A DNA stretch of 64,000 bases from IMG/VR virus record IMGVR_UViG_3300002835_000011. The stretch is one strand, 5' to 3'. Both the position numbers and the translations under genes were made by a program. Positions within the stretch are counted from its first letter, which is position 1. Every line of letters starts with the position of its first letter. This stretch comes from an uncultured virus (IMG/VR IMGVR_UViG_3300002835_000011). Lineage: Duplodnaviria; Heunggongvirae; Uroviricota; Caudoviricetes. Shown here one piece after another: positions 1 to 64,000 of the stretch. The notes under the pieces were generated by a model. It had not been told where the DNA came from, made no database searches, and worked only from the letters and a program-made list of their open reading frames with translations.

Positions 1-722
1 CCACTAGATCCACTAGTAACACCAAAGAATGAAGTTCCAGATGTTCCAGATGTTCCAGAGCTACCAGATATTCCTATCCCACTGGTCCCCGAAGTACCAC
101 TAGTTCCTCCAGTACCACTAGTACCCACACCGCTAGTACCGCTAGTACCACTACTTCCTGATGTTCCGCCACCTCCAGGGGTAGGAGGAACAAATGTTGG
201 GGATATGAAATTGGATTTAGAGGCATCTAAATATATTAGAGATGATTCATCAAAAGTTAAAGGTGAAATAGAAGTTGTTGGATAGCAAATTAGAAAATCA
301 GAAACACCAAGCAAAGAATCCAATCTATTGGCGCCATTAAAATAAATAACGGGGCATTTTACTTTCGATATGATTCCACCTGTATTTTCCACTAAAGATG
401 GATCTCCGAATGGATTTTCTTTAGAAAATACCTGTGGAAATCCGTTTACTAATCCAGTAACAGAAGTGTCAACAGTTGCACCGGAAATTGATGTTAATAA
501 ACACGCGGGTATTCTAACTACGTCAGAGGACGAAAATGTTGTCCCGTCCCATTTAGCGCAATACAAAAAATCAACAGAAGCAGAGAATTGATCTCTGCTA
601 TAACTAGTCCAAAATCTTAGACTCGAAATACCAGTATCTATAACTTTCGCTAATACTGATTCTATAGAAATCTCGTATGTTTCTGGATTATATGTTCTAC
701 CAGTAATTACTAATCCAATCAA
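1..722 (-). CDS. Partial Gly/Ser/Thr-repeat (GTS/GSS) protein, probable structural or fibre protein; runs off the window edge
   Basis: Open frame from TTG at 722 (LIGLVITGRTY...PPTPGGGGTSGSSGTSGTSG...); not in the ORF track because no stop lies in the window; AATATATA box upstream. Confidence 0.75.
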   Translation of the reverse strand, partial: MIGLVITGRTYNPETYEISIESVLAKVIDTGISSLRFWTSYSRDQFSASVDFLYCAKWDGTTFSSSDVVRIPACLLTSISGATVDTSVTGLVNGFPQVFSKENPFGDPSLVENTGGIISKVKCPVIYFNGANRLDSLLGVSDFLICYPTTSISPLTFDESSLIYLDASKSNFISPTFVPPTPGGGGTSGSSGTSGTSGVGTSGTGGTSGTSGTSGIGISGSSGTSGTSGTSFFGVTSGSS

Positions 723-778
723 CTTGTCTTCTTATTTTACTCTATATATTATAGATTAAAATGCTAAAATATTTCTAA

Positions 779-786
779 GATATATA
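779..786 (+). promoter_or_regulatory. Putative late promoter box GATATATA
   Basis: Octamer that recurs shortly before many start codons. Confidence 0.65.
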
Positions 787-790
787 ATAT

Positions 791-1549
791 ATGCCAAATG
801 AACAACTTGAAAAATTGATACAGGCTCTTTCCGGTAAAAAGAAAGTACTTCTTCTTACAACCTCTAATAGATGGGAGGGGAGCAAAGAAATTCCCAAATC
901 CACTCTATTAGCAATGGAAGTGATGGAAATTCTAAAAGAAACAACTGAGGTTTCTTTGTTAGAAATACCCAAGCTTAAAATATTTCCATGTGAGGGTAAC
1001 GTATCTGGGGTGGAAGGAAACAACTGTGGCGTAAAAGATGCTTTATTAAAGGATGAGGAGAAGGATCCATCAGGATATCACAGATGCTGGGCTTCATTAA
1101 ACAATAAAGAAGATGAGCTATGGAAGGTATCAAAAGAGCTTTTTGAATCCGACGCAGTGATATTTTTCATAAGTGTTAGATGGGGTCAAGCCAACGCATT
1201 TTACCAGAAACTTATAGAAAGATTAAACTGGATAGAAAATATGCACACAACTCTAGGTGAAGAAAATATAGTAGCTAATATAGATGCTGGTTGCGTTATA
1301 CTTGGTCAAAACTGGAACGGTGAACAGGTTTTAGAAACACAAAAACAAGTTTATGAGTTTTATGGATTCAATGTTCCTGATGACTTATCATTCTATTGGC
1401 AATATACACAGGATTCTAATGACGAATCTCAGGCTTCTTATAAGGATGCACCAAAAGAATTCGGTAAAGAATTTGAAATATCAATAACGAGACTAAAAGA
1501 ATCTCTAAGTAATAAGTTTAGATTTATAAAAAGACTTATGGATTTCTAG
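791..1549 (+). CDS. Flavodoxin-like / NADPH-dependent FMN reductase family protein
   Basis: VLLLTTSNR, LKIFPCEG, ESDAVIF..VRWG and LIERL motifs of multimeric flavodoxins. Confidence 0.7.
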   Translation: MPNEQLEKLIQALSGKKKVLLLTTSNRWEGSKEIPKSTLLAMEVMEILKETTEVSLLEIPKLKIFPCEGNVSGVEGNNCGVKDALLKDEEKDPSGYHRCWASLNNKEDELWKVSKELFESDAVIFFISVRWGQANAFYQKLIERLNWIENMHTTLGEENIVANIDAGCVILGQNWNGEQVLETQKQVYEFYGFNVPDDLSFYWQYTQDSNDESQASYKDAPKEFGKEFEISITRLKESLSNKFRFIKRLMDF

Positions 1550-1947
1550 GACGGGAATTTAATAGATCCGAAAGATTTCCAAACAGCATCTACTCTATTT
1601 TCGAAAAATCTTATATTAAATTCAGAGCTTTCCTCAGTTCTAAAATCCCATTGTATTGCTTCTAAGCCTATTACACCAGCACCCGCATTTATTTGGGTTT
1701 CAAACGCAAATTCAAACAATTCTGGATTATCTAACATTCCTTTAAGATCGTAACAGTAGCAATATATCGTATACTTTAATTCTTTTTCAACATTAAAGTC
1801 CTTATAATATGCGTCATAGCATATTTCACCTTTTATAGGTTTTCCGTCAAACTTCCGATATCCAAGTTCCACTAATTTTTTTCTGAATGAATCGGATACC
1901 GGGGTTGTTTTTTGTATATTATTGATCGATAGAGAACCTTCCATCAT
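1546..1947 (-). CDS. Hypothetical protein
   Basis: 133-aa ORF continuing the minus-strand run. Confidence 0.6.
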   Translation of the reverse strand: MMEGSLSINNIQKTTPVSDSFRKKLVELGYRKFDGKPIKGEICYDAYYKDFNVEKELKYTIYCYCYDLKGMLDNPELFEFAFETQINAGAGVIGLEAIQWDFRTEESSEFNIRFFENRVDAVWKSFGSIKFPS

Positions 1948-2581
1948 TATAAAATACTTCTATTGGTTTATTTACTGGAGAATATCTTCTGTTTAACAAA
2001 CTACAGTTTATAAAAATAGTATCATCGTCCTGATATGTCCCATATCCCTCGTGGATGTGTCCAAATGCGTTTATTTTTGGATTTACTCTTTTGATTGCTT
2101 TGTATAAATCCTCACATCCTACATCCTCTCCCTCGAGTACCATAGATAATCCATTCTCTATATGAGCTGGAGGTCCGTGAGTTATAAGAACATCAATATC
2201 ATCTGGTATTTTGTCCCAGTGTGGTTGGATGGAAGAACCTCTGTACCTATTAAATGCCCAATTGTGAAAATATGGAGTTATAGGAGATCCCCAGAATTTT
2301 ATTCCTTCTATTTCAACTCCACTATCTAATAACAAATTTATCCCTCTGGACTCAGTCATATTTAATGCGGTCTGGTAATAGTCCTCAAAGAAAAAATCAT
2401 GATTACCAGGAATCATTATTTTGTTCTTATGTGGAAGATCTCCGTACCAATCTAAAAATGACTCAACTTCACTTCTATATCCCCTGCTAGACACATCACC
2501 ACAATGAATTATAAAATCCCCATCTGGTATGTTAAATCTATTATGTAGAGTATGTGTATCAGATATAAATACAAGTTTCAT
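1919..2581 (-). CDS. Calcineurin-like metallophosphoesterase
   Basis: SDTH, HCGD, GNHD, THGP and GHIHE motifs. Confidence 0.92.
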   Translation of the reverse strand: MKLVFISDTHTLHNRFNIPDGDFIIHCGDVSSRGYRSEVESFLDWYGDLPHKNKIMIPGNHDFFFEDYYQTALNMTESRGINLLLDSGVEIEGIKFWGSPITPYFHNWAFNRYRGSSIQPHWDKIPDDIDVLITHGPPAHIENGLSMVLEGEDVGCEDLYKAIKRVNPKINAFGHIHEGYGTYQDDDTIFINCSLLNRRYSPVNKPIEVFYNDGRFSIDQ

Positions 2582-2584
2582 ATA

Positions 2585-2746
2585 CTATTTACTTTCGCTG
2601 TCGATCATATTAGATATCTCTAGATATGTTTTTGATTTAAACAGATCCATTAGTATCTCAAACTTCATAGCTTCTTCTAATGTTTCTATTCTAATCTCTT
2701 CTCCTAAATGAGAAATACAAGAGGGTAAATTTATTGAATTTTCCAT
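2585..2746 (-). CDS. Small hypothetical protein (53 aa, MENSINLP...)
   Basis: Translated by hand; fills the gap directly upstream of the phosphoesterase. Confidence 0.6.
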   Translation of the reverse strand: MENSINLPSCISHLGEEIRIETLEEAMKFEILMDLFKSKTYLEISNMIDSESK

Positions 2747-2789
2747 GATATTATTATTTCATTAATTCTTATTGAATATACCACGTTTA

Positions 2790-2799
2790 GTTTCGGAAC
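2790..2799. promoter_or_regulatory. Back-to-back G[GA]AAC upstream elements of divergent putative middle promoters
   Basis: Near-palindrome GTTTCGGAAC; TATGAT 17 nt downstream on +, TAAGAA 18 nt downstream on -. Confidence 0.5.
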
Positions 2800-2827
2800 A
2801 AAATTGTTTTATAGGGTATGATCTAAT

Positions 2828-3139
2828 ATGATTTATACTAAGAAAATGCGAAATGAAGTTGATCCGGATTATCTAGAGGAGTGGTTAATAAATAACCCAG
2901 ATAAAGTTTACAAAAGATCCGTTGAAACTGCAATATCGATGATAAAAAATAAAAAAGAATCTGAGTCTTTTATTGAATTCTCATGGGACAACGAGATTTA
3001 CTCTAAGATATACATGAAAAGACAGGATATTCCGAAAGCAATGGATAAAGCGATAGAATACTTTGTTAACAATGAGCTTTATGAATATGCTCAGATGGCA
3101 AAAAATGCGAAGGATTCTATGGATAAAACTACTCAGTAA
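2828..3139 (+). CDS. Hypothetical protein with C-terminal F..nE.YE.[AC] motif
   Basis: 103-aa ORF; motif shared with 58884..59225. Confidence 0.6.
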   Translation: MIYTKKMRNEVDPDYLEEWLINNPDKVYKRSVETAISMIKNKKESESFIEFSWDNEIYSKIYMKRQDIPKAMDKAIEYFVNNELYEYAQMAKNAKDSMDKTTQ

Positions 3140-3242
3140 TCATAATAAATATCAAAAAAAATCGGTTTTAATTTTTTTTATTAACAATAATGTGTTAATT
3201 TAGCAAAACAAAGGTTATTAAGTTTAACTAAAATTAAAAAAG

Positions 3243-3449
3243 ATGTCAACAAAAGATTCCTCTAAAAATGAGGGAATTAATGTAAGAGACGAAAGAGAAT
3301 TTAAGCTATGGGTAAAACTGATAGCTTCTATTCAAAAAGACGGAGGTAATATAAGCAAACCCCTAGAGGTTCTTTGGAGAAGCGTAAGGGAAGAGTTTGA
3401 TATTCTCGAAAAAAAATCTAAAGGAAGAAGTAAAATATACCAATCCTAG
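3243..3449 (+). CDS. Hypothetical protein
   Basis: 68-aa ORF with A-rich start context. Confidence 0.55.
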   Translation: MSTKDSSKNEGINVRDEREFKLWVKLIASIQKDGGNISKPLEVLWRSVREEFDILEKKSKGRSKIYQS

Positions 3450-4000
3450 ATATCAGCAAATCCACCTATTTTTATCCCACCGGATACAGATTTATTTTTA
3501 AGATTTATATCTAGATCTGATATCTCGTGATCGAACTTTATATCTTCCATTACTTCGGTTTTGGATAATATAGCCCCGATCCTTCTGTTTTTGTTTATGA
3601 ATCTAGATAGCATATTATTTATTAGTGTGGATTGCTTTAAATACACTATTGGATATTTGCTATACCCAAGTATATCATTTATTGATTTCAGGACGAAATC
3701 TTTATCGTTAAATATTGTTCCTGGAGAAACAACCAGAACATATTCCGTGTGTATTATATTTTTAAAATCCTTAACCGATTGACCAGCTTCAGCTTTAATA
3801 GATTCAATCTTAAGTGAGCGTATCATCTCAGAAGATGCCTGTGCAACATATTGATATGATCCGTCCTTAGATCCAAAATCTAAAACTAGAATTCTAGTTC
3901 CATTTATTTTACTTTTAGTAGACAGATTTTCTATTGTCGTCTTCACACCTAAAACGTTATTCATACATGGTATGACTATAGTTATAATAGAGCTAATCAT
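3446..4000 (-). CDS. Glycosyltransferase family 2-like protein (divergent)
   Basis: ITIVIPCMN and ILVLDFGSKDGS; DxD motif is not intact. Confidence 0.6.
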   Translation of the reverse strand: MISSIITIVIPCMNNVLGVKTTIENLSTKSKINGTRILVLDFGSKDGSYQYVAQASSEMIRSLKIESIKAEAGQSVKDFKNIIHTEYVLVVSPGTIFNDKDFVLKSINDILGYSKYPIVYLKQSTLINNMLSRFINKNRRIGAILSKTEVMEDIKFDHEISDLDINLKNKSVSGGIKIGGFADI

Positions 4001-4005
4001 TTTGG

Positions 4006-4326
4006 TTAATAATTAAAAAATAAGTAATGTATTGCTAGTGAAACGGACCAAACAAAAACTATTCTAAAAAATCTATTTGCACTCATTGATAATATCTGGG
4101 GCAGTAGATCTTCATTTTCGGATTCGTTTTTTATTCTTATTCTGTTTCTTGTTATCATGTATATAAAGCTGATTCCCATTATTTGATAGTATTCAAAATT
4201 TATTAAATATGGGATTTCATATAAATTTATGATACAATAAATCGTTAGTGATTCTAAAAAAGAAAGTGGAAGAGCTATCAATAAAGATAATAGTACTGCA
4301 GAAGATATTTTCTTTAATAATTCCAT
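4006..4326 (-). CDS. Membrane protein (about 3 TM segments)
   Basis: Hydrophobic segments; GATATATA at 4332-4339. Confidence 0.65.
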   Translation of the reverse strand: MELLKKISSAVLLSLLIALPLSFLESLTIYCIINLYEIPYLINFEYYQIMGISFIYMITRNRIRIKNESENEDLLPQILSMSANRFFRIVFVWSVSLAIHYLFFNY

Positions 4327-4339
4327 TCATCTATATATC

Positions 4340-4753
4340 TCAAGCATTGTGAGGTATCTTAGTCCTTACACAAGTCTGAGGCATTCTTTTATTTTTAAGG
4401 TAGTTATTGATGTAACCCATAATATTAGCAGATCCTATAGGATTTGCGCTATGGGTTAAAATAAGTGGAAGATTTATATCTTCCTCCATGCTCTTTGCTA
4501 CCAACCACTTAGCACAATCGTACCCAGTTTTTTCATGGATATTCTCATAGTCTAGGATATAATTAGTAGTTACGTTAGTAAAATACTCTCGTATAGCTGT
4601 TTTTCCTAGATCATGATCCAGAGATATTAATTCTATGTTATCTAGGCCAATCTCCTGAACTTTTTCAACGAAATCATCATAATCTCTGCAAACTACCCAA
4701 CTATCGTCGTGTGGCGTCCTAATATCGTCTAGATATATTTTTACTTTCTCCAT
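4340..4753 (-). CDS. Cyclic-phosphate-processing receiver-like domain protein
   Basis: YLDDIR, ISLDHDLG, TGYD and HSANP.G motifs. Confidence 0.75.
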   Translation of the reverse strand: MEKVKIYLDDIRTPHDDSWVVCRDYDDFVEKVQEIGLDNIELISLDHDLGKTAIREYFTNVTTNYILDYENIHEKTGYDCAKWLVAKSMEEDINLPLILTHSANPIGSANIMGYINNYLKNKRMPQTCVRTKIPHNA

Positions 4754-4758
4754 GTGTA

Positions 4759-5175
4759 TTATTGGTTGGGGTCCGGTTGAGATCCAACCATTCTATTTAT
4801 CCGGATTTTTCCTTTCTCTCCTATCGGAATAGGATTTCCCTCCTCATCAATGTGAACAAACGTTATATGTGTTTTTAAAACCAGAGCCTGTTTTCCTGTA
4901 TAGACATTATGTGCTCTTGCTTCCATATAGAGTGTTACTGAACAGTTGCCAACTTTTGTTGGTGCGCCATATATTTTTAATAACTGGCTTTCTCTAGCTG
5001 GTTTCTCAAAATTACATTTATCTATAGAAACCGTTACCATCCTTGGGCTATCACAAAGCTGCATACAATAACCTGCTGCTGCTGCATCTATCCAAGCCAA
5101 CAATTTTCCTCCGAATAAATTTCCGTGAAACCCAAGATCAGATTTCTTGATTGGGTGTGTATTTAAAAGCTCCAT
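4759..5175 (-). CDS. Acyl-CoA thioesterase (hotdog fold)
   Basis: DLGFHGNLFGGKLLAWIDAAA and TFVHIDEEGNP; start could be 5184. Confidence 0.85.
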   Translation of the reverse strand: MELLNTHPIKKSDLGFHGNLFGGKLLAWIDAAAAGYCMQLCDSPRMVTVSIDKCNFEKPARESQLLKIYGAPTKVGNCSVTLYMEARAHNVYTGKQALVLKTHITFVHIDEEGNPIPIGEKGKIRINRMVGSQPDPNQ

Positions 5176-5176
5176 G

Positions 5177-5476
5177 TTATCCATTGATTTTCTCCATTTC
5201 TTCTCTGAACATAGGAAATACAAATTCCTCTGCTATTTTATCTCCATATAAACTGTGCATGTCCTCACACAATTGAGCTGTAAGGAAAACATCTCTAAAT
5301 CCCATTTCTTCCCAATCTATCCTTACGTTAACTCCTAGAGCTCCTAGAGGAAGTAATTCTGTTGGCTCGCTTCTAGACATTTCATCGTCTAATATTTTTA
5401 TAGTAACACCTTCAATGCTGTTTTGAATGATTTTGATTCCAGATCTAATAACAAGTGAAATTTTTGAATTTTCCAT
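5177..5476 (-). CDS. Hypothetical protein
   Basis: 99-aa ORF in operon. Confidence 0.6.
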   Translation of the reverse strand: MENSKISLVIRSGIKIIQNSIEGVTIKILDDEMSRSEPTELLPLGALGVNVRIDWEEMGFRDVFLTAQLCEDMHSLYGDKIAEEFVFPMFREEMEKING

Positions 5477-5504
5477 TTTTTATTTTATTTGATTAAACCG
5501 TTGA

Positions 5505-6062
5505 TTAACTTAAATAATTGGACATATTTTTAGCAGCTTCAAAAGCTTCTTCCATGGTTTCTATGATTTTTTTACCTCTTAACCTAAATGGTATAACATA
5601 TGATATCCCAGACTCGTCCATCCATTTTTTATCTAGATCGTCACTCTCCTCACGAAGTTCTTTAAATCTGTCTTCCCATTTATTCCAATCCTCTTCAGGG
5701 TAGTCATCTTTAAGTGGCTGGTATTTTTCGTCGAATAATCTATCTCCAATTCTAAACATATTTCCACCTCTGTGAGTATACCCATACATACCCTCAATTA
5801 TAGGATTATCTGTACCATAAGTTTCTTCAACAATAACTGCTGCAACCCCATGTGGATATTCCTCGTCTACCATCATTCTATTTTTCACGTACCATTGCGC
5901 TCTTTCGAAATTCCCGATATAGTGTCCGTTAGGTGATAGAAATGAATTATCCAACGTATGCTCGTTGTTTGGACCAAATGTATGTGCCCCTATTTTTCCA
6001 CCTGTTAATCTTTCGATTTTTTGGATTTCCTCTTGTGTTATTTCTTTTTCAATTTCTTTCAT
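5505..6062 (-). CDS. Hypothetical phage protein
   Basis: 185-aa ORF, YGYTHRG..F.IGD motif. Confidence 0.65.
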   Translation of the reverse strand: MKEIEKEITQEEIQKIERLTGGKIGAHTFGPNNEHTLDNSFLSPNGHYIGNFERAQWYVKNRMMVDEEYPHGVAAVIVEETYGTDNPIIEGMYGYTHRGGNMFRIGDRLFDEKYQPLKDDYPEEDWNKWEDRFKELREESDDLDKKWMDESGISYVIPFRLRGKKIIETMEEAFEAAKNMSNYLS

Positions 6063-6066
6063 AATA

Positions 6067-6303
6067 CTAATAAACTTTAATCATTGGATATTCTACTATT
6101 TCTACGTGTTTTTTACACAGGCTATAATGTTTATCTAGAACCTCATTTAACAGTTCTTCTTTATTTTTTGAGGTATAGGATTGCCAAAAACCTCCATACC
6201 CCATATCCACGCTATATCCTATCCTTTTCCACCCAAATAAAGTTTTTCTTTCCATGTAATAGGTGTCTTTTCTTTTTACGTACCTAATCTTGATTGTTTT
6301 CAT
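6067..6303 (-). CDS. Hypothetical protein
   Basis: 78-aa ORF, translationally coupled. Confidence 0.6.
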   Translation of the reverse strand: MKTIKIRYVKRKDTYYMERKTLFGWKRIGYSVDMGYGGFWQSYTSKNKEELLNEVLDKHYSLCKKHVEIVEYPMIKVY

Positions 6304-6593
6304 AGCTCATCTTTAAAAAATTCTTTTATTCTTTCCTCGTGGGGTTTATTCATTTTTTCTAAAACATCAGCAACCATCCTTAACGAGTAAGATGTCCATA
6401 GACCATTTGGTGCTGTAACAAAATCAAAATAATAATAACCATCAATATCCATAACAATATGTCCGAGAAGACGATTATTAAACATCACTTTATGATGATG
6501 CTCATTTATTTGCTCAGTTCTTAATTTTTGATTTAGAGGTCTCATATCCCCATCAGAAAGCTGAGGATCGTCCCATGTTGTGTCTCTTCCCAT
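6300..6593 (-). CDS. Hypothetical protein
   Basis: Start moved to MGRDTT.. just after the thyA stop. Confidence 0.6.
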   Translation of the reverse strand: MGRDTTWDDPQLSDGDMRPLNQKLRTEQINEHHHKVMFNNRLLGHIVMDIDGYYYFDFVTAPNGLWTSYSLRMVADVLEKMNKPHEERIKEFFKDEL

Positions 6594-6603
6594 ATTTTTA
6601 ATA

Positions 6604-7803
6604 TTAATTGGATAATCTAGCTTTAATCGCAGGATGGGATTGATAATTTTCAACCATAAAATCATTAATCTCCAGATGGGAAAATAAAGACGCATCTTCG
6701 GATAAAGAGTTATAGAATTCTAAAGATTTCATATGTTTTAAAGATGGTAATTTGTATGGCTCCCTACTATAGTATGGTATTTTATGAGCCTCGTAATACT
6801 CCGACATTCCTCCGCCAAATGGCATAAGTTCATTAAGTGCTTTATTATATAAACGCCAGCTCATAGCATCTTTTAGCAGGGTTTTTCTTTCCTCTGGAGT
6901 ATATTTCCTACCAATTTGTTCTTTAGCTTGATCAATATGGTCCGAGTATAAATGGACATCTCCCAAGTTTCCTATCAATTCGTCAGGAACCATATTAACT
7001 GCCTTTGCAATGATTTCTAAAAGCAATCCGTAAGATGCTATATTAAATGGTAAACCCAAGAAAGTATCTACAGATCTCTGATTCCACATTAAAGAGATTG
7101 CTCTGGTTGGGATATTATTTCTATCCCAAGATTCAACCGTAATAGGTGATACAAATACAGAATCATAATTAGCCAATTTTCTTCTCTCATCTAAACTCAA
7201 CTCTCTTGTATAAACTTGAAATCCATAGTGACAAGGTGGAAGAACCATTGAATCCAATTCACCAACATTCCAAGCTGAAACCATTAATCGTCTACTGTCT
7301 GGATTTGTTTTAAGGACGTTAATTAGGTTTGTGATTTGGTCATTGATTGTTGTTACAACTTTACCGTCTTTTACTGACACTTGTTTACCTCCCCAATTTC
7401 TCCATTGTTTACCATAGATTGGACCTAGATCACCCCACTGTTTAGCAAACTCGTCATCCGTCTTGATCATATTAATAAATTGATCTTGATTCCAGATTAA
7501 GTCGGGATCTCCTTCGCTCGTATCCATAAAGTTTTTGAAAGCATCCCCATTCCAAATATGACAATTATTATCAACGAGAAACTTAATATTCGTATCGCCT
7601 CGTAAAAACCACAGTAATTCTGTTACGATAGTCTTGAAAGGCATCTTTTTAGTTGTAAGCAAAGGGAATCCTTCGCTCATTTTATGTCTGATTTGTCTAC
7701 CAAATACGGAGATAGTTCCAGTCCCGGTTCTATCTGCTTTATTCACTCCGTTATCGAGAATGTCTTTAAGAAGAGAAATGTATTGTTTGTCCAGATTATT
7801 CAT
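6604..7803 (-). CDS. thyA: Thymidylate synthase with insertions
   Basis: DRTGTGT, FPLLTTK, PDSRR, LPPCH, QRSVD.FLGLPFN and GDVHLY motifs. Confidence 0.97.
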   Translation of the reverse strand: MNNLDKQYISLLKDILDNGVNKADRTGTGTISVFGRQIRHKMSEGFPLLTTKKMPFKTIVTELLWFLRGDTNIKFLVDNNCHIWNGDAFKNFMDTSEGDPDLIWNQDQFINMIKTDDEFAKQWGDLGPIYGKQWRNWGGKQVSVKDGKVVTTINDQITNLINVLKTNPDSRRLMVSAWNVGELDSMVLPPCHYGFQVYTRELSLDERRKLANYDSVFVSPITVESWDRNNIPTRAISLMWNQRSVDTFLGLPFNIASYGLLLEIIAKAVNMVPDELIGNLGDVHLYSDHIDQAKEQIGRKYTPEERKTLLKDAMSWRLYNKALNELMPFGGGMSEYYEAHKIPYYSREPYKLPSLKHMKSLEFYNSLSEDASLFSHLEINDFMVENYQSHPAIKARLSN

Positions 7804-7805
7804 TA

Positions 7806-8060
7806 CTATTGTTTTTCCTTATGTTTTTCTAGATTGTTTATTAATCCCTGCACTTCACCAAATTTATAAAATCTGATGGGAGGATCTGATTCATGAAATT
7901 CTACATGCCATTCTTCGCCATCCTTCAATCCGTCGCTGGAATTAGATACCAGTTTTAAGTTCTTAGATATTTCGTAAGAGTAGTAATAATAAATACCCCA
8001 ATTTTCATCTTTTACTAGGGTTCCATTAAATCCTAGCATTTGTAATTCTTTCTCAGTCAT
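7806..8060 (-). CDS. Hypothetical protein
   Basis: 84-aa coupled ORF. Confidence 0.6.
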   Translation of the reverse strand: MTEKELQMLGFNGTLVKDENWGIYYYYSYEISKNLKLVSNSSDGLKDGEEWHVEFHESDPPIRFYKFGEVQGLINNLEKHKEKQ

Positions 8061-8374
8061 ACTAAATCATCATCTGTTTCATCATCTTCCTCCATGTCCC
8101 AATCACCTCTAATATAAATATTAAAAAGCTCTTCCGTGGTATAGTAAGTATACTCGTCTCCAAAGCGTGTGGTCCATCTAGGCTCATTTTTATCATTATA
8201 ATCCGGATATACAGAGTGATTTAGTATCCAGTCACCGAATTTTATAACAGAATCTCTCCTATCTCTATACCTTTCAGCAGCCCTGTGTGCTCTATTAGCA
8301 CTGGCCTTCAGGGATATTTTTTCCCACTCTTCATCAGACATACTTTCGATTATTATATCGATCGTTCTTTCCAT
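8057..8374 (-). CDS. Hypothetical protein
   Basis: 105-aa coupled ORF. Confidence 0.6.
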   Translation of the reverse strand: MERTIDIIIESMSDEEWEKISLKASANRAHRAAERYRDRRDSVIKFGDWILNHSVYPDYNDKNEPRWTTRFGDEYTYYTTEELFNIYIRGDWDMEEDDETDDDLV

Positions 8375-8377
8375 TTC

Positions 8378-8716
8378 TTACTTTTTTAAATACTCGATTT
8401 CTATACCTCTTTTTTCTGCGAATTTTAATTCTTCTGCAAGTCCTTTGGATTTATCCCACCCTACCATTGTATTACAAACTAGTAATTTGTCGCACTTTTC
8501 TAAAAGGGTTAAACAGAAATCATTCCAGAATTCCCAATCGGTAGGCATTTTAGCATGCTCTAAAAGGATGTGCCCATAAGTTATTGGAGATATAGCTACG
8601 TGTCCCCTTGAGACCAGATCTGCAACTATTTTTGTAACTATTAAGTAATTCTCGTGTCTTACTCTATCATCAGGATTAGAATATGGAGATGCAACGTATA
8701 TTAATTTCTTAGCCAT
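8378..8716 (-). CDS. DUF1937 / nucleoside 2-deoxyribosyltransferase-like protein
   Basis: IYVASPYS, SPI..H and GWDKSKG..EE..FA motifs. Confidence 0.75.
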   Translation of the reverse strand: MAKKLIYVASPYSNPDDRVRHENYLIVTKIVADLVSRGHVAISPITYGHILLEHAKMPTDWEFWNDFCLTLLEKCDKLLVCNTMVGWDKSKGLAEELKFAEKRGIEIEYLKK

Positions 8717-9224
8717 TTTCGTCATCTTCTAGTTCTTCGCTATTGTTATTAACTTCTGGATCTATCTCAATACCCTCTTTGTATCTGAGAGCTATCTGAA
8801 GAAGCCCGTTTAAATATTGCCATTTAGGAGCAGCATTAGGATAGCTTGGGAAAAGTTCTTTTAGCACATCTTCTTGCCATTCCCTTTCCTCTGGTACAGG
8901 AGAAAGCCATTGGCCATTTTCTTTACTAAATTCCAAAAATCCAGTGGCTACGCCTTTACCAAAAAGGAATCTAGCGAGTTCACCCCTATTAGCCCGGTCT
9001 TTAGGATTAAAGTCCGTATATAATATCTGTTTTCCATCGGTGTAAGTTAATGGCATTTTATTGAAAATAAAGTCTATTACCTTCTTATACGAAAGAATAT
9101 CTACTATGCTGTCTTCTTTATCATAAAGTACATAATTATCGTCTTCCGCTCTTTTTAATTTAAGTATCGGGCCTTCGATATTAATTAGTACTATTTCTTG
9201 TAATTCTTTCTTTTTCAATTGCAT
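8709..9224 (-). CDS. Hypothetical protein
   Basis: 171-aa ORF. Confidence 0.6.
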   Translation of the reverse strand: MQLKKKELQEIVLINIEGPILKLKRAEDDNYVLYDKEDSIVDILSYKKVIDFIFNKMPLTYTDGKQILYTDFNPKDRANRGELARFLFGKGVATGFLEFSKENGQWLSPVPEEREWQEDVLKELFPSYPNAAPKWQYLNGLLQIALRYKEGIEIDPEVNNNSEELEDDENG

Positions 9225-9408
9225 CTTTTAAAAAATTATCCTCAGGATTATAGTTTCCCAGATTATATGTTGTGTATGTTTTTTTTTCTCTTGAGTATAA
9301 TTTTACCATAAGATACCCTAATTCAGAAATGAATATATCGTCTATGATATATTTTTCGCCATCCATTACTAAAGAGGGCTTAGGTTTAGAGCCGGGTCTG
9401 TTTTCCAT
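9181..9408 (-). CDS. Hypothetical protein
   Basis: 75-aa ORF. Confidence 0.55.
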   Translation of the reverse strand: MENRPGSKPKPSLVMDGEKYIIDDIFISELGYLMVKLYSREKKTYTTYNLGNYNPEDNFLKDAIEKERITRNSTN

Positions 9409-9598
9409 TTTTTATCGTATTGATTAACTTGTAAAAAACACTTTTAATTTTCAGAAGTGCTCTTTTAAAAAATCCGCTCTTCTTTTTTTTAGGATCTTTT
9501 TTGTATTTTTTGTATTTAAAATCCTTTTCGATCTTTTTCTTTTTGAGAAACTTCTGATGGAGTTCCCAGTTAATTATTGATTTATTCGTTTCCTGCAT
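9386..9598 (-). CDS. Small basic hypothetical protein
   Basis: 70-aa Lys-rich ORF. Confidence 0.5.
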   Translation of the reverse strand: MQETNKSIINWELHQKFLKKKKIEKDFKYKKYKKDPKKKKSGFFKRALLKIKSVFYKLINTIKNGKQTRL

Positions 9599-9908
9599 TT
9601 CGTCTAAAATAGTTATTTCTAGTTAAATAGGAATGAAGATCATTGAGATTTTTACAAATTTCTTTGCTATTATCCCATGCTTTCATATCCTTTCTTGGAT
9701 TTCCCGAGATACCATCTTTTTCGTATAAATACCACCCCAACCAATCCATCCCCTCTTCTGTGAGTATTTGTTCAAATAAAATATTAATGGCCTTATCGTA
9801 CGGGTCGTGATAATCTAATATGTCTATCCCTATTTTATAGGCTTCCCTATTTTTATTAGACATAATGACTAAATTATCTATACATTCTTTGAAGTCCTTA
9901 AAATCCAT
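9582..9908 (-). CDS. Hypothetical phage protein
   Basis: Start moved to MDFKDF; G.DW..WY.YE motif. Confidence 0.6.
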   Translation of the reverse strand: MDFKDFKECIDNLVIMSNKNREAYKIGIDILDYHDPYDKAINILFEQILTEEGMDWLGWYLYEKDGISGNPRKDMKAWDNSKEICKNLNDLHSYLTRNNYFRRNAGNE

Positions 9909-9936
9909 ATTATTTTTACGAGTTATTATAGCAAAA

Positions 9937-9970
9937 GTTCCGGAACACAATGCTGTTTAACTAATATAAT
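9937..9970. promoter_or_regulatory. Divergent putative middle promoters: palindrome GTTCCGGAAC; GGAAC-N18-TATAAT on +
   Basis: Perfect 10-bp palindrome; 18-nt spacing on both strands. Confidence 0.6.
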
Positions 9971-9974
9971 TTTT

Positions 9975-10568
9975 ATGATATATTTTACTTCAGACACACA
10001 TTACGGACACAAGAACATAGTTAGGGGTGTTACTAGCTGGCCTGATGGAAATCAATGCAGGAATTTTAAAACCCTAGAGGAGCACAACGAGAAAATAGTT
10101 GATTCTATAAATTCTGTAGTTGGGCAGGAGGATACCCTTTATCACCTGGGAGATTGGAGCTTTGGTGGTGTGGAGAACATTTTCAAATTTAGAGAGAGAA
10201 TAATTTGTAATAATGTGCATCTTATATTGGGTAATCATGACGAGCACATTTACAAGAATAGAGATAATTGTCAAGAAATATTTCAGAGTGTCAATTCTTA
10301 TTTAGAAATAGAAATAGAGAAGAATTTTATTGTTCTTAGCCATTGGCCAATGAAAATATGGAACAAATACCATAAAGGATCTTGGCATTTGTACGGACAC
10401 TGTCACAACAATTTAAAAGATGATGAATGGTGGACAAAATCAAAACGCAGAAGAACAATGGATGTCGGTGTAGATACTAATGAATTTAGACCTTATTCAT
10501 TCGAAGATCTAAAAAGAACAATGGACAAGATAGTTGATTATCCAACGGATTTAGATCACCATAAATAA
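9975..10568 (+). CDS. Calcineurin-like phosphoesterase (phage type)
   Basis: FTSDTHYGH, HLGD, GNHD, GHCH and DVGVD motifs. Confidence 0.92.
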   Translation: MIYFTSDTHYGHKNIVRGVTSWPDGNQCRNFKTLEEHNEKIVDSINSVVGQEDTLYHLGDWSFGGVENIFKFRERIICNNVHLILGNHDEHIYKNRDNCQEIFQSVNSYLEIEIEKNFIVLSHWPMKIWNKYHKGSWHLYGHCHNNLKDDEWWTKSKRRRTMDVGVDTNEFRPYSFEDLKRTMDKIVDYPTDLDHHK

Positions 10569-11636
10569 TTAGACAACCGGGATATTTATAGAATTAGCCA
10601 ATAAAGCGGGATTCTTTTTCTCTATTCCCTCCCATATTTTTTCCGGAGTAGCTCCCTTATCCATAGTCATATTAAGTGACATATTACACCATTCGGATTT
10701 TACTGCATAATTTAAAGCCTGTATTTCCTTGGTTGATTCTATGATGTCTTTAGATAGTGCCTTATTTATGCTCTTTATAGCTTTGTTTATTAAGAAGGAG
10801 CAGCACTTTTCGTGTATTTTATCCTGATTTGAAAGATGGAATTTGAATAGGTCATCTATATAATTTATTGAGACCTGTCCATTGACCTTACCAAGTAATG
10901 AATCTCCTATTTCTCTATAAGTTTGGATCTTATTTGCTATTATTTCACTCTCGTGATTTGATTTTAAAGCTCCTATTAGGTCCGAATATATTTCTATAAT
11001 AGTATTGATTGCTTGTATCTGTATAGCTCCGTCAACGCCTCGTAAAGACAGTTTAACGTGATCGTCGTTAAACATTAAATTCTTATCTATTGCTGGAAGT
11101 TTTACTTCTGATAGATGTGATAGATTTTCAATAACCAAATTCATAGCTTCATCCGGGGTTCTTGTTGGTGTACAATCCCATATATGACTAGCAATGTGAG
11201 TTATCGGGGTTATTGCAAGGAACTTGTGAAAAAAAGCAGAATCTATTCGATATTGTCCTTTATAATCTAGACCGTTTACCGAATCCGTCCCTCCATTAAC
11301 TATTACAAATCCGGAACCAAAACTTCTAGGTATATTAAATCTACCAGATAGATCAGTTTTAGTAAAAACCTTATTACCGTTATTATAGTGAAAAGTTACA
11401 TCCGATGCAACTAATGCAGCATCTGAAACCACTCCATGTGATCCCCCTATATCGAGGCTACCTGCATAACCTCCTCCTTCATCGCCTTCATCATCTTCTT
11501 TAAAAGGGATCCTCCTCTTTTTTTCTAGAGATTCTCTCAATAATCTTTCCTTTTCTTTCTCCCTCTCCCAAAGCTTATGCTTTATTTTGATTTGCTCCTC
11601 AGTAAGGCCAATAAATTTTTCTCTGAAACTTTTCAT
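10569..11636 (-). CDS. Putative virion-associated protein
   Basis: MKSFREKF start, GATATATA at 11652-11659; beta-rich segment GVVSD..TD.SG.F..GGTD..ITPIT. Confidence 0.55.
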   Translation of the reverse strand: MKSFREKFIGLTEEQIKIKHKLWEREKEKERLLRESLEKKRRIPFKEDDEGDEGGGYAGSLDIGGSHGVVSDAALVASDVTFHYNNGNKVFTKTDLSGRFNIPRSFGSGFVIVNGGTDSVNGLDYKGQYRIDSAFFHKFLAITPITHIASHIWDCTPTRTPDEAMNLVIENLSHLSEVKLPAIDKNLMFNDDHVKLSLRGVDGAIQIQAINTIIEIYSDLIGALKSNHESEIIANKIQTYREIGDSLLGKVNGQVSINYIDDLFKFHLSNQDKIHEKCCSFLINKAIKSINKALSKDIIESTKEIQALNYAVKSEWCNMSLNMTMDKGATPEKIWEGIEKKNPALLANSINIPVV

Positions 11637-11666
11637 ATAATAACTTCAGATTATATATCCAAGTTA

Positions 11667-12683
11667 TTAATTACCAAATCCGATCCCCGGTTTTCTTTTA
11701 CCCCCTTTTATCTTTGGTCTTTCTGATAGTGCATCCAATGCGGATAGGCATTCATCCAATTCTTTACCCATTACTACAACTGATATCACCATTTCTTTTA
11801 GGTGTGATAATGACATATTATCAGAAGCATCTAACCATTCCTCTATATTTATACCCTTTAGATCTTCATCGCTTAATTTATTTTTAATATAAGCTTCCCT
11901 AATCTCTCTAGATGGCATTTGTACCTCATATCTTCTATCAAATCTCGATGGTCTATTAGTTATTCTTTCTTGTAACTTATCTGGATAATTTGTTGTTGCC
12001 AGATAAACCACATTCTCTATTTGCTTAACACCATCTAATATATTTAATAGCTTAGTAGTCGAGTATCTGTCCTCGCCAGCTAATGAATCGATATCTTCCA
12101 AAATAACAATAAGAGGTCTTTCGGGTTCGATATTTCTTATAGTAGGAACGAACTCTATGAAGGCTTTAAAATCCTCATCTTCTTTTATGTTTATCACTAT
12201 TCCATTTTCTTCCTCTATTAGATTTTTAACACAGAGTTGGATAATACCCGATTTACCACACCCAGGATCTCCATAAAGAAGTATACCTCTTTTGTGTACA
12301 AAATTATAGTCCCGATAAACATCCCTTTTTTTCCAAAACAATCTAATATCGTTGAGTATGCTTTCGATCTCAGGAGAAGGGAGCTCGTACAGTTCATCTA
12401 TATTGAGCGCTTGTTTTGATAAAACCCACGTCTGTAAACTAGAATTCCATTTCATTTCATATAATCCACTAGGAACTCTCGAAACCGACGAATACGATGC
12501 TGCAAATTCATCATTCTGTAAAACCGACCACTGTGTGTGCTTATTAGTACCGATCGGGTTCATATCATCGTCTTCTGACATGTCAATGTATTCGTTTCTC
12601 CTTCTTTTCATCATCTTATTTGATATTTTAATTATATTGTTTATTCTATCCCTTATCTCGGATTCTGTTTTCACTTTTGTCAT
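11667..12683 (-). CDS. AAA+ ATPase
   Basis: Walker A GDPGCGKS, Walker B VILEDID, ATTN and RPSRFDR. Confidence 0.93.
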   Translation of the reverse strand: MTKVKTESEIRDRINNIIKISNKMMKRRRNEYIDMSEDDDMNPIGTNKHTQWSVLQNDEFAASYSSVSRVPSGLYEMKWNSSLQTWVLSKQALNIDELYELPSPEIESILNDIRLFWKKRDVYRDYNFVHKRGILLYGDPGCGKSGIIQLCVKNLIEEENGIVINIKEDEDFKAFIEFVPTIRNIEPERPLIVILEDIDSLAGEDRYSTTKLLNILDGVKQIENVVYLATTNYPDKLQERITNRPSRFDRRYEVQMPSREIREAYIKNKLSDEDLKGINIEEWLDASDNMSLSHLKEMVISVVVMGKELDECLSALDALSERPKIKGGKRKPGIGFGN

Positions 12684-13172
12684 CTAAATCGCTGTAAATT
12701 TTTTCAAGAAGTTCCTTATAGAAAATACTTTATCACTATCTTCGCCAAACTTTGATAGCCAATGTTTATACGGGATATCAAATGGGGTTTTTCCATCATC
12801 TGACCATGGACCTTCATAGTCAGGATATTTTTTAAAATTCCATACCCTCTCATCAACTAAAAAAACAATAGCTGTTAATTGATCGCCTAAATTTTTGTCG
12901 CAGTAGGTTGAATTTTTTATACCAATCCTATTTATTTCCTCTAGGTGCCTATTTATACTACCAATATATTTTCCATCAAACCTACGAAAATTTGTTGTTC
13001 CTCCATCCAATAAAATAGTTCCCATATCTCTTTCGGACCAATTAATAAAAAAATCCGATCCCCCGTGCTCTAAACAATATTTTATTGCGCACTTGGAAAA
13101 ATTAACTCCTTTTTGTGTGGAATTAATATTATTAGCTACTATTCCATACATTCTATATTCAAGACTTTTCAA
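12684..13172 (-). CDS. Hypothetical protein, possibly a divergent Pth2-like (peptidyl-tRNA hydrolase II) fold
   Basis: RMYGIV, TILLDGG and LGDQLTAIVF pattern; catalytic motif not clear. Confidence 0.4.
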   Translation of the reverse strand: MKSLEYRMYGIVANNINSTQKGVNFSKCAIKYCLEHGGSDFFINWSERDMGTILLDGGTTNFRRFDGKYIGSINRHLEEINRIGIKNSTYCDKNLGDQLTAIVFLVDERVWNFKKYPDYEGPWSDDGKTPFDIPYKHWLSKFGEDSDKVFSIRNFLKKFTAI

Positions 13173-13199
13173 TTGGTAGTAGTTTAAGGTTACTAAATA

Positions 13200-14222
13200 T
13201 TATTTTTCATTAAGAAGAAATTTATTGCTTATCACTTTAAATGATACCTTCCTGTCCATACTTCTAATAACTAATCCTTCACGGTCGAAATTTGGATTAT
13301 GGTAAGATTTTCCGTCAGAATACAATAGTAATTCTTCTATAGTATCCGGAAGTTTAAAATTAGTTTCTATTTTAGGAACTGTATCTAGGGATAATCCATG
13401 AATAGTGTTTACAAATTCTGTTAGATCTACATATTCGTGTTTGTCTATATTAAACACATTAAAGAAGAATACCTTCTGTCCCTTAATCTTATAAGGATTT
13501 CCTTGTATACCCTCTCCTACTAATTCGCCCTGAAAAGAAACGTTATATCCGAGAGATCTCATTTTATTCTCTAGATCAAGCTCCCTAGCGACTTTCCAAA
13601 AAGTGTTACCCTCGGTCTCTAATAATTCTAGATTCCTAGAGCAAACTCCAAATACACCGTCTTTATAATAGTAAGTTGCAGAACTCCCATCAAGCTTTTC
13701 AGTAACATAAAAATCTATATCAGATCCTTTCCATTCCTCAAATTCTTTTGTTAGATTCTGAATTCTTTCCTCGTCGGTCTTTGGAATAAATGAAGGAAAA
13801 TTACCTTTGACTTTTCCTGCTAATTCAGCAGGAATAGGAGGTTCATATTTGATGATTCCTAAAATATCGCCCACTTCTAATCCTTCGTATACATCGTCAG
13901 AAGATATACCATACTTTAAAAGAACATCTATCGGGATTATTAATCCCTGCGATACCTGGCCTCTAAGTTTAATGGTTCTCAATCTAAATCCTTCAGTTCC
14001 ATCTGACATCTTTTTATAAGATGACTTTCTAAGAAATTCAAATTCTTCTTTTATTGGAAGAAATGAATCTATCTCACAGTAGATAACATAATCACCAATT
14101 TGGTGTCCTACGTTTTTAGCAACAACAACTTTCCATCCGTTGATTATTGCTAATTCGATTGCATCCGCTCCTTCGATAGGATGGATTTCTTTAATTTTCT
14201 GAATTGTTGCTAACTTTCTCAT
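13200..14222 (-). CDS. RNA ligase (Rnl2-like, DRB0094 type)
   Basis: N-terminal OB-like module (LRGQVSQG), KTDEERIQN, motif I TEKLDGSS, QGELVG, REGLV, FKVIS. Confidence 0.92.
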   Translation of the reverse strand: MRKLATIQKIKEIHPIEGADAIELAIINGWKVVVAKNVGHQIGDYVIYCEIDSFLPIKEEFEFLRKSSYKKMSDGTEGFRLRTIKLRGQVSQGLIIPIDVLLKYGISSDDVYEGLEVGDILGIIKYEPPIPAELAGKVKGNFPSFIPKTDEERIQNLTKEFEEWKGSDIDFYVTEKLDGSSATYYYKDGVFGVCSRNLELLETEGNTFWKVARELDLENKMRSLGYNVSFQGELVGEGIQGNPYKIKGQKVFFFNVFNIDKHEYVDLTEFVNTIHGLSLDTVPKIETNFKLPDTIEELLLYSDGKSYHNPNFDREGLVIRSMDRKVSFKVISNKFLLNEK

Positions 14223-14442
14223 TTTTGTTTTCTAAATAAGCATCTCTTAATATTTCATCCAGTGATGGTTTATTACTTTTTATATAAAATTCCCTATTAG
14301 GATCATCTAAATCAAGAGACTCCTTAACAATAGCAGAATATACCCATTTGGCTAGCATCTCAGTAGGGCATTGACAAACCATCTCGTCTCTTGTGATATT
14401 TCCTGTATCCGGATCTATATCCCTGTATCTAATTTCCAACAT
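14191..14442 (-). CDS. Hypothetical protein
   Basis: Start moved to MLEIRY. Confidence 0.55.
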   Translation of the reverse strand: MLEIRYRDIDPDTGNITRDEMVCQCPTEMLAKWVYSAIVKESLDLDDPNREFYIKSNKPSLDEILRDAYLENKNEKVSNNSEN

Positions 14443-14446
14443 ATCT

Positions 14447-14971
14447 TTATAATTGTTCTGTATTATCCTGGCTCTTAATCTGCTTTTCAATATAATCAGC
14501 AATAATAATTATCGCTTCGTCTTGTATCCACCAATGCTCCTTACCATTTATAGTAACAGAAAAGTCACCATCAGTTGGATCTAATATGACTTCATCGATA
14601 GTTTTTACTGGATTCTGATTTCTTTTCTTCTGCTTATCAAATTTAAGAAATATGTCGGTTGAGTAATCCTTCTTCCTAATTCTTTCCTTGTAAGAATAAT
14701 AGTAAGTGGCTTCACCAGTAGGTCCATGTACAACAACCACCTCCAGATTTGACCAGTCTTTTACCTTGGTCCAGTTATTTAAAATGTAGGTTTTAGCTAT
14801 GTTAGCTATGTGACCCATAGCAGCTATGTGTGACTCGTATTCTTTTTTAAAATCCTTATCAACATAAAATACTGATTCCTTATATCCCTTTTCAAACTCC
14901 TCCTCTGACATAAAACACGGCGTAAAAATATCACCGTAAATCAATTGTGGGTATTTACTTCTCTTGGCCAT
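14447..14971 (-). CDS. Hypothetical protein
   Basis: Start moved to MAKRSK. Confidence 0.6.
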   Translation of the reverse strand: MAKRSKYPQLIYGDIFTPCFMSEEEFEKGYKESVFYVDKDFKKEYESHIAAMGHIANIAKTYILNNWTKVKDWSNLEVVVVHGPTGEATYYYSYKERIRKKDYSTDIFLKFDKQKKRNQNPVKTIDEVILDPTDGDFSVTINGKEHWWIQDEAIIIIADYIEKQIKSQDNTEQL

Positions 14972-15329
14972 TTTCCTCTCTAATTTTATCGATATTATCA
15001 AAGTATAAATCCGCGTTATCGTGCCAGACATCGACTATTGGATAATCTACTACTTTAGAAACTCCCTCTATTTTCTTAACTCCTTCCACTACGAAATCCC
15101 TATCTTCCTCCTTTTTTATCCCCTCTACAAAGAATGAATATTTATCCCGGTCACCCCCGCCGGAAAGATAGATTCCTTTAGAAATTATTAAATCAAGAAC
15201 TAAATCTATAATAAGCCCATTTGGATCGGATTCGCAATAAACATCCATGCAAAATCCATAAACCCTAAATTCCCCCAATCTTTTTTTCTTCCTTACTTTT
15301 CTACTGAATTTGCTTCTCTTAAATTCCAT
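14955..15329 (-). CDS. yggL: YggL (DUF469)-like 50S ribosome-binding protein
   Basis: SRKVRKKKRLGEF..GF N-terminus, GGG, and VDVW near the C-terminus. Confidence 0.65.
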   Translation of the reverse strand: MEFKRSKFSRKVRKKKRLGEFRVYGFCMDVYCESDPNGLIIDLVLDLIISKGIYLSGGGDRDKYSFFVEGIKKEEDRDFVVEGVKKIEGVSKVVDYPIVDVWHDNADLYFDNIDKIREENGQEK

Positions 15330-15408
15330 AAATGTCATAGATGTCGCAAACATAGAAATTTCAGATGTCAAAAAAAAAGAATTCACACACAAATAGGATA
15401 AATACTAT

Positions 15409-15993
15409 ATGAAATTACCCAAGAAATATTTGTCGACCAATCCCAATGTAATGAAAAGGGAGGTAAGAAAGCATGCTAATAAGAGAGACGATGATGATTC
15501 TGCTTATGGGCCATGGGATGCTGATTACAAATCGCGCAAAGCGGGCGTGGGTAAACCGGTTAAAACCAAAACTAGCAAATACACCAAAAAATACAAACAG
15601 ATGTTTGGCGAGAATCTAATAACAGATCCTTACGAATACATGAAGATCATGGAGGAATTAGAAAACGAATTTATAGAATTTCTTGACACATTATCGGAGG
15701 CATCTTTATATGAACTAGAAGGATTCTTAAATGAGGGAGTGACCTCTCCATCAAGTCCGGTCAGAAAGGCTTTAAAAAATAAATCAGATAAAACAGGATT
15801 CCCGCAAGGTATACTTACACAGGTTTGGAAAAGAGGATATGCAGCATGGAAAACTGGACATATTCCTGGGACGACCCCACAGCAATGGGCTATGGCAAGA
15901 GTAAATTCTTTTGTTACTGGAGGGAAAACAACAAAAATGCACGACAAGAAGCTTTATCAACAAGCAAAAGCAAACAGGAAAAAGAAAAGATAA
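15409..15993 (+). CDS. Conserved basic viral protein
   Basis: VWKRGYAAWKTGH.PG.TPQQWAMARVNSF; GATAAATA box upstream; internal LNE. Confidence 0.7.
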   Translation: MKLPKKYLSTNPNVMKREVRKHANKRDDDDSAYGPWDADYKSRKAGVGKPVKTKTSKYTKKYKQMFGENLITDPYEYMKIMEELENEFIEFLDTLSEASLYELEGFLNEGVTSPSSPVRKALKNKSDKTGFPQGILTQVWKRGYAAWKTGHIPGTTPQQWAMARVNSFVTGGKTTKMHDKKLYQQAKANRKKKR

Positions 15994-16021
15994 ATCATTT
16001 TTTATATCCCGTTATTTTTTC

Positions 16022-16029
16022 TAACTTTG
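16022..16029 (+). promoter_or_regulatory. Bacteroidetes-type -7 promoter element TAACTTTG
   Basis: Matches TAnnTTTG, 14 nt before an ATG. Confidence 0.6.
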
Positions 16030-16043
16030 CATAAATTGTTTTT

Positions 16044-16589
16044 ATGTCAGGTGAAGAAAAATTACTCCAAGAAAAAATAAAACATCTAGAAGAGACCATA
16101 AAGAATATGGAAAAAGATATTGTGGATCTCGAGAATAAAAACTCAGAACTAGAAGACGAGAACTATAATTTAATTAGGGATGTTACCGAAGCTAATGAAA
16201 GAATATCTGTTCTGGAGTGCGATTTTGACAATATGAAAGATTCTAGAGATGAACTCAAGTATGATTTTGATACCATTAAGGACAAATTAGATGAATTAGA
16301 GGGAATTAACGGGGATCTTGAAAATAAGCTAGAAATTTTGGAATGCTTTGTGGACTGGAGACAGATCATACCAAATCGAGAGGATTCAAGGGGACAAGAA
16401 ATTTACGATCATATGTGTGATCTTTTAGAATCATTTGTTGAATACCCAGTAGATATGGCCAGATTATATAGGAATAATCCTAAGAGTGTATTGGATAAAG
16501 TTATAGAAGCAAAATTAATGGACACATTAAAAGGCGACGGAGCGGCTTTGTTAAATCTATTAAAAATAGGATCCAGTGGATCTATTTAA
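16044..16589 (+). CDS. Coiled-coil protein
   Basis: Heptad pattern over about 100 aa. Confidence 0.65.
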   Translation: MSGEEKLLQEKIKHLEETIKNMEKDIVDLENKNSELEDENYNLIRDVTEANERISVLECDFDNMKDSRDELKYDFDTIKDKLDELEGINGDLENKLEILECFVDWRQIIPNREDSRGQEIYDHMCDLLESFVEYPVDMARLYRNNPKSVLDKVIEAKLMDTLKGDGAALLNLLKIGSSGSI

Positions 16590-16911
16590 AAAAAGGGTTA
16601 TCTGATAACGACTCTATTATTTCTTCGGCTTCTTTACAATAATTATTAAAGCTGAAAACTTGTTCATTAGAAAGATAAAAAAATTCATTCCGCGATAGTG
16701 TTCTTAGTGATCCGAATCTGCGGTGTAATATTTTCTCTATTTTTTTGTAATGCCTACTCTTATAAAGTTTAAGTATGTCTAACTCGTTCGAATTTCCAGT
16801 TCTTAGCTTTTTAAGCCTTTGTTCCGGATTATTTTTAGTTACACCTATCTTATACTTTTCTTCTCCGTTTTGGTCACCTTCAACAATCAAATAAACATAT
16901 CCTTCAGACAT
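16582..16911 (-). CDS. GIY-YIG / T5orf172-domain protein
   Basis: GYVYLI, YKIGVT, RLKKL.TGN, IE..LH and NEFF. Confidence 0.85.
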   Translation of the reverse strand: MSEGYVYLIVEGDQNGEEKYKIGVTKNNPEQRLKKLRTGNSNELDILKLYKSRHYKKIEKILHRRFGSLRTLSRNEFFYLSNEQVFSFNNYCKEAEEIIESLSDNPFFK

Positions 16912-16920
16912 ATCATATTT

Positions 16921-16954
16921 ATCTTTATTTTTAGAAGATCTTTATTTTTAGAAG
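16921..16954. repeat. 17-bp perfect tandem duplication
   Basis: ATCTTTATTTTTAGAAG x2 in a divergent intergenic region. Confidence 0.9.
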
Positions 16955-16956
16955 AA

Positions 16957-16985
16957 GAAACTTAAACCAACGTTTTTAATATAAT
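16957..16985 (+). promoter_or_regulatory. Putative middle promoter GAAAC-N18-TATAAT
   Basis: Same spacing as other copies; 5 nt before the ATG. Confidence 0.6.
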
Positions 16986-16990
16986 TTTTT

Positions 16991-17461
16991 ATGAAAGAGA
17001 AGAAAATAAAGCCGTTGAGTTCATGGGAATGGGACCTAACCTGGTCTTCCCTTAGATACTTTTGTGGAAGATACACTATAGCTTCTGCCATGTATCCAGC
17101 AGATTTGGTTAATAATTTCGGAGAAAGACTCTCAGAGGATCAGAAAAAACAATTGTCGCAAGAAATACAAAGACAGATCGAGGATGCAATAAGATTGGAT
17201 GACAATAAGTGGTTAACTACCGATATGGAAAATTGGAGTGCACTGAGGAACTATTTTGATAAATCAACTTGGAAAGAACTTGATTGTGACGGAGATGATA
17301 TAGAAAAATTAACTATTATTGCATTCCCTTGTGAATATAAAGATAAAGACACAATGGTTAGTAAATGGATCCCCGTGGACAAGTATGAAAAATCAGGATC
17401 AACGAAAACAATGGTAAACGAAAATTACATAAAACAAATAAATCAATATGAACCTAAATGA
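16991..17461 (+). CDS. Hypothetical protein
   Basis: 156-aa ORF. Confidence 0.6.
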   Translation: MKEKKIKPLSSWEWDLTWSSLRYFCGRYTIASAMYPADLVNNFGERLSEDQKKQLSQEIQRQIEDAIRLDDNKWLTTDMENWSALRNYFDKSTWKELDCDGDDIEKLTIIAFPCEYKDKDTMVSKWIPVDKYEKSGSTKTMVNENYIKQINQYEPK

Positions 17462-17723
17462 AATGAAGCTAACTGCTATGTTAGCAGAGAAATTTAACTC
17501 AATGGATTCCGAATCAATAGAAAAGGAATGGAAAGATATTGAAAGCCAAGGAGAAGACATCTCACCACAAAAAGTAGAAGATGTTTTAAAAAGAACCCCT
17601 GGATTTACTGCTACAGATCTTATAAATTTTGGCGAGTATTGCAGAAAGGGATTCACTGATTACGAATGGGACGAACTCACTATAGATGAGCACTTGACAA
17701 ATTGGCTCATGAAAATAAAATAG
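17448..17723 (+). CDS. Hypothetical protein
   Basis: 91-aa coupled ORF. Confidence 0.55.
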   Translation: MNLNEMKLTAMLAEKFNSMDSESIEKEWKDIESQGEDISPQKVEDVLKRTPGFTATDLINFGEYCRKGFTDYEWDELTIDEHLTNWLMKIK

Positions 17724-17980
17724 AATTGTCCGAAGAATATTCTCCATACTGTAAAATATGTGACTCCTGTGGAGAGGATGGGTGTTGCTCTGCTGTTTCT
17801 TGCCAGCAGCATCCTGAAGGAGATTATTGTAAAACATATCTAAGGGATCTTAAATTTGGCTATATTATGTACAAGGAATTATTTAATATGGTCAGTGAAG
17901 ATCCTAAGTATAAGGATCAGGTCGATAAAATATGGGACGAAACGTACGATAGAATTTATAGAAATGATAAGGAGGATTAA
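17702..17980 (+). CDS. Cys-rich hypothetical protein
   Basis: YC..C..CGEDGCC...C motif. Confidence 0.6.
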   Translation: MAHENKIELSEEYSPYCKICDSCGEDGCCSAVSCQQHPEGDYCKTYLRDLKFGYIMYKELFNMVSEDPKYKDQVDKIWDETYDRIYRNDKED

Positions 17981-18494
17981 AATAATATATGATTTTTTTC
18001 GCTTGTGGATAATGTGGGGCGACAGAAAAGAAGCTTGGGAGGATGCTAAAACCAAGAACGATCCCGAATTTCAAGAAGAAATGAATCAATTAGACAAATC
18101 CCTCGAGAATAATTTAGCATTAATGGATAATCTAGAAATATTTACAAAAGAGTTTAACGATCTAAAAGGGCAATTTGTTATTTGTAGCGACAGAGTATAT
18201 CGTTTTATAGGAATAGGTGACGACGATAATGATTATTACTATGCTCTTTACGATGGAAGAAAAATTACTCTCCATTCTTGTGTTGGGAGAATAACCCCTC
18301 TCAAGGGCTACATTCTACAGAAGGATTACGACGAAATGATCCGTCTGGCTAAACTTAATCACTTTGATCAATCAACTTTGTGGGGTAATAGCCAGCCAGA
18401 AGAAGCAGCAGAATTCAGTAGAAAACATAAAGAAGAGATAACAGATTGGAAGGATGCCAGATTTATTCTTGGACCTTACTGGGATTTAAATTAA
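17964..18494 (+). CDS. Hypothetical protein
   Basis: Start moved to MIRRIK. Confidence 0.6.
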   Translation: MIRRIKIIYDFFRLWIMWGDRKEAWEDAKTKNDPEFQEEMNQLDKSLENNLALMDNLEIFTKEFNDLKGQFVICSDRVYRFIGIGDDDNDYYYALYDGRKITLHSCVGRITPLKGYILQKDYDEMIRLAKLNHFDQSTLWGNSQPEEAAEFSRKHKEEITDWKDARFILGPYWDLN

Positions 18495-18521
18495 AAGTAA
18501 AAATATCAAATAAATCATATT

Positions 18522-18887
18522 ATGAAAAAAATAGCAATTATAATCCTTCTAAATTCTATCCTACTCTCTTGTGGTGAAACCCCAGAGGGTAAAGAAGCTC
18601 CAGATTCCAAAAAAATGAAGCTTGATAGTACCTCCATTTATGTAAACCAAAATTACAAAATTTACACACTCGAGGGTTGTGAGTATGTTGTTGTTGGATA
18701 TGGAAACACCAGATGGGGTTCACACAAAGGAAACTGTAAAAACCACCTTACTAATTGTACGGACAGTATTAAGATTCTAAAAGAGGAAATCGTTCTTCTA
18801 AAAAAATACGTTAAGGACCTAGAGGAAGAAAATAAAATAATGGGATCTGAACTAGGATGGAAAGAATTTAATAAAAAATATGAGTAA
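18522..18887 (+). CDS. Putative lipoprotein
   Basis: MKK + hydrophobic + LLSC; EGCEY and HKGNC.N motifs. Confidence 0.65.
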   Translation: MKKIAIIILLNSILLSCGETPEGKEAPDSKKMKLDSTSIYVNQNYKIYTLEGCEYVVVGYGNTRWGSHKGNCKNHLTNCTDSIKILKEEIVLLKKYVKDLEEENKIMGSELGWKEFNKKYE

Positions 18888-19074
18888 GGAAAGACTAACA
18901 TTAGCTCAGGCTATAGAAAAATATCATAAGCCATAATCAGCTCCATTTGAGAGAGTTCACAAGATTTTTGATATAATGATTGACAAAAAATTATACCCTG
19001 TATATTCAGTTCCTGGTTACGAACACCGCTTAGGGAAAGATAACGGGTGTCCAGATACATGGTGGCTGGATTAA
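18880..19074 (+). pseudogene. Interrupted ORF remnant
   Basis: MSKERLTLAQAIEKYHKP*SAPFERVHK...CPDTWWLD* with in-frame TAA at 18934-18936. Confidence 0.5.
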
Positions 19075-19104
19075 AGGTTTGGATTAATCGATATATAGTC
19101 TTAT

Positions 19105-19830
19105 ATGAGACATATAGAATATTTTAACCTATTTAAACAAAAATCTATATTAGAAAAAGATACGTCCACCTATACCAGGGATGGTGAAAATATAGACGGA
19201 ATAGTATACGGAAATGCTCCTATAGAATTTAAAGAAATTATTGAGGATAAGAAAGATCCAATAAAAAATTGGTTCGAAAAAGAGGGGCTTATTAAAAAAA
19301 TCATAGAGGAAGCACCTCTTAATAGTAGTGAAACGACAAAGGAGGATCTCTCAATTTTAATAGAAAAAACATCTAAAGCAACGGGAGACGATCTCAATTT
19401 TGCTAGATATGCTGACGATCAAAATAATCTTCCTAACTTGTTTATAGATCTTTTACAATCTAAAGGATACAGTGAAACTATGGAGGGATATTTCATGGTA
19501 GATAATCAAACCGACGTAATATTAAATTTTCTTAAGGATGTTATAAATCGTCCAAGGCCATACCAACTTGCTAAAGCTTATGATTTGCCTCTTTATCCTC
19601 TTATTCGTACTAATGCTATGACTGCAGCATATCCTAGTGGACACTCACTTACTGCTTTTGTTATGGCAGACCACTATTCAAATAAATATCCAGAAATTTC
19701 AGAAGATTTACAAGAACTGGGAAAAAGAATTGCAGATAGTAGAGAAGTAACAGGAATACATTATCCTTCAGATACTAAAATATCTAGAATGATCGCAGAT
19801 ATTATAGCAGAAAATAATCTCATCAAATAA
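19105..19830 (+). CDS. PAP2 / acid phosphatase with virion-type leader
   Basis: K...NRPRP, YPSGH and SR...GIHYPSD; MRHIEYF leader; GATATATA at 19090-19097. Confidence 0.88.
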   Translation: MRHIEYFNLFKQKSILEKDTSTYTRDGENIDGIVYGNAPIEFKEIIEDKKDPIKNWFEKEGLIKKIIEEAPLNSSETTKEDLSILIEKTSKATGDDLNFARYADDQNNLPNLFIDLLQSKGYSETMEGYFMVDNQTDVILNFLKDVINRPRPYQLAKAYDLPLYPLIRTNAMTAAYPSGHSLTAFVMADHYSNKYPEISEDLQELGKRIADSREVTGIHYPSDTKISRMIADIIAENNLIK

Positions 19831-19839
19831 ATAATAATA

Positions 19840-20412
19840 ATGAAGCATATAGAAGCTTATAGCTCATTTAAAAAAGATTTTGTATCTGAAAATATATCTT
19901 ATCATTTCGATAACAATATAAGCTTATTAGAAAGCGTTTTTAGAGTGGAATCTGAAGCTTGGTTAGATCTTGTTAACGAGGCAAGGGATTTATTCTACGG
20001 AAATAAAATAGGACTAACTGAAGACGAGATCTGGCTGGTTAGCACGGATGCTGGCAAAAAGGGAATATATGAAGGAAGAGAGGTTCTTCTTGACATACCT
20101 TTTGAAGATGTGGAAGAACTACATGAGGCAGAGTATAGAGGAAGAAAAGTTAACCTCAATAAGCCATTCAGAACTCCTTCAGGCCCTAGAAAATTTGCAG
20201 TATACACCAAAAACGAAAGTGGCAACGTTGTTAAAGTTGGGTTTGGCGAGCCAGGAATGAGAGTAAACAACAACGATCCTAAAAAAGCTAGATCTTTTCA
20301 GAAAAGAATGCGATGCGATTCTCCTGGACCCAAATGGAAAGCTAAGTATTGGGCTTGTAACGTAGCAAGATATAGAAAGCTTCTGGGAATAAAATCAAGT
20401 AATCCATGGTAA
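19840..20412 (+). CDS. Conserved phage protein with virion-type leader
   Basis: MKHIEAY leader; LHEAEYRGRKV.LNKP, VKVGFG and RM.C...YWAC. Confidence 0.7.
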   Translation: MKHIEAYSSFKKDFVSENISYHFDNNISLLESVFRVESEAWLDLVNEARDLFYGNKIGLTEDEIWLVSTDAGKKGIYEGREVLLDIPFEDVEELHEAEYRGRKVNLNKPFRTPSGPRKFAVYTKNESGNVVKVGFGEPGMRVNNNDPKKARSFQKRMRCDSPGPKWKAKYWACNVARYRKLLGIKSSNPW

Positions 20413-20753
20413 TGAATCATATAGAAATATACGAAAACTTTAATCAAAGAACTATGATTCTTAAACACAGAAACTTTGGTGAAATTAAAGTTGAATTACA
20501 AGGAAGCCAAATAATGGATGTTGTAAATAATTCCAACATAAACTTCCCTTTTATGGTTGGATCTTCATGGAATAGATCGATAGAAACATGGGCTTGTAAT
20601 AACAACTTCATTAAAATAGAAACATGGATGAATAACCGAATGGCTAGAGAAATGAATCCATGTCCAGAAGAAAAAATATTCGGAGTTAGAGCTAAGGATG
20701 TTCCACAAGGACACGAGTGGAGAATGCTATTCCCTAATAAATTTAGAAGATAA
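20412..20753 (+). CDS. Hypothetical protein with virion-type leader
   Basis: MNHIEIYENF. Confidence 0.65.
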   Translation: MNHIEIYENFNQRTMILKHRNFGEIKVELQGSQIMDVVNNSNINFPFMVGSSWNRSIETWACNNNFIKIETWMNNRMAREMNPCPEEKIFGVRAKDVPQGHEWRMLFPNKFRR

Positions 20754-20754
20754 A

Positions 20755-21579
20755 TTAAGCAACGTTGTTTTGCCCTAAATCGGAGATATTAAACTTGTCC
20801 GCTTGTACTCTTGCTTTTTCTAAACTTCCAAGATAGTCATTGTTGATATCTTTTCCCCATCCAGCATTTGCGTTGACCATCGCTTTTAAAGCAGTCTCTT
20901 GATCCTTAAAAGCATTTATATCCTTAACCCCATATTTTTGATACATTTTAGGATTAGAAGCTCTGTCTAAGAAATAAAGAACTGCTGTCTCTGCTGCTAC
21001 GTCTATATCATTTAAAACATCAGGATTCGCCACTATATCTACTTTTCTATCTAGTTTTCCTAGCTTATCTAGTAGTTTCTGCATATTTTGATATATTCCC
21101 TTGAAAGTTATACCGTTGAATCCTCTTCCTCTGTATTTATAACCCTCACCTGGCGCATTTCCATATCTTCCACCGTAAACTTTATTATAAAATGCCTGAT
21201 CGTCTTTTTTCAACTGATCTATTTGAGCATCTGACATTTCACCAACACGACTTCCAAATATACCTCTTATTCTCGAAGCTGATGTATTAGAATATGATGT
21301 CTCATTCTTAGGCACAAATCCTGTTTCTTTTCCTATAACACCGAGTATAGCTTTTTGTGTGAATGGATTAGTTATTTCATGTTTTTGCATTGCACTTATA
21401 ATTGCCTGAGCATTTTTTGCTTTGTCTCCCGAGACTTCACCTTTCATTGTGATAGAACCCCCAACAGGAGACTTCTGTAATCCTTCTCCTCCAAGGAGTT
21501 TCATTAGAGATCCCGCATAGTCACCGAATAACTGCTCGTTCATCGATCTAAATTCATTTAGTGTTTTAAGATACTTCAT
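20755..21579 (-). CDS. GH19-like (lysozyme/chitinase) peptidoglycan hydrolase with EQLF leader
   Basis: GKETGF, VYGGRYGN and GYKYRGRGFNGIT; MKYLKTLNEF..NEQLF leader; GATATATA at 21598-21605. Confidence 0.85.
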   Translation of the reverse strand: MKYLKTLNEFRSMNEQLFGDYAGSLMKLLGGEGLQKSPVGGSITMKGEVSGDKAKNAQAIISAMQKHEITNPFTQKAILGVIGKETGFVPKNETSYSNTSASRIRGIFGSRVGEMSDAQIDQLKKDDQAFYNKVYGGRYGNAPGEGYKYRGRGFNGITFKGIYQNMQKLLDKLGKLDRKVDIVANPDVLNDIDVAAETAVLYFLDRASNPKMYQKYGVKDINAFKDQETALKAMVNANAGWGKDINNDYLGSLEKARVQADKFNISDLGQNNVA

Positions 21580-21641
21580 TTTTATTATGTTACCTCTTAT
21601 ATATCTTTAATTTTTTAAACTATTTCTCTTAAATTAGCGAT

Positions 21642-21956
21642 ATGAACAAAAAGGCTTATTTAATTAAAGGATCTAGAATAGAAGGAGAGGAAAGAAAGGT
21701 TTGGATAGAAAGGGTAACCATATCAAAACCAAGAGCAGAAAAGATTAAAGAAACACTAAATAGTTCCCTTCTATCTGATATAGAAAAGGGTAAAGAAATA
21801 TTTGATAAGTATATCAAAGAAGGTAGTGAGGATTCACCTTGGGAGGATAAAGGATTTTATCTAGATCAAATGTCAGAAGATGAATTTAAGTATTTTTGTT
21901 ACTATAGATATGGAACTAAGCTTCCTTTTACTATACACGAAATGGAGTTAAGCTAG
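21642..21956 (+). CDS. Hypothetical protein
   Basis: 104-aa ORF. Confidence 0.55.
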   Translation: MNKKAYLIKGSRIEGEERKVWIERVTISKPRAEKIKETLNSSLLSDIEKGKEIFDKYIKEGSEDSPWEDKGFYLDQMSEDEFKYFCYYRYGTKLPFTIHEMELS

Positions 21957-22837
21957 CCAAAAATTCCGCTTATTTTTTTTCTTCTGGCTATCACCTTAAA
22001 TCTCTTCTCTGCTTTTTTTGCAATTATTCGAGCCCACTCTGGTGTTCTTCCCATTTTTTCTCCTATAGCTCTAAATTCCATAGGTTCCTTTTCTTCTCCC
22101 AATCCATATCTCAGCATAATAACTTCCTTTTCGATAGGCTTTAATTCAGAAAGAACCTGTAAAACAATATTTTTAAAGTCCTCATCTATAACTATACTGT
22201 CGCTATTCTCTGATGACTCTATAAAATTTATAGGACTAAATATATCTTCATCCGGATTATTACTACCGTGGCTTTCTAGTGGAATTGAAACTGGATTATT
22301 CTTTATAGTTTCTATTGTGCTGTTAGAGATCTTAATTCCATTTTCTGGATCTTTTATTATTTCTATCATCTCCTCGAGCGAAGGCTCTCTACCATTATAG
22401 GAGGTAAATTCATCCTCTAACAGCTGGTATCTCCTCATTTCATGATTAATGTTAGTTGGTATTCTTATTGACCTGGAATGATTATTAAGATACATTAATA
22501 TGTTTTTTCTTATGTGCCATACGGCATAGCTTATAAATTTAAAACCAGTACTAGGATCGAAAGTCTCTATGGCTTCTACTAGTCCCTTGTTTCCCTCTGA
22601 TATTAGGTCTTCTAAATTTGCCTTTGGGGATTCATAAGCTTTTGCTACAGAAACTACAAATCTTAAATTAGATTTTAAGATTATCTCTTTAGATTTTGCA
22701 TCCCCCTCCCTTGATTTTATTGCTAGTCTTGCTTCTTCGTCAGGTGTAAGTATAGGATATCTGGAAATTTCTGTAAAATATCGATTTAAATTATCTGTTA
22801 TGTTAGTGATTCGGTTGACTATTTTAAAATCACGCAT
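21953..22837 (-). CDS. Sigma-70 family factor (divergent paralogue)
   Basis: SNLRFVVSVAK, DLISEGNKGL, FDPSTGFKFISYAVWHIR and region-4 HTH. Confidence 0.95.
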   Translation of the reverse strand: MRDFKIVNRITNITDNLNRYFTEISRYPILTPDEEARLAIKSREGDAKSKEIILKSNLRFVVSVAKAYESPKANLEDLISEGNKGLVEAIETFDPSTGFKFISYAVWHIRKNILMYLNNHSRSIRIPTNINHEMRRYQLLEDEFTSYNGREPSLEEMIEIIKDPENGIKISNSTIETIKNNPVSIPLESHGSNNPDEDIFSPINFIESSENSDSIVIDEDFKNIVLQVLSELKPIEKEVIMLRYGLGEEKEPMEFRAIGEKMGRTPEWARIIAKKAEKRFKVIARRKKISGIFG

Positions 22838-22885
22838 TCATTTATATTTAATGGTTTATAATCTTATTAACTAAACAGAAATTAG

Positions 22886-23086
22886 TTACATGAAATTCTG
22901 ATTTTTATTCTTTTCCATCCACATTTTAGCACCATTTCCTAGCATATCAAATATTTCATTCGATGGCATTTCTGATTGCTGCATATGTTTTTTGAATTCT
23001 CTATCTGCTTCGGGATTAACTCCAGCAGCTTTGTTTAAAGAATCCAGCTTCTTTTTTACGTTTTCTAAATACTCTCTATAGTCCAT
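22886..23086 (-). CDS. Small hypothetical protein
   Basis: MDYREYLE start; AATATATA upstream. Confidence 0.55.
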   Translation of the reverse strand: MDYREYLENVKKKLDSLNKAAGVNPEADREFKKHMQQSEMPSNEIFDMLGNGAKMWMEKNKNQNFM

Positions 23087-23152
23087 AGTGTATATATTTA
23101 ATCTTTTTTTTAATAGGATTTTAATTTCTACAATTGGGAAAATTATGATAGT

Positions 23153-23452
23153 ATGAGGAAATGTAAATGCGACTATACCTTTAATATTATTGATGATGTT
23201 TTGGTTATCGAAGATCTAAATCAGGGGAACATGTCTGTCACAAACGGAGCAGAAGATGTTATTACTGAGATATACCAAAATATAGGAGAGAACATAAAAA
23301 GATACCCCATAATTTATAAGGATTCAGAAGGAATATGGGACGGTTTAAAACCCGTGTGGGCTCTTTCCGAATGTGCAGAGATTTATTTTTTACACATAGG
23401 TTCTACAGATCTATCTGAAGCAATTCAAAAAGCAAAGGAAAAGAAACAATAG
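23153..23452 (+). CDS. Hypothetical phage protein
   Basis: SVTNGAEDV and IIYKDSEGIWD motifs. Confidence 0.65.
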   Translation: MRKCKCDYTFNIIDDVLVIEDLNQGNMSVTNGAEDVITEIYQNIGENIKRYPIIYKDSEGIWDGLKPVWALSECAEIYFLHIGSTDLSEAIQKAKEKKQ

Positions 23453-23491
23453 CCTTAATAGTGTCTATAAATTGATATAATATAGACACGA

Positions 23492-25105
23492 ATGAAAAAG
23501 GTAATAGATTGTTTTACATTCTATAACGAATTAGAAATACTTGAACTAAGGCTTACCGAACTATACGATGTTGTAGACCATTTTATATTAGTAGAGGCAG
23601 AAAAAACTCATAAGGGAGAGAATAAAAGATTCATTTTCGAAGAAAACAAATGGAGATTTGAAAAATGGATCGATAAAATCATACACGTTAAAGCGTACTA
23701 CCCGAGTAATATATCAGATCCTTGGGGTAGGGAGAAATTCCAAAGAAATTCCTTTATGCCCACTCTTTATTCGTTGGGACTTTCAGATAGGGATATAGTT
23801 TTTATCACTGATGTAGATGAGATCTTAAATTCAGAAAGAGTAGAATACATAAAAAATTCTTACGATCTTAATTGTATTAATAAGATGGAGATGATAACAT
23901 ATTTTGGTAATTTCTATAATAAGGAGATTACAAATAAATGGTATCATCCTAAGGTTGTTAATTGGGGAACTTTAAAAGGAACAACTCCAGACCAGTGCAG
24001 ATTAACTTTTGATTGTCAATGGTGGGAAAATGGGGGATGGCACCTAACTTACTTTGGCGGATCCGAACGAATAGCAAACAAATTAGAGAATTTTGCACAC
24101 CAGGAATACAACAAAGATAAATTCAAGGATCTGAATCATATAGAGGATTCAATATCTAACGGAAAGGATCTTTTCGGGGAATGGAGAAAATTTGACAGGA
24201 AAGATCCAGAAAAAAATCCGGATCTACCAAAAAATTGGAGAATCCTACATGAGGGTAATACCGAAATACCAACAAGGAGTAAAAAAAATCTAGTCTTAGG
24301 AACTGCAATAGGATTAGGACCAGATGATGTAATGAATTTTGTTAAATCATTCAGAGAATTTAACAAGGCAGATGATGTATATCTAATAACAAATGTATCT
24401 CCCAATAGAGGATTAGTCCTACTGCTAAAAAAATACAACGTATCAATACTTTCTAGCTCTTTTAACACTATAAATAGAACTAACTTTAATCTAAACGTAC
24501 ACAGATTCTATAAATATCTAGATTTCATTTCTGAAAATAAGGATCAATATAAGAACATTTTAATAACTGATGTTACGGATGTAGTTTTTCAATCTAATCC
24601 TTTTGAGAACGACTTTAAAAAAGAATTCATAGTATTTTCTGAAGAGTACGAAGGTGAGAAAATAAAAGATAACTCTTTTAACAGAAGATGGGTTTCTATA
24701 ACTTTCGGAAATAGCGGATTGGATAAAATAGGGGATATGCCTATTATATGTGCAGGTACAACTATCGGATCCATAAAAAATATAATGAATTATCTTAAAT
24801 CCATGGTTATGATTATGTCAGAAAAGATTGAGATTAATCCAGGAATTGAATCCGAAGGTATCGATCAAGGTGTACATAATTATATTGCTAGAAACAACAC
24901 AATTCTTTTTAAAAATTCGGAAGTGAAAAAGTGTGGTGATTTTATAGCAACTATAGGACTAGTTTGCCAAAAAGATCCTGATTTTATAGAAATAAAAGAA
25001 GATTATATAGAGACTGGTAAAAATAAACCATGCATAGTACATCAATACAATAGATCTAAACAAATAAGCGAATTCTATGACAGAAAGTATAAAGAGGGAT
25101 ATTAG
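23492..25105 (+). CDS. Two-domain glycosyltransferase (N-terminal GT17-like plus a second GT-A-like domain)
   Basis: DCFTFYNELEILELR, TDVDEI, GWHLTY and FAHQE; C-terminal TDVTDV.FQ, DQG.HN and HQYNR. Confidence 0.85.
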   Translation: MKKVIDCFTFYNELEILELRLTELYDVVDHFILVEAEKTHKGENKRFIFEENKWRFEKWIDKIIHVKAYYPSNISDPWGREKFQRNSFMPTLYSLGLSDRDIVFITDVDEILNSERVEYIKNSYDLNCINKMEMITYFGNFYNKEITNKWYHPKVVNWGTLKGTTPDQCRLTFDCQWWENGGWHLTYFGGSERIANKLENFAHQEYNKDKFKDLNHIEDSISNGKDLFGEWRKFDRKDPEKNPDLPKNWRILHEGNTEIPTRSKKNLVLGTAIGLGPDDVMNFVKSFREFNKADDVYLITNVSPNRGLVLLLKKYNVSILSSSFNTINRTNFNLNVHRFYKYLDFISENKDQYKNILITDVTDVVFQSNPFENDFKKEFIVFSEEYEGEKIKDNSFNRRWVSITFGNSGLDKIGDMPIICAGTTIGSIKNIMNYLKSMVMIMSEKIEINPGIESEGIDQGVHNYIARNNTILFKNSEVKKCGDFIATIGLVCQKDPDFIEIKEDYIETGKNKPCIVHQYNRSKQISEFYDRKYKEGY

Positions 25106-25646
25106 AAATCTAATATTTAAAAAAATAGAAAAATTACAAAGAGAACCACAGACGTTAAAAAAATTCTTTGTATTTAGTATCGAGGATCTTAATCAAGACT
25201 ACGAAGGGTGTATCCAAGTTATTGAGGATTACATTGAGTCACATAAAGATAAAATTCTAGACTTTGAATTTGAATCTTGGATAGATGAGTCAGCAATGAT
25301 ACCAGTAGTAATGATGAAAATCCATCTAGTTCCATCGCTTTCTTCTCATTTAATGAGCATAAAACAATTAAACAATCTATTACCTTCTAGCACTGAATCT
25401 GATATCGTTAGAGAAGAAATATCTGAAATTTTATCTAAGTACTCCTGGGATCTAAACACAGAGGAAACTAGAAAATCTATTATGGATAATATAAAATTCA
25501 GATTAGATATAGAATCTATAGAAGATAGAACATCTACAGAAAATATAGATTCCGGGATCTTAAACTTTGTAATTAAAAAAGACGGGTTAGAGATGAATCT
25601 TAATGAATATCTAGATCATATAGCTTCAGAAAAAAGATTTGAATAA
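25077..25646 (+). CDS. Hypothetical protein
   Basis: 189-aa ORF. Confidence 0.55.
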   Translation: MTESIKRDIRNLIFKKIEKLQREPQTLKKFFVFSIEDLNQDYEGCIQVIEDYIESHKDKILDFEFESWIDESAMIPVVMMKIHLVPSLSSHLMSIKQLNNLLPSSTESDIVREEISEILSKYSWDLNTEETRKSIMDNIKFRLDIESIEDRTSTENIDSGILNFVIKKDGLEMNLNEYLDHIASEKRFE

Positions 25647-25656
25647 TATATAAGAG

Positions 25657-25923
25657 GTGAAAGATTTACCATTTGAAGAATCTTGGATATCTGATAACAT
25701 ATCGATAAGGACTTTTAGCCCGGACACTGAATCCGAAGAGCTAAAATGGCACATTGATATGGAAGACCGAATAATAGAATCCCTTAGTGAAAACGATTGG
25801 CAATTTCAATCTGACAATAAGCTTCCTGTTAAAATAGAAGGAACTATAGAAATAAAAAAAGGGGAATGGCACCGAATTATTAAAGGTTCCACTCCCCTAA
25901 GAATTAAAGTAACTAGATACTAG
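25657..25923 (+). CDS. Small cupin-like conserved phage protein
   Basis: ELKWHID.EDR and WHRIIKG; AATATATA upstream. Confidence 0.6.
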   Translation: MKDLPFEESWISDNISIRTFSPDTESEELKWHIDMEDRIIESLSENDWQFQSDNKLPVKIEGTIEIKKGEWHRIIKGSTPLRIKVTRY

Positions 25924-26522
25924 GCTGCTTTAATATCTGAAGATTCTATTAAAGTATAGGTAAAAGAATTACCGTGTATTCCTCTAGCTTTTCTTACAAT
26001 CGTCATGAACGATTCAAAATCTGCAGATTTTTTAAATACCTGACATCCTTCAGACCAGTTTTCAACATATGTTGAATCAGCTCCAGCTTTATGTATATTG
26101 ATACCAAAAACGCCCTCCTGGATTTTATTCTCGTCATATTCTAGATCCTTATCAGCGTCTCTATAAACCTTTACTGGTTTAGCTTGCTTTAATGCTTCGT
26201 ATTTTCCCTGGTGTAAACCAATTCCATGTGATCCTCTGTATTGTCCCTCAACTAATCTAGCTACACCAGCAGTATTATGATATTCAAGAACACCTTTTTT
26301 TCCAGGATCTGTAGTTGCAGGCCATTCATGATATTTCCATGCTCCAGTCTCGTCTTTGTAGGATATGGTTAATAAATCATCAAAAGCATTAGTAACTTTT
26401 TGTCCTGTAGATGAATTTCTGATCCCAATAATATTAACATCGAATCCTTTGTTATTAGCGTCTTCGAAATAGACATATCCCTTGGCTTTAACGGCAGCCT
26501 CAACCTGTTCTCTTGTGTACAT
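25920..26522 (-). CDS. Putative cell-wall peptidase (L,D-transpeptidase-like His/Cys motif)
   Basis: TTDPG and GINIHK...WSEGCQV; downstream of the endolysin. Confidence 0.65.
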   Translation of the reverse strand: MYTREQVEAAVKAKGYVYFEDANNKGFDVNIIGIRNSSTGQKVTNAFDDLLTISYKDETGAWKYHEWPATTDPGKKGVLEYHNTAGVARLVEGQYRGSHGIGLHQGKYEALKQAKPVKVYRDADKDLEYDENKIQEGVFGINIHKAGADSTYVENWSEGCQVFKKSADFESFMTIVRKARGIHGNSFTYTLIESSDIKAA

Positions 26523-26588
26523 ATTTTATACTTTATTTGATATTATTTATCTCAATATTTCAATAATTCTTGTATCTAAAATTCATAC

Positions 26589-26723
26589 TTATAACAATTC
26601 TCTGTTCATTAATCTATTTTGATAATATATTACACCAAGCATAAGGATAATCACGAAAGATTGCTCCTTAAGCTTAGAAATAAAAACATCAAAAAATCCT
26701 CCCATTGGGGTTTTAGCTTCCAC
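26589..26723 (-). CDS. Short single-TM protein in the lysis cassette (holin-like or truncated)
   Basis: Translated by hand from GTG: VEAKTPMGGFFDVFISKLKEQSFVIILMLGVIYYQNRLMNRELL. Confidence 0.5.
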   Translation of the reverse strand: MEAKTPMGGFFDVFISKLKEQSFVIILMLGVIYYQNRLMNRELL

Positions 26724-26725
26724 GA

Positions 26726-27559
26726 TTATTTAAGCAATGAGTAATACTCTTTAAAGTGTTTGATTCTATCAGGTAATCCGATAGTACCTCCATTTACTCT
26801 TTTTGTTACTGCGGTAACTGTAGCATCGTCTGATCCTCTGTCGCAAATTGACCATAAGCTATTGTTATTGAAGAAGAATGCTGCAGACATTAGAGGGTAT
26901 TTAGTAGCAACTAAATCCGGATTTCCTAAGATATCGTCATCTACGAATTTATCAAAAGAAGCATAGTTAGATTTTCCTGTTAATTGGATATAGCCTCTAC
27001 CTCTAAATTTAAAACCTTCTTTAGAAGCTTCGTCACCATTGCCCATTCTGTTTCCATAAACCCTAGAAGCTATCTTTTCTGGCTGTCTTGCATAAGATTC
27101 ATTAAGATTTCCAGGGAAATATTTTGGGAATATCTTTTTAAGGCCGTCGGCAGAATAATTAAGATTTTCTGAAACGGCTTTAAAACCTCCAGACTCGTGT
27201 CCACACTGTGCTAAGAAGTGTGCAAGTCTTAATGTGTTAGTGATATTAAATTTAGCTGCTGTATCTGGGATCTGTGCAAGAACTGCATCAGGAATATGAC
27301 CCTTTAAATTTTCTAGCTTGAAAGCTGAAGGTGGTATAGAAACTGGAGCTGCTGCAGGAGCTGCTGCTACTGGTGCTGAACCAAACATCTTAGCCCAAGT
27401 ACCGTCGCCAACAATACCGTCGGCTTTTAGACCGTTAGCTGCTTGCCATTCTTTAACTTTTGCTTCTGTTCCTGGACCGAAGGAACCATCTGCGGTAAGG
27501 CCCAATTTTTCTTGGAGTTTTTTTACATCTTCTCCCTTAGATCCATTTTTAAGTAACAT
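26726..27559 (-). CDS. Modular endolysin: peptidoglycan-binding domain plus GH19 catalytic domain
   Basis: GSKGEDVKKLQ..ADG.FGPGT, Ala/Pro linker, FLAQCGHESGGF, FRGRGYIQLTG and VNGG. Confidence 0.93.
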   Translation of the reverse strand: MLLKNGSKGEDVKKLQEKLGLTADGSFGPGTEAKVKEWQAANGLKADGIVGDGTWAKMFGSAPVAAAPAAAPVSIPPSAFKLENLKGHIPDAVLAQIPDTAAKFNITNTLRLAHFLAQCGHESGGFKAVSENLNYSADGLKKIFPKYFPGNLNESYARQPEKIASRVYGNRMGNGDEASKEGFKFRGRGYIQLTGKSNYASFDKFVDDDILGNPDLVATKYPLMSAAFFFNNNSLWSICDRGSDDATVTAVTKRVNGGTIGLPDRIKHFKEYYSLLK

Positions 27560-27602
27560 AGGAATATATTTTTTATTATATATTCCCAGTTTGGGATAAA
27601 AA

Positions 27603-27848
27603 CTATTGGTAGGTAACCTTGGTAACTTCTACGGTGTCACCGATCTGATATTTCTTTTTTGTTCTAAAAGTCCTCCCACAAGATGTTTTTAATCTGAATC
27701 CTAATGGACGATTTATATCATCATGAACTGATGAAGGTTGAATTTCCTCACAAGAAATAACAGCACACTTAAAAACTTCCTCTTTCTTCTTAAAATCAAC
27801 ACAAGAAGAAAAAAGTAGTAGCCCAAAAAATAATAAAAAGTTGTTCAT
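27603..27848 (-). CDS. Putative lipoprotein
   Basis: LLFSSC lipobox; TATATTTG host-type promoter at 27853-27860. Confidence 0.6.
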   Translation of the reverse strand: MNNFLLFFGLLLFSSCVDFKKKEEVFKCAVISCEEIQPSSVHDDINRPLGFRLKTSCGRTFRTKKKYQIGDTVEVTKVTYQ

Positions 27849-27895
27849 ATTTCAAATATAGAAAAAAATCTGGGAGATAAAAAACGTTTTCTGAT

Positions 27896-28072
27896 CTAAT
27901 TAGAACTAAACAGTTCTTTATATACTTCTATCCTATTGTCGTTGAGCTGTAAACAAAGCTCCATTTGTTTTTCTTTCTTGTCCTTAGGATATTTTTTTCT
28001 TAATAGATTGTATAATTCTAGCCTCTCCCCTTCTAACTTAACACCAAGAGGGAATTTAATTCTTTCCTGCAT
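27896..28072 (-). CDS. Small hypothetical protein (58 aa, MQERIKFP...)
   Basis: Translated by hand. Confidence 0.5.
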   Translation of the reverse strand: MQERIKFPLGVKLEGERLELYNLLRKKYPKDKKEKQMELCLQLNDNRIEVYKELFSSN

Positions 28073-28123
28073 CTTAAATAATATGCCTATTATAGATAGA
28101 TAAAGAGATAAAAATTCATCTTT

Positions 28124-28200
28124 ACACGGCTTAGGACCGTGATGTTACGAGAGTATCATCTAAGACCAGGGGAATCGCAACCACCCTGGTCTTTATTTTT
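28124..28200 (+). ncRNA. Candidate structured RNA (three hairpins, the last followed by a U-rich tract)
   Basis: CACGG/CCGTG stem; ATGtTAC-GAGA-GTAtCAT stem with a GNRA loop; 10-bp AAGACCAGGG/CCCTGGTCTT stem. Confidence 0.6.
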
Positions 28201-28298
28201 TATATCATATTTTAAGGGATTAAAAAAATTCAACAATTTTTTAAAAAATTATACCATGTTTTCAAGTTTAAAAAATATATAGATAAACGACGAAAAAA

Positions 28299-30230
28299 AT
28301 GAAACCACTAAGATTAATAGGCTTCCTATTAGCAATCTTTGCTACAAACTTTAATTTATTTGCTCAATCTGGTCCACCAGCACCTTCAACAGGAATATGG
28401 GCAATAATAGACACCAACTACACTGTTGGTACAACCACACAAGGTTTTACGACCGCAAGAATTACTTCTAAGAACACTACACTTTCAAAATATACAGGTG
28501 TACAATTTAGAGTATTCTACGATAAAATAGCATTCACCAATGCTACCGTATCTCTTCTAGGATCTCCTACGAATTTAGATTTTCAATACATAACTAACGC
28601 AGCAAATGGTTACATCACCATGACCTTAGTTTATACGGGATCTAGTTCAACGTATACGCTACCCGATGGAGAGAGATTCGAAATTAATTTCACTCATGCT
28701 GCTTCATCAGTGTTTAATAACTTAGCAACTATCACACCATTAGCTTGGTCTGTTGTTCCGGCAGCTAACCCCTTCCAACAATATGCAGCTACTCAGGAAG
28801 GAGCAGACACAACACTAAATCTACACAACTACGGAGGTAACTTTATATTTCAGAATTTCGATTACCACGGAACATTTACCAACGTAACTGGAACACCTGC
28901 TAAGAACTTAACTTTAGCTCTACAAAGAAGACCATTAGGTGGTAACGTATGGTCACAACATTCAACTTATGTTACTGATATAAACGGTGACTTCGCTATA
29001 TCTGTACCATTAGATACTACTTATTGGGACGTGAGATTAGCAATACAAGGAGATTCAATGGCAGTAGGTAACGTTATTTCGACTGCAGATGCACAATTAA
29101 TTAATCAATGGGTACTAGGTAACGGTACGATGACAGGATTTGATTATTATGCAGCAGATGTTAACGAATCAGATAATGTAACTATTACTGACGCATACGG
29201 AGTATTCGGTAGAATTTCAGGAAGATTCGCAGTATGGCCTAACAATACGAAGGATGTTAAATTCTTTACACAATCCGAATATAACACTATTAACGGATCA
29301 GCAACTAACTATACATCATCAATAGCCGGAGCAACTAACTTTACATTTGAGATATTACCTGGACAACCAGATTCAGTTGTTTACTACGTAGTCGTACCAG
29401 GTGATGCTAACGGTACTGGTTATCATATGGCTCGTGTAACTCCAATTGAAGTAATAGTTGGTCCTGCACCAGGTCTTGAAAATCAAATATACAACGTAAT
29501 AGACACTAAGGTAGAATACGACTTTCCTACAGAATCAGTAGAGGTTAACGTTCCTCACATTTCAGTACAAGAGGGGAACTTAGTAAATGTACCAGTAAAG
29601 GTATTAACCAACGGAAAGGAATTAAACTCCCTTCAATTTGGATTAAAATATAACTCAGATATACTTTCATTCAAGGGAATTTACTCAACATCTTCAGTAA
29701 TGGAATGGCTTACTTATGTCAATCCAAACGACGGAGAAGTAGATTGGGGTGGATATGACATAACTAACAATCAGAAGACGCTAAAAGATGGCGACGAAGT
29801 TATAACCCTACAATTCGTAGCACTACAACCACAAAATCAATGGGATGAGAGTCCTTTATATACCACTAGAAAATTTGCAGGTAACGCATCGAATTACAAG
29901 GACTTAACATTAACGCCAACAAACGGAATTCTTCAGGTATTAAAGATATCTAACGGACAAATAATAGATGCAAACTCTATGCTAGTCTACCCTAATCCAT
30001 TCGAAGAGGAAGTTACTATAACATTTAGCCTATCAGAAACTTCTAATGCTACATTATACATATCAGATTTACAGGGAAGAAAACTAGCTACAATATTAAC
30101 TGGTCAAGTACCAAACGGACAATTTTCATACTATACAGATCTTGGTAAATTAGAATCGGGATTATATTTCGTAACTCTAACCACTGAGAACGGAAACACT
30201 ATAGTAGAAAAGATAGCCAAAATAAAATAA
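28299..30230 (+). CDS. Secreted cohesin/dockerin protein with T9SS C-terminal sorting domain
   Basis: Signal peptide; cohesin-like GVQFRVFYD and SLQFGLKYN; dockerin-like ADVNESDNVTITDA; CTD VYPNP...GLYFVTL...VEKIAKIK. Confidence 0.8.
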   Translation: MKPLRLIGFLLAIFATNFNLFAQSGPPAPSTGIWAIIDTNYTVGTTTQGFTTARITSKNTTLSKYTGVQFRVFYDKIAFTNATVSLLGSPTNLDFQYITNAANGYITMTLVYTGSSSTYTLPDGERFEINFTHAASSVFNNLATITPLAWSVVPAANPFQQYAATQEGADTTLNLHNYGGNFIFQNFDYHGTFTNVTGTPAKNLTLALQRRPLGGNVWSQHSTYVTDINGDFAISVPLDTTYWDVRLAIQGDSMAVGNVISTADAQLINQWVLGNGTMTGFDYYAADVNESDNVTITDAYGVFGRISGRFAVWPNNTKDVKFFTQSEYNTINGSATNYTSSIAGATNFTFEILPGQPDSVVYYVVVPGDANGTGYHMARVTPIEVIVGPAPGLENQIYNVIDTKVEYDFPTESVEVNVPHISVQEGNLVNVPVKVLTNGKELNSLQFGLKYNSDILSFKGIYSTSSVMEWLTYVNPNDGEVDWGGYDITNNQKTLKDGDEVITLQFVALQPQNQWDESPLYTTRKFAGNASNYKDLTLTPTNGILQVLKISNGQIIDANSMLVYPNPFEEEVTITFSLSETSNATLYISDLQGRKLATILTGQVPNGQFSYYTDLGKLESGLYFVTLTTENGNTIVEKIAKIK

Positions 30231-30234
30231 AAAA

Positions 30235-30576
30235 ATGAGCGAAGAAACAAATGCACCAGAGACCAATGACGGAACTTGGTCAGGATTAAAGAAGACAATC
30301 ATCGGAACGTTAACTACAGTAATTGCAGGTGGCGGAGTATGGGTAAGTACTATAATTTTCGGTGGCGGTAGTGAGGACAGTGAAGAAACTAAAACTGAAC
30401 AAGCTGCTCCAGCACAGCAACCGGTTATTAACTTAAACGTACAACAAAACCAAGAAAACAAGCAAAAGACTGAAAATAACGGAGGTGGTACAGTAATTAG
30501 AGAAAGAGTTATTGAAAAACCTGCAGCAACACAAGAGCCTGCTAAACCTAAAAAAGAGGAAGAGGAATCTTGGTAA
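30235..30576 (+). CDS. Single-TM protein with low-complexity tail
   Basis: TIIGTLTTVIAGGGVWV segment. Confidence 0.7.
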   Translation: MSEETNAPETNDGTWSGLKKTIIGTLTTVIAGGGVWVSTIIFGGGSEDSEETKTEQAAPAQQPVINLNVQQNQENKQKTENNGGGTVIRERVIEKPAATQEPAKPKKEEEESW

Positions 30577-30598
30577 CTAAATAAAATAAAACAAACAA

Positions 30599-31216
30599 AT
30601 GAGAAACATTTTCAACACAAAAAGCGAGTACGTTAAGGTAGAAGACAAAAACAGATTCTATTATATGCTTCAACAAATGCAAGCTAATAGATGGAGAATT
30701 ACAGCGATCGTGCTAGGATTATTTTTCTTTATCATTCTTGGAATAAACGCAGGAGTTTTTATAGGAACAACTGTTAACGAGGATTGGAAAGAAATGCTAC
30801 TTATCCTTTTAGGTGCCTTTGTAGGTAACTTAAATAAAGTGGTGGATTACTGGTTCAATTCTGAGGATAGAGATAAGATGCTTATCCAGAAAGTTGACGA
30901 GGAAGATGGCGTAGCACTTTCTAACGTATCTGAGCCTTCCCCTGAAAAAAAAACTAAAGTAACAGAGGAAGTTTACGAAGAGCCTGTAGTAGAATATCCT
31001 GCTCCAGTAGAAGAAGCTATAGTCGAAGAATTTCAAAAAGCTGAAGTTGACGAAGACGGTGACGGAGTAAATGATGGATATGATACTGACGGAGATGGAG
31101 ACATTGACGAATATTTCGAACACAGAAACTGCGAGCACATTTGGGGAGACGCAGATGGTGACGGTTTCGAAGAATGTCAAACTTGCGGATTACTAAGAAG
31201 CCAAATAGAAGAATAA
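30599..31216 (+). CDS. Two-TM membrane protein with DxDGDG repeats and a Cys/His tail
   Basis: Two hydrophobic helices; DEDGDG, DTDGDG and CEH.WGDADGDG..EC..C. Confidence 0.7.
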   Translation: MRNIFNTKSEYVKVEDKNRFYYMLQQMQANRWRITAIVLGLFFFIILGINAGVFIGTTVNEDWKEMLLILLGAFVGNLNKVVDYWFNSEDRDKMLIQKVDEEDGVALSNVSEPSPEKKTKVTEEVYEEPVVEYPAPVEEAIVEEFQKAEVDEDGDGVNDGYDTDGDGDIDEYFEHRNCEHIWGDADGDGFEECQTCGLLRSQIEE

Positions 31217-31218
31217 GA

Positions 31219-31959
31219 ATGAAAAATCTAATAATCATAATATCTATATTAAGTTTATTCAGTTGTAAAACTCTGAACGCCCAACCCCCTCAAGGAGGGG
31301 GAATTGGGTCTGTTAAAACGGAACAGTACGTTGCAGATTTCGAAAAAAAGCAATCAATAGATTCTGTTGCGGACTATGACGGAGAAATACAGGTCCCAAT
31401 ACAATTACTGAAAATAGGTATTAATGAGGAGCTATATGAATTATACCCAGAGTTAAAAGACAAAAGGGTAGGTCTAGGGGTTACAAACATAGTAATTGAA
31501 TATCTAGAATACACTAATAGATTTATCTTTACGGAGGAAAAAGAGGAGATCAAGCAAAGAATGATAGCCCAGGATAAAGCTTCCGACAAGGGAGTATCAT
31601 CTAATAAGATAGAAGTAAAGGGAAATGTTGTCCTAGCTAAATACTTTGTTTATATAGAGGTTTACGACTTTAGCGTGTCAGAAGACGAGATAGTAAAAGT
31701 GAACGGACAGCAAACGGTCAACCAGACAACTAGATTAGGACTTCAAATCAAATTTGTAGATGCTGAAACAAGCCAAGTTATCGTTGGATCAGGTTTAGGT
31801 GAAGCTGTAACCATTAAAACTTCCTCAATATTGGGTGATATTAGCGATGAAGTAAAATTCAATCAGTCAACAGTAGGTATATCCACTAAAAAAGCATTGG
31901 AAACTGCCTCATCTAGGGTCGTTACTAGGTTAATATCTAAAGGAATATTCCCAAGGTGA
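31219..31959 (+). CDS. CsgG-like lipoprotein
   Basis: LSLFSC lipobox; TNRF...E, VYDFS and LQIKFVDAETSQVI pattern of the CsgG/HfaB family. Confidence 0.72.
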   Translation: MKNLIIIISILSLFSCKTLNAQPPQGGGIGSVKTEQYVADFEKKQSIDSVADYDGEIQVPIQLLKIGINEELYELYPELKDKRVGLGVTNIVIEYLEYTNRFIFTEEKEEIKQRMIAQDKASDKGVSSNKIEVKGNVVLAKYFVYIEVYDFSVSEDEIVKVNGQQTVNQTTRLGLQIKFVDAETSQVIVGSGLGEAVTIKTSSILGDISDEVKFNQSTVGISTKKALETASSRVVTRLISKGIFPR

Positions 31960-33728
31960 AAATAAAAAATTACATACTAGTATTTTTTTTTGTTCTTGGG
32001 TTTTTTAGTGTAAAAGCTCAGACCTATAACTATTCATACACAGATCCATGTACAGGAAATATTAAAAATATAATTGTGCCTATTAACGGATCTGTTACAG
32101 TAGGTTATTATGGATTTGTACAAAACTTTACATCGCAAGATTTTTACAATGGTAATTTTGAAATATGGGCTAATGACATCTTCACACAATATGACGGATC
32201 TCCGTGTTCTGAAATAATTGGACTTGGCGGTCAAATAAACATAGCTCAGGATGTTGCCCTAAATACCGTAGGGATAATTAATTCATTATCCTCACTTATG
32301 GATATCTCTAATGGGGCTACTGACTTTTTAAGTGGGACTTTAACTGCAGCTTCTAACTCTTCCAATACGGGTAAAAAAAACTCAGATAAAAAGAATAACA
32401 ATACCGCCTCATCAGGTAATCAAGAAAATAACAATCCAGGATCATCTGGAAATAACAATACGGAAAATAATACAACAGGTAACACAAACGTAAATACAAA
32501 CCAGACTAATACGAACAATTCAGAAATAGGTACTAATAATTCCGTATCAAATAACCAAGAAAATGGAACAAGTAACACTAATGGAGGAAATCAAACCTCT
32601 TCTGGAACAAATGAAGCATCTCCAAACACTGGAGGAGCTGGATCCGCTAATACAAATGTTGGAGCTCAAGGTGAAACACCAGCAGGAGGCACTACAACTC
32701 AAAATGGATCAAATGAAAACGGAAATTCATCGACTTTGCCGACTATAAATAATCAAACCACTAACACCAATGGAAACAACGTCAACAATTCTACCAGCAG
32801 TAATAATAGTAGTACTGGTGGTAATGGGTCTAATGGGATTAATAACAACAGCTCGGGAAATAATCAAGAACCGGGACAAGAAGTAGGTAATTCTCCCAAT
32901 AGCGGTACAAATACTAGCGATCCTAATAGTGGATCAGGAAATACATCCTCACAAAATGGATCTCCGAATGGAAATGGAAATTCGCCAAATTCGGAAGAGA
33001 CACAGTCGCAAACAGAAGAGCAGGGAGGGCAAACTAATATTACTCAGGGAGCAACAAAAACAGTAAATCAAAATAGGGATGGTGGAAAACCAACCGTTAT
33101 AGCATCCAGTGACTTTGTTGGATTTAACTTTCAGAACTCAGAAGTTAGAACTGGATTAAAGCTTACTGGGGGATATCACAACATGAGGTGGGATGGTGCA
33201 ACTGCCAGAGGTGGATTAATGGATTATGTTTCTGCACAAAGAGGTCCAAATATAACTGGATATCATGCGTGGATTAACAAAAAAAGCGTAGGACTTCTAT
33301 CTGGTACATTATCAATAGGATTTGAGGGAAGAGGGTCTCTATACGGAACTATAGCAGGAGGACAGATGTTTATGTTCCCAAAAGTACCACATTTAAAAGC
33401 TGTATATATGGCGACAGTATCTTATGGCCAGGTATATAAAACTCCTTTTATAGGATCGGCTTTAATTGCAGGGGGAATGTATGATCTTAAATTTGGTAAA
33501 AGAATAGATGTAAAGCTAATGTCACTTTTCGTTTATTCACCTTACGTAAGCTATTATAACGATCTGGTTTTAAAGTCACCATATGTTATTCTGCCAAGTT
33601 TAGGAACGAATATAAATATAACTAAGAGATTTAAATTTAATATAAATGCGGGGGGAGCTTGGGCTATAAAGGTGAACACTTTAAATTATACAATAACATG
33701 TGGAACAAGATTATTAGTTGGGCAATAG
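31956..33728 (+). CDS. Secreted protein with Asn/Ser/Gly-rich linker and a probable C-terminal outer-membrane beta-barrel
   Basis: Signal peptide, long N-rich region, alternating amphipathic strands ending YTITCGTRLL. Confidence 0.65.
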   Translation: MKIKNYILVFFFVLGFFSVKAQTYNYSYTDPCTGNIKNIIVPINGSVTVGYYGFVQNFTSQDFYNGNFEIWANDIFTQYDGSPCSEIIGLGGQINIAQDVALNTVGIINSLSSLMDISNGATDFLSGTLTAASNSSNTGKKNSDKKNNNTASSGNQENNNPGSSGNNNTENNTTGNTNVNTNQTNTNNSEIGTNNSVSNNQENGTSNTNGGNQTSSGTNEASPNTGGAGSANTNVGAQGETPAGGTTTQNGSNENGNSSTLPTINNQTTNTNGNNVNNSTSSNNSSTGGNGSNGINNNSSGNNQEPGQEVGNSPNSGTNTSDPNSGSGNTSSQNGSPNGNGNSPNSEETQSQTEEQGGQTNITQGATKTVNQNRDGGKPTVIASSDFVGFNFQNSEVRTGLKLTGGYHNMRWDGATARGGLMDYVSAQRGPNITGYHAWINKKSVGLLSGTLSIGFEGRGSLYGTIAGGQMFMFPKVPHLKAVYMATVSYGQVYKTPFIGSALIAGGMYDLKFGKRIDVKLMSLFVYSPYVSYYNDLVLKSPYVILPSLGTNINITKRFKFNINAGGAWAIKVNTLNYTITCGTRLLVGQ

Positions 33729-35374
33729 TATTGTTTTCCGTGTTCCAAATACACGCACAAAACTTTACATATTCGGGCTACATATACAATGCAGATGGTA
33801 CAGGAGCAGTGAACGTACCTGTCAAATTATACAAAAGAACCACCCCGGTTATGAATGGCTTTACGTCACAAACTAACTACAACGGACATTCATATTATAG
33901 ATCAACAGGTTCAATGTTCTGGACGAATGCTAAAGCTGCATGCGAGGGCATGAACGGTCACTTAGCAACAATATCAAATCTGGCAGAAAGGACTTTCCTT
34001 TATAATACTTGGCCATCAGGCTGGATTGGATATTATCAGGATAAAACCGGAGCTTTTTATACAGAGCCTTTAGGTGGATGGAGATGGACAGAAAATTACG
34101 TAACTGCCGGAAGAGTGAGTAACTACGATGTCGCTAATTATGTTGCGGGTCCAACATTGCCTGATTCTGGTAACGGAAATAACATGTCACTCACAAACTC
34201 ACCGGTTTATACGAGCGGAGGGGGTAAATACCTTACATTCAACGGGGTCAATACTTACGGAATTACTCCTGGATTAACAAATTACTTCGGCTTATCTAAA
34301 GTAATTACACTTATTGCTTGGGTTTATCCAACAGGAAACGGTGTAATAGCTAGTGAGCTAGGTGTTCAATCCCCTTCATCTGGATGGCATGAATCTGTCA
34401 TGGAAATTACTGGAGGAAATACGCTCAGAGTTGGATTTTGGAATGGCTTAGGAATTACGCAGTTATCTACACCAATTACGCTCAATCAATGGACAATGAT
34501 TGCTGTCACATATAACGGAACAACTATGACAGGTTACAAGAACGGTGTAAGTTTTGGATCTGTTAGCTTTGTTAGACTAGCTCCTCACACAGACGGAGGG
34601 GGAAATCAAGTATTTGCTCTTGGATTAAGTGATTTTACAAACATGGGACACGGAGGCTATGGATCTTTTAGATTAGGTGCTTTTCAGGTCTACAATACAT
34701 GTCTATCAACGGACGAGATTGATAGATGTTATATGTCCCTATCTTATAGATTTGGTTTAAATCCATATCTTTCTTGGAACGGCGGGGAACCTAATAATTC
34801 GGGAAGTGAAGATTATGCACAGTTTGTTGGTGGAGGTTTATGGAATGACTTACCCAACGGTGTATCTCTTCCATATGTTTTAGAGTTTGATTATATTGTC
34901 ACATATACGCCGTGGGTTTTGCATCAGACTGTTTATACCAATTCATCCGGATATTGGAACTTTACCGTGTCCACCAATCCATCGATAGAATGGTACATCC
35001 AGCTTGACCAGACAACACCAGTTACTCAGCTAAGCGTATCCGACATGGTAGAAGTTTCTAAAATAGTCCTAGGTATAACATCAAGGAAAAGCATCCATTA
35101 CAACAGATATGACGTTAATAACGATGGAAGAATAACGGTGGCAGATGAAAGCTACATCAATTTAAGAAGAAATAATTTTATGGGGGGATGGATAAACACT
35201 CCACCCGCTAGATACTATACTACAGCGCAGTATAGCACACTTAATAGCAATACAGCGGATCTAAGAATAACTATACCTGGTGTTAATTCAATAACTATAA
35301 ACTCTCCAGTAAGCGGAGGATCAGTAAATTATTATCTAATAGCACCAGCTTATAAATCAACAGTAAATTATTAA
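33698..35374 (+). CDS. Secreted C-type lectin / LamG / dockerin protein
   Basis: Signal peptide MWNKIISW..; YNGHSYY..W..AK..C..GHLATI, WNGGEPNN, WNDL; LamG-like insert; YDVNNDGRITVAD. Confidence 0.8.
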   Translation: MWNKIISWAIVLFSVFQIHAQNFTYSGYIYNADGTGAVNVPVKLYKRTTPVMNGFTSQTNYNGHSYYRSTGSMFWTNAKAACEGMNGHLATISNLAERTFLYNTWPSGWIGYYQDKTGAFYTEPLGGWRWTENYVTAGRVSNYDVANYVAGPTLPDSGNGNNMSLTNSPVYTSGGGKYLTFNGVNTYGITPGLTNYFGLSKVITLIAWVYPTGNGVIASELGVQSPSSGWHESVMEITGGNTLRVGFWNGLGITQLSTPITLNQWTMIAVTYNGTTMTGYKNGVSFGSVSFVRLAPHTDGGGNQVFALGLSDFTNMGHGGYGSFRLGAFQVYNTCLSTDEIDRCYMSLSYRFGLNPYLSWNGGEPNNSGSEDYAQFVGGGLWNDLPNGVSLPYVLEFDYIVTYTPWVLHQTVYTNSSGYWNFTVSTNPSIEWYIQLDQTTPVTQLSVSDMVEVSKIVLGITSRKSIHYNRYDVNNDGRITVADESYINLRRNNFMGGWINTPPARYYTTAQYSTLNSNTADLRITIPGVNSITINSPVSGGSVNYYLIAPAYKSTVNY

Positions 35375-35375
35375 T

Positions 35376-35966
35376 ATGAAAAAACTACTACTACCATTAA
35401 TCTTTATCTCACCACTATTTGTATTTTCGCAAAAGTCACTAAGGGATTCAATTTACATCAAAACAGACATGTTTGAAATTGTATACTCGGAAAAATTACA
35501 GCAACCCAAATTTATCAGATATACCGTACAATGTCCAAACGGAACTGCACCAAGAACTGGCATGGACTTTTATGTTTGCGATTCAATAGTAACGTCAGAT
35601 CACAAAGACTATGAGAGTAATCCATACGACAAAGGACACCTTGCTCCTGCTGCAGATTTTAACTGTACAAAAGAAAAATTATATAATACCTTTACATATT
35701 TGAATTGTTCCCTACAGCAAGAGAACCTAAATAGGACTACGTGGAGATTGTTAGAAGTTAGAGAAAGAGAATTGGCAAAAACAAATAAAGAAGTTATTGT
35801 CGAGATCAGATGTATATTTTCTAGTAAATCTGTTGTACTCCCAACTGGAGCAACTATACCTGATGGATACATTAAAACTATAAAATACGGAAATAAGGTC
35901 GAAAGATATTACTTCAAAAATGAAAAACCCATATCTACAGACTATAATAAATATCTAATCAAATGA
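35376..35966 (+). CDS. Secreted DNA/RNA non-specific endonuclease
   Basis: Signal peptide; YDKGHLAPAADF and N...Q...LNR..W..LE. Confidence 0.92.
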   Translation: MKKLLLPLIFISPLFVFSQKSLRDSIYIKTDMFEIVYSEKLQQPKFIRYTVQCPNGTAPRTGMDFYVCDSIVTSDHKDYESNPYDKGHLAPAADFNCTKEKLYNTFTYLNCSLQQENLNRTTWRLLEVRERELAKTNKEVIVEIRCIFSSKSVVLPTGATIPDGYIKTIKYGNKVERYYFKNEKPISTDYNKYLIK

Positions 35967-36415
35967 AAAATATAATCCTAATTCTAATTTCAATAGTATT
36001 TTGTATAAATGCTAATGCCCAGCAATGTGTGTATGTAGATTCGGTTTACAATACAGCAAAATTAAAAGAGATGGGAAATCGAGATATACGATTTGGTATA
36101 AGACAAATAGTAGAAGACGAACTCTCTGAAAGGTTCTGCTTGTCCGAAGATGGAAAGGATATAGATGTTGAAGTTTTTTACTTTGGTTTACCTAAAACAA
36201 CTATAAGAGTTGTTGGAATAGAAAAAACAGAATCCGTAACACAAGTTGGTATTAAATTATACTACGACGGTAAATGTTACGAGGGGATTGGGGAATCTGA
36301 AACTGAAATAAGAGCAATTATGATCGAGGTGAAAGAGGGAATGTTACCTTTTGAAAAAATGACAGTATCATCAGCACTTAAAAAAGCAATACATGAAGCA
36401 GTAATAAAGATATGA
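35963..36415 (+). CDS. Secreted protein, possibly a compact CsgG-like fold
   Basis: Signal peptide; FGIRQIVE, GIGES and VSSALKKA resemble LGVTNIVIE, GLGEA and STKKA in 31219..31959. Confidence 0.55.
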   Translation: MKNIILILISIVFCINANAQQCVYVDSVYNTAKLKEMGNRDIRFGIRQIVEDELSERFCLSEDGKDIDVEVFYFGLPKTTIRVVGIEKTESVTQVGIKLYYDGKCYEGIGESETEIRAIMIEVKEGMLPFEKMTVSSALKKAIHEAVIKI

Positions 36416-36864
36416 TAAGAAGCTCTCTCTTTATAATTTTTATATTTATAACAAATTCTATCTTGTCACAAATAAGAGTAGCAGACGTCGGTGATGGATG
36501 GAAAAACAAGGTCGACAGTGCAATATCTATTATAAAAAAATACGACTTAGAAAAATACAATGTACTTTTAGAGTCTTGCACAGATATCGGATACTGGAAC
36601 GGATCATTCTCTACTACGGAGGGAGATTCTATGATAACCATAGCAGTTAATGATATAAAAAATCCTAATATTTATAACATCGCAGCTATACTTGTACATG
36701 AATCGATGCACCTCTATATCAAGCAACTATATTCTAAGTTAGATCCCAATAAGGAAGAGGCTCTTTGCTATAAGTATGAGCTTAATTTTCTAATGAAAAT
36801 ACCAGGTGTAGATCCTTGGCTAGTATCTAATGCTGTAAAGATGATAGAGTACTACGAGAAATAA
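36412..36864 (+). CDS. Secreted HExxH putative metallopeptidase
   Basis: Signal peptide; AILVHESMH...EEALCY. Confidence 0.7.
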   Translation: MIRSSLFIIFIFITNSILSQIRVADVGDGWKNKVDSAISIIKKYDLEKYNVLLESCTDIGYWNGSFSTTEGDSMITIAVNDIKNPNIYNIAAILVHESMHLYIKQLYSKLDPNKEEALCYKYELNFLMKIPGVDPWLVSNAVKMIEYYEK

Positions 36865-37175
36865 ATCTTCTCCGGATATTTACCAAAAACAAATTCAGTT
36901 ACATAACAAAGCCAAATAGTAGATGGTCCGTGCCACGCATCATTATTATAATATCCAGGAGTAGATTCCGTATGATCGTACGTCAGTGTCTTAGCTCCGT
37001 CAAATGGTTCATCGCTAAATGTTACGTAGCAATAGTCTGAATTATTGGATAATATTTCCAAAAGTATATCTGCACCCATAACCATTTCGAGATCATCCTT
37101 ATCTCCTTCCCATTCAGGAAGATCTACAAACCATTTTCCGTCTTCCTCTTTATAGAATTTAAATCTTCTTGTCAT
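36852..37175 (-). CDS. Conserved hypothetical protein (DUF6717-like)
   Basis: WFVDLPEW, LEMV.GAD and WLC.VT.FVFG.YP..IY. Confidence 0.65.
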   Translation of the reverse strand: MTRRFKFYKEEDGKWFVDLPEWEGDKDDLEMVMGADILLEILSNNSDYCYVTFSDEPFDGAKTLTYDHTESTPGYYNNDAWHGPSTIWLCYVTEFVFGKYPEKIYFS

Positions 37176-37990
37176 TCTTGTATATCTAATACTAAGACAT
37201 CATCGCAATCGTCCCATAGACAATCTACTAAGTAGTGTGTAACTTCACCACACACAATATCCTTTACCATTCTCTGTGGAGTGTGCCCTACTATCTGATT
37301 AACTCCTTCCAGAGGAAATTCATTCAAGATCATAGGTCTAACCCAGAAAGGTCCTGCCCATAAGTTATAACCACCGCTGTGTGCATCGACGTTAAATATG
37401 TTATCAACTCTAAGCTCGAACAAATCATTTAGGAATTTTTCCAGATCATCTGGATCGAAATCCTTAGTTATTTCATAATGTCTATATTTTGGATTAAGAA
37501 TATCCTTATGTGTATCTTTTAGCCATCTATCAGTAACTCCTGCGTGCGTCCATAAATACTTGATTCCAGTGTTATCCTTAACTAAATGAGCAGCCTTGAA
37601 ACACTCTTTATTTTCGGTAAAGATCTGATAAAGATCTGGCTGCATTTCTGCCCTATATCCACTACATATCTCATTAGGAACAAAATATTGTATATCGTGA
37701 TTTCCTAGTAAGAGCACAACTTTATCTGGTAATGCTTTTTTAAAGAAAAGTATTTTTTTAAGATTATCTAAGATTACCACATTGCTAAGGTCATAGCTAT
37801 CGACGTAATCACCCACAAATATTATCTTGTCATACTGTGTATATGGCATTTCTTTCCATAATTCTTCATTATCTGCAGGAGCACCATTTTCAACAGCAGT
37901 CATCCAAAAATTAAATTCATATGGGCTTCCGTGCGTGTGGAACATCCACCTATCACGGCCATGAACATCGCCAATAGTTAATATCTTCAT
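37172..37990 (-). CDS. Metallophosphoesterase
   Basis: GDVHG, GDYVD, GNHD, THAG and GHT. Confidence 0.92.
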   Translation of the reverse strand: MKILTIGDVHGRDRWMFHTHGSPYEFNFWMTAVENGAPADNEELWKEMPYTQYDKIIFVGDYVDSYDLSNVVILDNLKKILFFKKALPDKVVLLLGNHDIQYFVPNEICSGYRAEMQPDLYQIFTENKECFKAAHLVKDNTGIKYLWTHAGVTDRWLKDTHKDILNPKYRHYEITKDFDPDDLEKFLNDLFELRVDNIFNVDAHSGGYNLWAGPFWVRPMILNEFPLEGVNQIVGHTPQRMVKDIVCGEVTHYLVDCLWDDCDDVLVLDIQE

Positions 37991-38030
37991 ATCATAAAGA
38001 TAGAATTATATATTTTAATAAAAAATAGAT

Positions 38031-38465
38031 TTATTTCTTTTTGTGATATCTGCAGGATCTACACAAATTATAGATCCAGTTTTTTCCTATAGTTCGAACC
38101 TTTTGTTGGCTACCACATCTTTCACAAGTAGCAAAACACTGATCCTCTGATATTTCTATTATTTTTTCTATCTCCGGACCAAAATATCCGTATATTCGAA
38201 GGGTAGCAAACTTATCCTTTATATCAGTTACCATTTGTCCCTTAGTGAGTTTTTTTCTCACCCTATACCAAAAATTACTTTTAATTCTTACAATGCTATC
38301 CCCAGTAGCCCAATAGTGAATTTTCCTTTTAATAAAAAGAGGAATCCATCGAGGCCACATTTCTCTTTCGATATCTTTTATGGCATTTTCCACTATAGAT
38401 ACCCAACCTTTGGGAACATTTGGATAAGAATACCCAACGTGTCTATATTTCTTCCACACTTCCAT
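38031..38465 (-). CDS. Conserved phage protein with C-terminal Zn ribbon
   Basis: GW, IKDKFATLRIY and CERCG...LC..C. Confidence 0.7.
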   Translation of the reverse strand: MEVWKKYRHVGYSYPNVPKGWVSIVENAIKDIEREMWPRWIPLFIKRKIHYWATGDSIVRIKSNFWYRVRKKLTKGQMVTDIKDKFATLRIYGYFGPEIEKIIEISEDQCFATCERCGSQQKVRTIGKNWIYNLCRSCRYHKKK

Positions 38466-38814
38466 CTTTATCTTCTTTATTTTTTTTGTAATCATTTAAA
38501 TACTGCACACATTTTATCCAAACCACTATGGAAACAATAGAATCTATTCTCTCAAAGAAAGAAGAATAGAAATTAAAGATGTTAGCAAACATTTCCATTA
38601 AAGAGAAAAGTCCTATAATAGGAAAGGCTCCCTCCCATAGATATCCTTCATCTGTGTATCTATTATAGTTGAGAAAAGTGTATATCATCAGTCCGATATA
38701 AAGGATTGAAGTTACGTCATGATTGTACCCAGTCAATCTTAGAAATTCATCCGCAGTCCCAACGCTGAAGAAGAATATAAGTGTGTATATAATTCTAGAA
38801 TCTTTTGAGTACAT
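38443..38814 (-). CDS. Membrane protein (about 4 TM segments)
   Basis: Hydrophobic segments. Confidence 0.6.
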   Translation of the reverse strand: MYSKDSRIIYTLIFFFSVGTADEFLRLTGYNHDVTSILYIGLMIYTFLNYNRYTDEGYLWEGAFPIIGLFSLMEMFANIFNFYSSFFERIDSIVSIVVWIKCVQYLNDYKKNKEDKDGSVEEI

Positions 38815-40222
38815 AGAGTTTTTTACTTGATCTTGTGTATGCTGTGTATTTTATTCGGTTCCTTTCAACTACATTAGGGTTAACGTCTATATCATCGTCA
38901 AGAACAAAAGCAGTATTGTAAGTACTACCCTGAGATTTGTGTGCAGTTATAGCATAAGCATAACTCACATCAGCAAATCTTCTCAAAAAATCATAGTATT
39001 TAATCCACGATTTCTCCTTACCTCTTTTTTCTATTGCTATCTTTTTTAATTTATTAGCAAGAACATAAAAGTAAGATTCACTATCCTCATGTAATATATC
39101 TATGTAATAGACTATTTTTTTATCCTCATCGTTAAGAAAACTAACTTTAGCTTCGTAATATTTTAGAATAGCTTCCTCTCCCTCTACTCTAACCTTCTCC
39201 TTCTTTATTTCAAAACCATCCACACTAAACTCGTCGTTAGTATTAAAGATGATCTGATTCATTTCTATAATAGGATTATTCGCAATAAGCTTTTCCCCTA
39301 TTAATATCTTAGATCCCAAATTTTCTTCCCCATAAATAACCTTACGAACAAGATTATTCATTGTATCAACTGTTTTATTTCTCCATGCGATTACTTTGGA
39401 GTATTCAGAATCCTCTTTGAATTCTTCTGTTTTAAAATACAAAGAAAGCAGATCAGTAAAAGAAGTACGTGTTTCTGCTGAGTTTATATCTATAAATTGT
39501 ATGCCCTCCCCGTTATCATTAGTCTTAGATTCACATCCTATATCTATGTAAGGATTTTCTAAATCATTACGGATCGTTACTGACGTGTCTATAATAGGAT
39601 TATCTCCCTTCTGTCTCATTATTGTTTTTAGCTCCAGAGTTTTTATCCCATACATTTCTAATAGATCCTCTCTGAATGGTATACAGTCGGGCTTTCCTAC
39701 TGGTGGGATTTGTGCGGGATCACCCATACATATAATCTTAACCCTATCCCTATATTTAATTATCTCGTGAAATAGATCGTCATTTAACATAGAAACCTCA
39801 TCTATGATTAAAAGCTTTGTCTTTTGGATCTGCGGAACAAAGTCCCCTTGGTTAACAAACTCTTGCTGACCATCCGGAGTTATTCTTTCAGTAAGTCCCA
39901 GCATCTTGTGTATAGTCTGAAAAACCACCCTAGTATTGCGTATACCGGTACTTTTCTTGATAACCCTTACTGATTTATTAGTTGGACCAGTTACGGCTAT
40001 TTTATACCAGTTTTTGTCCGGATATATGACATCTAACACGTAGCGAACTAAAACACTAACACAATAGGTTTTACCAGTTCCTGCCCAACCTTTTAACACA
40101 TAGATATCATCATTCTCTCGGTCGTAAATGAAATTCCTAAGTTCGTTAAATGCTTCCCTTTGGTCTTTATTTAGGGTAGATAAATCTACTACAGACTTGG
40201 AAACTACCTTCTCATCAGACAT
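38795..40222 (-). CDS. dda: SF1B DNA helicase (T4 Dda / RecD-like)
   Basis: GWAGTGKT, IIDEVSM, GDPAQIPPV, MRQ, TAHKSQGST and YTAYTR. Confidence 0.9.
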   Translation of the reverse strand: MSDEKVVSKSVVDLSTLNKDQREAFNELRNFIYDRENDDIYVLKGWAGTGKTYCVSVLVRYVLDVIYPDKNWYKIAVTGPTNKSVRVIKKSTGIRNTRVVFQTIHKMLGLTERITPDGQQEFVNQGDFVPQIQKTKLLIIDEVSMLNDDLFHEIIKYRDRVKIICMGDPAQIPPVGKPDCIPFREDLLEMYGIKTLELKTIMRQKGDNPIIDTSVTIRNDLENPYIDIGCESKTNDNGEGIQFIDINSAETRTSFTDLLSLYFKTEEFKEDSEYSKVIAWRNKTVDTMNNLVRKVIYGEENLGSKILIGEKLIANNPIIEMNQIIFNTNDEFSVDGFEIKKEKVRVEGEEAILKYYEAKVSFLNDEDKKIVYYIDILHEDSESYFYVLANKLKKIAIEKRGKEKSWIKYYDFLRRFADVSYAYAITAHKSQGSTYNTAFVLDDDIDVNPNVVERNRIKYTAYTRSSKKLYVLKRF

Positions 40223-40794
40223 TACTCAATTATTTGATCTATAACTCTTAATCTAATAGCCTCTTGGCTATCCATATACCAATCTTTCTTACCCTTATAA
40301 GCTTTCTCAAGCATCTTTTTAGTTATAGAAGTGCTTTCTAGAGTTATCTCCTCGATGTTTTCTTGGAGTCTTAATATCTCAACTAATTCTTCCTCTATAT
40401 CCTTAACCTTACCAAAAGCTCCTCCAGCTACTTGGTGATATAAATAGGTTGATTTAGGATATCCAAATCTTTTGTGACCTGATATTGCTATTAAAAATCC
40501 GCAAGACATAGCGCATCCAGTTACTATGGTATGGATATCAGTTTTTGAAGATCTCATTATACCGATTAAACCTAAGCACTGATAAACGTATCCTCCATAA
40601 GAATCTATATAAATCTTAATCGGCTTGGGATTATAAGTTAAATCATGGGCTTCGTATATTTTTTTAATGTACGCGTCATGTTCACTAATTTCTACGATTT
40701 CCTTAGATAAGGCGTTTATGGAACTTTGTGTAACTTGTTTGTCGAAGAAAAGATTCCTTTCCTTGGGATTTGGTAAATTGATTGTGTCTGCCAT
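40222..40794 (-). CDS. clpP: ClpP-like protease subunit
   Basis: IYIDSYGG, GCAMSCG (catalytic Ser), YLYHQ and DWYM...EA. Confidence 0.85.
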   Translation of the reverse strand: MADTINLPNPKERNLFFDKQVTQSSINALSKEIVEISEHDAYIKKIYEAHDLTYNPKPIKIYIDSYGGYVYQCLGLIGIMRSSKTDIHTIVTGCAMSCGFLIAISGHKRFGYPKSTYLYHQVAGGAFGKVKDIEEELVEILRLQENIEEITLESTSITKKMLEKAYKGKKDWYMDSQEAIRLRVIDQIIE

Positions 40795-41319
40795 TTATTT
40801 ACTTATTTGTATTTTTATTTTATGTAAGCAATCCTTATCGTACAGATTAAATATCGGTATAGATAGATCCTTAGCTATTCTTAAAGCTTGTCCAGTTCCC
40901 CCTGATATTTTACCTCCTGTTGTCCAACAAACGACAAAAGATACAGGGCTTTGTAAATCTGGTCCTAAAACCTGAAAACTGTTTCTTGTCATTAGCTTTT
41001 TTGCAGCAAGGGAAAGCTGGTTCCATCTTGGATGATATTTCATCGCTGTTGATTTAGCTTTCTGTACAAACTCTATATTCATATTATCCAGATAAAGTTC
41101 CGAATCATTATCATTGAAACCTCTCCAAGGAAGATATATTTCCTTGTTATCTCCTGAATATTTCTCAAACATCGAATCTGCGCCAGGTGCGCCACCTGAT
41201 CTTAAAATATAACCGAATTTTGGAAGTATATTACAGATCTCCTCTATCATCGGTTCTATTCCCGGCGGGGTTTCTCTAGATCCTATTCCCGCATAATACT
41301 TAACAGGTAAATCTATCAT
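40795..41319 (-). CDS. SLOG / DprA-like Rossmann protein
   Basis: YAGIGSRETP, LRSGGAPGAD, RN..QVLG and GGTGQA. Confidence 0.8.
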   Translation of the reverse strand: MIDLPVKYYAGIGSRETPPGIEPMIEEICNILPKFGYILRSGGAPGADSMFEKYSGDNKEIYLPWRGFNDNDSELYLDNMNIEFVQKAKSTAMKYHPRWNQLSLAAKKLMTRNSFQVLGPDLQSPVSFVVCWTTGGKISGGTGQALRIAKDLSIPIFNLYDKDCLHKIKIQISK

Positions 41320-41846
41320 TATATTACCCCTCTCTTTTCTAGGATAGATTCAACCTCTTCCCAATCTACAAATCCTCTTGTTGATATTGATTTGTCATAC
41401 TTGAGTGGACATCCTAGAGCAGCATCATCTATATAGATCTCACAATATGCTTTAGGAGATGAGGTCCACGAAGATTGTAAAGGATTTGTTTGTATACCCC
41501 ACAGAGGTATTTCGTTTTCTTTAAACCAATTTACTGCGTCAGCTAAAAATTTGTCACATCGCATTGTCCAGAGAACTAGCATGTTACCTGATTCGCACAT
41601 TCTTTTTAGTACAGGAACTGATCCTATGTCTTTTCCAACGTAAGGAAAATCATGGGTAACACAAGTTCCGTCAAAATCAACGCCAATAACAATTCCCTTC
41701 TTATTTCCTTGCTCAAGTGGGGGCAATTCGCTTAAAGATTCTCTAGAAATAATAGAGTTTCTTAGTGCTCTTCCTAAATCTGAATCATTTGGGTATTTTT
41801 CTATTAGATCCTTAATATATTGGATCCCTCCCATTCCTTTTCCCAT
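41319..41846 (-). CDS. HAD-superfamily phosphatase
   Basis: VDFDGT, LWTMR and SPK....YIDD. Confidence 0.85.
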   Translation of the reverse strand: MGKGMGGIQYIKDLIEKYPNDSDLGRALRNSIISRESLSELPPLEQGNKKGIVIGVDFDGTCVTHDFPYVGKDIGSVPVLKRMCESGNMLVLWTMRCDKFLADAVNWFKENEIPLWGIQTNPLQSSWTSSPKAYCEIYIDDAALGCPLKYDKSISTRGFVDWEEVESILEKRGVI

Positions 41847-41883
41847 AAAAACGTTTTAATTATTATAGTCAAAAAAGGAAGTT

Positions 41884-42402
41884 TTATTTCGATATACTCA
41901 GACTTGCTTCATGATAGTCGAGTAAATTGTCGCTTCCTCTTTCACCTGATGGTACTCTAACTTTCTGTATGTCCCAGAATTCCTCTAGTGTTTCATCGGT
42001 AAAAAATCCGAAAGGGAAAACAAGACTACATAGATCATCTATATTTAGAGTTTCTAAGTTATTTACTTTCATCTTATATGCTATATAGTTAGCATACATA
42101 ACGCACTCGCCAGGAGTTCTACAAAAAATGGAACATAATATAAGAGCCTCTTTTGACATTATCCTATTTAGATTTTCTATTCTGTCTTTTAGTATCGACA
42201 AAGACGCGGACTCATTTTTTAATTTTTCGTAAAGATCATCGATTGACCCACCACCTTTATTTTTCTCCAAAATGAGGTGCATCAATATCATAGCCTCCTG
42301 GTCGTTCAGTGGCTTAGTCTTTCCCCTTTTTTCCAGTTCTTTACAAAAGATATTCTCTATAGAGTCTTGCTCCTCTGTTACTTCGTAATCTAAATATTTC
42401 AT
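41884..42402 (-). CDS. Hypothetical protein
   Basis: 172-aa ORF. Confidence 0.6.
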   Translation of the reverse strand: MKYLDYEVTEEQDSIENIFCKELEKRGKTKPLNDQEAMILMHLILEKNKGGGSIDDLYEKLKNESASLSILKDRIENLNRIMSKEALILCSIFCRTPGECVMYANYIAYKMKVNNLETLNIDDLCSLVFPFGFFTDETLEEFWDIQKVRVPSGERGSDNLLDYHEASLSISK

Positions 42403-43016
42403 TTTATTGTTTTTACTATTTTATAAACTGTAGCAGATGAGCATTTAAATATTCTAGAAATTTCTTCAATAGAAACACCCCATCTTACCATGTATTTTAT
42501 TTTTATCTTATTTTCTTCACCCCATGCAGGATGTCTAAGATTTTCATAGTATCCAACTTTTTCGTTGTGTTCCTTAAGCTTTGTTTTATTCTCTGGATAT
42601 TTTTCTATATTTCTCTTAGAATTCTCTGATGCAGTTATCCATTTAAGATTTGTAACCATATTATTCTCATAATTTCCGTCTATATGAGTAACAAAAACAT
42701 GTTTCTTGGATGGTCTTTTTATAAAAGACTCTGCAACTAATTTGTGCAGATATGCTGTTTTGTTACTATTTAACACCTTAGTAGCATATAAAGAACAGAA
42801 AAGATGCGGGTTTTCTTTAGATCTTCTAACAGATACTATCCTCTCATTGAGCCAATAAGTATATTTATTAGCAGGGCCACCACGAGTTACATGTCTCCCT
42901 TTAGTTTTTATTCTACCTAAATTGCTAACTTGATAATATTTTCGAAATATATGATGATTAACGTCTTTCCATATTTCTACAGGATCACTACATAGAATTT
43001 TCTTACTGTTCTCCAT
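42399..43016 (-). CDS. NUMOD4-HNH homing endonuclease with C-terminal HTH
   Basis: EIWKDV..YQVSNLGRIK, HKLVA..F and HIDGN..NN...NLKW.T..EN. Confidence 0.88.
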   Translation of the reverse strand: MENSKKILCSDPVEIWKDVNHHIFRKYYQVSNLGRIKTKGRHVTRGGPANKYTYWLNERIVSVRRSKENPHLFCSLYATKVLNSNKTAYLHKLVAESFIKRPSKKHVFVTHIDGNYENNMVTNLKWITASENSKRNIEKYPENKTKLKEHNEKVGYYENLRHPAWGEENKIKIKYMVRWGVSIEEISRIFKCSSATVYKIVKTIK

Positions 43017-43227
43017 TTCTGTCGAACTTAAGTTCTCCATCAACATATACTTTTATAATAGACGGATCCTTCGTAATTCTCCGAATATAAGCACCCGGAT
43101 TTTTTATCTTATCATAGACTAATCGGATTTCTTTATCATTGAAAGTTTCTACCACAGATCCACCAGGAATATGGCTCTCTGGATTAGTACGATAATTGTC
43201 TTTTACTTTAATTACTTTTTCTGCCAT
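43003..43227 (-). CDS. Hypothetical protein
   Basis: Start moved to MAEKVIK; TACATTTG promoter at 43242-43249. Confidence 0.6.
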   Translation of the reverse strand: MAEKVIKVKDNYRTNPESHIPGGSVVETFNDKEIRLVYDKIKNPGAYIRRITKDPSIIKVYVDGELKFDRNGEQ

Positions 43228-43476
43228 ACAATATGTTTTTTCAAATGTAGAGATTAAATTAGGAATAAAAAAATGATTCCTACCACCAAAGATATTTTGC
43301 ATGTTTATAATTCGGGGACACACCCGGATATTCACCGTTTAATTGTCTTTTAAGATCACTTTTAAGCTTAGCCCTCTGTATTCTATTCAAGGGCCTTCTA
43401 AAGTGCTTATGCGATCATTTAAACCACATATTTTATCAATAAAAATCCCAGTATATTTATTGGAGTTAAAAAAGAT

Positions 43477-44253
43477 TTAAGCTATAACTCCCTCAGATTT
43501 ACCCCATGTTTTCTTATACGGACCTTTATATCTGAATGATGCAGTTTTTTGCGGGTTTCTATTAGCAACACTACTCCAAGTATTTATGTTGTAGTTCATT
43601 TCTATTTGTCCTTTCTTATCACCTTTGAATCCTCCAGATGAATTTGATATAATATTATTTCCTTCAACAACAACACCAACGTGTCCAGCTTTACTTCCTC
43701 TTGCTGTAATAATTATATCTCCCGGCTTAGACTCAGTTGCCCAGTTGGTTATTTTTTCCCATACACCATCCGCTTTAGAACTTTCCTTTTCCATGTGGTT
43801 GTACATATGGCCCGTTCCTAAAGTTATAGCTCCAGATCCTGCGATAGCATATCCGGTAGCTCTATAAAAAATAATAGATACTGCAGCAGCACATCCGAGA
43901 TTTCCGTTTTTAGTACCAGGTATCTTTCTTGTTGAAACATTTAAATTAGCGTAAGCTGAATTTACAATATTACCAATTGGTCCAGCTAGAGGAAGATTCA
44001 TAGGAGCGTTATCACTCTTATCACTTATACCAACAGTAGATCCATAGTTGTCTAATTGATCAGTACTTAATTTAACAACTGGGACTAAAGCATTCCCTAA
44101 TCCAGTTGGGTTTTCTGCGGGGATCATACCAGGCTCTTCTTGTCCAGTCTCTTCTACAGATATTCCCATCAATTTATTGAATACTGCCATTTCTCTACTG
44201 AAAAGCTGCTCATATAATAAACTGAATTCTGAGATATTTTTTATATGTTTCAT
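43477..44253 (-). CDS. NlpC/P60-CHAP-like putative peptidoglycan amidase with EQLF leader
   Basis: GCAAAVS, PGDII, GHVGVV and SNSS; MKHIKNISEF..YEQLF leader. Confidence 0.75.
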   Translation of the reverse strand: MKHIKNISEFSLLYEQLFSREMAVFNKLMGISVEETGQEEPGMIPAENPTGLGNALVPVVKLSTDQLDNYGSTVGISDKSDNAPMNLPLAGPIGNIVNSAYANLNVSTRKIPGTKNGNLGCAAAVSIIFYRATGYAIAGSGAITLGTGHMYNHMEKESSKADGVWEKITNWATESKPGDIIITARGSKAGHVGVVVEGNNIISNSSGGFKGDKKGQIEMNYNINTWSSVANRNPQKTASFRYKGPYKKTWGKSEGVIA

Positions 44254-44261
44254 CCTATTAA

Positions 44262-44942
44262 TTATATTTTGGAAAGTAGATCCGAAGTAGCATCTTTATT
44301 TGTTTCCTTGTGGTCGTTATTACCACTAGTCTTTTTGTAAGTCAGTGTATCAGCAATAGTTTTTGTTGCATCGTCGTTACCAGATCCTGACTTTGTGTAA
44401 AAATATCTAAGCTTCTCCTTGTTGTTTTTTGCTAGCTCTTTATAAAAATCAGCAACTTTGCCATTACCCAAAAATATATCAGCCATATAAATAGCATCAA
44501 ACTCTGAGGCTCCGTAAGTTTTTAGAAGAGACATACCCTGCTCTGATCCCTTAGAAAAAATATAAAGGACCTTTTTAGCAGGTTTTACAGATTTATCTTC
44601 TAGCTGTTTTTTTACATTCTTATAAGATTTAGCTCCATCTACTGCACCATCTTTAGCGATAAAAAGATTTATAGATCCAATCTTTCCGGTAAAATTGTTA
44701 GCGATATATTCGCCGCTCTTTTTTCCGTCTATATCTTCCCCTCCATAAACAACAACTAAATTTGCTTTTTTATCACTGGCTATACTAAGAGCTCCTTCGT
44801 TTTTTAGATCTACACTCTCTGCTTTTTTAGCAGTTTCAGAAGAAGCTCCGAGCATCTTAGCAAAGAGCTCTGCTGATTTAGCAAAAAGCTGCTCATTGAT
44901 CTCTGTAAATTCGTGTATGGTTTTAAGGTGCTTCAAAATCAT
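44262..44942 (-). CDS. Alpha/beta-hydrolase-like protein with EQLF leader
   Basis: VVVYGG, LYIFSKG elbow-like motif, C-terminal His; leader; GATATATA at 44954-44961. Confidence 0.5.
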   Translation of the reverse strand: MILKHLKTIHEFTEINEQLFAKSAELFAKMLGASSETAKKAESVDLKNEGALSIASDKKANLVVVYGGEDIDGKKSGEYIANNFTGKIGSINLFIAKDGAVDGAKSYKNVKKQLEDKSVKPAKKVLYIFSKGSEQGMSLLKTYGASEFDAIYMADIFLGNGKVADFYKELAKNNKEKLRYFYTKSGSGNDDATKTIADTLTYKKTSGNNDHKETNKDATSDLLSKI

Positions 44943-44965
44943 TAATTATAGTGTATATATCAATA

Positions 44966-45940
44966 TCACTTATTTAATATCCAATAGAAAATAAGAGGAG
45001 CAACTATAGTTGCATCGGATTCAACTACAAATTTAGGAGTGTCAGTATCTAGTTTACCCCATGTAATTTTTTCATTAGGTACTGCACCAGAGTAAGATCC
45101 ATATGAAGTAGTCGAATCCGATATTTGACAGAAGTAAGCCCAGAATGGAACGTCTTCCCACTCAAGATCCTGATACATCATAGGAACCACGCATATAGGA
45201 AAATCCCCTGCGATACCACCGCCTATTTGGAAGAATCCTATTCCCATACCAGAGCAATTACTTTTGTACCATTCGCTCAGCTCGACCATATATTCGATCC
45301 CACTTTTAACTGTGTCTGCCTTTAGCTCGCCTTTAATAACATACGAAGCAAATATATTTCCCATAGTTGAATCCTCCCACCCGGGAACAACCATAGGAAG
45401 ATTTCTTTTAGCGGCTTCGACCATCCAAGAATCTTTAGGATCAATTTCATAATACTGTGCAAGTACTCCGCTATTGATTAATTTATACATATATTCATGA
45501 GGAAAATATCTCTCACCCCTATCTTCAGCTTCTTTCCATATATCATATATGTAGGATTGTAGTCTCCTAAAAGCTTCCTCCTCGGGAATACAAGTATCTG
45601 TTACCCTGTTCCATCCTTTGTCTAAAAGCTCTCTTTCTTCTTGTGGTGTTAGATCCCTATAATTTGGTATTCTTTTATAGTGAGAGTGAGCTACTAGATT
45701 CATTATATCCTCCTCTAAATTCGCACCAGTACACGAAATAATATCAACTTTTCCTTCTCTAATCATTTCAGCAAGGGATATACCAAGCTCTGCAGTACTC
45801 ATTGCACCGCCTAATGATATTAGCATTTTACCTCCGTGGTCTACATGATGTGAATATGCTACAGCTGCATCTTTTAAAGCTGCAGCATTAAAGTGTTTAT
45901 AGTTTCTTTCTATAAATTGAGAGATCGGGCCTTTTTTCAT
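44966..45940 (-). CDS. Deoxyhypusine synthase-like protein (probable homospermidine synthase)
   Basis: HFNAA, GAMSTAELG, TGANLEED, IGGGIAGDF, SGAVPNEKITWGK and SDATI. Confidence 0.93.
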   Translation of the reverse strand: MKKGPISQFIERNYKHFNAAALKDAAVAYSHHVDHGGKMLISLGGAMSTAELGISLAEMIREGKVDIISCTGANLEEDIMNLVAHSHYKRIPNYRDLTPQEERELLDKGWNRVTDTCIPEEEAFRRLQSYIYDIWKEAEDRGERYFPHEYMYKLINSGVLAQYYEIDPKDSWMVEAAKRNLPMVVPGWEDSTMGNIFASYVIKGELKADTVKSGIEYMVELSEWYKSNCSGMGIGFFQIGGGIAGDFPICVVPMMYQDLEWEDVPFWAYFCQISDSTTSYGSYSGAVPNEKITWGKLDTDTPKFVVESDATIVAPLIFYWILNK

Positions 45941-46034
45941 AAAATGTTTTCTCTATTATATCAATCAACCGCTTTTTTATTTCTTGATATATAATGAATA
46001 TGAAATAAAACGGGTTAACCTCAATAAAAATAAC

Positions 46035-46250
46035 ATGCAGACATACGAAAAGAAAATACAAGAGCTAGGAAGAGAAATAGCTGATGAAATTATCAACAAG
46101 GAGAAAAATCCTAAATGGGAAATAATCTTAGACCAAAACAAAGTGGCTAGATCATTATCTAACATCTACGACAAAGGGTTGAAAACTACATTTGAGGATC
46201 TTGATAATTCAGTTAGGAAAAACCTAGCTAGGATGAGAAATGACATTTAA
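46035..46250 (+). CDS. Hypothetical protein
   Basis: Start moved downstream of GATATATA at 45986-45993. Confidence 0.5.
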   Translation: MQTYEKKIQELGREIADEIINKEKNPKWEIILDQNKVARSLSNIYDKGLKTTFEDLDNSVRKNLARMRNDI

Positions 46251-46282
46251 TATGTCATAAGAATTCAATAAGAGAAATAGAT

Positions 46283-46591
46283 CTATATAGTTCTAACCAG
46301 TCTAACGTAATACTGGTTAGTCTTCTCTATGATGTGCGGAGAATATCCAACACTAAGATCATAATACCAAGCCTTAGAGGAATAAGATGAATATGACCAA
46401 TATCTAGCAGGTTTGAACCCACCTATACCTAATTTGTAAAGATCATTAATCGTTTTGAATTCGCTTTCATAAGGAAGTCTCCATCCATTTCCACCAAGAG
46501 CTTCAATCTCGTCTGAGATACTAGTCCAGGCCATTTTACCAGGAAGGTCTTGCCCCATTATTTCTAAATTTCCCTTTATTATATTGATCAT
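46283..46591 (-). CDS. DUF1566 / Lcl-like (CLec-fold) protein
   Basis: GWRLP..E, YWS and YVRLVR. Confidence 0.7.
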   Translation of the reverse strand: MINIIKGNLEIMGQDLPGKMAWTSISDEIEALGGNGWRLPYESEFKTINDLYKLGIGGFKPARYWSYSSYSSKAWYYDLSVGYSPHIIEKTNQYYVRLVRTI

Positions 46592-46629
46592 ATGAGTATA
46601 TATTAAGAAATACTAAATAACACAAAAAT

Positions 46630-47085
46630 ATGTTCAAATACATCTCTCAAATAATAGCTCAGTTCTCAACACCGCAAAAGATAATAGCACTATCACTTAT
46701 CCTGTTATCAATCATTATAATTACAATTTCACCCTCGCTAATACAAGATAAGAGCGATCTAAAAAATGAACTAGATAACATGGACGCTAAAATAAAAAAG
46801 ATGGAGAGTGATTTAATGTACAAGGACGACTTAATAAGAAATGAACAAAGAAACTGCACCAATCAGATTGTAGAAAGGGAGAAAGAATTTATATCTATGC
46901 TAGATCATTTAAGGGGGAAGGCTAAAAGCTCAGATAACCAAATAATAAGACAAACAAATCTAGAAGCTTATAGAACTGTGGATTCCCTAGGTCCAAACAG
47001 GACTTCCACTATAATAGTAAAAAGGGACAATAGCGAAATAATAAACGAAATTGATCTTATTAAGAAAGAAATTAATAAGCATTAA
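46630..47085 (+). CDS. N-terminal TM plus coiled-coil protein
   Basis: IIALSLILLSIIIITI followed by heptads. Confidence 0.65.
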   Translation: MFKYISQIIAQFSTPQKIIALSLILLSIIIITISPSLIQDKSDLKNELDNMDAKIKKMESDLMYKDDLIRNEQRNCTNQIVEREKEFISMLDHLRGKAKSSDNQIIRQTNLEAYRTVDSLGPNRTSTIIVKRDNSEIINEIDLIKKEINKH

Positions 47086-47457
47086 CTATCTAGGAAAATC
47101 CTTACCTCTTTTAATCATATTGATTTCGTAATCAGCAGGTTTAAAAGTATCTATAGTTATTTGGATAGCTTTTTCTACATCCATATCCTTACAAGAAAAT
47201 ATATCTATAAAGCAATATCCCTTTTCTTCAAACGAATGTACAGATAGATGGCTTTCAGCTATAATAACAATTCCTGTTATTCCTTTATCTTCTGGAACTA
47301 AACCAGAATAAGGAAAAACGTATGGCTGTGTTATAGGGGTCATTTTAATTAATTCTGGAAGACTCTTTAAGTAATTAAAGTGTAGCTCGTAATTTGCTAA
47401 AGTTTCTTTTGGGCATCCTTTTAGATCTATAGTAATGTGAGGGCCGAATTCTTCCAT
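47086..47457 (-). CDS. speD: Pyruvoyl-dependent S-adenosylmethionine decarboxylase-like proenzyme
   Basis: GPHITIDL, self-cleavage motif IAESHLSVH, DIFSC; GATATATA at 47481-47488. Confidence 0.92.
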   Translation of the reverse strand: MEEFGPHITIDLKGCPKETLANYELHFNYLKSLPELIKMTPITQPYVFPYSGLVPEDKGITGIVIIAESHLSVHSFEEKGYCFIDIFSCKDMDVEKAIQITIDTFKPADYEINMIKRGKDFPR

Positions 47458-47500
47458 TTCTTAATCATTTATTTATTGATTATATATCCCCCCTCCCACT

Positions 47501-47540
47501 AAAAAAAAACAAAAAAAGCCGGCTTTTTAGAAAGCCGGCT
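47501..47540 (-). terminator. Intrinsic terminator
   Basis: AGCCGGCTTT-ttag-AAAGCCGGCT hairpin with a T-tract on the minus strand. Confidence 0.8.
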
Positions 47541-47564
47541 AATAATTTATTAACAATATACTAC

Positions 47565-48038
47565 TTATAATTTAGAATTTATTAAAGAATCAAAGTTACC
47601 CCAGATGTGAAAAAATCTATTAAGAATATCCCCGGGGTTAAGTTGAACTTTTTTACCATCGTCCAATAGGAGGGTTATCTCATGTTTTCTTCTTCGATTA
47701 CCTTTCCATCTTGTATCCTTATAAGCTTTAACTATTTTTACTATAGGATCTCTTCCGTTCTTCCAATCACTAATACTCATTTTTCTAGGAGGATAGAACA
47801 TCATATCAAAAAATCTTTTAATGAGGGTCATGTCTTTATCTTCGGTAACCTCGTCATTAACTTCCAATTTATTAAGAAGTTCCTCGTAGGCATTTCTTAT
47901 ACGATAGGTGGTTAGGAACATGTCTCGATTTTCTGTGCTGTCCTTAAAAAGAATGTGGTTGGGACCGATCCAAGCTTTTGCAGACTTGTCATTTTTTAAT
48001 GCTAAAATAGCTTCAATTGTTGCTTCTCTTTTTTCCAT
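47565..48038 (-). CDS. Hypothetical protein
   Basis: 157-aa ORF with its own TAAAC-N18-TATAAT promoter and terminator. Confidence 0.65.
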   Translation of the reverse strand: MEKREATIEAILALKNDKSAKAWIGPNHILFKDSTENRDMFLTTYRIRNAYEELLNKLEVNDEVTEDKDMTLIKRFFDMMFYPPRKMSISDWKNGRDPIVKIVKAYKDTRWKGNRRRKHEITLLLDDGKKVQLNPGDILNRFFHIWGNFDSLINSKL

Positions 48039-48125
48039 AATTTTAAATTTTATTTTTATTTAATTTATACAGATATTATATGCAGAGGTTTTAAAAAAGT
48101 TTACGTTTTTGAAAAAAAAACCAAT

Positions 48126-48148
48126 AAAAAAACCCGTCGCCGGGTTTT
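48126..48148 (-). terminator. Intrinsic terminator
   Basis: AAAACCCG-tcgc-CGGGTTTT hairpin. Confidence 0.75.
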
Positions 48149-48172
48149 CTCTATTGTATAGTTTAGGTTTAA

Positions 48173-48577
48173 TTAGTCCTTGTTCCCAAAAAGTCCAAAA
48201 GATCCTAGAGCTGACGCTCCTTTATTGTACGAGTCAACGTCTATTTTTTTTGGATCTATATCATTGTGCTCGCTGATCTTCTTAAAATTAGAGTCAAATA
48301 CCGCAGTGTCCATAAGTAAAGGCTCGGTAGATTTTATTACGTATCTAATAAATCCGCCATTGCTCATCTTATTATGTGCAATAAAAAGGCCTGCCTCTCC
48401 TATCTCAGGACGGCTTTGACAAAATTCTATTGCTTCTCTTAAGTTTAGCGATTCTGGTATAGAAGAATTTATAGGATTATTAATCTGATCATCAAAAGGC
48501 ATCCAATCAAATACTATAGAAGATCCGTCTCCTTGTGGGACATCAAAATTTTCAAAAAGCTTTATGTGCTTCATCAT
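48173..48577 (-). CDS. Putative virion protein (MKHIKLFENF leader, C-terminal GASALGSFG tag)
   Basis: Shared terminal motifs. Confidence 0.7.
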   Translation of the reverse strand: MMKHIKLFENFDVPQGDGSSIVFDWMPFDDQINNPINSSIPESLNLREAIEFCQSRPEIGEAGLFIAHNKMSNGGFIRYVIKSTEPLLMDTAVFDSNFKKISEHNDIDPKKIDVDSYNKGASALGSFGLFGNKD

Positions 48578-48583
48578 TTGTTA

Positions 48584-48874
48584 TTATTTACCTTTTATAT
48601 ATCTTCTTCTTCTGCTTTTTTTCTCATTTGATGAAAGGTTAAGATTCGGATTTGGTAAAACGTCAGCCATAATTATAACAGGCTTTTTCTCATTGTTTGG
48701 ATAATAATTAACTTCCCAAGATCTAGCGATCAATAATCCTGTACTATTATTTATAAGCCATAAAGTATCTCTGTTCGGGGATACAACAGAAAGCTCGCTC
48801 ACTTTATAAGTACCAGTTTGTGAAAAAGAAATAAAAGATGTTAGAATAATAGTAAATAGCAATAAATATCTCAT
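48584..48874 (-). CDS. Small secreted protein
   Basis: Signal peptide MRYLLLFTIILTSFISFSQ. Confidence 0.6.
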   Translation of the reverse strand: MRYLLLFTIILTSFISFSQTGTYKVSELSVVSPNRDTLWLINNSTGLLIARSWEVNYYPNNEKKPVIIMADVLPNPNLNLSSNEKKSRRRRYIKGK

Positions 48875-48907
48875 AATCTATTAGTTTACAGATTATAGAT
48901 ATAAAAA

Positions 48908-49576
48908 TTATTTTGTTCCATCGTTGTCAGTAAATCTACTGATAATACTAGATCCACTAACAACGTCAGGCATTGATTTTCTTATTGATTCACATTTTTT
49001 CATGAGTTCCTCGGGAATTTCCGGCTTAACGCTTCTTGTTTCGTCGTCTGCTTCTACCTTCATAGCTGCTAAATACTCTATAGCGGACATCAGTTTTTTC
49101 TTGTCTATTGTTTCCGACTTAAATACATATGATGAATCAGTAAATATAGCTTCGAATGTATCATCGGAGTTTATATAAGAAAAGCTCTCTATATCAATTG
49201 AATATAGTATAGGTTCCCCGCCTTCGGCAGGTTCCATATATCTAGCAGGTGTGTACGGACCATATCCTCCCTTTGCTTCCACCTCAGCATATATGTTACA
49301 TTTTTCTTTCTTTGTCGGTATTTGATAAAAGATTTCAAAGTTAGCCTTACCCCTATCCTCATCATAATAATCAGGCTCTAAGGAGTGCGTGGAATCATCC
49401 ATTTCCATCTCGAATAGAGGAATAATTTCTTTGCTATACTTTGTGCTTTGTATTAAATCATTATAAATAGCTAGAAAGCATATTTCTTCGGGGTATAGAT
49501 CCTCTATCCAAAACTTAGCATCCGGCCAAAGATATTTAGGATTAGAAAAATTTTCAAAAAGAACTATGCGATTCAT
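48908..49576 (-). CDS. Putative virion protein (MNRIVLFENF leader, C-terminal GSSIISRF tag)
   Basis: Shared motifs; GATATATA at 49581-49588. Confidence 0.7.
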   Translation of the reverse strand: MNRIVLFENFSNPKYLWPDAKFWIEDLYPEEICFLAIYNDLIQSTKYSKEIIPLFEMEMDDSTHSLEPDYYDEDRGKANFEIFYQIPTKKEKCNIYAEVEAKGGYGPYTPARYMEPAEGGEPILYSIDIESFSYINSDDTFEAIFTDSSYVFKSETIDKKKLMSAIEYLAAMKVEADDETRSVKPEIPEELMKKCESIRKSMPDVVSGSSIISRFTDNDGTK

Positions 49577-49588
49577 TTCTTATATATC

Positions 49589-49783
49589 CTAATTTTTGGA
49601 TATTCTATTTGATACGTATACGTACATATACATAAAAATTATAGATAAAGGCCAAAAAATACATCCGATCAATAGCATTAAAGGTCTTTCTATTTTTTGA
49701 TTAAACATACATATAATCCAGAAAACGAGACCAGTAATAAAGATTATAGTCGAAATGATAATAAATAGCGTATAAAGCATCAT
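49589..49783 (-). CDS. Small two-TM membrane protein
   Basis: Hydrophobic, FWPL motif. Confidence 0.55.
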   Translation of the reverse strand: MMLYTLFIIISTIIFITGLVFWIICMFNQKIERPLMLLIGCIFWPLSIIFMYMYVYVSNRISKN

Positions 49784-49878
49784 GATATAGATATTAAAAC
49801 AATGAGCAGATTTATATTCTTCCTAGTAATGTTTTCCTTACTAATTATAGTTTTCTCTATAATAGATAGACAAGAGGA

Positions 49879-51576
49879 CTAAATAAATTTCATATCATCG
49901 AAAGAATGCACGTGCTTTCTTTCCCACAGTAATGACTCCTTAACTTTTTTGTCCTTTTTATCTTCCTTTCCTTTAGTTTTATTGACCGCCTTTTTAACTA
50001 TCTTTATATCCTTCTTGGTTACCTTATTAGGATCTATTTCGTGTTTAGGAGCATTAGGATTCTCCCCTTTTTTGGGTTTGTGAACTTCAACATGTTTTAT
50101 ACCTGTGTGTAACTCGTGTTTGTATTTTTTTAATATCTCCTCTGATTCATTAAATGCCTTTGTCTCCTTATCTGCCCAATTTTTACACTTATCAACAATT
50201 GGTTGGATATATTTTTCTATAACTTTTGCAGCAGAACTAGACATAGGCTTAACCAATTTATCTAGTCCTTTTGCTATAATTTTTGCAAAAGTACCACCCT
50301 TTTCGGATTTTTTTACAAATCCACCTATTCCTTCAGTTATTTTTTTAGGTATATTTATTAAGAAATCAAATCCTTTACTAATCATGGATACGTTTTTAAG
50401 GAACCCCTTCCACACCCATCCAATAGCGGTTGAAAGAATGCTAGAAGATACTAAAGCAACCGTTCCTGTTAATATCTTTCCTATAGCTGCTGCTCCAGCT
50501 CTTTTCAGAGCTGCTTTTGCTGCACTATCAGCAACATTCTTAGCTAAATCTACACTGAATTTTTTTGCTACGCTAACACCGGCATGTTCTATAAAATGAT
50601 GAACCGCTCCACCCGGCTTTCCAATTGTTTCTGTTACTTTTCCTAAACCAGTTTTTACAGTAGCACCCGTAGCTATTCCCTCAATTGCTGCTGTTGGATT
50701 TACTATAGTGGTTCCTGCAACAATTATATCATATATTCCCAGTGCTAGCATTCCTCCTCCTATTACTACCTCTGGGAGACCCTGTGCAACAACAGATACA
50801 AATTTTGCTGTTGGTGTAATTTCTGTAGCCTTTGCATAAAGCTTATATGCGTTCTGAGATTTGTGTATTCCCTCGTAAATGTGTATTCCACCACCTAATC
50901 CTTGTAATAAACCTCCAATAGCTGCTATAAATGGTGCTGCCCAAGCAAAAGCACCAGATCCGTAAGCTGCCGCTGCTAGAAGCCCCAATATAGCAGAAAG
51001 AATGCTGCATCCTAAAGCTGCCCATTCCAACCAAGTCATACCTTTTACAAACTCAACAACTGCACTAGAACAAGACTTAACAAATTCCCACGCTTTTTTA
51101 GCTCCGTAGCTAAGAGCGTCCCATCCACCTTTAACAGCAGAGACAGTTTTCTTAATAGCAGAATTTCCAGCAGATTTTACTTTATTCCATTTATCCTCTA
51201 ACCAACCTATTCCTTTTTCATTAAGAGATCTAGCAATATCCAATGTGCTTTTCTCTATCAGGTATCCCATTCCATTTTTAATTAGAATGATATGTGAATC
51301 ACAATCTAAAAAAACATTATTATAAGATGATCCAGAATCTATCCACCCCGATTTATTTTCGTATAGGGTACTTAGTTCGTAATAGGCATAAGCTCCCTCT
51401 AAAAGTTCTTCATTAACATATCCATCGGACTCTAGAAGAGAATCGCTAAAAAGAGATCTAAATTCATCCTTGGAATATCTGGCTGAACTACCATTCTCGT
51501 TAAGGGAAAATAATTCATTAAAATTTACAGATCCGTCATTCGGAACAAAGTTATAGAAAGAGTCTACGTAGTTCAT
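49879..51576 (-). CDS. Large putative virion protein with hydrophobic Gly/Ala-rich helices
   Basis: Several [LV]xE sites in an acidic N-terminus, multiple TM-like helices, Lys-rich tail; GATATATA at 51598-51605. Confidence 0.65.
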   Translation of the reverse strand: MNYVDSFYNFVPNDGSVNFNELFSLNENGSSARYSKDEFRSLFSDSLLESDGYVNEELLEGAYAYYELSTLYENKSGWIDSGSSYNNVFLDCDSHIILIKNGMGYLIEKSTLDIARSLNEKGIGWLEDKWNKVKSAGNSAIKKTVSAVKGGWDALSYGAKKAWEFVKSCSSAVVEFVKGMTWLEWAALGCSILSAILGLLAAAAYGSGAFAWAAPFIAAIGGLLQGLGGGIHIYEGIHKSQNAYKLYAKATEITPTAKFVSVVAQGLPEVVIGGGMLALGIYDIIVAGTTIVNPTAAIEGIATGATVKTGLGKVTETIGKPGGAVHHFIEHAGVSVAKKFSVDLAKNVADSAAKAALKRAGAAAIGKILTGTVALVSSSILSTAIGWVWKGFLKNVSMISKGFDFLINIPKKITEGIGGFVKKSEKGGTFAKIIAKGLDKLVKPMSSSAAKVIEKYIQPIVDKCKNWADKETKAFNESEEILKKYKHELHTGIKHVEVHKPKKGENPNAPKHEIDPNKVTKKDIKIVKKAVNKTKGKEDKKDKKVKESLLWERKHVHSFDDMKFI

Positions 51577-51614
51577 ATTATTATATATTTTATATTGTAT
51601 ATATCTCCTAAGAA

Positions 51615-51809
51615 TTATTGTTTTTTTTTATGCTCTTTGTATCCAATAAAAAATCCAACGGCAACTATTAGATTCATACCAAAAGAAGCAATAATCTCGT
51701 ATAAATCTTCATAAGCATTCATAGTAAGATGAACGTGTCCAACTATCCAAAAAGGAATGGATAAGTTTTCACTTATCCACACTATTAAATATCTTAAGAA
51801 GTTTACCAT
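51615..51809 (-). CDS. Small membrane protein
   Basis: NLSIPFW.VGHVHL and two hydrophobic helices. Confidence 0.6.
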   Translation of the reverse strand: MVNFLRYLIVWISENLSIPFWIVGHVHLTMNAYEDLYEIIASFGMNLIVAVGFFIGYKEHKKKQ

Positions 51810-52099
51810 TATTGGTTAACTGTAAATCTATTATTATACCCAGGCATTAGGTGCTTCTGCATATACATTATAGCGAAATTAACTTTGGACCAATCTCTTT
51901 TTTCCTCTGCATCTTTAAGCATCATCATGGCATATTCGGGGTGGGTAACAACCATTCCTTTGATCCTTTCATCACCGGAAGATTCAAGATAATATATGTC
52001 CTCTCCCGGTTTTAAATTATCATGAGCAGCATGTACTTCTTCTCCGTATAATATTCTACCTGTGCTTTCGTTTATTTCTTTGAATCTTTTTAGTTTCAT
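51809..52099 (-). CDS. Putative virion protein
   Basis: MKLKRFKEINES leader; GATATATA at 52116-52123. Confidence 0.65.
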   Translation of the reverse strand: MKLKRFKEINESTGRILYGEEVHAAHDNLKPGEDIYYLESSGDERIKGMVVTHPEYAMMMLKDAEEKRDWSKVNFAIMYMQKHLMPGYNNRFTVNQ

Positions 52100-52140
52100 C
52101 CCTAGTATTTTTAATTATATATCCGATTGAGAGCAAACAA

Positions 52141-52164
52141 AAAAAGGACCCTAAGGTCCTTTTT
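52141..52164 (-). terminator. Intrinsic terminator downstream of the sigma gene
   Basis: AAAAAGGACC-ctaa-GGTCCTTTTT. Confidence 0.8.
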
Positions 52165-52185
52165 ATTATAGATTATATGAATAGA

Positions 52186-53049
52186 TTAAACGTATTCCTT
52201 CAGTATATTCCTTACTTGTCCGGATTTCATCTTACGAATACCTTTCTCTTTTATCTGTCGTACCCTTTCTCTGGTTAGAGAATATCTCTGTCCGATCTCA
52301 TCTAAAGATATCGGGTGGCTATATCCAATACCATAGAAGAGTTTAAGTATCTCCCTTGCTTTCGGATCTAGAAATTGTAGACTTCTCTCTATATCAACCT
52401 TTAGAGACTCCACCATAACCTCTGAGTCTGCTTTTGGACTATCGGGGTTAGAAAGTATTTCGATCATAGTAGAATTCTCAGTATCACCTCCCATAGGTGC
52501 ATCATAAGAAACGTGGTTTTTAGAAGAATATAAAGTATCCCTTACTTTAAACTCGGGCATATCTAGTTCTTGTGCAATCTCTTCATCTGAAGGAGCTCTT
52601 CCAAGTTCCTGCTCCAATCTAGAGTATGTTTTGTTGATCTTACTTAGAACTCCAACCTGGTTTAAAGGAATACGGATAACTCTAGCTTTTTCTGAAAGAG
52701 CTTCTAGTATTGCTTGTCTAATCCACCAAACTGCGTATGAGATGAATTTAAACCCCCGTGTTTCGTCAAACTTCTTAGCTGCTTTTATTAGACCGACGTT
52801 ACCTTCGTTTATTAAATCTACTAATGGTAAACCTTGGTGTTGATATTGTTTAGCAACAGATACAACGAATCTTAAATTTGCTCTGACCATTTTATCCAAA
52901 GCCTTTTCGTCTCCTGCTTTGATCTTTCTAGTTAAATCTATTTCCTCATCCGCTGTAATCATTTCTTCTTTAGAAATATCTTGTAAATATTTTTCTAAAG
53001 CCTTATCATCCCTGCTCGTAATGCTGTGTGTAATTTTAAGCTGTCTCAT
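52186..53049 (-). CDS. rpoD: Sigma-70 factor, Bacteroidetes primary-sigma-like
   Basis: MRQLKIT.SIT.R start with no region 1.1; ANLRFVVSVAKQY, FDETRGFKFISYAVWWIRQ and LTRERVRQIKEK. Confidence 0.95.
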   Translation of the reverse strand: MRQLKITHSITSRDDKALEKYLQDISKEEMITADEEIDLTRKIKAGDEKALDKMVRANLRFVVSVAKQYQHQGLPLVDLINEGNVGLIKAAKKFDETRGFKFISYAVWWIRQAILEALSEKARVIRIPLNQVGVLSKINKTYSRLEQELGRAPSDEEIAQELDMPEFKVRDTLYSSKNHVSYDAPMGGDTENSTMIEILSNPDSPKADSEVMVESLKVDIERSLQFLDPKAREILKLFYGIGYSHPISLDEIGQRYSLTRERVRQIKEKGIRKMKSGQVRNILKEYV

Positions 53050-53106
53050 TTTTTCTTTTTAATTGTCCGCTAAGTTAGATTATTATAATGGATGAAAAAA
53101 AGGATT

Positions 53107-53457
53107 TCAGACCTTTTTGCTATTTCTTTTTAAGTTTTCTGCTCTAGATATAGCCATTAAATTATAAGGATCATCATTATATCTGTTTCCGTCAATGTGA
53201 ATTATAATATGCCCATCGGGTATAGGTCCGAAAGTTTCTTCATATACTACCCTAGGGCGTCTAGCTCTCTTTCCGGTCCCGTTCCATAAGTACACGCAGT
53301 CTTCCCTCATTACTTGAACACCGCCAGTCCAGCTAACATGATTTTCTCCAGTGTGATGTTCGCCACTTGAAAATCTAGTATTAGAATCGCCATTAACTCC
53401 CTTCTTTCCCTTATTCCATGGAACATGTCCCTTCTTGAAATTCACTCTATTGCTCAT
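53107..53457 (-). CDS. HNH endonuclease
   Basis: FKKGHVPWNKG and GPIPDG.II.HIDGN..ND...NL..ISRAE. Confidence 0.85.
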   Translation of the reverse strand: MSNRVNFKKGHVPWNKGKKGVNGDSNTRFSSGEHHTGENHVSWTGGVQVMREDCVYLWNGTGKRARRPRVVYEETFGPIPDGHIIIHIDGNRYNDDPYNLMAISRAENLKRNSKKV

Positions 53458-54053
53458 CTTATTTTTTTATAGATTACACAATGGTCGTATATTCCCCACC
53501 ATGACGGAATATCTACAGAATCAATCTCTTCAAAATCAGAATGTAGCTTATCAAAGAACATATCGTCTCCTGTACATCCTCCGTGTCCCTCCCCTACATA
53601 TATTAGATAATTACCAATACTCATTTCGTTAACTACTTCATGAGCCATAGGATGATCGTAAGGAGGCCAAGCCATAAATACATTCCTATCTGGATATTTT
53701 TGAATAGCTTCAATTGCAGTAAGTTTTTCAACCTCGCAATGATATTTTCCGCCTCTACACCATTTATTATTGCTGTCAGGATCTATATCTGAAGCTATTA
53801 TATCGGCTCCCCGAGATTTAACTAAAGACTCCGTGTATCCAAATCCAGAACCAACAGACAAGACCGGTCCATATTTTATGATTGATTGAATCAGATCTTC
53901 TGTAGGTAAGTGCCAAGAAGTACCGGATCTAAAATCGTCCCTCTTCTCGTAATCTTTCATCATAGTGCTAGAATCATATCCAGAACTAAAGTAATCGGAG
54001 CTTCTTCTAGAAACAATAGCTTTTATGTCATCAGAAACCAATATACTATTCAT
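53454..54053 (-). CDS. SAM-dependent methyltransferase-like protein
   Basis: VLSVGSGFG, IASD, MAWPPY and YVGEG..GCTG. Confidence 0.7.
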   Translation of the reverse strand: MNSILVSDDIKAIVSRRSSDYFSSGYDSSTMMKDYEKRDDFRSGTSWHLPTEDLIQSIIKYGPVLSVGSGFGYTESLVKSRGADIIASDIDPDSNNKWCRGGKYHCEVEKLTAIEAIQKYPDRNVFMAWPPYDHPMAHEVVNEMSIGNYLIYVGEGHGGCTGDDMFFDKLHSDFEEIDSVDIPSWWGIYDHCVIYKKIR

Positions 54054-54345
54054 ATTTCGCTTTTTTACAAGAATTACAACCATCTAAATTAGGATTGGAT
54101 CTTTCGCCTCCGTTTCCTTTATATTTTACCCAATCACCGGGAGGATCTCCTTGACCATCCCATGAATTAATAGCAGATAATGCCTCTTCCTTTGACCAGT
54201 AACAATATCTACCAAAATAACCGAGCTCATCCATTCCTATCATAAGCCCAGTTGTAAAAATAAAATCTCTTAGTCCGCAAATTCCTTTTCCAGGAATTTC
54301 TTTTATGTTTTGGTATCCTTCTTTTTTTAGATAATCTATAAGCAT
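54046..54345 (-). CDS. Hypothetical phage protein
   Basis: RYCY and W...GDPPG.W.K motifs. Confidence 0.65.
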   Translation of the reverse strand: MLIDYLKKEGYQNIKEIPGKGICGLRDFIFTTGLMIGMDELGYFGRYCYWSKEEALSAINSWDGQGDPPGDWVKYKGNGGERSNPNLDGCNSCKKAKYE

Positions 54346-54404
54346 ATCCTTTTTTGCTAAGATAGATAATCGAATATAAAATAAAAAATGATTTATATTT
54401 TTTG

Positions 54405-54512
54405 TAGTCAGGACAGGAATCGAACCTGTTATATTAATATCAAAGCTCCACGATATTAACCATTGGTTTATAGGAACTTTCTAATGTGCGTCTACCATTC
54501 CGCCACCTGACT
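54405..54512 (-). tRNA. tRNA-like RNA (class II/Leu-type D arm) with non-canonical anticodon arm; anticodon undetermined
   Basis: Acceptor AGTCAGG/CCTGACT, D arm GGCGGAATGGTAGACGC, T arm ACAGG-TTCGATT-CCTGT; 18-nt loop in place of the anticodon loop; no encoded CCA. Confidence 0.7.
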
Positions 54513-54524
54513 ATAAAGATCCTT

Positions 54525-54866
54525 TTACAGATCTTTAAAAACATTAAATACTTCAGAAATAGGTGTTTCGTTGTTGAACACGTGTAAAGTGTCGCCGTTC
54601 ATCGTTCTAGCACGCATTTCAATACTAATCGTTTCGTGATTGTAGTACATTGCGTATCTTCCGCTTTCTGCGTTGAACCATAGAATATTTCCCATCCCAC
54701 CTTCTTTAGTGGACTTAACCTCGATATCCCCTTCGGATCTCCAGATCACTGCTCCCATAAGAGCTAAAGAAATTTCTTGTACGCCTTTAGCGTGATGATC
54801 GGCTCTACTTAGAACCCCGTTGAAGTACTCTTTCAGCAAATCTGCTGATTGCATTTTAACAGCCAT
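54525..54866 (-). CDS. Integron-cassette Hfx_Cass5-like protein
   Basis: Y..GV..RADHHA..V.EI.LAL.GA..WR, N.LW and YNH....IEMR. Confidence 0.7.
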   Translation of the reverse strand: MAVKMQSADLLKEYFNGVLSRADHHAKGVQEISLALMGAVIWRSEGDIEVKSTKEGGMGNILWFNAESGRYAMYYNHETISIEMRARTMNGDTLHVFNNETPISEVFNVFKDL

Positions 54867-54935
54867 AATTGAACTTTTTATTGATTTTAATTATTATACA
54901 AAAATAAACGGTAAAAATAAACTCCTAAAGAAAAT

Positions 54936-55418
54936 TTATTTCTTATAAGACATTCTTAGCTCCTCCCACATTTTACCCAAGTGGTTATCACCGATCCATT
55001 CTCCATTCTCCATCAGAGCTCCCCAGAAAAGATTGCTTCCCCTCTTACCACGGGATGTGACATCCTCGTATATTTTAGCATCGCCAGTTTTAACTAACTC
55101 AGCGACAAGATTGTGATGTTGTTCCAACTTAAGAGAAATACACATTCTCATGTTGTCTAAATCTTCTCTGCTCAGAGGTTTAACACAGATCTTGTCCGGA
55201 TGTGCATTCTTCATAATGCTCTTAGCCTTTAATTTAGCTCCCATCGGACTTTTCTCGTTTCTTATAGCTTCTCTTATCTCTTCGTCATTGAATCGAAGTG
55301 CTTGAAAAAGAGCCTCCGTGGTTCTCCACGTTTTACCTTCGTAAGAAACTGGATATGGTGACATATTACCTAACCAGCCATAAGGTAGATCGACTTTTGT
55401 AAATGATATATAGCTCAT
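54936..55418 (-). CDS. NADAR (YbiA-like) domain protein
   Basis: [25 protein letters not shown] and G.NHLGK.W..LR; TACCTTTG promoter at 55433-55440. Confidence 0.88.
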
Positions 55419-55472
55419 AGATCTATTTTTTACAAAGGTAGAGATTATAAATATATTAAAAAAAGGATTTTT

Positions 55473-57053
55473 ATGAAACATCTTAAAAAATTTATTAATT
55501 TCATTAACGAGGGAGCTTGGTATGATAACGGAAAAACATATCTCTCAGTAAAGAATGATCCTAATAATCCAAACGAGCTTTTAAAAACAGTAGATCCCAA
55601 CAATCTTAATTTCTCGGAAAGAGGTGTAGCTAACATAAAAACCTACTTCGGTCTATATCCTAAAACCCCATACAAGAAGGGAAATGAAGAAAGCAGGAAT
55701 GCTAAGAAATTTATAATGGAGCCATTAAAAAATGATGATTTTTCAATGTGGTCGGGAGAAACGCTAGAAGACTTTTTTAAATATACATTAACTAATAACA
55801 TCGAGGGCGGTATAGATTATATAGTAACTATAGGAAGTAGTAAAGACCTTGTGGGTAAGATGGCGCAATCTTTTTTAAACCTATATCCTAAAGCATCAAT
55901 AATACCCATACCTAAGATAAAGTACACCAATGTAATGGATGCGGTGGACTGGGAGGCATACAATAGAAAAATAGAATCAGAGCTTGCTATACCTAGATAT
56001 TACGATAAAGACATAATTAATAAAAGAACAGGAGAGATAATTCATAGAAAGGGCGACGAAAAACCAAGATCCTCACCAACTATGCAAAGAGTTGAACCGT
56101 GGATAGACGATATGGTAAAAAAATTACTACAAATGGAGGATCCTAGCTTCGAAATAAAATCCTCCGGCGAGATGGGCGGAATAAGGGGTGCTCTAAGACC
56201 AAAATACAATACAGCAACAGAAGGATTCATAAGTGCAGTACATCACTGTTGTTTAGGAGACAACAATGGGAATTTTGGTAAAATGCTTATTATAGATGAT
56301 AACATAAATCAAGGTAATGACCTTAGAGACATATCAAACAAAATAGTAGAGATCGTCTCGGGAATCATAGACATAACAAAAAATATCACAGAAGATAGAT
56401 TAAAAAAATCCGACATTTTATCAAGAATTGAAACTGAGTCATTAAAAAACATAAGCAAAAATATATTCTGCTATGCACTATATAATTTTGGTCCTAGCGG
56501 TAAAAGATATGAACCTATACCAAAATTCAAGACAGATCTGCTTAAAAAGTCGTTTCTAATGGCAGCTTCAAAAGTTATGGAGATTTCGTTAGATGAAGTT
56601 AATAAAAGAATGTGGAAGCCCGGTGGATTCATTCTAGACAAGCCAAGATATTTAATGGTGGATAAATCAGATTGGGATATGATCTATAATGAACTACTAG
56701 ATATTGCAGCGGAAGAGTATGAAAAAACCTCACAGGATTCTAAATCAGAAATTCGAAAATCATTAAAAGATGTCCTTGATAGCAATATGGATAAAATATT
56801 TTTCGCTGAAGCGATAGCACCTGTCCAAGCTAAACCCCCTCATCCTCTATCAGGAGTACTGAAAGTTGGTACAAAATTAATCGATAAAAACCAGATGGGT
56901 AAGGTTGTAACAATATCCGAAATAGATTACGATGACAGATCGTTTAAATTTGACATAGGAGACGGAAGAAGTAGTGGAAGATTTTATTTCCCTCTAGTTT
57001 CAGCTCCAGGAATTCCTGCTAGTGGCAGAGAAAGATTTAAAGTAACACAGTAA
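55473..57053 (+). CDS. Putative virion protein with a PRTase-like domain
   Basis: [13 protein letters not shown] leader; [10 protein letters not shown] and [16 protein letters not shown]-loop-like motif. Confidence 0.6.
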
Positions 57054-57455
57054 ATGAAAAATCTAATATTATTCGAAAATTTCTCAACTAAAGAGCCATC
57101 ACCTATATCGAGAGAGGAACTAAAATCAATGATAGCCAAAGGAGGAAAAACGCCTTTCCTAGTTTCTGTAGTTGGACCAGTTGATGAGTACTTCAGTGTT
57201 AATAGAAATGACTGGAAATATCCCGGATCTGTTTCAATGGCTTCTGTTAATGATCTGTCTAAGATATTAAACAGAGAAATAGTAATGAGCCCTAGCGGAT
57301 ATTCAGTAAGAGAAAGACCTATAGTTGTTTTAGTGTCTCAAAGGGATCTTTCTAGATTGCCAGAGTCTATACTAAGTAACTCCTATACTTTCTTGACCGA
57401 TGGTGATTTATACGGTGTTATAACAAATGGTCTAGACTACTACTTCTTATCTTAG
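57054..57455 (+). CDS. Putative virion protein
   Basis: MKNLILFENF leader. Confidence 0.65.
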   Translation: MKNLILFENFSTKEPSPISREELKSMIAKGGKTPFLVSVVGPVDEYFSVNRNDWKYPGSVSMASVNDLSKILNREIVMSPSGYSVRERPIVVLVSQRDLSRLPESILSNSYTFLTDGDLYGVITNGLDYYFLS

Positions 57456-57616
57456 AAATGTAGGATCTTCCCATGTTTCCCAATCCAATCCATTTTATCC
57501 TCATATTTTAGCTTAAGCCAATCTTTTTCTGTTGGACTAGTACTTTCCATCACTCTCTTCTTTAAACGGTCGTACGACTGATTAGAATTGAAATTTTTAT
57601 GGGTATTTTTATTCAT
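57452..57616 (-). CDS. Small hypothetical protein (54 aa, MNKNTHK...)
   Basis: Translated by hand. Confidence 0.5.
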   Translation of the reverse strand: MNKNTHKNFNSNQSYDRLKKRVMESTSPTEKDWLKLKYEDKMDWIGKHGKILHF

Positions 57617-57622
57617 CTTACT

Positions 57623-57901
57623 TTATAAATACTTATAATCTATAATTAGAGCGTTACCGACTATAAAATCATATCTACCTTGAGTTAATAGCACAGAGGT
57701 AGCCTTATTATTCTCCGGTAGACCTAATATTTTACCTTCTTCATTTACTACCATGACCTTCCCGTCATTCAAGTATATACACTCTATGTAGCCACCGACA
57801 CATTCTTGTAGCTCGGTCAATTTCGGTTTAGCACCTTTAAACTTAATCTCCTGGATTGAACCGTCATATTTAATAAGGGTTCCTTGTGATTTAGTACTCA
57901 T
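57623..57901 (-). CDS. DUF3846-like protein
   Basis: LQECVGGYIE, VNEEGK..GLP.N..AT and IVGNA. Confidence 0.8.
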   Translation of the reverse strand: MSTKSQGTLIKYDGSIQEIKFKGAKPKLTELQECVGGYIECIYLNDGKVMVVNEEGKILGLPENNKATSVLLTQGRYDFIVGNALIIDYKYL

Positions 57902-58082
57902 CTCCTAAGATATTTCTTACTGATTGATAAACGCTTTTATAAAGCCTATAAAGAGCCCAAACTCCCAAAGATATAATTGCACCTAGAATAATAAAAGAAA
58001 GCAATAGAGGGCTGTTTAAAATAAGAATAACGAGTGAAACTATTGTTGCCACAATAAGTGACGTTATTAAATGTAACTTCAT
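57891..58082 (-). CDS. Small two-TM protein
   Basis: Start moved to MKLHLI; TATTTTTG upstream. Confidence 0.55.
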   Translation of the reverse strand: MKLHLITSLIVATIVSLVILILNSPLLLSFIILGAIISLGVWALYRLYKSVYQSVRNILGDEY

Positions 58083-58134
58083 CTTAAATGATTTTAACAA
58101 AAATAGGAATAAAAGATTTCTAAAAAAAATGATT

Positions 58135-58641
58135 TTAGAATTTAAGTATAGATTTAAGCTTCTCTGCACCGCCTTCTATGCTCTTCATAACATTATGGCC
58201 TGCATCTTTAGCGGCATTTATTATTTCTTCCATATCTATATCAAGATCCTCCATAGACATAGGAACTTTAGCAACGTCCTCGTCTCCCGTTTTTGTACAA
58301 CCAGATTTACATGTAAAGCTTAAGCTCATACCTGGTAATTCAAACTTAATTTTAGATTTCCCTAGATTTGCTTTTATAGCTTTAACAGTCTCGCCATCCT
58401 TAGCTAAATCACTGGTTACATCCTTACCTAATGCAGATACCGATATAGAATTACCATTAGGAAAATCCTTAACCTTTATACCTACTACACCCGCGCTAAC
58501 GACGTACGTATATGTTTTATTATTTTCTTTGTCTACAACTTTAATATGTCCCTCTGGAGTTGCACTCATTGTAAAACTATCAACTACAAACTCCGATTCA
58601 TTTACAGATTGGAAGTTTTCGAAAAGTTTTATATGTCTCAT
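58135..58641 (-). CDS. Putative virion protein
   Basis: MRHIKLFENFQSVNES leader. Confidence 0.7.
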   Translation of the reverse strand: MRHIKLFENFQSVNESEFVVDSFTMSATPEGHIKVVDKENNKTYTYVVSAGVVGIKVKDFPNGNSISVSALGKDVTSDLAKDGETVKAIKANLGKSKIKFELPGMSLSFTCKSGCTKTGDEDVAKVPMSMEDLDIDMEEIINAAKDAGHNVMKSIEGGAEKLKSILKF

Positions 58642-58835
58642 AAAGATTTCTCCCGTTTATTTGCATTCTCGTTTGTGATTTTATCGAATGCGTATTCCCA
58701 ATGATCCCTAATAGTTTTGTACTTGTGTTTATCCTGAAATTTCATTTTATCGAGTTGTTTATAGAATGCCTCAGAAATACCTCTTTCTTTAACATTAATG
58801 TACATCTCATAAAAAAAATCTTCGCAAGCAGCCAT
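58638..58835 (-). CDS. Small hypothetical protein
   Basis: 65-aa ORF; AATATATA upstream. Confidence 0.6.
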   Translation of the reverse strand: MAACEDFFYEMYINVKERGISEAFYKQLDKMKFQDKHKYKTIRDHWEYAFDKITNENANKREKSL

Positions 58836-58883
58836 AATACAAAGGAATTATTTTTACTATTCTATATATTCGAAAACTATTAA

Positions 58884-59225
58884 TTATTCTATTCTGGTAA
58901 ATCTCAAGAAGGAGTTCTCTGAAATAAACATAGATGAGTATCTTTCTGCACGGTCCATTAACTTTTCTCGATCCATATCTTCTAGACCAAGCTTTTTATA
59001 ATCATCTATTGCTTCCGCTATTAACTCCTCACTTATCTTTTTGTGTTTATAAATAACCGCTTTTTTATTTATTGAATCAATTGCTGATATTATTTTTCCA
59101 CACTCCTCATAAAATTCTAAGGTTTCAAATTTCTGAAGAAGTATAAGGGTGGGAACTATACCGAAGTTAATTATAAATTTCTGATAATCATCCTTAGAGG
59201 TTTTAAACATTACCAGCTCTTTCAT
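58884..59225 (-). CDS. Hypothetical protein
   Basis: FE.LEFYEEC..I motif. Confidence 0.6.
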   Translation of the reverse strand: MKELVMFKTSKDDYQKFIINFGIVPTLILLQKFETLEFYEECGKIISAIDSINKKAVIYKHKKISEELIAEAIDDYKKLGLEDMDREKLMDRAERYSSMFISENSFLRFTRIE

Positions 59226-59238
59226 ACCCCATTTTTAT

Positions 59239-59679
59239 CTATTTATCCGGGATTATTCCTAGATCATCTAAAAGATCCCTGTCCCAATTTTTATAAAATC
59301 CGATTTTCATAAGGTGTGATCTAGCATCTAATAATTCGCCTTTTCTTTGTATTATTATTGCTGGATATTCCCAAACTGTTTTATTTCCGTTGAGACGGAG
59401 AGTTTCTTCCGGATGTGTATCTAGAAAAAGATATTCAGGGAAAATTTGATTATAGTATTCACATACCATTCCTAGATCATCGTACTCTATACCAATTCTA
59501 GGAACGACACAAACAGATATACCATCTTTTAGTGGTATCAAATCGGGTATAGTTGACCCATCCTCAACTAGAATTACCTCCCTGTTCATAAATGCCTTTA
59601 GAGCATAGGGACAAGCAGGACCTAATTTAGGAGAAGATATTCTAGATATCCAATCATATAGTGATTCATTAAGATTCAT
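59239..59679 (-). CDS. DUF1415-like protein
   Basis: WI...CPYA, HP and L...GFY..W. Confidence 0.55.
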   Translation of the reverse strand: MNLNESLYDWISRISSPKLGPACPYALKAFMNREVILVEDGSTIPDLIPLKDGISVCVVPRIGIEYDDLGMVCEYYNQIFPEYLFLDTHPEETLRLNGNKTVWEYPAIIIQRKGELLDARSHLMKIGFYKNWDRDLLDDLGIIPDK

Positions 59680-60095
59680 ATGTCTTTAACAATAAAGAAG
59701 ATAGATTCAGATGGGTCATCCCTTACCGTATATTTTGGATGGTATTCGTCCTCATCGCCATTGTCATTTAGACCGATTGCTGGCTCTCCAACTAGGTAAT
59801 TATATACTTCATAAGGATCATCAATTATACCAACTGAATATTCGCCAGTTCCGAATGGATCCTTTACCGCTTCTATTTCAGTAACTACAACATAGGAGTA
59901 TTCGAAAATATTATTATAGATTTTTAGCTTATGAAATTCCTTTATTAAATATCTTGCCTCCATACTAGTGGCTAGTCTCTTACCTCCAGAAAGTGTGCTA
60001 ACATAATTCAATAGATCCTTGTAATATTTTAATTCATTTTCTTTTGGAATTAATTCGATTTTACCTATTTTGAGCGGTCTATTTCTTAACATCAC
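59676..60095 (-). CDS. Hypothetical protein, possible divergent paralogue of 46283..46591
   Basis: G.IE, GG.RL.T..E, KL.I and terminal IVKDI versus LVRTI. Confidence 0.5.
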   Translation of the reverse strand: MMLRNRPLKIGKIELIPKENELKYYKDLLNYVSTLSGGKRLATSMEARYLIKEFHKLKIYNNIFEYSYVVVTEIEAVKDPFGTGEYSVGIIDDPYEVYNYLVGEPAIGLNDNGDEDEYHPKYTVRDDPSESIFFIVKDI

Positions 60096-61000
60096 TTAAT
60101 ATCAACATTTACTCCAACATATCCACGATTTAAATAATCCTTGGATATTTTAGATCCTGGGAAATTCTTTCTTATATATGCCATGTATAGATTGAGTCTT
60201 CTATCGTCACCGTCGTAAGCTATACTAGGAACAAATGAAAATGTTTTTACATCCGGATTATTTTTTAGATAATCTTTTAATATTCCCATAATGGTACTCA
60301 TTATTGTTAATGGCTGACCAGCATTAGTTATATCATCTCTATTGCCATCACAAGAAAAATAAAATGATATACCATTTAATGTATTCCTAGATATATGAAC
60401 CTCATAAAGCTCCGGTCCAAGATAGAATCTATAAAGCGCTCCCTCCTTGTTGTCATACACCAAATCCCATGGCAGATTATCTATATTGGCTTCACCTATC
60501 TCGTTAAGTTTAGACTCATCTAAGAATTTATCTATATAAAATCCATCATACTTGAGTATATTGCCATGCGAATGCTTTTCCTCAATATTACCTCTCTTGA
60601 ATATGTCGTTAAAAGAGTCAGGGAGTAAATTAATATACCCGCCACTGATCCTTTTTAAGTACAGGGCTAAACCAGTATACATCGTTGACGAAAAGGGAAT
60701 TGGTGAAGAAAGCAGTATTACTGCATAAGGTGCTAGTTTTGGAATTTCCTTTAGTTGTTCTAAAGCATTTTTAAATTCCTCCTCAGTGGGTTGATCCCCT
60801 CTAGTGTCAAGTCTTAATTTTTTTCTGAGGTGATAATTAAAAACCCTCATCATTTCAGATGTTTCTCTGCCCTCTTGTTTAAAAGCATTCAAAACATTAT
60901 AAGCAATATCTTTGGCTCTGCGATAAGCAAACTTTAAAGCTTCCCAAGATATTTCCTCCTTAATAAGATTATTCGATAGCGGTTTTCTGTGGCGATCCAT
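60092..61000 (-). CDS. Two-domain putative virion protein
   Basis: IKEE, internal ILKYDGF..KLNE, C-terminal domain with GDDRR..Y. Confidence 0.65.
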   Translation of the reverse strand: MDRHRKPLSNNLIKEEISWEALKFAYRRAKDIAYNVLNAFKQEGRETSEMMRVFNYHLRKKLRLDTRGDQPTEEEFKNALEQLKEIPKLAPYAVILLSSPIPFSSTMYTGLALYLKRISGGYINLLPDSFNDIFKRGNIEEKHSHGNILKYDGFYIDKFLDESKLNEIGEANIDNLPWDLVYDNKEGALYRFYLGPELYEVHISRNTLNGISFYFSCDGNRDDITNAGQPLTIMSTIMGILKDYLKNNPDVKTFSFVPSIAYDGDDRRLNLYMAYIRKNFPGSKISKDYLNRGYVGVNVDIK

Positions 61001-61015
61001 ATATCTATGAGTATG

Positions 61016-61660
61016 CTATTTGTCTACCACAGTAACAAATTTCTCGGTTAATGATCCAGATTTGTGTTTTGCTTCCTCGTAACCTTCCCTTCCCTTGTAT
61101 TTAGCAAGATCCGAAAAATCCCCCCCGTGTCCTAGTCCACCTCTTCTTGCTATAAGATAATGAGTTCCCTCTGGGACCTTAACTAAAGGAACCCCAACGT
61201 TTAATCTAGTTCCTGATAAATCCATCTTTATCTTCTTAACATCTGGCTTAACACTTATAGTTTTAAGATATTCGTTAAGTTCTAGAGTTAATACGTTTAA
61301 TAGCTGATGGATAGTATCTCCTTTACCTCCAGTTGCGTGTTTAAGGAGGAATCCAGAGCTGGATCCATCATAGCTTATCTTAAATGAAAGGGGGGTTTTT
61401 TCAATCTTTATCTTCGGTACAACTCTACCTCCAATCTTATTGGCTCCATTCCAGAAAGCCTCTTTACCGAAATGCGTCCAACAATCATTGTTCGGACAAG
61501 ATGCCTCATCGTTCCTATCTGGTAATATTTCAACAGAAGCACCAGAAGCACCAGCTTCTTCTCCACCTGAAGTCATGCCAAGCATCTTAGAAAACTTAGA
61601 AGCATAGGTGCTAAATAATTGTTCGTTAACGAACTGGTTTAGAGTTTTAATGTGTCTCAT
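61016..61660 (-). CDS. Protein with EQLF leader and unknown cargo domain
   Basis: MRHIKTLNQFVNEQLF..KMLG; GATATATA at 61665-61672; RRGGLGH motif. Confidence 0.7.
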   Translation of the reverse strand: MRHIKTLNQFVNEQLFSTYASKFSKMLGMTSGGEEAGASGASVEILPDRNDEASCPNNDCWTHFGKEAFWNGANKIGGRVVPKIKIEKTPLSFKISYDGSSSGFLLKHATGGKGDTIHQLLNVLTLELNEYLKTISVKPDVKKIKMDLSGTRLNVGVPLVKVPEGTHYLIARRGGLGHGGDFSDLAKYKGREGYEEAKHKSGSLTEKFVTVVDK

Positions 61661-61694
61661 GATCTATATATCAATAAAGCCTACTGATGTCGTG

Positions 61695-62198
61695 TTATAA
61701 AAAATTCTTATACGGATCATACACTACTCCATAAGTAGTCATAAAATCCATATTATGTTTGAAAAGCATATCATCTAAATCTCTAGTCATGATAACTCTT
61801 GCAGTGTGATAACTCTTGTTGGTTGTTAAATCACTGTAAATAAAATTTACATCCTCTAGCTCCTTATCAGCCATTATTTTATCTGGGTTTTTTACAGTGT
61901 TCCAATGTTTTTTTACATCAATATAGAATTTATGCGGGTCGTAATAAATCTTAAAATTCGATAGCTCAGCATATTCGGTCTGATCATTAAGATCATAATT
62001 ACTCGAATACCTCATTTCGTCAAAATCTACTATTCTATCTATGTCTTTCGGAATGTAATCGAAATATGAATATAGGTTTTCACGGAAATCCTTAACTATA
62101 TCTTCCTCGCTATTAGCAACATAGCAATAATAGTTGAGATAACCAGTTTGATAAGAACTCTCCATCTCTAATTCCAATATTGCATATATCTTATTCAC
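61695..62198 (-). CDS. Hypothetical protein
   Basis: 167-aa ORF, GTG start. Confidence 0.6.
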   Translation of the reverse strand: MNKIYAILELEMESSYQTGYLNYYCYVANSEEDIVKDFRENLYSYFDYIPKDIDRIVDFDEMRYSSNYDLNDQTEYAELSNFKIYYDPHKFYIDVKKHWNTVKNPDKIMADKELEDVNFIYSDLTTNKSYHTARVIMTRDLDDMLFKHNMDFMTTYGVVYDPYKNFL

Positions 62199-62210
62199 TA
62201 ATCCAAGATT

Positions 62211-62330
62211 TTATTTTTTAACACAATTAGGTACGACTTTACCGTCTTTTAATTTGGTACCAATCTGATTATACCCTTTCCAACAAGGATTTTTCTTTTC
62301 AGCTATAAATTCTTTGTAACGTAGTATCAT
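62211..62330 (-). CDS. 39-aa microprotein MILRYKEFIAEKKNPCWKGYNQIGTKLKDGKVVPNCVKK
   Basis: Translated by hand; T4-like targeting leader plus CWKGY..VPNCV motif. Confidence 0.8.
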   Translation of the reverse strand: MILRYKEFIAEKKNPCWKGYNQIGTKLKDGKVVPNCVKK

Positions 62331-62334
62331 AATA

Positions 62335-63432
62335 TTAACCTCCAAACCCAAATGTTTTTAGTGCAGACCCTCCTTGTATTAAATCAGAATCGCTCTTCAT
62401 TAGATCCTTAACTACAGGATAAAAAATCTCAGTTTCTGATAGATCTTTTACTAATTGGGCGTAAAATAATGGATTACTTTTCTTAGTTTCTATTAAATAA
62501 TTATGAATGAAGTTATAGGTATCAGTAGTAATTTCTTTTGATCCAGATTCGTAAATTGCTATTATTTGATCAGCTAATTCAATAGCGAATTTCCTTTTTC
62601 CTTTATCCTCCTCAGAAAGCTGTGAAAATTGGTATCTATAATAAGTTTTATAGTTGTTCCACAGATCCTTTATTTTTTTAAGAAAAGCATTTTCTAACCC
62701 CTTTAATGTTTTAACTCTGATCTTATACGTAGAAGGAACTGGTGCTCCTTCCAGGGTGATTTCAATTCTGCTTCCAAAATGTAATCCTTCGCCTTTATCA
62801 AAAATACCGAAAGGCGTTTCATTTTTGAGCCTTATATACATACCATTATTCTCTAATTCTGGTTCGAAATTGAAAACACTATTGAAAAATTTATATGCCG
62901 GTATTTCTAAAACTTTTGAAAGATCTGTAATATACTTGTTAGTATCCACTATCACTTTAGATATAGTTTCATCTACAGCGGGACCGTTATATTTTCTACT
63001 AAGATCCAATAAAGAAGTGTAAAATCTACTACCCTTTATCTTATTATATGTGTTAACATTTATAGATCCGTTAAAAACAAAATTCTCCAATTCTTGGGAT
63101 TTTACGCCCTGAAGATGTAGATAATTGTTAGCCAAGAAGTAGATGTATACATAATCAAAAAGTTTATCCCATGTATCCAATTCAACATTTTGAGGGCCCA
63201 CAGGATAAGAGCCATAGTAAAAAATTCCACCCACAGTAACTTTAAAACTATATCCAGAAGCCCTCCCTATTTCTAATGTTCCATTTCTAAGTATATTCAA
63301 TGAACCTCCCATAGAAGCTATTCTCTTGTAAGAATCTAGTTTCTGTAACTCCTTCAGATCCGCCTCGGTTTTTGGAAGAACCAGTTTATGATATTTGCTT
63401 TCAAAAAGTCTGAAAGATTTAACATGTTTCAT
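62335..63432 (-). CDS. Putative virion protein (MKHVKSF leader, C-terminal GGSALKTFG tag)
   Basis: Start moved to the ATG after GATATATA at 63438-63445. Confidence 0.7.
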   Translation of the reverse strand: MKHVKSFRLFESKYHKLVLPKTEADLKELQKLDSYKRIASMGGSLNILRNGTLEIGRASGYSFKVTVGGIFYYGSYPVGPQNVELDTWDKLFDYVYIYFLANNYLHLQGVKSQELENFVFNGSINVNTYNKIKGSRFYTSLLDLSRKYNGPAVDETISKVIVDTNKYITDLSKVLEIPAYKFFNSVFNFEPELENNGMYIRLKNETPFGIFDKGEGLHFGSRIEITLEGAPVPSTYKIRVKTLKGLENAFLKKIKDLWNNYKTYYRYQFSQLSEEDKGKRKFAIELADQIIAIYESGSKEITTDTYNFIHNYLIETKKSNPLFYAQLVKDLSETEIFYPVVKDLMKSDSDLIQGGSALKTFGFGG

Positions 63433-63437
63433 ATCTC

Positions 63438-63462
63438 TATATATCAAACTAAAAGATATATA
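63438..63462. promoter_or_regulatory. Back-to-back divergent GATATATA boxes
   Basis: TATATATC at 63438-63445 and GATATATA at 63455-63462, each 5 nt from an ATG. Confidence 0.75.
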
Positions 63463-63467
63463 AATGA

Positions 63468-64000
63468 ATGAAAAAGATATTAAGATACTCGCAATTTATT
63501 AATGAGATGTGGGACACAATCCCAGATCTCCGTGTCATAAAAAGAATTCCTGCAAGGGACGAGGACATGACCTACGAATTCGAGATTGATGGTGATATGT
63601 ACATGGTTTTTATTCTAGTAAGGAGATGGGAAGACAACACTGTAACTCTAGAAATACATTTCTCTTCTAAAGCTGATCCGTCCGATACAAAATACTCAGA
63701 CTCTCTCACAGGAAGAAACAACATGCAAGATGTTATGGGCAGTGTGTGGTGGGCAGTTAAGGAATGGGCTAGAGAAAGAAGTAAAGGTGGAAATTTAAGA
63801 TCTATCATAGTTGTTGCTAAATCAGAAACATTAGGTGATGATAGAAGAGCTAGAATATACAATCACTTCATAATGAAGAAAGCAAAAGAATCTGGAATGA
63901 TTATCACAAAAACCACAGACATCACAGACATGTATAACGAATTAGGACTAAGTATCTCTAATGCTATTGTAACTAAATATTCCGTTGACAATTTCCCTCT
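63468..64000 (+). CDS. Partial putative virion protein (MKKILRYSQFINE leader)
   Basis: Frame open to the window end; GDDRRARIY motif like 60092..61000. Confidence 0.75.
   Translation, partial: MKKILRYSQFINEMWDTIPDLRVIKRIPARDEDMTYEFEIDGDMYMVFILVRRWEDNTVTLEIHFSSKADPSDTKYSDSLTGRNNMQDVMGSVWWAVKEWARERSKGGNLRSIIVVAKSETLGDDRRARIYNHFIMKKAKESGMIITKTTDITDMYNELGLSISNAIVTKYSVDNFP

Follow-up and report, generated by a model that had tools for sequence, protein, structure and literature searches.

A two-part leader shared by four unrelated proteins of a T4-like jumbo phage: a candidate load-and-clip tag for envelope hydrolases

Why do four genes of one phage, which encode unrelated domains, open with the same peptide? 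The window analysed here, a 64,000-nt stretch of DNA, derives from an uncultured T4-like jumbo phage with a probable host in Bacteroidota. It contains four minus-strand open reading frames (ORFs), P1 to P4 (Table 1), all of which carry the N-terminal consensus MKHIKxxxxF..[MLIV][NY]EQLF-x8-K[LM][LM]G, followed by a linker and unrelated cargo. The leader comprises about 30 residues (1-30 in P1 and P2, 1-32 in P3, and 1-28 in P4) and begins at Met1 in three of the genes and at residue 3 in P3; the spacing between EQLF, eight residues and K[LM][LM]G is invariant in all four. QLF is found in five of the 211 window ORFs of at least 50 aa, four of these being the N-termini of P1-P4; the fifth, a 73-aa ORF at 31017-31238, carries it as LQLFEIL at residue 65 and is unrelated. 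When leave-one-family-out leader profiles were scored against 109 window ORFs, the window gene of the left-out family ranked fourth, behind the three included families (E-values of 3.6e-13 for the GH19-like family, 6.1e-9 for CHAP, 3.9e-15 for P3 and 1.4e-14 for P4), with the next-best ORF at 1e-5 to 1e-2. The original prediction of a shared leader with identical spacing is thus real in all four ORFs and, by these profiles, beyond chance. The flexible linker and unrelated domains that it placed behind the leader are borne out as well: the linker is a low-confidence stretch in AF2 models, and there is no BLAST link among the four cargo clusters.

Table 1. Leader genes, associated upstream motifs and further tagged ORFs in the window
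Feature	Position	Strand	Basis or context
P1, 274 aa; leader, linker and GH19-like lysozyme domain	20755..21579	-	PDB and PHROG matches
P2, 258 aa; leader, linker and CHAP/NlpC-P60-like Cys-His domain	43477..44253	-	Pfam CHAP
P3, 226 aa; leader, linker and alpha/beta-hydrolase domain	44262..44942	-	AF2 model and Foldseek
P4, 214 aa; leader, linker and conserved domain starting SRNDExSCxxxDCW	61016..61660	-	77 homologues
GATATATA, late-promoter-like motif	21598..21605	-	18 nt before P1 ATG
GATATATA	44954..44961	-	11 nt before P3 ATG; P3 and P2 in one unit
GATATATA	61665..61672	-	4 nt before P4 ATG
526-aa ORF, short tag only	55473..57053	+	no Pfam family
168-aa ORF, short tag only, MRHIKLFENFQSVNE, then S after the predicted cut	58135..58641	-	tag search
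96-aa ORF, short tag MKLKRFKEINE, then S after the predicted cut	51809..52099	-	GATATATA 16 nt upstream
241-aa soluble PAP2-family phosphatase, Part-A-type N-terminus MRHIEYFNLFKQKSILE	19105..19830	+	GATATATA 7 nt upstream
134-aa ORF, Part-A N-terminus MMKHIKLFENF	48173..48577	-	GATATATA 18 nt upstream
365-aa ORF, Part-A N-terminus MKHVKSFRLFE	62335..63432	-	GATATATA just upstream

The leader appears to be maintained as a peptide. All 17 aligned leaders have the same E, Q, L and F, and of 113 database proteins examined, 96 carry EQLF within their first 40 residues. At E, Q and L, the 17 leaders use synonymous codons freely (GAG 9 and GAA 8; CAG 11 and CAA 6; four Leu codons), which argues for selection on the peptide rather than the DNA; together with the free divergence of the linkers, this points to purifying selection on the leader peptide. 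These observations bear on the possibility that the four genes share ancestry without shared function, a promoter-plus-5'-coding cassette having been copied before them by recombination and the leader being a harmless extension. Such copying would account for a promoter-like motif that travels together with the leader, and for the restriction of the extended leader to four gene families and one clade. However, both the purifying selection and the finding that distant relatives keep the leader's hydrophobic pattern through different residues speak against it, and we consider it highly improbable.

The cargo had been proposed to consist of a GH19-like glycosidase, an NlpC/P60-like Cys-His amidase, an alpha/beta-hydrolase-like domain and a fourth domain of no recognisable type, and these assignments held up. 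Residues 60-206 of P1 match PDB entry 4ok7, an SPN1S-type endolysin, with an E-value of 2.8e-8. P1 also matches PHROG 181, annotated as 'endolysin' (E 3.5e-22), and has no match to Pfam Glyco_hydro_19 at E<=1. E85, E93 and the motif YRGRGF are invariant in 46 family members, and by analogy we take the two glutamates to be the catalytic pair; P1 is a GH19-like phage lysozyme and a predicted muramidase. P2 matches Pfam CHAP with an E-value of 3.9e-5 and 24.5 bits, just short of the 26-bit cut-off, while the family member P0088 reaches 27.2 bits; C121 and H191 are invariant in 26 family sequences, and the P2 profile gave a single weak match among PDB sequences (E 0.23). P2 is thus a CHAP domain, predicted to be a peptidase. 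The AF2 model of P3 (pLDDT 84.1) retrieved 136 PDB chains in Foldseek at E<=1e-3, and among those listed almost all are esterases, lipases or cutinases (TM 0.4-0.5). Moreover, S130, D155 and H211, in the order Ser-Asp-His, are invariant in 26 P3-family sequences; on the model and the alignment, P3 is an alpha/beta-hydrolase fold and a predicted Ser-Asp-His esterase-like enzyme. The P4 family has 77 homologues, and an alignment of 50 sequences shows 57 invariant columns; the AF2 model of P4 (pLDDT 80.5) found no Foldseek match in the PDB at E<=1e-3 and none in BFVD or Atlas, and the best Z in VIA wide was 5.0. Three of the four cargoes are thus hydrolase-like, and the predicted fold of P4 is unmatched. 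None of P1-P4 contains a 19-residue window with a mean Kyte-Doolittle hydropathy of at least 1.6, i.e., a TM-like segment, and the absence of such a segment at the N-terminus argues against a Sec/lipoprotein signal peptide or a SAR endolysin.

The cargo had also been proposed to be swappable. Searched against 5.8 billion proteins, the leader profile gave 183 matches, and the 120 listed comprise all four families and otherwise one unclustered 85-aa fragment; among 1.84 billion representative proteins, it gave 17 matches, 16 of them true, all from the four families or short fragments. The profile scan thus recovered orthologues in relatives and no cargo family beyond the four among the matches listed, and the idea of freely swappable cargo is not supported. 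Nor is that of a polymorphic effector system, since cargo diversity among the listed matches amounts to just four families, each vertically conserved. In particular, the leader and its own cargo family are conserved together in five relatives (G001, G002, G004, G006, and G009); because the same leader stands on four unrelated families and each is conserved with it, the leader behaves as a portable tag. Analogous leaders are found on an Amidase_2 protein in a more distant relative (G005) and, in the distant relative G007, on CHAP (twice), SLT, Hydrolase_2, GDPD and PG_binding_1 proteins, which suggests that the tagged envelope-enzyme set is a lineage trait.

The leader can be divided into two parts. 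Part A, about 13-17 residues long, reads M-K-x-[IL]-K-x-hydrophobic-x-x-F, then 0-3 residues and hydrophobic-N/Y-E. Its conserved hydrophobic positions are 4 ([IL]), 7 (hydrophobic) and 10 (F), followed by hydrophobic-x-E, which in the four genes takes the forms M-N-E, L-Y-E, I-N-E and V-N-E. Part B, QLF-x8-K[LM][LM]G (QLF..KMLG), is a predicted amphipathic helix confined to the four cargo families; its helical hydrophobic moment is 0.43-0.48 in P1-P4, a value reached by a fraction of 0.0035-0.01 of shuffles in three of the four leaders and of 0.10 for P2. In the window and two relatives, 4-6% of ORFs carry Part A, and distant P4 orthologues retain only MxxIKxFxxF[ILV]NE, the next residues being QLF, SFF, GFF or NSI. 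Judged by this pattern of occurrence, Part A is a general tag across this phage lineage. The original prediction had overlooked Part A, in that the first 13-17 residues constitute a much wider tag than four genes.

The tagged genes also share an upstream element. As predicted, three leader genes lie directly behind GATATATA, and P2 follows P3 in the same unit, starting 8 nt past its stop. The motif occurs 16 times in the window versus 8.4 +/- 2.9 expected, a count that one of 100 shuffles reached. Within 32 nt upstream, a GATATATA-like motif precedes 8 of 16 tagged versus 13 of 93 untagged ORFs in the window (p 0.0025), 13 of 25 versus 27 of 298 in G002 (p 4e-7), and 23 of 44 versus 43 of 344 in G007 (p 8e-9), where the protease-scaffold gene is also preceded by it. 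Because the motif and the start codon are separated by only 4-23 nt, the tagged mRNAs may have almost no 5' leader.

In our best explanation, to which we give an even chance, the leader is a T4-style load-and-clip tag that packs a set of envelope hydrolases into the head. Part A would be the counterpart of the capsid targeting sequence (CTS) of T4 and would bind the protein to the scaffolding core during prohead building. A gp21-type head protease would then cut after Glu, so that the mature enzymes would begin with QLF and Part B would stay as their new N-terminus; it may serve as a common handle that keeps the enzymes inside the filled head or places them on the host envelope after exit. The cargo set (muramidase, CHAP peptidase, esterase-like hydrolase and P4 domain) would act at entry, and an untagged endolysin (PG_binding_1 and GH19; 26726-27559), which with its lipoprotein-like neighbour makes up a separate lysis cassette, would act at lysis. 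As part of this explanation, and held no more firmly than the whole, the four leader genes would be late genes. In T4, the head protease motif is L/I-x-E. Relatives encode T4-type head proteases, and the cleavage site after xxE that had been predicted would agree with the hydrophobic-x-Glu rule of such enzymes.

The window itself contains no gp21-type (S77) prohead protease gene. In the complete relative G007, a PF03420 protease is fused to the scaffold, and a gp23-type capsid protein is encoded; G002 has a short PF03420 paralogue, and T4-type portals occur in tandem in G001 and G009, both close relatives. PF03420 and PF07068 gave no match in G006 (81% complete), and the contigs of close relatives stop short of the head module. 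The density of [LIVM][NA]E in the G007 protease-scaffold is 3.1 per 100 aa versus 0.21 genome-wide, a 15-fold enrichment expected of a scaffold that is cut apart at such sites. Moreover, five short-tag genes of G007 (39686, 48335, 49218, 54096, and 56419) fall within 39-57 kb, beside the portal, protease-scaffold and capsid genes, and a sixth gene there (47125) has a Part-A-like tag at an internal Met.

Other findings count against loading into the head. PTm1, a cultured phage of Tenacibaculum with the same protease-scaffold fusion, lacks the tag, with one weak candidate among 312 ORFs. The internal proteins of T4 reach the host together with the DNA, which makes the route of head-loaded enzymes to the wall problematic, and we know of no T4-type head in which wall hydrolases are stored. 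Part A is also carried by an adenylate kinase, two MoxR-type ATPases and a metallopeptidase. Such a spread, kinases and ATPases included, would suit a general tag with another job (ClpP/AAA+ proteolysis, tail/baseplate assembly or late translation control), of which the four enzymes share a longer version. The window does encode ClpP and an AAA ATPase, the nearly leaderless mRNAs would agree with translation control, and P1-like GH19 domains are annotated within tail/baseplate proteins of other jumbo phages. However, nothing ties Part A to Clp, the synonymous variation at invariant residues speaks against a nucleotide-level translation signal, and the tag ends in a head-protease motif and clusters beside the G007 capsid genes; another job of this kind thus seems quite improbable.

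Upstream of the leader, 13 of 26 P3-family sequences have an in-frame hydrophobic extension; if translated, it would mean that the tag is not N-terminal there, which counts against the load-and-clip reading. The extension could instead be a membrane anchor, as might be expected if the four proteins were lysis-phase accessory enzymes, never packaged, whose membrane-seeking amphipathic leader keeps them at the inner membrane until the holin acts. The hydrophobic moment of Part B, above that of nearly all shuffles in three leaders, agrees with such a role, the cargo suits the needs of lysis, and late-promoter-like motifs would fit lysis genes too. Nevertheless, the window already has an untagged endolysin with its lipoprotein-like neighbour, P1-P4 lack TM-like segments, and Part A also marks cytoplasmic enzymes as well as genes of the G007 head module; the invariant hydrophobic-N-E and its scaffold enrichment would be left unexplained. 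We therefore regard a lysis role as unlikely.

The load-and-clip reading can be extended to a proposal that we consider doubtful, namely that Bacteroidota T4-like jumbo phages pack free envelope enzymes in the capsid via a clip-off tag, whose cleavage unmasks the QLF..KMLG helix and lets it steer the enzymes, once ejected, to the host envelope. If true, wall-breaching activity would be delivered by the head and not the tail, with a toolkit of muramidase, CHAP peptidase and esterase, to which relatives would add an amidase and a lytic transglycosylase.

Virion-associated peptidoglycan hydrolases, such as the T4 gp5 tail lysozyme and the T7 gp16 internal core protein, aid entry and are distinct from the lysis endolysin. 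In the known cases, the enzyme is a domain of a structural protein of the tail or core, whereas the enzymes proposed here would be small, free and loaded by a removable tag. Polymorphic toxin/effector systems likewise join one conserved N-terminal module to unrelated C-terminal enzymes; in contrast, only four vertically conserved cargo families occur here, and no secretion-system trafficking domain was found. With the T4 CTS (IPI, IPII, IPIII and Alt; removed by gp21), the leader has in common the N-terminal MK start, hydrophobic residues 4 and 7, the hydrophobic-x-Glu end, attachment to unrelated cargo, and relatives with T4-type portal, protease and capsid genes. The resemblance is a pattern over approx. 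10 residues, with no demonstrable homology. T4 IPII and IPIII begin with MKTYQEFIAE, followed by A after the cut. Excerpts of the T4 literature assign targeting to CTS residues 4 and 7 and processing to residues 8 and 10 (PMC9026906) and describe diverse internal proteins that have only the CTS in common (PMC3012670). The tag here differs in length (13-17 versus 10 residues) and reach (4-6% of ORFs versus the handful in T4), four families add a conserved amphipathic helix after it, and the cargo consists of envelope hydrolases, whereas that of T4 consists of small basic anti-restriction proteins. In the giant phages phiKZ, 201phi2-1 and SPN3US, head and ejection proteins carry N-terminal propeptides. 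Cleavage behind the Glu of a short motif, where all these proteases cut, processes many of the head proteins, and paralogues can share a propeptide; the SPN3US paralogous head proteins gp53 and gp54 have an identical 15-residue N-terminus containing the protease motif (PMC5694885). The motifs of these phages are S/A/G-x-E or A-x-E and the protease is of the S80 type; moreover, their shared propeptides are found on paralogues, whereas the leader described here is carried by unrelated enzymes.

The leader shared by the four genes P1 to P4 is real and statistically solid. All four ORFs were found on the minus strand where they had been predicted, the predicted N-termini were confirmed, and EQLF-x8-K[LM][LM]G occurs in each of them with exactly the same spacing. 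The tripeptide QLF is found five times among the 211 ORFs of at least 50 aa: four times in these N-termini and once at an unrelated internal site of a 73-aa ORF. Profiles were built from the leaders of three families at a time (window and relatives) and searched against 109 window ORFs; the window gene of the left-out family always came directly after the three included ones (E 6.1e-9 to 3.9e-15), and the next-best ORF followed at E 1e-5 to 1e-2. Chance similarity of the leaders is ruled out by these searches, and a leader profile performing no better than chance, which would have spoken against the original prediction, was thus not what was found. A nucleotide-level signal is excluded as the cause of the leader by synonymous codon variation: in 17 leaders, the invariant Glu, Gln, and Leu are encoded by freely varying synonymous codons, so the constraint acts on the peptide.

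The leader consists of Part A (MKxIKxFxxF, then hydrophobic-N-E) and Part B (QLF-x8-K[LM][LM]G), followed by a linker and the cargo domain. In two members of the P4 family (P0039 and P0042), a Cys-rich insert of approx. 30 residues (NPCWxGYKQIG..KKVPNCV) lies exactly between MNHIKSIEEF and VNEQLF, which shows that the two parts are separable. Distant P4 orthologues retain MxxIKxFxxF[ILV]NE alone, and the next residues vary (QLF, SFF, GFF, or NSI). A looser Part A pattern is present N-terminally in 15 of 109 ORFs of the window, 15 of 323 of a relative (G002), and 24 of 388 of a distant, complete relative (G007), with 4, 5, and 9 internal matches, respectively. When the pattern is made stricter (hydrophobic-x-x-aromatic, 0-3 residues, hydrophobic-[NS]-E, at most 8 residues from a Met), the counts are 7/109, 12/323, and 23/388, and the internal background is approx. 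0.012 per 25-residue window; this N-terminal excess makes Part A a lineage-wide tag. The special feature of the system is the second helix linked to hydrolases, Part B, whose hydrophobic moment (0.43-0.48) lies above nearly all shuffles in three of the four leaders.

The cargo domains had been proposed to be hydrolases, and three of the four are hydrolase-like; P4, originally described as an unknown domain, has no fold match. P1 (GH19-like) gives matches to the SPN1S-type endolysin 4ok7 (E 2.8e-8) and to PHROG 181, 'endolysin' (E 3.5e-22), and retains E85, E93, and YRGRGF across 46 family members. In other jumbo phages, tblastn detects the P1 domain both in endolysins and as part of larger proteins with tail or baseplate annotations; these matches cover the lysozyme domain only (residues 47 onward), and the leader is never alongside. 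P2 is a borderline CHAP match (24.5 bits, cut-off 26), with one family member above the cut-off (27.2 bits) and with C121 and H191 invariant; among PDB sequences, its family profile gave one weak match (E 0.23). Pfam and PHROG searches gave no family for P3. Its AF2 model (pLDDT 84.1) matches 136 PDB chains at E<=1e-3, and among the matches listed almost all are esterases, lipases, or cutinases; S130, D155, and H211 do not vary across 26 sequences. None of nine P3 pattern matches in viral contigs was confirmed by tblastn, and P3 orthologues were later recovered via the leader. P4 has 77 homologues with 57 invariant columns, of which two are Cys and several are His, Arg, or Asp; its model is confident (pLDDT 80.5), and searches with Foldseek PDB, VIA wide (best Z 5.0), BFVD, and Atlas returned nothing usable on the fold. 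No TM-like segment was detected in P1 to P4.

A search of 5.8 billion proteins with the 17-leader profile, with the length window opened, gave 183 matches at E<=10, the best 120 of which all have E<=1.1e-9. Cargo clustering of 113 of these best 120 yielded 49 GH19-like, 33 CHAP, 28 P3-family, and 2 P4-family proteins and one 85-aa fragment; the seven listed identifiers outside the clustering belong to the P4 family. Among 1.84 billion cluster representatives, an exhaustive search with HMMER produced 17 matches at E<=0.001: 16 carry the leader at or near the N-terminus and all come from the four families or are short fragments, and one is a false repeat match. As read from the sequences, the extended leader is carried by four cargo families, each inherited vertically together with it. 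This is not polymorphic-effector behaviour, and the 'swappable' cargo of the original prediction is not supported: with four families only among the listed matches, the analogy with polymorphic-effector systems fails on cargo diversity. The cargo theme is broader in more distant relatives. In one of them (G005), the P4 orthologue, an Amidase_2 protein (44.4 bits), and a 228-aa protein form a tandem, and all three bear an INE[SN][FI]F..FG[SK]II leader. In G007, the P4 orthologue has two tandem neighbours, a CHAP protein (46.2 bits) and an SLT-domain protein (25.4 bits against a cut-off of 21.3); elsewhere in this genome, the tag is found on Hydrolase_2 (25.6 bits, just below the cut-off of 27), a second CHAP, GDPD, and PG_binding_1 proteins. 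Pfam families were assigned to 11 of the 38 tagged proteins scanned; six are envelope-related, and the remaining five are an adenylate kinase, two MoxR-type ATPases, a metallopeptidase with collagen repeats, and a coiled-coil protein.

Part A is laid out like the T4 capsid targeting sequence (CTS): it starts with MK, is hydrophobic at positions 4, 7, and 10, and then has hydrophobic-x-Glu; T4 IPII and IPIII begin with MKTYQEFIAE|A. Passages of PMC9026906 state that the 10-residue CTS is enough for loading foreign proteins into the head, with residues 4 and 7 involved in targeting and residues 8 and 10 in processing, and a passage of PMC3012670 describes the CTS as the sole feature common to T-even internal proteins. 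According to sections of PMC5694885, each internal protein of the T4 head joins the scaffolding core via the CTS, which is then removed by gp21, and the T4 and giant-phage proteases all cut after Glu. Part A is read here as a load-and-clip head tag on the basis of its CTS-like layout, its head-gene setting, motif enrichment, the lack of TM segments, and the existence of a separate untagged endolysin. It would load the protein into the head and then be clipped; P1 to P4 would be head cargo with QLF as the N-terminus after maturation. Part B could serve as a common handle inside the particle or as an envelope-seeking helix after ejection. We regard it as most likely, at about even odds, that the leader is a head-loading propeptide in the style of T4 to which a conserved helix has been added, and that its cargo is a small, fixed group of envelope enzymes. 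However, we know of no T4-type head that carries wall- or membrane-degrading enzymes, and this lack of precedent for wall hydrolases counts against head loading.

The genome of G007 (289,651 bp) encodes two portals, a gp21-type protease fused to the scaffold, and a gp23-type capsid protein. The scaffold part contains about fourteen 14-residue repeats (YSxYLAENLDxxIx), each with a hydrophobic-A-E site. The motif [LIVM][NA]E occurs 21 times in the 676 residues of the fusion (3.1 per 100 aa vs 0.21 genome-wide), mostly inside these YLAENLD-type repeats. In the capsid protein, SLNE lies near residue 45; alignment with the T4 capsid propeptide to place the cleavage site was ambiguous. Beside the head genes lie five genes with the short tag (Part A without Part B) and a sixth whose tag sits at an internal Met. 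In the window and in the contigs of the close relatives (G001 and G009), protease and capsid genes were not found, which speaks against head loading; the relatives' contigs probably stop before the capsid gene because of the giant collagen-like repeat genes at the G001 end. Outside any head module, there are a 137-aa S77-protease-like ORF (G002:4026-4439) and gp23-like ORFs of roughly 300 aa (G002:34550-35476, G001:63691-64380), which are reminiscent of the diverged paralogue of the protease reported in SPN3US.

Three leader genes had been described as lying directly behind GATATATA, and P2 as following P3; both observations were borne out, with 18, 11, and 4 nt between the end of the motif and the start codon (P1, P3, and P4) and with P2 starting 8 nt past the P3 stop. 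GATATATA occurs 16 times in the window (8.4 +/- 2.9 expected). A GATATATA-like motif at most 32 nt upstream is 6- to 11-fold likelier for tagged than for other ORFs (p 0.0025 in the window, 4e-7 in G002, and 8e-9 in G007), and the G007 protease-scaffold gene is also preceded by one. In 13 of 26 aligned P3-family sequences, an in-frame hydrophobic extension of 22-27 residues (MKEIYPILIFSLVVF..GYININKEK) precedes the MKHLK leader, which is a further point against head loading; the window copy of P3 lacks it. In the G009 gene, the upstream ATG follows GAATATATA at 4 nt, and the extension itself contains a second GGATATATT. These sequences suggest that P3-family proteins exist in two forms, a long anchored one and a short tagged one.

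The window has a G+C content of 33% and encodes two sigma-70-type factors, thymidylate synthase, RNA ligase, ClpP, a PIF1-type helicase, and homing endonucleases. A type IX secretion C-terminal sorting domain gives a clue to a Bacteroidota host. Polyamine/hypusine-type genes, possible counter-defence genes, and an untagged lysis-like cassette are also present (see table). No close GenBank phage was found by megablast of 22 kb or by tblastn of a 565-aa ORF, P4, and P2; the IMG/VR relatives are 77-290 kb in size. For the G007 capsid protein and the portal of G001, the nearest counterparts are those of uncultured megaphages and Lak phages, followed by those of Sphingomonas phage PAU and of Tenacibaculum phages. 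The profile gave no match to the tag in PTm1, a cultured Tenacibaculum phage, and a regular expression gave one weak candidate in 312 ORFs; that this phage has the same fused protease-scaffold but not the tag argues against head loading. A 2025 paper describes 'moraphages', Lak-related jumbo phages that infect Flavobacteriia and are aquatic, and it may cover the window lineage. The term 'N-terminal' is absent from the main text of that paper, and no description of the tag was found in the literature searched.

Coordinates of leader genes and other features in the window and its relatives
Feature	Location	Remark
P1	window 20755-21579	minus strand
P2	window 43477-44253	minus strand
P3	window 44262-44942	minus strand
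P4	window 61016-61660	minus strand
cREC_REC cyclic-phosphate receiver (E 3.9e-22), Tad6-like Thoeris inhibitor (E 9.4e-14), NADAR (E 1.6e-15)	window 4340-6062, 54936-55481	possible counter-defence
Untagged lysis-like cassette	window 25920-27848	endolysin and lipoprotein-like ORF; 200-aa ORF without known family adjoining
Untagged endolysin, PG_binding_1 and GH19	window 26726-27559
81-aa lipoprotein-like ORF (MNNFLLFFGLLLFSSC)	window 27603-27848	adjoins untagged endolysin
643-aa protein with C-terminal type IX secretion sorting domain (Por_Secre_tail, E 3.9e-13)	window 28299-30230
Deoxyhypusine synthase (E 2.8e-41), AdoMet decarboxylase (E 1.3e-27)	window 44966-45940, 47086-47457	adjoin P3-P2 pair
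P3-family hydrophobic extension	L022:663-740 (G009); P0143, P0145, P0150, P0153, and others
Two tandem paralogous T4-type portal genes	L072:1674-4970 (G001); G007:29170-32476; G009:102558-105442
Collagen-like GSSGTSG repeat ORFs, 1357 aa and >2106 aa	L072:9554-19999 (G001)	after portal region, to contig end
Fused protease-scaffold	G007:43277-45307	one 676-aa ORF

If the tag acts like the T4 CTS, sequence alone could reveal what cargo the virions of a large group of uncultured aquatic jumbo phages carry, and such cargo would include wall- and membrane-degrading enzymes. Load-and-clip followed by an unmasked helix would then be a natural two-step address, and the tools for loading phage heads with foreign proteins would reach beyond T4. 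If it does not load heads, a peptide on 4-6% of the ORFs of a phage has another function, itself worth knowing.

The T4 precedent is exceeded here in tag frequency (4-6% of ORFs) and in the presence of the tag on kinases and ATPases, and both points weigh against head loading. The tag agrees with the CTS class in position, end motif, and cargo diversity. In working principle, the T4 CTS is the closest known system, and the propeptides of phiKZ-/SPN3US-type ejection proteins come next.

What the first reader, a model, noticed from the sequence alone, without database searches (positions are those of the whole stretch)
28299..36864. Phage-encoded 9-gene cell-surface assembly operon: T9SS-type cohesin/dockerin scaffold, dockerin-lectin, CsgG-like proteins, OM barrel, nuclease and peptidase
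Seen: nine tightly coupled + strand genes, each with a signal peptide, lipobox or TM helix, in a region otherwise made mostly of small cytoplasmic proteins. The first ends in a T9SS type-A sorting domain and has two cohesin-like and one dockerin-like module. The sixth has C-type lectin, LamG and dockerin-like modules. Established: T9SS is characteristic of Bacteroidota, cohesin-dockerin pairs assemble multiprotein complexes, and CsgG forms outer-membrane secretion pores. Inference: the phage builds a multiprotein adhesin and enzyme complex on the infected cell using host secretion. Possible roles include aggregation, receptor masking or superinfection exclusion, grazing defence, or scavenging extracellular DNA.
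Basis: partly seen in the sequence, partly recalled or inferred. Interest (0 to 1): 0.85.

Follow-up and report, generated by a model that had tools for sequence, protein, structure and literature searches.

The report
Phage envelope cassette beside lysis genes
A giant lake-water phage of Flavobacterium-type bacteria carries nine tightly packed genes whose products all go to the infected cell's membranes or surface; the block is conserved in many related phages, nearly always sits beside the cell-bursting genes, and its purpose has never been tested.

Summary
Nine coupled + strand genes (28299-36864) all encode exported or membrane proteins. Independent assemblies of 4 of 4 lake runs bridge both borders. 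The block recurs in 81 phage loci and in cultured Flavobacterium phage immuto. Close relatives turned up in no bacterial chromosome, only on two contigs binned into metagenome-assembled genomes.

Domain calls:
- T9SS type-A tail, C-type lectin, LamG and NucA-type nuclease pass curated cut-offs.
- One cohesin passes in relatives.
- The "dockerin" never passes, but resembles the X-module-dockerin of CipA (E 0.003).
- The "peptidase" rests on an invariant HExxH motif only.

An endolysin gene lies within 2.5 kb in 41 of 46 loci, in several arrangements. The lectin head is exchangeable.

I read it as a late, lysis-linked envelope complex that displays lectins. Binding, surface location and purpose are untested, and co-folding was unavailable. 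I found no paper on it. This scan has met the same cassette on other DNA at least 14 times.

The parts
28299..30230 (+). p1, 643 aa: signal peptide, N-terminal beta domain (res 27-175), X-module-dockerin-like module (res ~197-371), unassigned domain (res ~310-397), cohesin (res ~412-552), T9SS type-A C-terminal sorting domain (res 563-639)
   Evidence: Por_Secre_tail 3.9e-13; TIGR04183 1.8e-11. (Por_Secre_tail in 20 of 20 family members; Cohesin in 14 of 20 at E<=1). (Cohesin 36.9-47.5 bits in 6 of 10 relatives, at ~408-540). (dockerin 4uyp_B E 0.0048; T9SS tails 8glk_D and 8glj_D). (N-terminal domain: only PDB hit is cohesin ScaC, E 0.37).
30235..30576 (+). p2, 113 aa: single-pass inner-membrane protein with a short N-terminus, one Gly-rich TM helix, a low-complexity Q/N/E/K/P tail and an invariant C-terminal EE[ED][SP]W
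   Evidence: alignment A9, 22 sequences; W113 and the acidic run are invariant. Topology is by reading. No Pfam or PHROG family.
30599..31216 (+). p3, 205 aa: holin-like core (~115 aa, two TM helices, charged C-terminus). In this phage it also has an acidic extension with DxDGD repeats and a Cys/His cluster.
   Evidence: A10: core 1-112 nearly invariant in 17 sequences; extension present in 5. Found in 35 of 81 loci. No holin family hit.
31222..31959 (+). p4, ~245 aa (ORF opens at 31174): CsgG-fold protein with signal peptide and lipobox-like LFSC; the most conserved product of the cassette
31956..33728 (+). p5, 590 aa: signal peptide, N-terminal domain with two invariant Cys (res ~22-135), Asn/Ser/Gly/Thr-rich linker of variable length (res ~136-375), C-terminal 12-strand outer-membrane beta-barrel (res ~380-590)
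33698..35374 (+). p6, ~558 aa (ORF opens at TTG 33659): signal peptide, C-type lectin domain split by a LamG insert, C-terminal X-module-dockerin-like module (res 397-571 of the ORF). The head is exchangeable among relatives.
   Evidence: Laminin_G_3 3.7e-13; Lectin_C 5.9e-6. (heads in 12 relatives). (A7: tail homologous to p1 197-371). (tail profile hits CipA X-Doc 2b59_B at E 0.0032). (contig breaks at 33.68-33.73 kb in 4 of 4 runs).
35376..35966 (+). p7, 196 aa: exported DNA/RNA non-specific endonuclease (NucA/EndoG type); an accessory part
   Evidence: Endonuclease_NS 2.8e-18. (phrog_14168 nuclease 1.6e-15). Present in 29 of 81 loci.
35963..36415 (+). p8, 150 aa: exported short paralogue of p4 (CsgG/LpoB-like superfamily) that lacks p4's helical insert
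   Evidence: hhalign of A3 against A4: probability 96.1%, E 2.9e-9, 113 columns. No direct Pfam or PDB hit.
36412..36864 (+). p9, 150 aa: exported small HExxH protein (putative mini-zincin)
   Evidence: H96, E97, H100, E115 and E116 invariant in 25 sequences. (nearest named clusters DUF6647 and eCIS_core; a lead only). No PDB hit.
25920..28072 (-). Divergently transcribed lysis genes: endolysin 26726-27559 (PG_binding_1 plus GH19-like), second lysin-like gene 25920-26522, 81-aa lipoprotein-like gene 27603-27848, and a 58-aa gene 27896-28072
   Evidence: phrog_181 endolysin 4e-65; phrog_3000 7.3e-37. (PG_binding_1, Glyco_hydro_19). (linkage in relatives).

Best explanation
This is a conserved, phage-only module. 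It is inherited with the endolysin and, in many relatives, lies in the same gene run. It is therefore probably expressed late, and it fits out the envelope of the infected T9SS-bearing (Flavobacterium-type) cell.

Proposed working:
- All nine products leave the cytoplasm through Sec or insert in the inner membrane.
- p1 is carried across the outer membrane by the host's T9SS through its type-A C-terminal domain. It presents a cohesin and an X-module-dockerin-like module.
- p6 is a lectin whose head is swapped between phages. It carries the same module as its tail and docks on p1's cohesin. p1 may also chain to itself.
- p5 inserts as a 12-strand barrel. Its small disulphide domain sits on a long flexible tether, in the domain order of an autotransporter.
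- p4 and p8 (CsgG fold) sit under the outer membrane, probably as rings.
- p3 is holin-like. p2 is an inner-membrane tether with an invariant acidic-Trp end.
- p7 (nuclease) and p9 (HExxH) are dispensable accessories.

Most likely purpose: at and after lysis, the lectin coat binds the host-type surface glycans of the bursting cell and its debris. This would mask receptors, so that fewer progeny are lost on debris.

Shown here: gene structure, conservation, phage-only distribution, domain families, folds of p4 and p5, and the lysis linkage. Inferred: timing, surface location, cohesin-module binding, ring formation and purpose.
For: - Real and conserved: 81 loci; cultured phage immuto gp012-gp019. 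Contigs bridge both borders in 4 of 4 runs.
- Phage-only: the p4 scan of one genome for each of 185,579 bacterial and archaeal species found none. The p1 scan found 2 contigs binned into metagenome-assembled genomes, one of them 254 kb.
- Host T9SS use: the type-A sorting domain passes in the window and in 20 of 20 relatives.
- Cohesin: 6 of 10 relatives pass Pfam.
- Shared tail module of p1 and p6. Its profile hits CipA X-Doc 2b59_B at E 0.0032, and about 10 of its 19 PDB hits are dockerins. The p1 profile hits dockerin 4uyp_B at E 0.0048.
- Exchangeable heads: among 12 relatives, Lectin_C alone 2, with LamG 1, with Ig_7 2, Ig_7 alone 1, GEVED 3, no family 3. Contig breaks and lower depth lie at the p5/p6 junction in 4 of 4 runs.
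- p4 is CsgG-like. p8 is its paralogue.
- p5 barrel.
- Lysis linkage: an endolysin homologue lies within 2.5 kb in 41 of 46 loci that have 2.5 kb or more on both sides, in at least five arrangements. Several have the lysin 17-57 bp from a cassette gene on the same strand.
- More conserved than the large terminase subunit (TerL): two complete giant phages (289 and 308 kb) share about 69% identity in p4 but only 24-32% in TerL.
Against: - No binding, location, timing or phenotype data exist.
- The dockerin-like module never reaches Pfam's cut-off (best 19.3 against 22.9 bits). It has one clear Ca-loop, not two.
- The window's own p1 does not itself hit Pfam Cohesin, and 4 of 10 relatives checked do not either.
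- p6 has no T9SS tail, so its route to the surface is unexplained.
- Late timing is inferred only from operon position next to endolysin.
- The inner-membrane parts (p2, p3), the CsgG-fold proteins and the barrel are not needed for simple lectin display. They fit a lysis role at least as well.
- immuto keeps its endolysin about 5.7 kb away, and 5 of 46 loci show no lysin within reach.
- Many loci are near-duplicates, so the counts overstate independence.
- The p5 model is of middling confidence (pLDDT 70.4).
Confidence: 0.38

Rival explanations
1. The cassette is the outer-membrane-breaching arm of lysis in these phages, a substitute for spanins. p3 acts as holin. p2 is an inner-membrane tether reaching p4/p8/p5 in the outer membrane. 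The surface lectin-cohesin parts cluster or destabilise the outer leaflet, so that the envelope opens after the endolysin acts.
For: - Linkage to endolysin in 41 of 46 loci across rearrangements, often in one gene run.
- p3 has holin-like architecture.
- p2 is a single-pass membrane protein with an invariant C-terminal motif, like a partner-binding end.
- p4 has a lipobox-like signal.
- p5 is an outer-membrane barrel.
- Phage CsgG next to lysis-related genes was proposed to time lysis in Melnitz (PMC9004378, passages read).
I did not test that.
Against: - No spanin, holin or disruptin family hit for any product.
- p2 is low-complexity rather than coiled-coil.
- p3 is found in only 35 of 81 loci.
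- A T9SS-exported cohesin protein and a lectin with exchangeable heads, both near-universal in the cassette (78 and 74 of 81), have no obvious part in membrane rupture.
- A separate 81-aa lipoprotein-like gene lies in the lysin operon itself.
Confidence: 0.25
2. The cassette causes 'sibling capture' or aggregation. The displayed lectins bind the surface glycans of neighbouring host cells and hold them near the lysing cell, so that progeny quickly find new hosts.
For: - Lectin heads vary as host-recognition parts do.
- The cohesin and dockerin-like modules could give multivalent scaffolds.
- The same idea was raised for the curli-like cluster of pelagimyophages (PMC7029224, passages read).
Against: - No adhesion data exist.
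- Melnitz-infected cultures showed no clumping (PMC9004378), though that is a different system.
- This idea does not explain the lysis linkage better than receptor masking does.
- The role of p4, p5 and p8 is left open.
Confidence: 0.12
3. The cassette is an early superinfection-exclusion or surface-conversion module. It remodels the envelope to block other phages, independently of lysis.
For: - All products are envelope-directed.
- The lectin head varies.
- A periplasmic nuclease (p7) could degrade incoming DNA.
Against: - Co-location, and in many loci shared gene runs, with endolysin argues for late expression.
- No PADLOC defence family hit, apart from one chance-level methyltransferase match for p5 (E 0.0073, 13.8 bits).
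- p7 is present in only 29 of 81 loci.
Confidence: 0.08
4. The cassette scavenges nutrients or degrades the biofilm matrix. The exported nuclease and protease, aimed by lectins, free nucleotides or loosen biofilm and debris for replication or dispersal.
For: Exported NucA-type nuclease, an HExxH protein and lectins.
Against: - The enzymes are the least conserved parts (p7 in 29 of 81, p9 in 66 of 81).
- The core is non-enzymatic.
- Peptidase activity of p9 is unproven.
Confidence: 0.05
5. The block is a host-derived insert or an assembly chimera, not a phage feature.
For: GC content is slightly higher over 28-36 kb (0.36-0.37) than in most of the window (0.31-0.36). The strand is opposite to that of the flanking genes.
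Against: - Both borders are bridged by contigs of 4 of 4 independent runs.
- 20 runs hold 93% or more of the sampled words.
- The cassette is in 81 phage loci and in a cultured phage.
- No chromosomal relatives were found.
Confidence: 0.01

Closest known systems
Flavobacterium phage vB_FspM_immuto (NC_055915, genus Immutovirus), genes gp012-gp019
   Same: It is a cultured relative of the cassette. It has the nuclease (57% identity to p7), a C-type lectin protein (51-56% to p6), p1 split into gp014 plus gp015 ('cohesin domain-containing protein', 29-33%), p2 (64% over its first half), p4 (66%), p5 (25-30%) and p8 (31%).
   Different: The gene order is permuted (p7-p6-p1-p2-p4-p5-p8). It has no p3, no p9 and no LamG insert. 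Its endolysin lies about 5.7 kb downstream rather than adjacent. The record annotates the genes singly and mostly as hypothetical. Eight papers mention the phage, but by their titles and abstract openings alone none appears to concern these genes (search listing only).
Phage-encoded CsgG/CsgF 'curli' cluster of pelagimyophages (HTVC008M group) and Methylophilales phage Melnitz (PMC7029224; PMC9004378; passages read)
   Same: These are also large phages that carry a CsgG-type outer-membrane lipoprotein absent from the host, of unknown role. The proposed roles are macromolecule uptake, 'sibling capture' and timing of lysis. A phage protein named CsgG is the best viral fold match of p4 (E 3.8e-8).
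   Different: Those clusters have bona fide CsgG plus CsgF of proteobacterial type and no T9SS cargo, cohesin, lectin or barrel. Here p4 fails Pfam CsgG directly. No product of the window hits any curli family (CsgF itself was not searched for). The hosts are Bacteroidota.
'Cryophage' of cryoconite holes: phage-encoded T9SS cargo proteins (PMC7468147, passages read)
   Same: It is a phage of Bacteroidota-type hosts that encodes proteins with T9SS type-A sorting domains. They vary between phage variants and are presumed to hijack the host secretion system.
   Different: The cargo there is enzymes and a PA14 protein (endoglucanase, GH39). No cohesin or dockerin-like modules, CsgG-fold proteins, barrel or lysis linkage is described.
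Cellulosomal and non-cellulosomal cohesin-dockerin assemblies, especially CipA X-module-dockerin II with SdbA cohesin II (PDB 2b59, 3kcp)
   Same: p1-family proteins have a Pfam cohesin. The tail module of p1 and p6 aligns to the CipA X-module plus first dockerin loop (E 0.0032). The logic is a scaffold plus exchangeable heads.
   Different: The module is below the dockerin cut-off and shows a single clear Ca-loop. The setting is a Gram-negative envelope with a T9SS tail instead of SLH or sortase anchoring. It is encoded by a phage. Binding is untested.
Type Va autotransporter translocator domains (NalP 1uyn, EspP, EstA) and 12-strand porins KdgM and NanC
   Different: There is no sequence similarity. 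No predicted pore-filling helix precedes the barrel (model residues 1-19 are disordered). The linker is a 240-residue low-complexity stretch. Surface exposure of the N-terminal domain is untested.

Membership tests
T9SS type-A cargo (Por_Secre_tail / TIGR04183) | C-terminal sorting domain that matches the curated models above cut-off | tested here: met
   p1 residues 563-639: PF18962 49.9 bits (cut-off 27) and TIGR04183 43.8 bits (cut-off 23). Present in 20 of 20 family members.
T9SS type-A cargo (Por_Secre_tail / TIGR04183) | N-terminal Sec signal peptide | tested here: inconclusive
   A hydrophobic N-terminus ending in AQ/SQ is conserved in alignment A2, judged by reading. No signal-peptide predictor was available, and p1 fell under my crude hydropathy threshold.
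T9SS type-A cargo (Por_Secre_tail / TIGR04183) | Export depends on the host T9SS, with tail removal by PorU | not testable with these tools
   Needs a T9SS mutant host.
Cohesin (PF00963) | Match to the family model above the gathering score | tested here: inconclusive
   The window's p1 has no hit at E<=1. Six of 10 relatives pass (36.9-47.5 bits, cut-off 24.1) over the full 139-position model, at the region that aligns to p1 ~412-552. Fourteen of 20 match at E<=1.
Cohesin (PF00963) | A second, N-terminal cohesin (p1 residues 27-175) | tested here: inconclusive
   hhalign against the C-terminal cohesin gives probability 0.2%. The only PDB hit of its profile is cohesin ScaC 4uyp_A, at E 0.37.
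Dockerin (PF00404) | Match above the gathering score (22.9 bits) | tested here: not met
   16.0 bits (p1) and 18.5 bits (p6). The best among all relatives checked is 19.3 bits.
Dockerin (PF00404) | Two duplicated Ca-binding loop-helix segments | tested here: inconclusive
   One DxNxDGxIxxxD-type loop has invariant N and D in A7. The first segment is degenerate. Profile hits to solved dockerins are at E 0.003-1.2 and E 0.0048.
Dockerin (PF00404) | Ca-dependent binding to a cohesin | not tested
Needs pull-down or ITC.
CsgG (PF03783; curli type VIII secretion channel) | Sequence membership above the gathering score | tested here: not met
   No CsgG hit for p4 or p8 at E<=1. The link is transitive only: 13 of 33 distant phmmer relatives pass, and profile A4 hits E. 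coli CsgG at E 2.9e-4.
CsgG (PF03783; curli type VIII secretion channel) | CsgG fold | tested here: met
CsgG (PF03783; curli type VIII secretion channel) | Two amphipathic hairpins that build a 36-strand nonameric transmembrane pore | tested here: inconclusive
   The model has one long hairpin (strands 141-158 and 163-180). The stretch where I expect the second hairpin (CsgG topology recalled, not taken from a call) is a low-confidence coil. The hairpin carries invariant S-E-D-E and polar tip residues. No oligomer was modelled.
CsgG (PF03783; curli type VIII secretion channel) | Partner genes csgE/csgF and amyloid subunits csgA/csgB | tested here: inconclusive
   No product of the cassette matches any curli family. 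CsgA, CsgB, CsgE and CsgF were not searched for specifically, and the p5 linker is low-complexity.
Type Va autotransporter | C-terminal 12-strand barrel | tested here: met
Type Va autotransporter | Sequence membership, and a pore-filling helix before the barrel | tested here: not met
   No Pfam, NCBIfam or PDB sequence hit. Model residues 1-19 before the barrel are disordered, with no helix.
PorP/SprF T9SS outer-membrane partner barrel (PF11751) | Profile similarity to the family | tested here: not met
   hhalign of A5 against an alignment of 24 PorP/SprF proteins taken from Bacteroidota genomes gives probability 0.1%. No hit in Pfam.
DNA/RNA non-specific endonuclease (PF01223) | Match above cut-off | tested here: met
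   p7 scores 66.8 bits (cut-off 23). The catalytic His sits in a DKGH motif by my reading; the motif name is recalled, not taken from a tool.
C-type lectin (PF00059) and LamG-like (PF13385) | Matches above cut-off | tested here: met
   p6: Lectin_C 27.4 bits (cut-off 22.6) and Laminin_G_3 50.3 bits (cut-off 27.6). Relatives without the insert score 59-60 bits on Lectin_C. Sugar binding is not tested.
Zincin metallopeptidase | HExxH plus a third ligand, with a family or fold match | tested here: inconclusive
   HExxH and EE are invariant in 25 sequences. There is no PDB hit, Pfam hits are weak only, and the atlas gives leads to DUF6647 and eCIS_core.
Holin / spanin | Match to a known holin or spanin family | tested here: not met
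   No PHROG, Pfam or NCBIfam lysis family for p2, p3 or p4. The resemblance is in architecture only.

The most novel reading that the evidence does not exclude
Phages of Bacteroidota carry a self-contained, horizontally exchanged 'exit apparatus'. It would be a cellulosome-style cohesin/X-dockerin scaffold exported by the hijacked host T9SS and armed with swappable lectins. It would be joined to a CsgG-fold ring, an autotransporter-like barrel, a holin-like protein and an inner-membrane tether. Together these would replace spanins, both opening the outer membrane and neutralising the receptors on the debris. That would be a new class of phage release system.
Probability: 0.2. Interest if true: 0.85.

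Novelty: new variant of a known kind. Interest (0 to 1): 0.66.

Why it matters
How phages of Bacteroidota cross and deal with the outer membrane at release is poorly understood, and I found no recognisable spanin here.

- The block is 8.5 kb. p4 alone has thousands of metagenomic relatives (5768).
- Between two giant-phage lineages, p4 is better conserved than the large terminase subunit.
- The block nearly always stays next to the endolysin. That makes it a strong candidate for an undescribed late function at the host envelope.
- If the modules bind as cohesin-dockerin pairs do, this would be the first phage-encoded assembly of that kind I know of. It would also be a second, far more elaborate case of a phage using the host's T9SS.
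- The exchangeable lectin heads would be a new read-out of phage-host glycan specificity in lakes and seas.
- A cultured phage-host pair (immuto and Flavobacterium sp. LMO8) makes the question directly testable.

Tried and rejected
- No whole genome is held for the window.
- No near-identical DNA in the GenBank phage collection.
- Profile of close p4 relatives (A1) against PDB: no CsgG hit. Only the wider profile A4 reached it.
- p8 profile against PDB: only chance-level ribosomal S1 hits.
- p5 barrel profile against PDB sequences: nothing. The atlas gave weak leads only (DUF3943, OMP_b-brl 11%).
- Search for short relatives of the p5 barrel: 99 hits, none with a Pfam family.
- My crude beta-moment script found only 4 segments and was not informative.
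- PorP/SprF kinship of p5: rejected.
- PADLOC: no defence family beyond a chance-level methyltransferase hit.
- Rfam and tRNA scans of the region and window: nothing.
- The sigma-70 promoter scan was at chance level (40 found against 36.6 expected). The terminator scan gave 7 against 4.9 expected. Bacteroidota and phage sigma promoters are not covered.
- No RNA holder is listed among the sequencing runs, so nothing can be said on expression.
- The dockerin-like module, p1 as a whole, p8 and p9 were not folded, because the cap is two jobs.
- Literature: searches for 'Flavobacterium phage' + 'immuto'; phage + 'type IX secretion' + 'C-terminal domain' + 'phage-encoded'; cohesin + dockerin + bacteriophage + Flavobacterium; and T9SS + 'phage genome' + 'C-type lectin' + auxiliary turned up no description of this cassette. 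Subscription journals and supplements were not searched.

Full report
**What is there.** The window is a non-structural stretch of a large phage.
- It encodes a Dda-like helicase, thymidylate synthase, RNA ligase, two sigma factors, a ClpP-like protease, endolysins and many small genes, and it has low GC.
- From 28299 to 36864, nine + strand ORFs lie between - strand genes. I call them p1 to p9.
- With p4 started at ATG 31222 and p6 at ATG 33698, which is where homologues begin to align, the junctions run from a 31-nt overlap to a 22-nt gap.
- By reading the translations, p1 and p4 to p9 begin with signal-peptide-like segments (p4 with LFSC before the Cys). p2 has one TM helix and p3 has two.
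- A crude hydropathy scan flagged 6 of 9 cassette ORFs against 11 of 99 others.

**It is real, and it belongs to the phage.**
- Twenty lake or freshwater runs hold 93% or more of the sampled words of 27500-37400.
- In four runs not flagged as the possible source, contigs bridge both borders (for example 26750-30874 and 36349-37142 in X11).
- A scan of IMG/VR with p4 found 126 relatives, of which 80 loci were kept.
- tblastn of all nine proteins over these and the immuto locus found p4 in 81, p5 in 81, p1 in 78, p2 in 77, p6 in 74, p8 in 67, p9 in 66, p3 in 35 and p7 in 29 of 81. Many loci are near-duplicates.
- The cultured Flavobacterium phage vB_FspM_immuto has the block as gp012-gp019, in permuted order.
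- Scans of one genome for each of 185,579 prokaryote species found no p4 relative. They found two p1 relatives on contigs binned into metagenome-assembled genomes, one of 254 kb.
- Complete relatives are giant phages of 289 and 308 kb. The 100-kb contigs are about one-third-complete fragments.
- Between those two complete phages the large terminase subunit (TerL) is 24-32% identical, whereas p4 is about 69% identical between the window and the second lineage. The cassette is therefore either unusually constrained or exchanged between lineages.

**The parts.**
- **p1.** It carries a T9SS type-A sorting domain, present in 20 of 20 relatives.
  - Pfam Cohesin is not hit by the window copy. It is hit over the model's full length by 6 of 10 relatives checked (36.9-47.5 bits, cut-off 24.1), at the region aligned to p1 ~412-552.
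  - The N-terminal domain is only hinted to be cohesin-like: its sole PDB hit is cohesin ScaC at E 0.37, and hhalign against the C-terminal cohesin gives 0.2%.
- **p6.** It has a C-type lectin domain interrupted by a LamG domain, both above cut-off (the insert is shown by comparison with immuto).
- **The shared tail module.** p1 (~197-371) and the C-terminal ~175 residues of p6 are homologous.
  - The module holds one clear DxNxDGxIxxxD loop and never passes Pfam Dockerin_1 (best 19.3 against 22.9 bits).
  - Its profile hits the X-module-dockerin of C. thermocellum CipA (2b59_B, E 0.0032), and about 10 of its 19 PDB hits are dockerins. The p1 profile hits dockerin 4uyp_B at E 0.0048.
- **The exchangeable head.** In 12 relatives the gene in the p6 position keeps this tail but changes its head: Lectin_C alone 2, Lectin_C with LamG 1, Lectin_C with Ig_7 2, Ig_7 alone 1, GEVED 3, no family 3. 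In all four runs, contigs break with loose ends at 33.68-33.73 kb, and depth is lower over much of p6. This fits co-existing variants.
- **p4.** It is the best-conserved product (76% mean column identity; 5768 relatives).
  - It fails Pfam CsgG directly, but 13 of 33 distant phmmer relatives pass. A wide profile hits E. coli CsgG at E 2.9e-4.
  - It has one long hairpin, but the hairpin bears an invariant SEDE motif. A CsgG-type membrane pore is therefore doubtful.
- **p8.** It is a short paralogue of p4 (hhalign probability 96.1%, E 2.9e-9).
- **p5.** It has an N-terminal domain with two invariant Cys, a low-complexity linker of variable length, and a C-terminal domain.
  - That domain models as 12 strands (pLDDT 70.4).
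  - It is not PorP/SprF-like.
- **p7.** A NucA-type nuclease.
- **p9.** It keeps HExxH and EE invariant but has no solved relative.
- **p2.** A single-pass membrane protein with an invariant EE[ED][SP]W end.
- **p3.** It has a nearly invariant two-TM, charged-tail core of holin-like build.

**Context.**
- In the window the cassette diverges from a - strand lysin operon: an endolysin with PG_binding_1 and a GH19-like domain, a second lysin-like gene, and an 81-aa lipoprotein-like gene.
- Of 46 loci with 2.5 kb or more on both sides, 41 have a homologue of one of the two lysins within 2.5 kb.
- The arrangements differ: upstream and divergent; upstream on the same strand 22-29 bp before p1; downstream of p9; downstream of p6 by 37-57 bp; or next to an inverted p9.
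- Other flanking genes of the window recur in only 3-4 loci.
- The linkage to lysis genes therefore survives rearrangement. This suggests shared timing or function.

**How it most likely works.** I commit to a late envelope complex that displays exchangeable lectins.
- p1 is exported by Sec and then by the host T9SS. p6 docks on p1's cohesin through the X-dockerin-like tail. p5 sits in the outer membrane, p4 and p8 beneath it, and p2 and p3 in the inner membrane.
- The purpose would be to bind host-type glycans on the bursting cell and its debris (receptor masking). Confidence 0.38.
- Shown: the parts, their conservation and the linkage. Inferred: timing, location, binding and purpose.
- Main rival: the block is the outer-membrane-breaching arm of lysis (0.25).
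- Others: sibling capture (0.12), early exclusion (0.08), scavenging (0.05), artefact (0.01).
- The unexplained step in my reading is how p6, which has no T9SS tail, would reach the surface before lysis.

**Comparison with what is known.**
- Phage-encoded CsgG/CsgF clusters of unknown role are in print for pelagimyophages and Melnitz, with uptake, sibling capture and lysis timing proposed (PMC7029224 and PMC9004378, passages read).
- Phage-encoded T9SS cargo is in print for 'Cryophage' (PMC7468147, passages read).
- I found no paper on this cassette.
- This scan has noted look-alike cassettes on other DNA at least 14 times. Those AI notes gave me the two CsgG papers and the cue to test lysis linkage systematically. 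I re-tested linkage, the barrel, the CsgG fold and head swapping myself. I did not test their 'spanin slot' or 'crAss-like phage' claims.

**Verdict.** The cassette is a new and elaborate variant of phage-encoded envelope modules, undescribed in the literature I could search, and it can be tested in a cultured pair.

Noticed in passing
window 28120-28200 (+): There is a terminator-like hairpin (GACCAGGG ... CCCTGGTC followed by a T-run) inside the divergent intergenic region upstream of p1, with no + strand gene before it. It has no Rfam match. One run carries a 1-nt insertion at 28183. It could be a small RNA or a regulatory element.
   Followed up: partly
window 27603-27848 (-): An 81-aa ORF with a lipoprotein-type N-terminus (LLFSSC) lies just upstream of the endolysin in the same direction. 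It is conserved in 3 close relatives. It could be an outer-membrane lysis lipoprotein.
   Followed up: partly
window 30911-31216 (+), C-terminus of p3: In this phage and 4 relatives, the holin-like p3 carries an acidic extension of about 90 aa with DxDGD repeats and a Cys/His cluster. The other 12 aligned homologues lack it.
   Followed up: no
window 5505-6062 (-) and 4340-4753 (-): Pfam hits to Tad6, a type I Thoeris inhibitor (9.4e-14), and to a cREC_REC cyclic-phosphate-processing receiver domain (3.9e-22). These are probably counter-defence genes.
   Followed up: no
window 44966-45940 (-) and 47086-47457 (-): A deoxyhypusine-synthase-like gene (2.8e-41) and an S-adenosylmethionine decarboxylase gene (1.3e-27). 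The phage carries polyamine-pathway genes.
   Followed up: no
window 21953-22837 (-) and 52186-53049 (-): Two phage-encoded sigma-70 family factors. The cassette's promoter may depend on one of them.
   Followed up: no
window 23492-25105 (+) and 19105-19830 (+): A GT17-family glycosyltransferase (3.2e-30) and a PAP2 phosphatase (2.5e-8) lie a few kb upstream. These are further candidate envelope-modifying genes.
   Followed up: no
distant relatives of p4 (P0203, P0224, P0229; P0215, P0244): The p4-like CsgG-fold domain also occurs fused to caspase (Peptidase_C14) domains and to Ser/Thr protein kinase domains in metagenomic proteins.
   Followed up: no
relatives of the p5 barrel (e.g. P0330, P0326, P0299): Stand-alone proteins of 168-300 aa, homologous to the p5 barrel only, occur on large contigs of up to 175 kb. 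They may be second, untethered barrels in related phages, although short hits can also be genes cut at a contig end.
   Followed up: no
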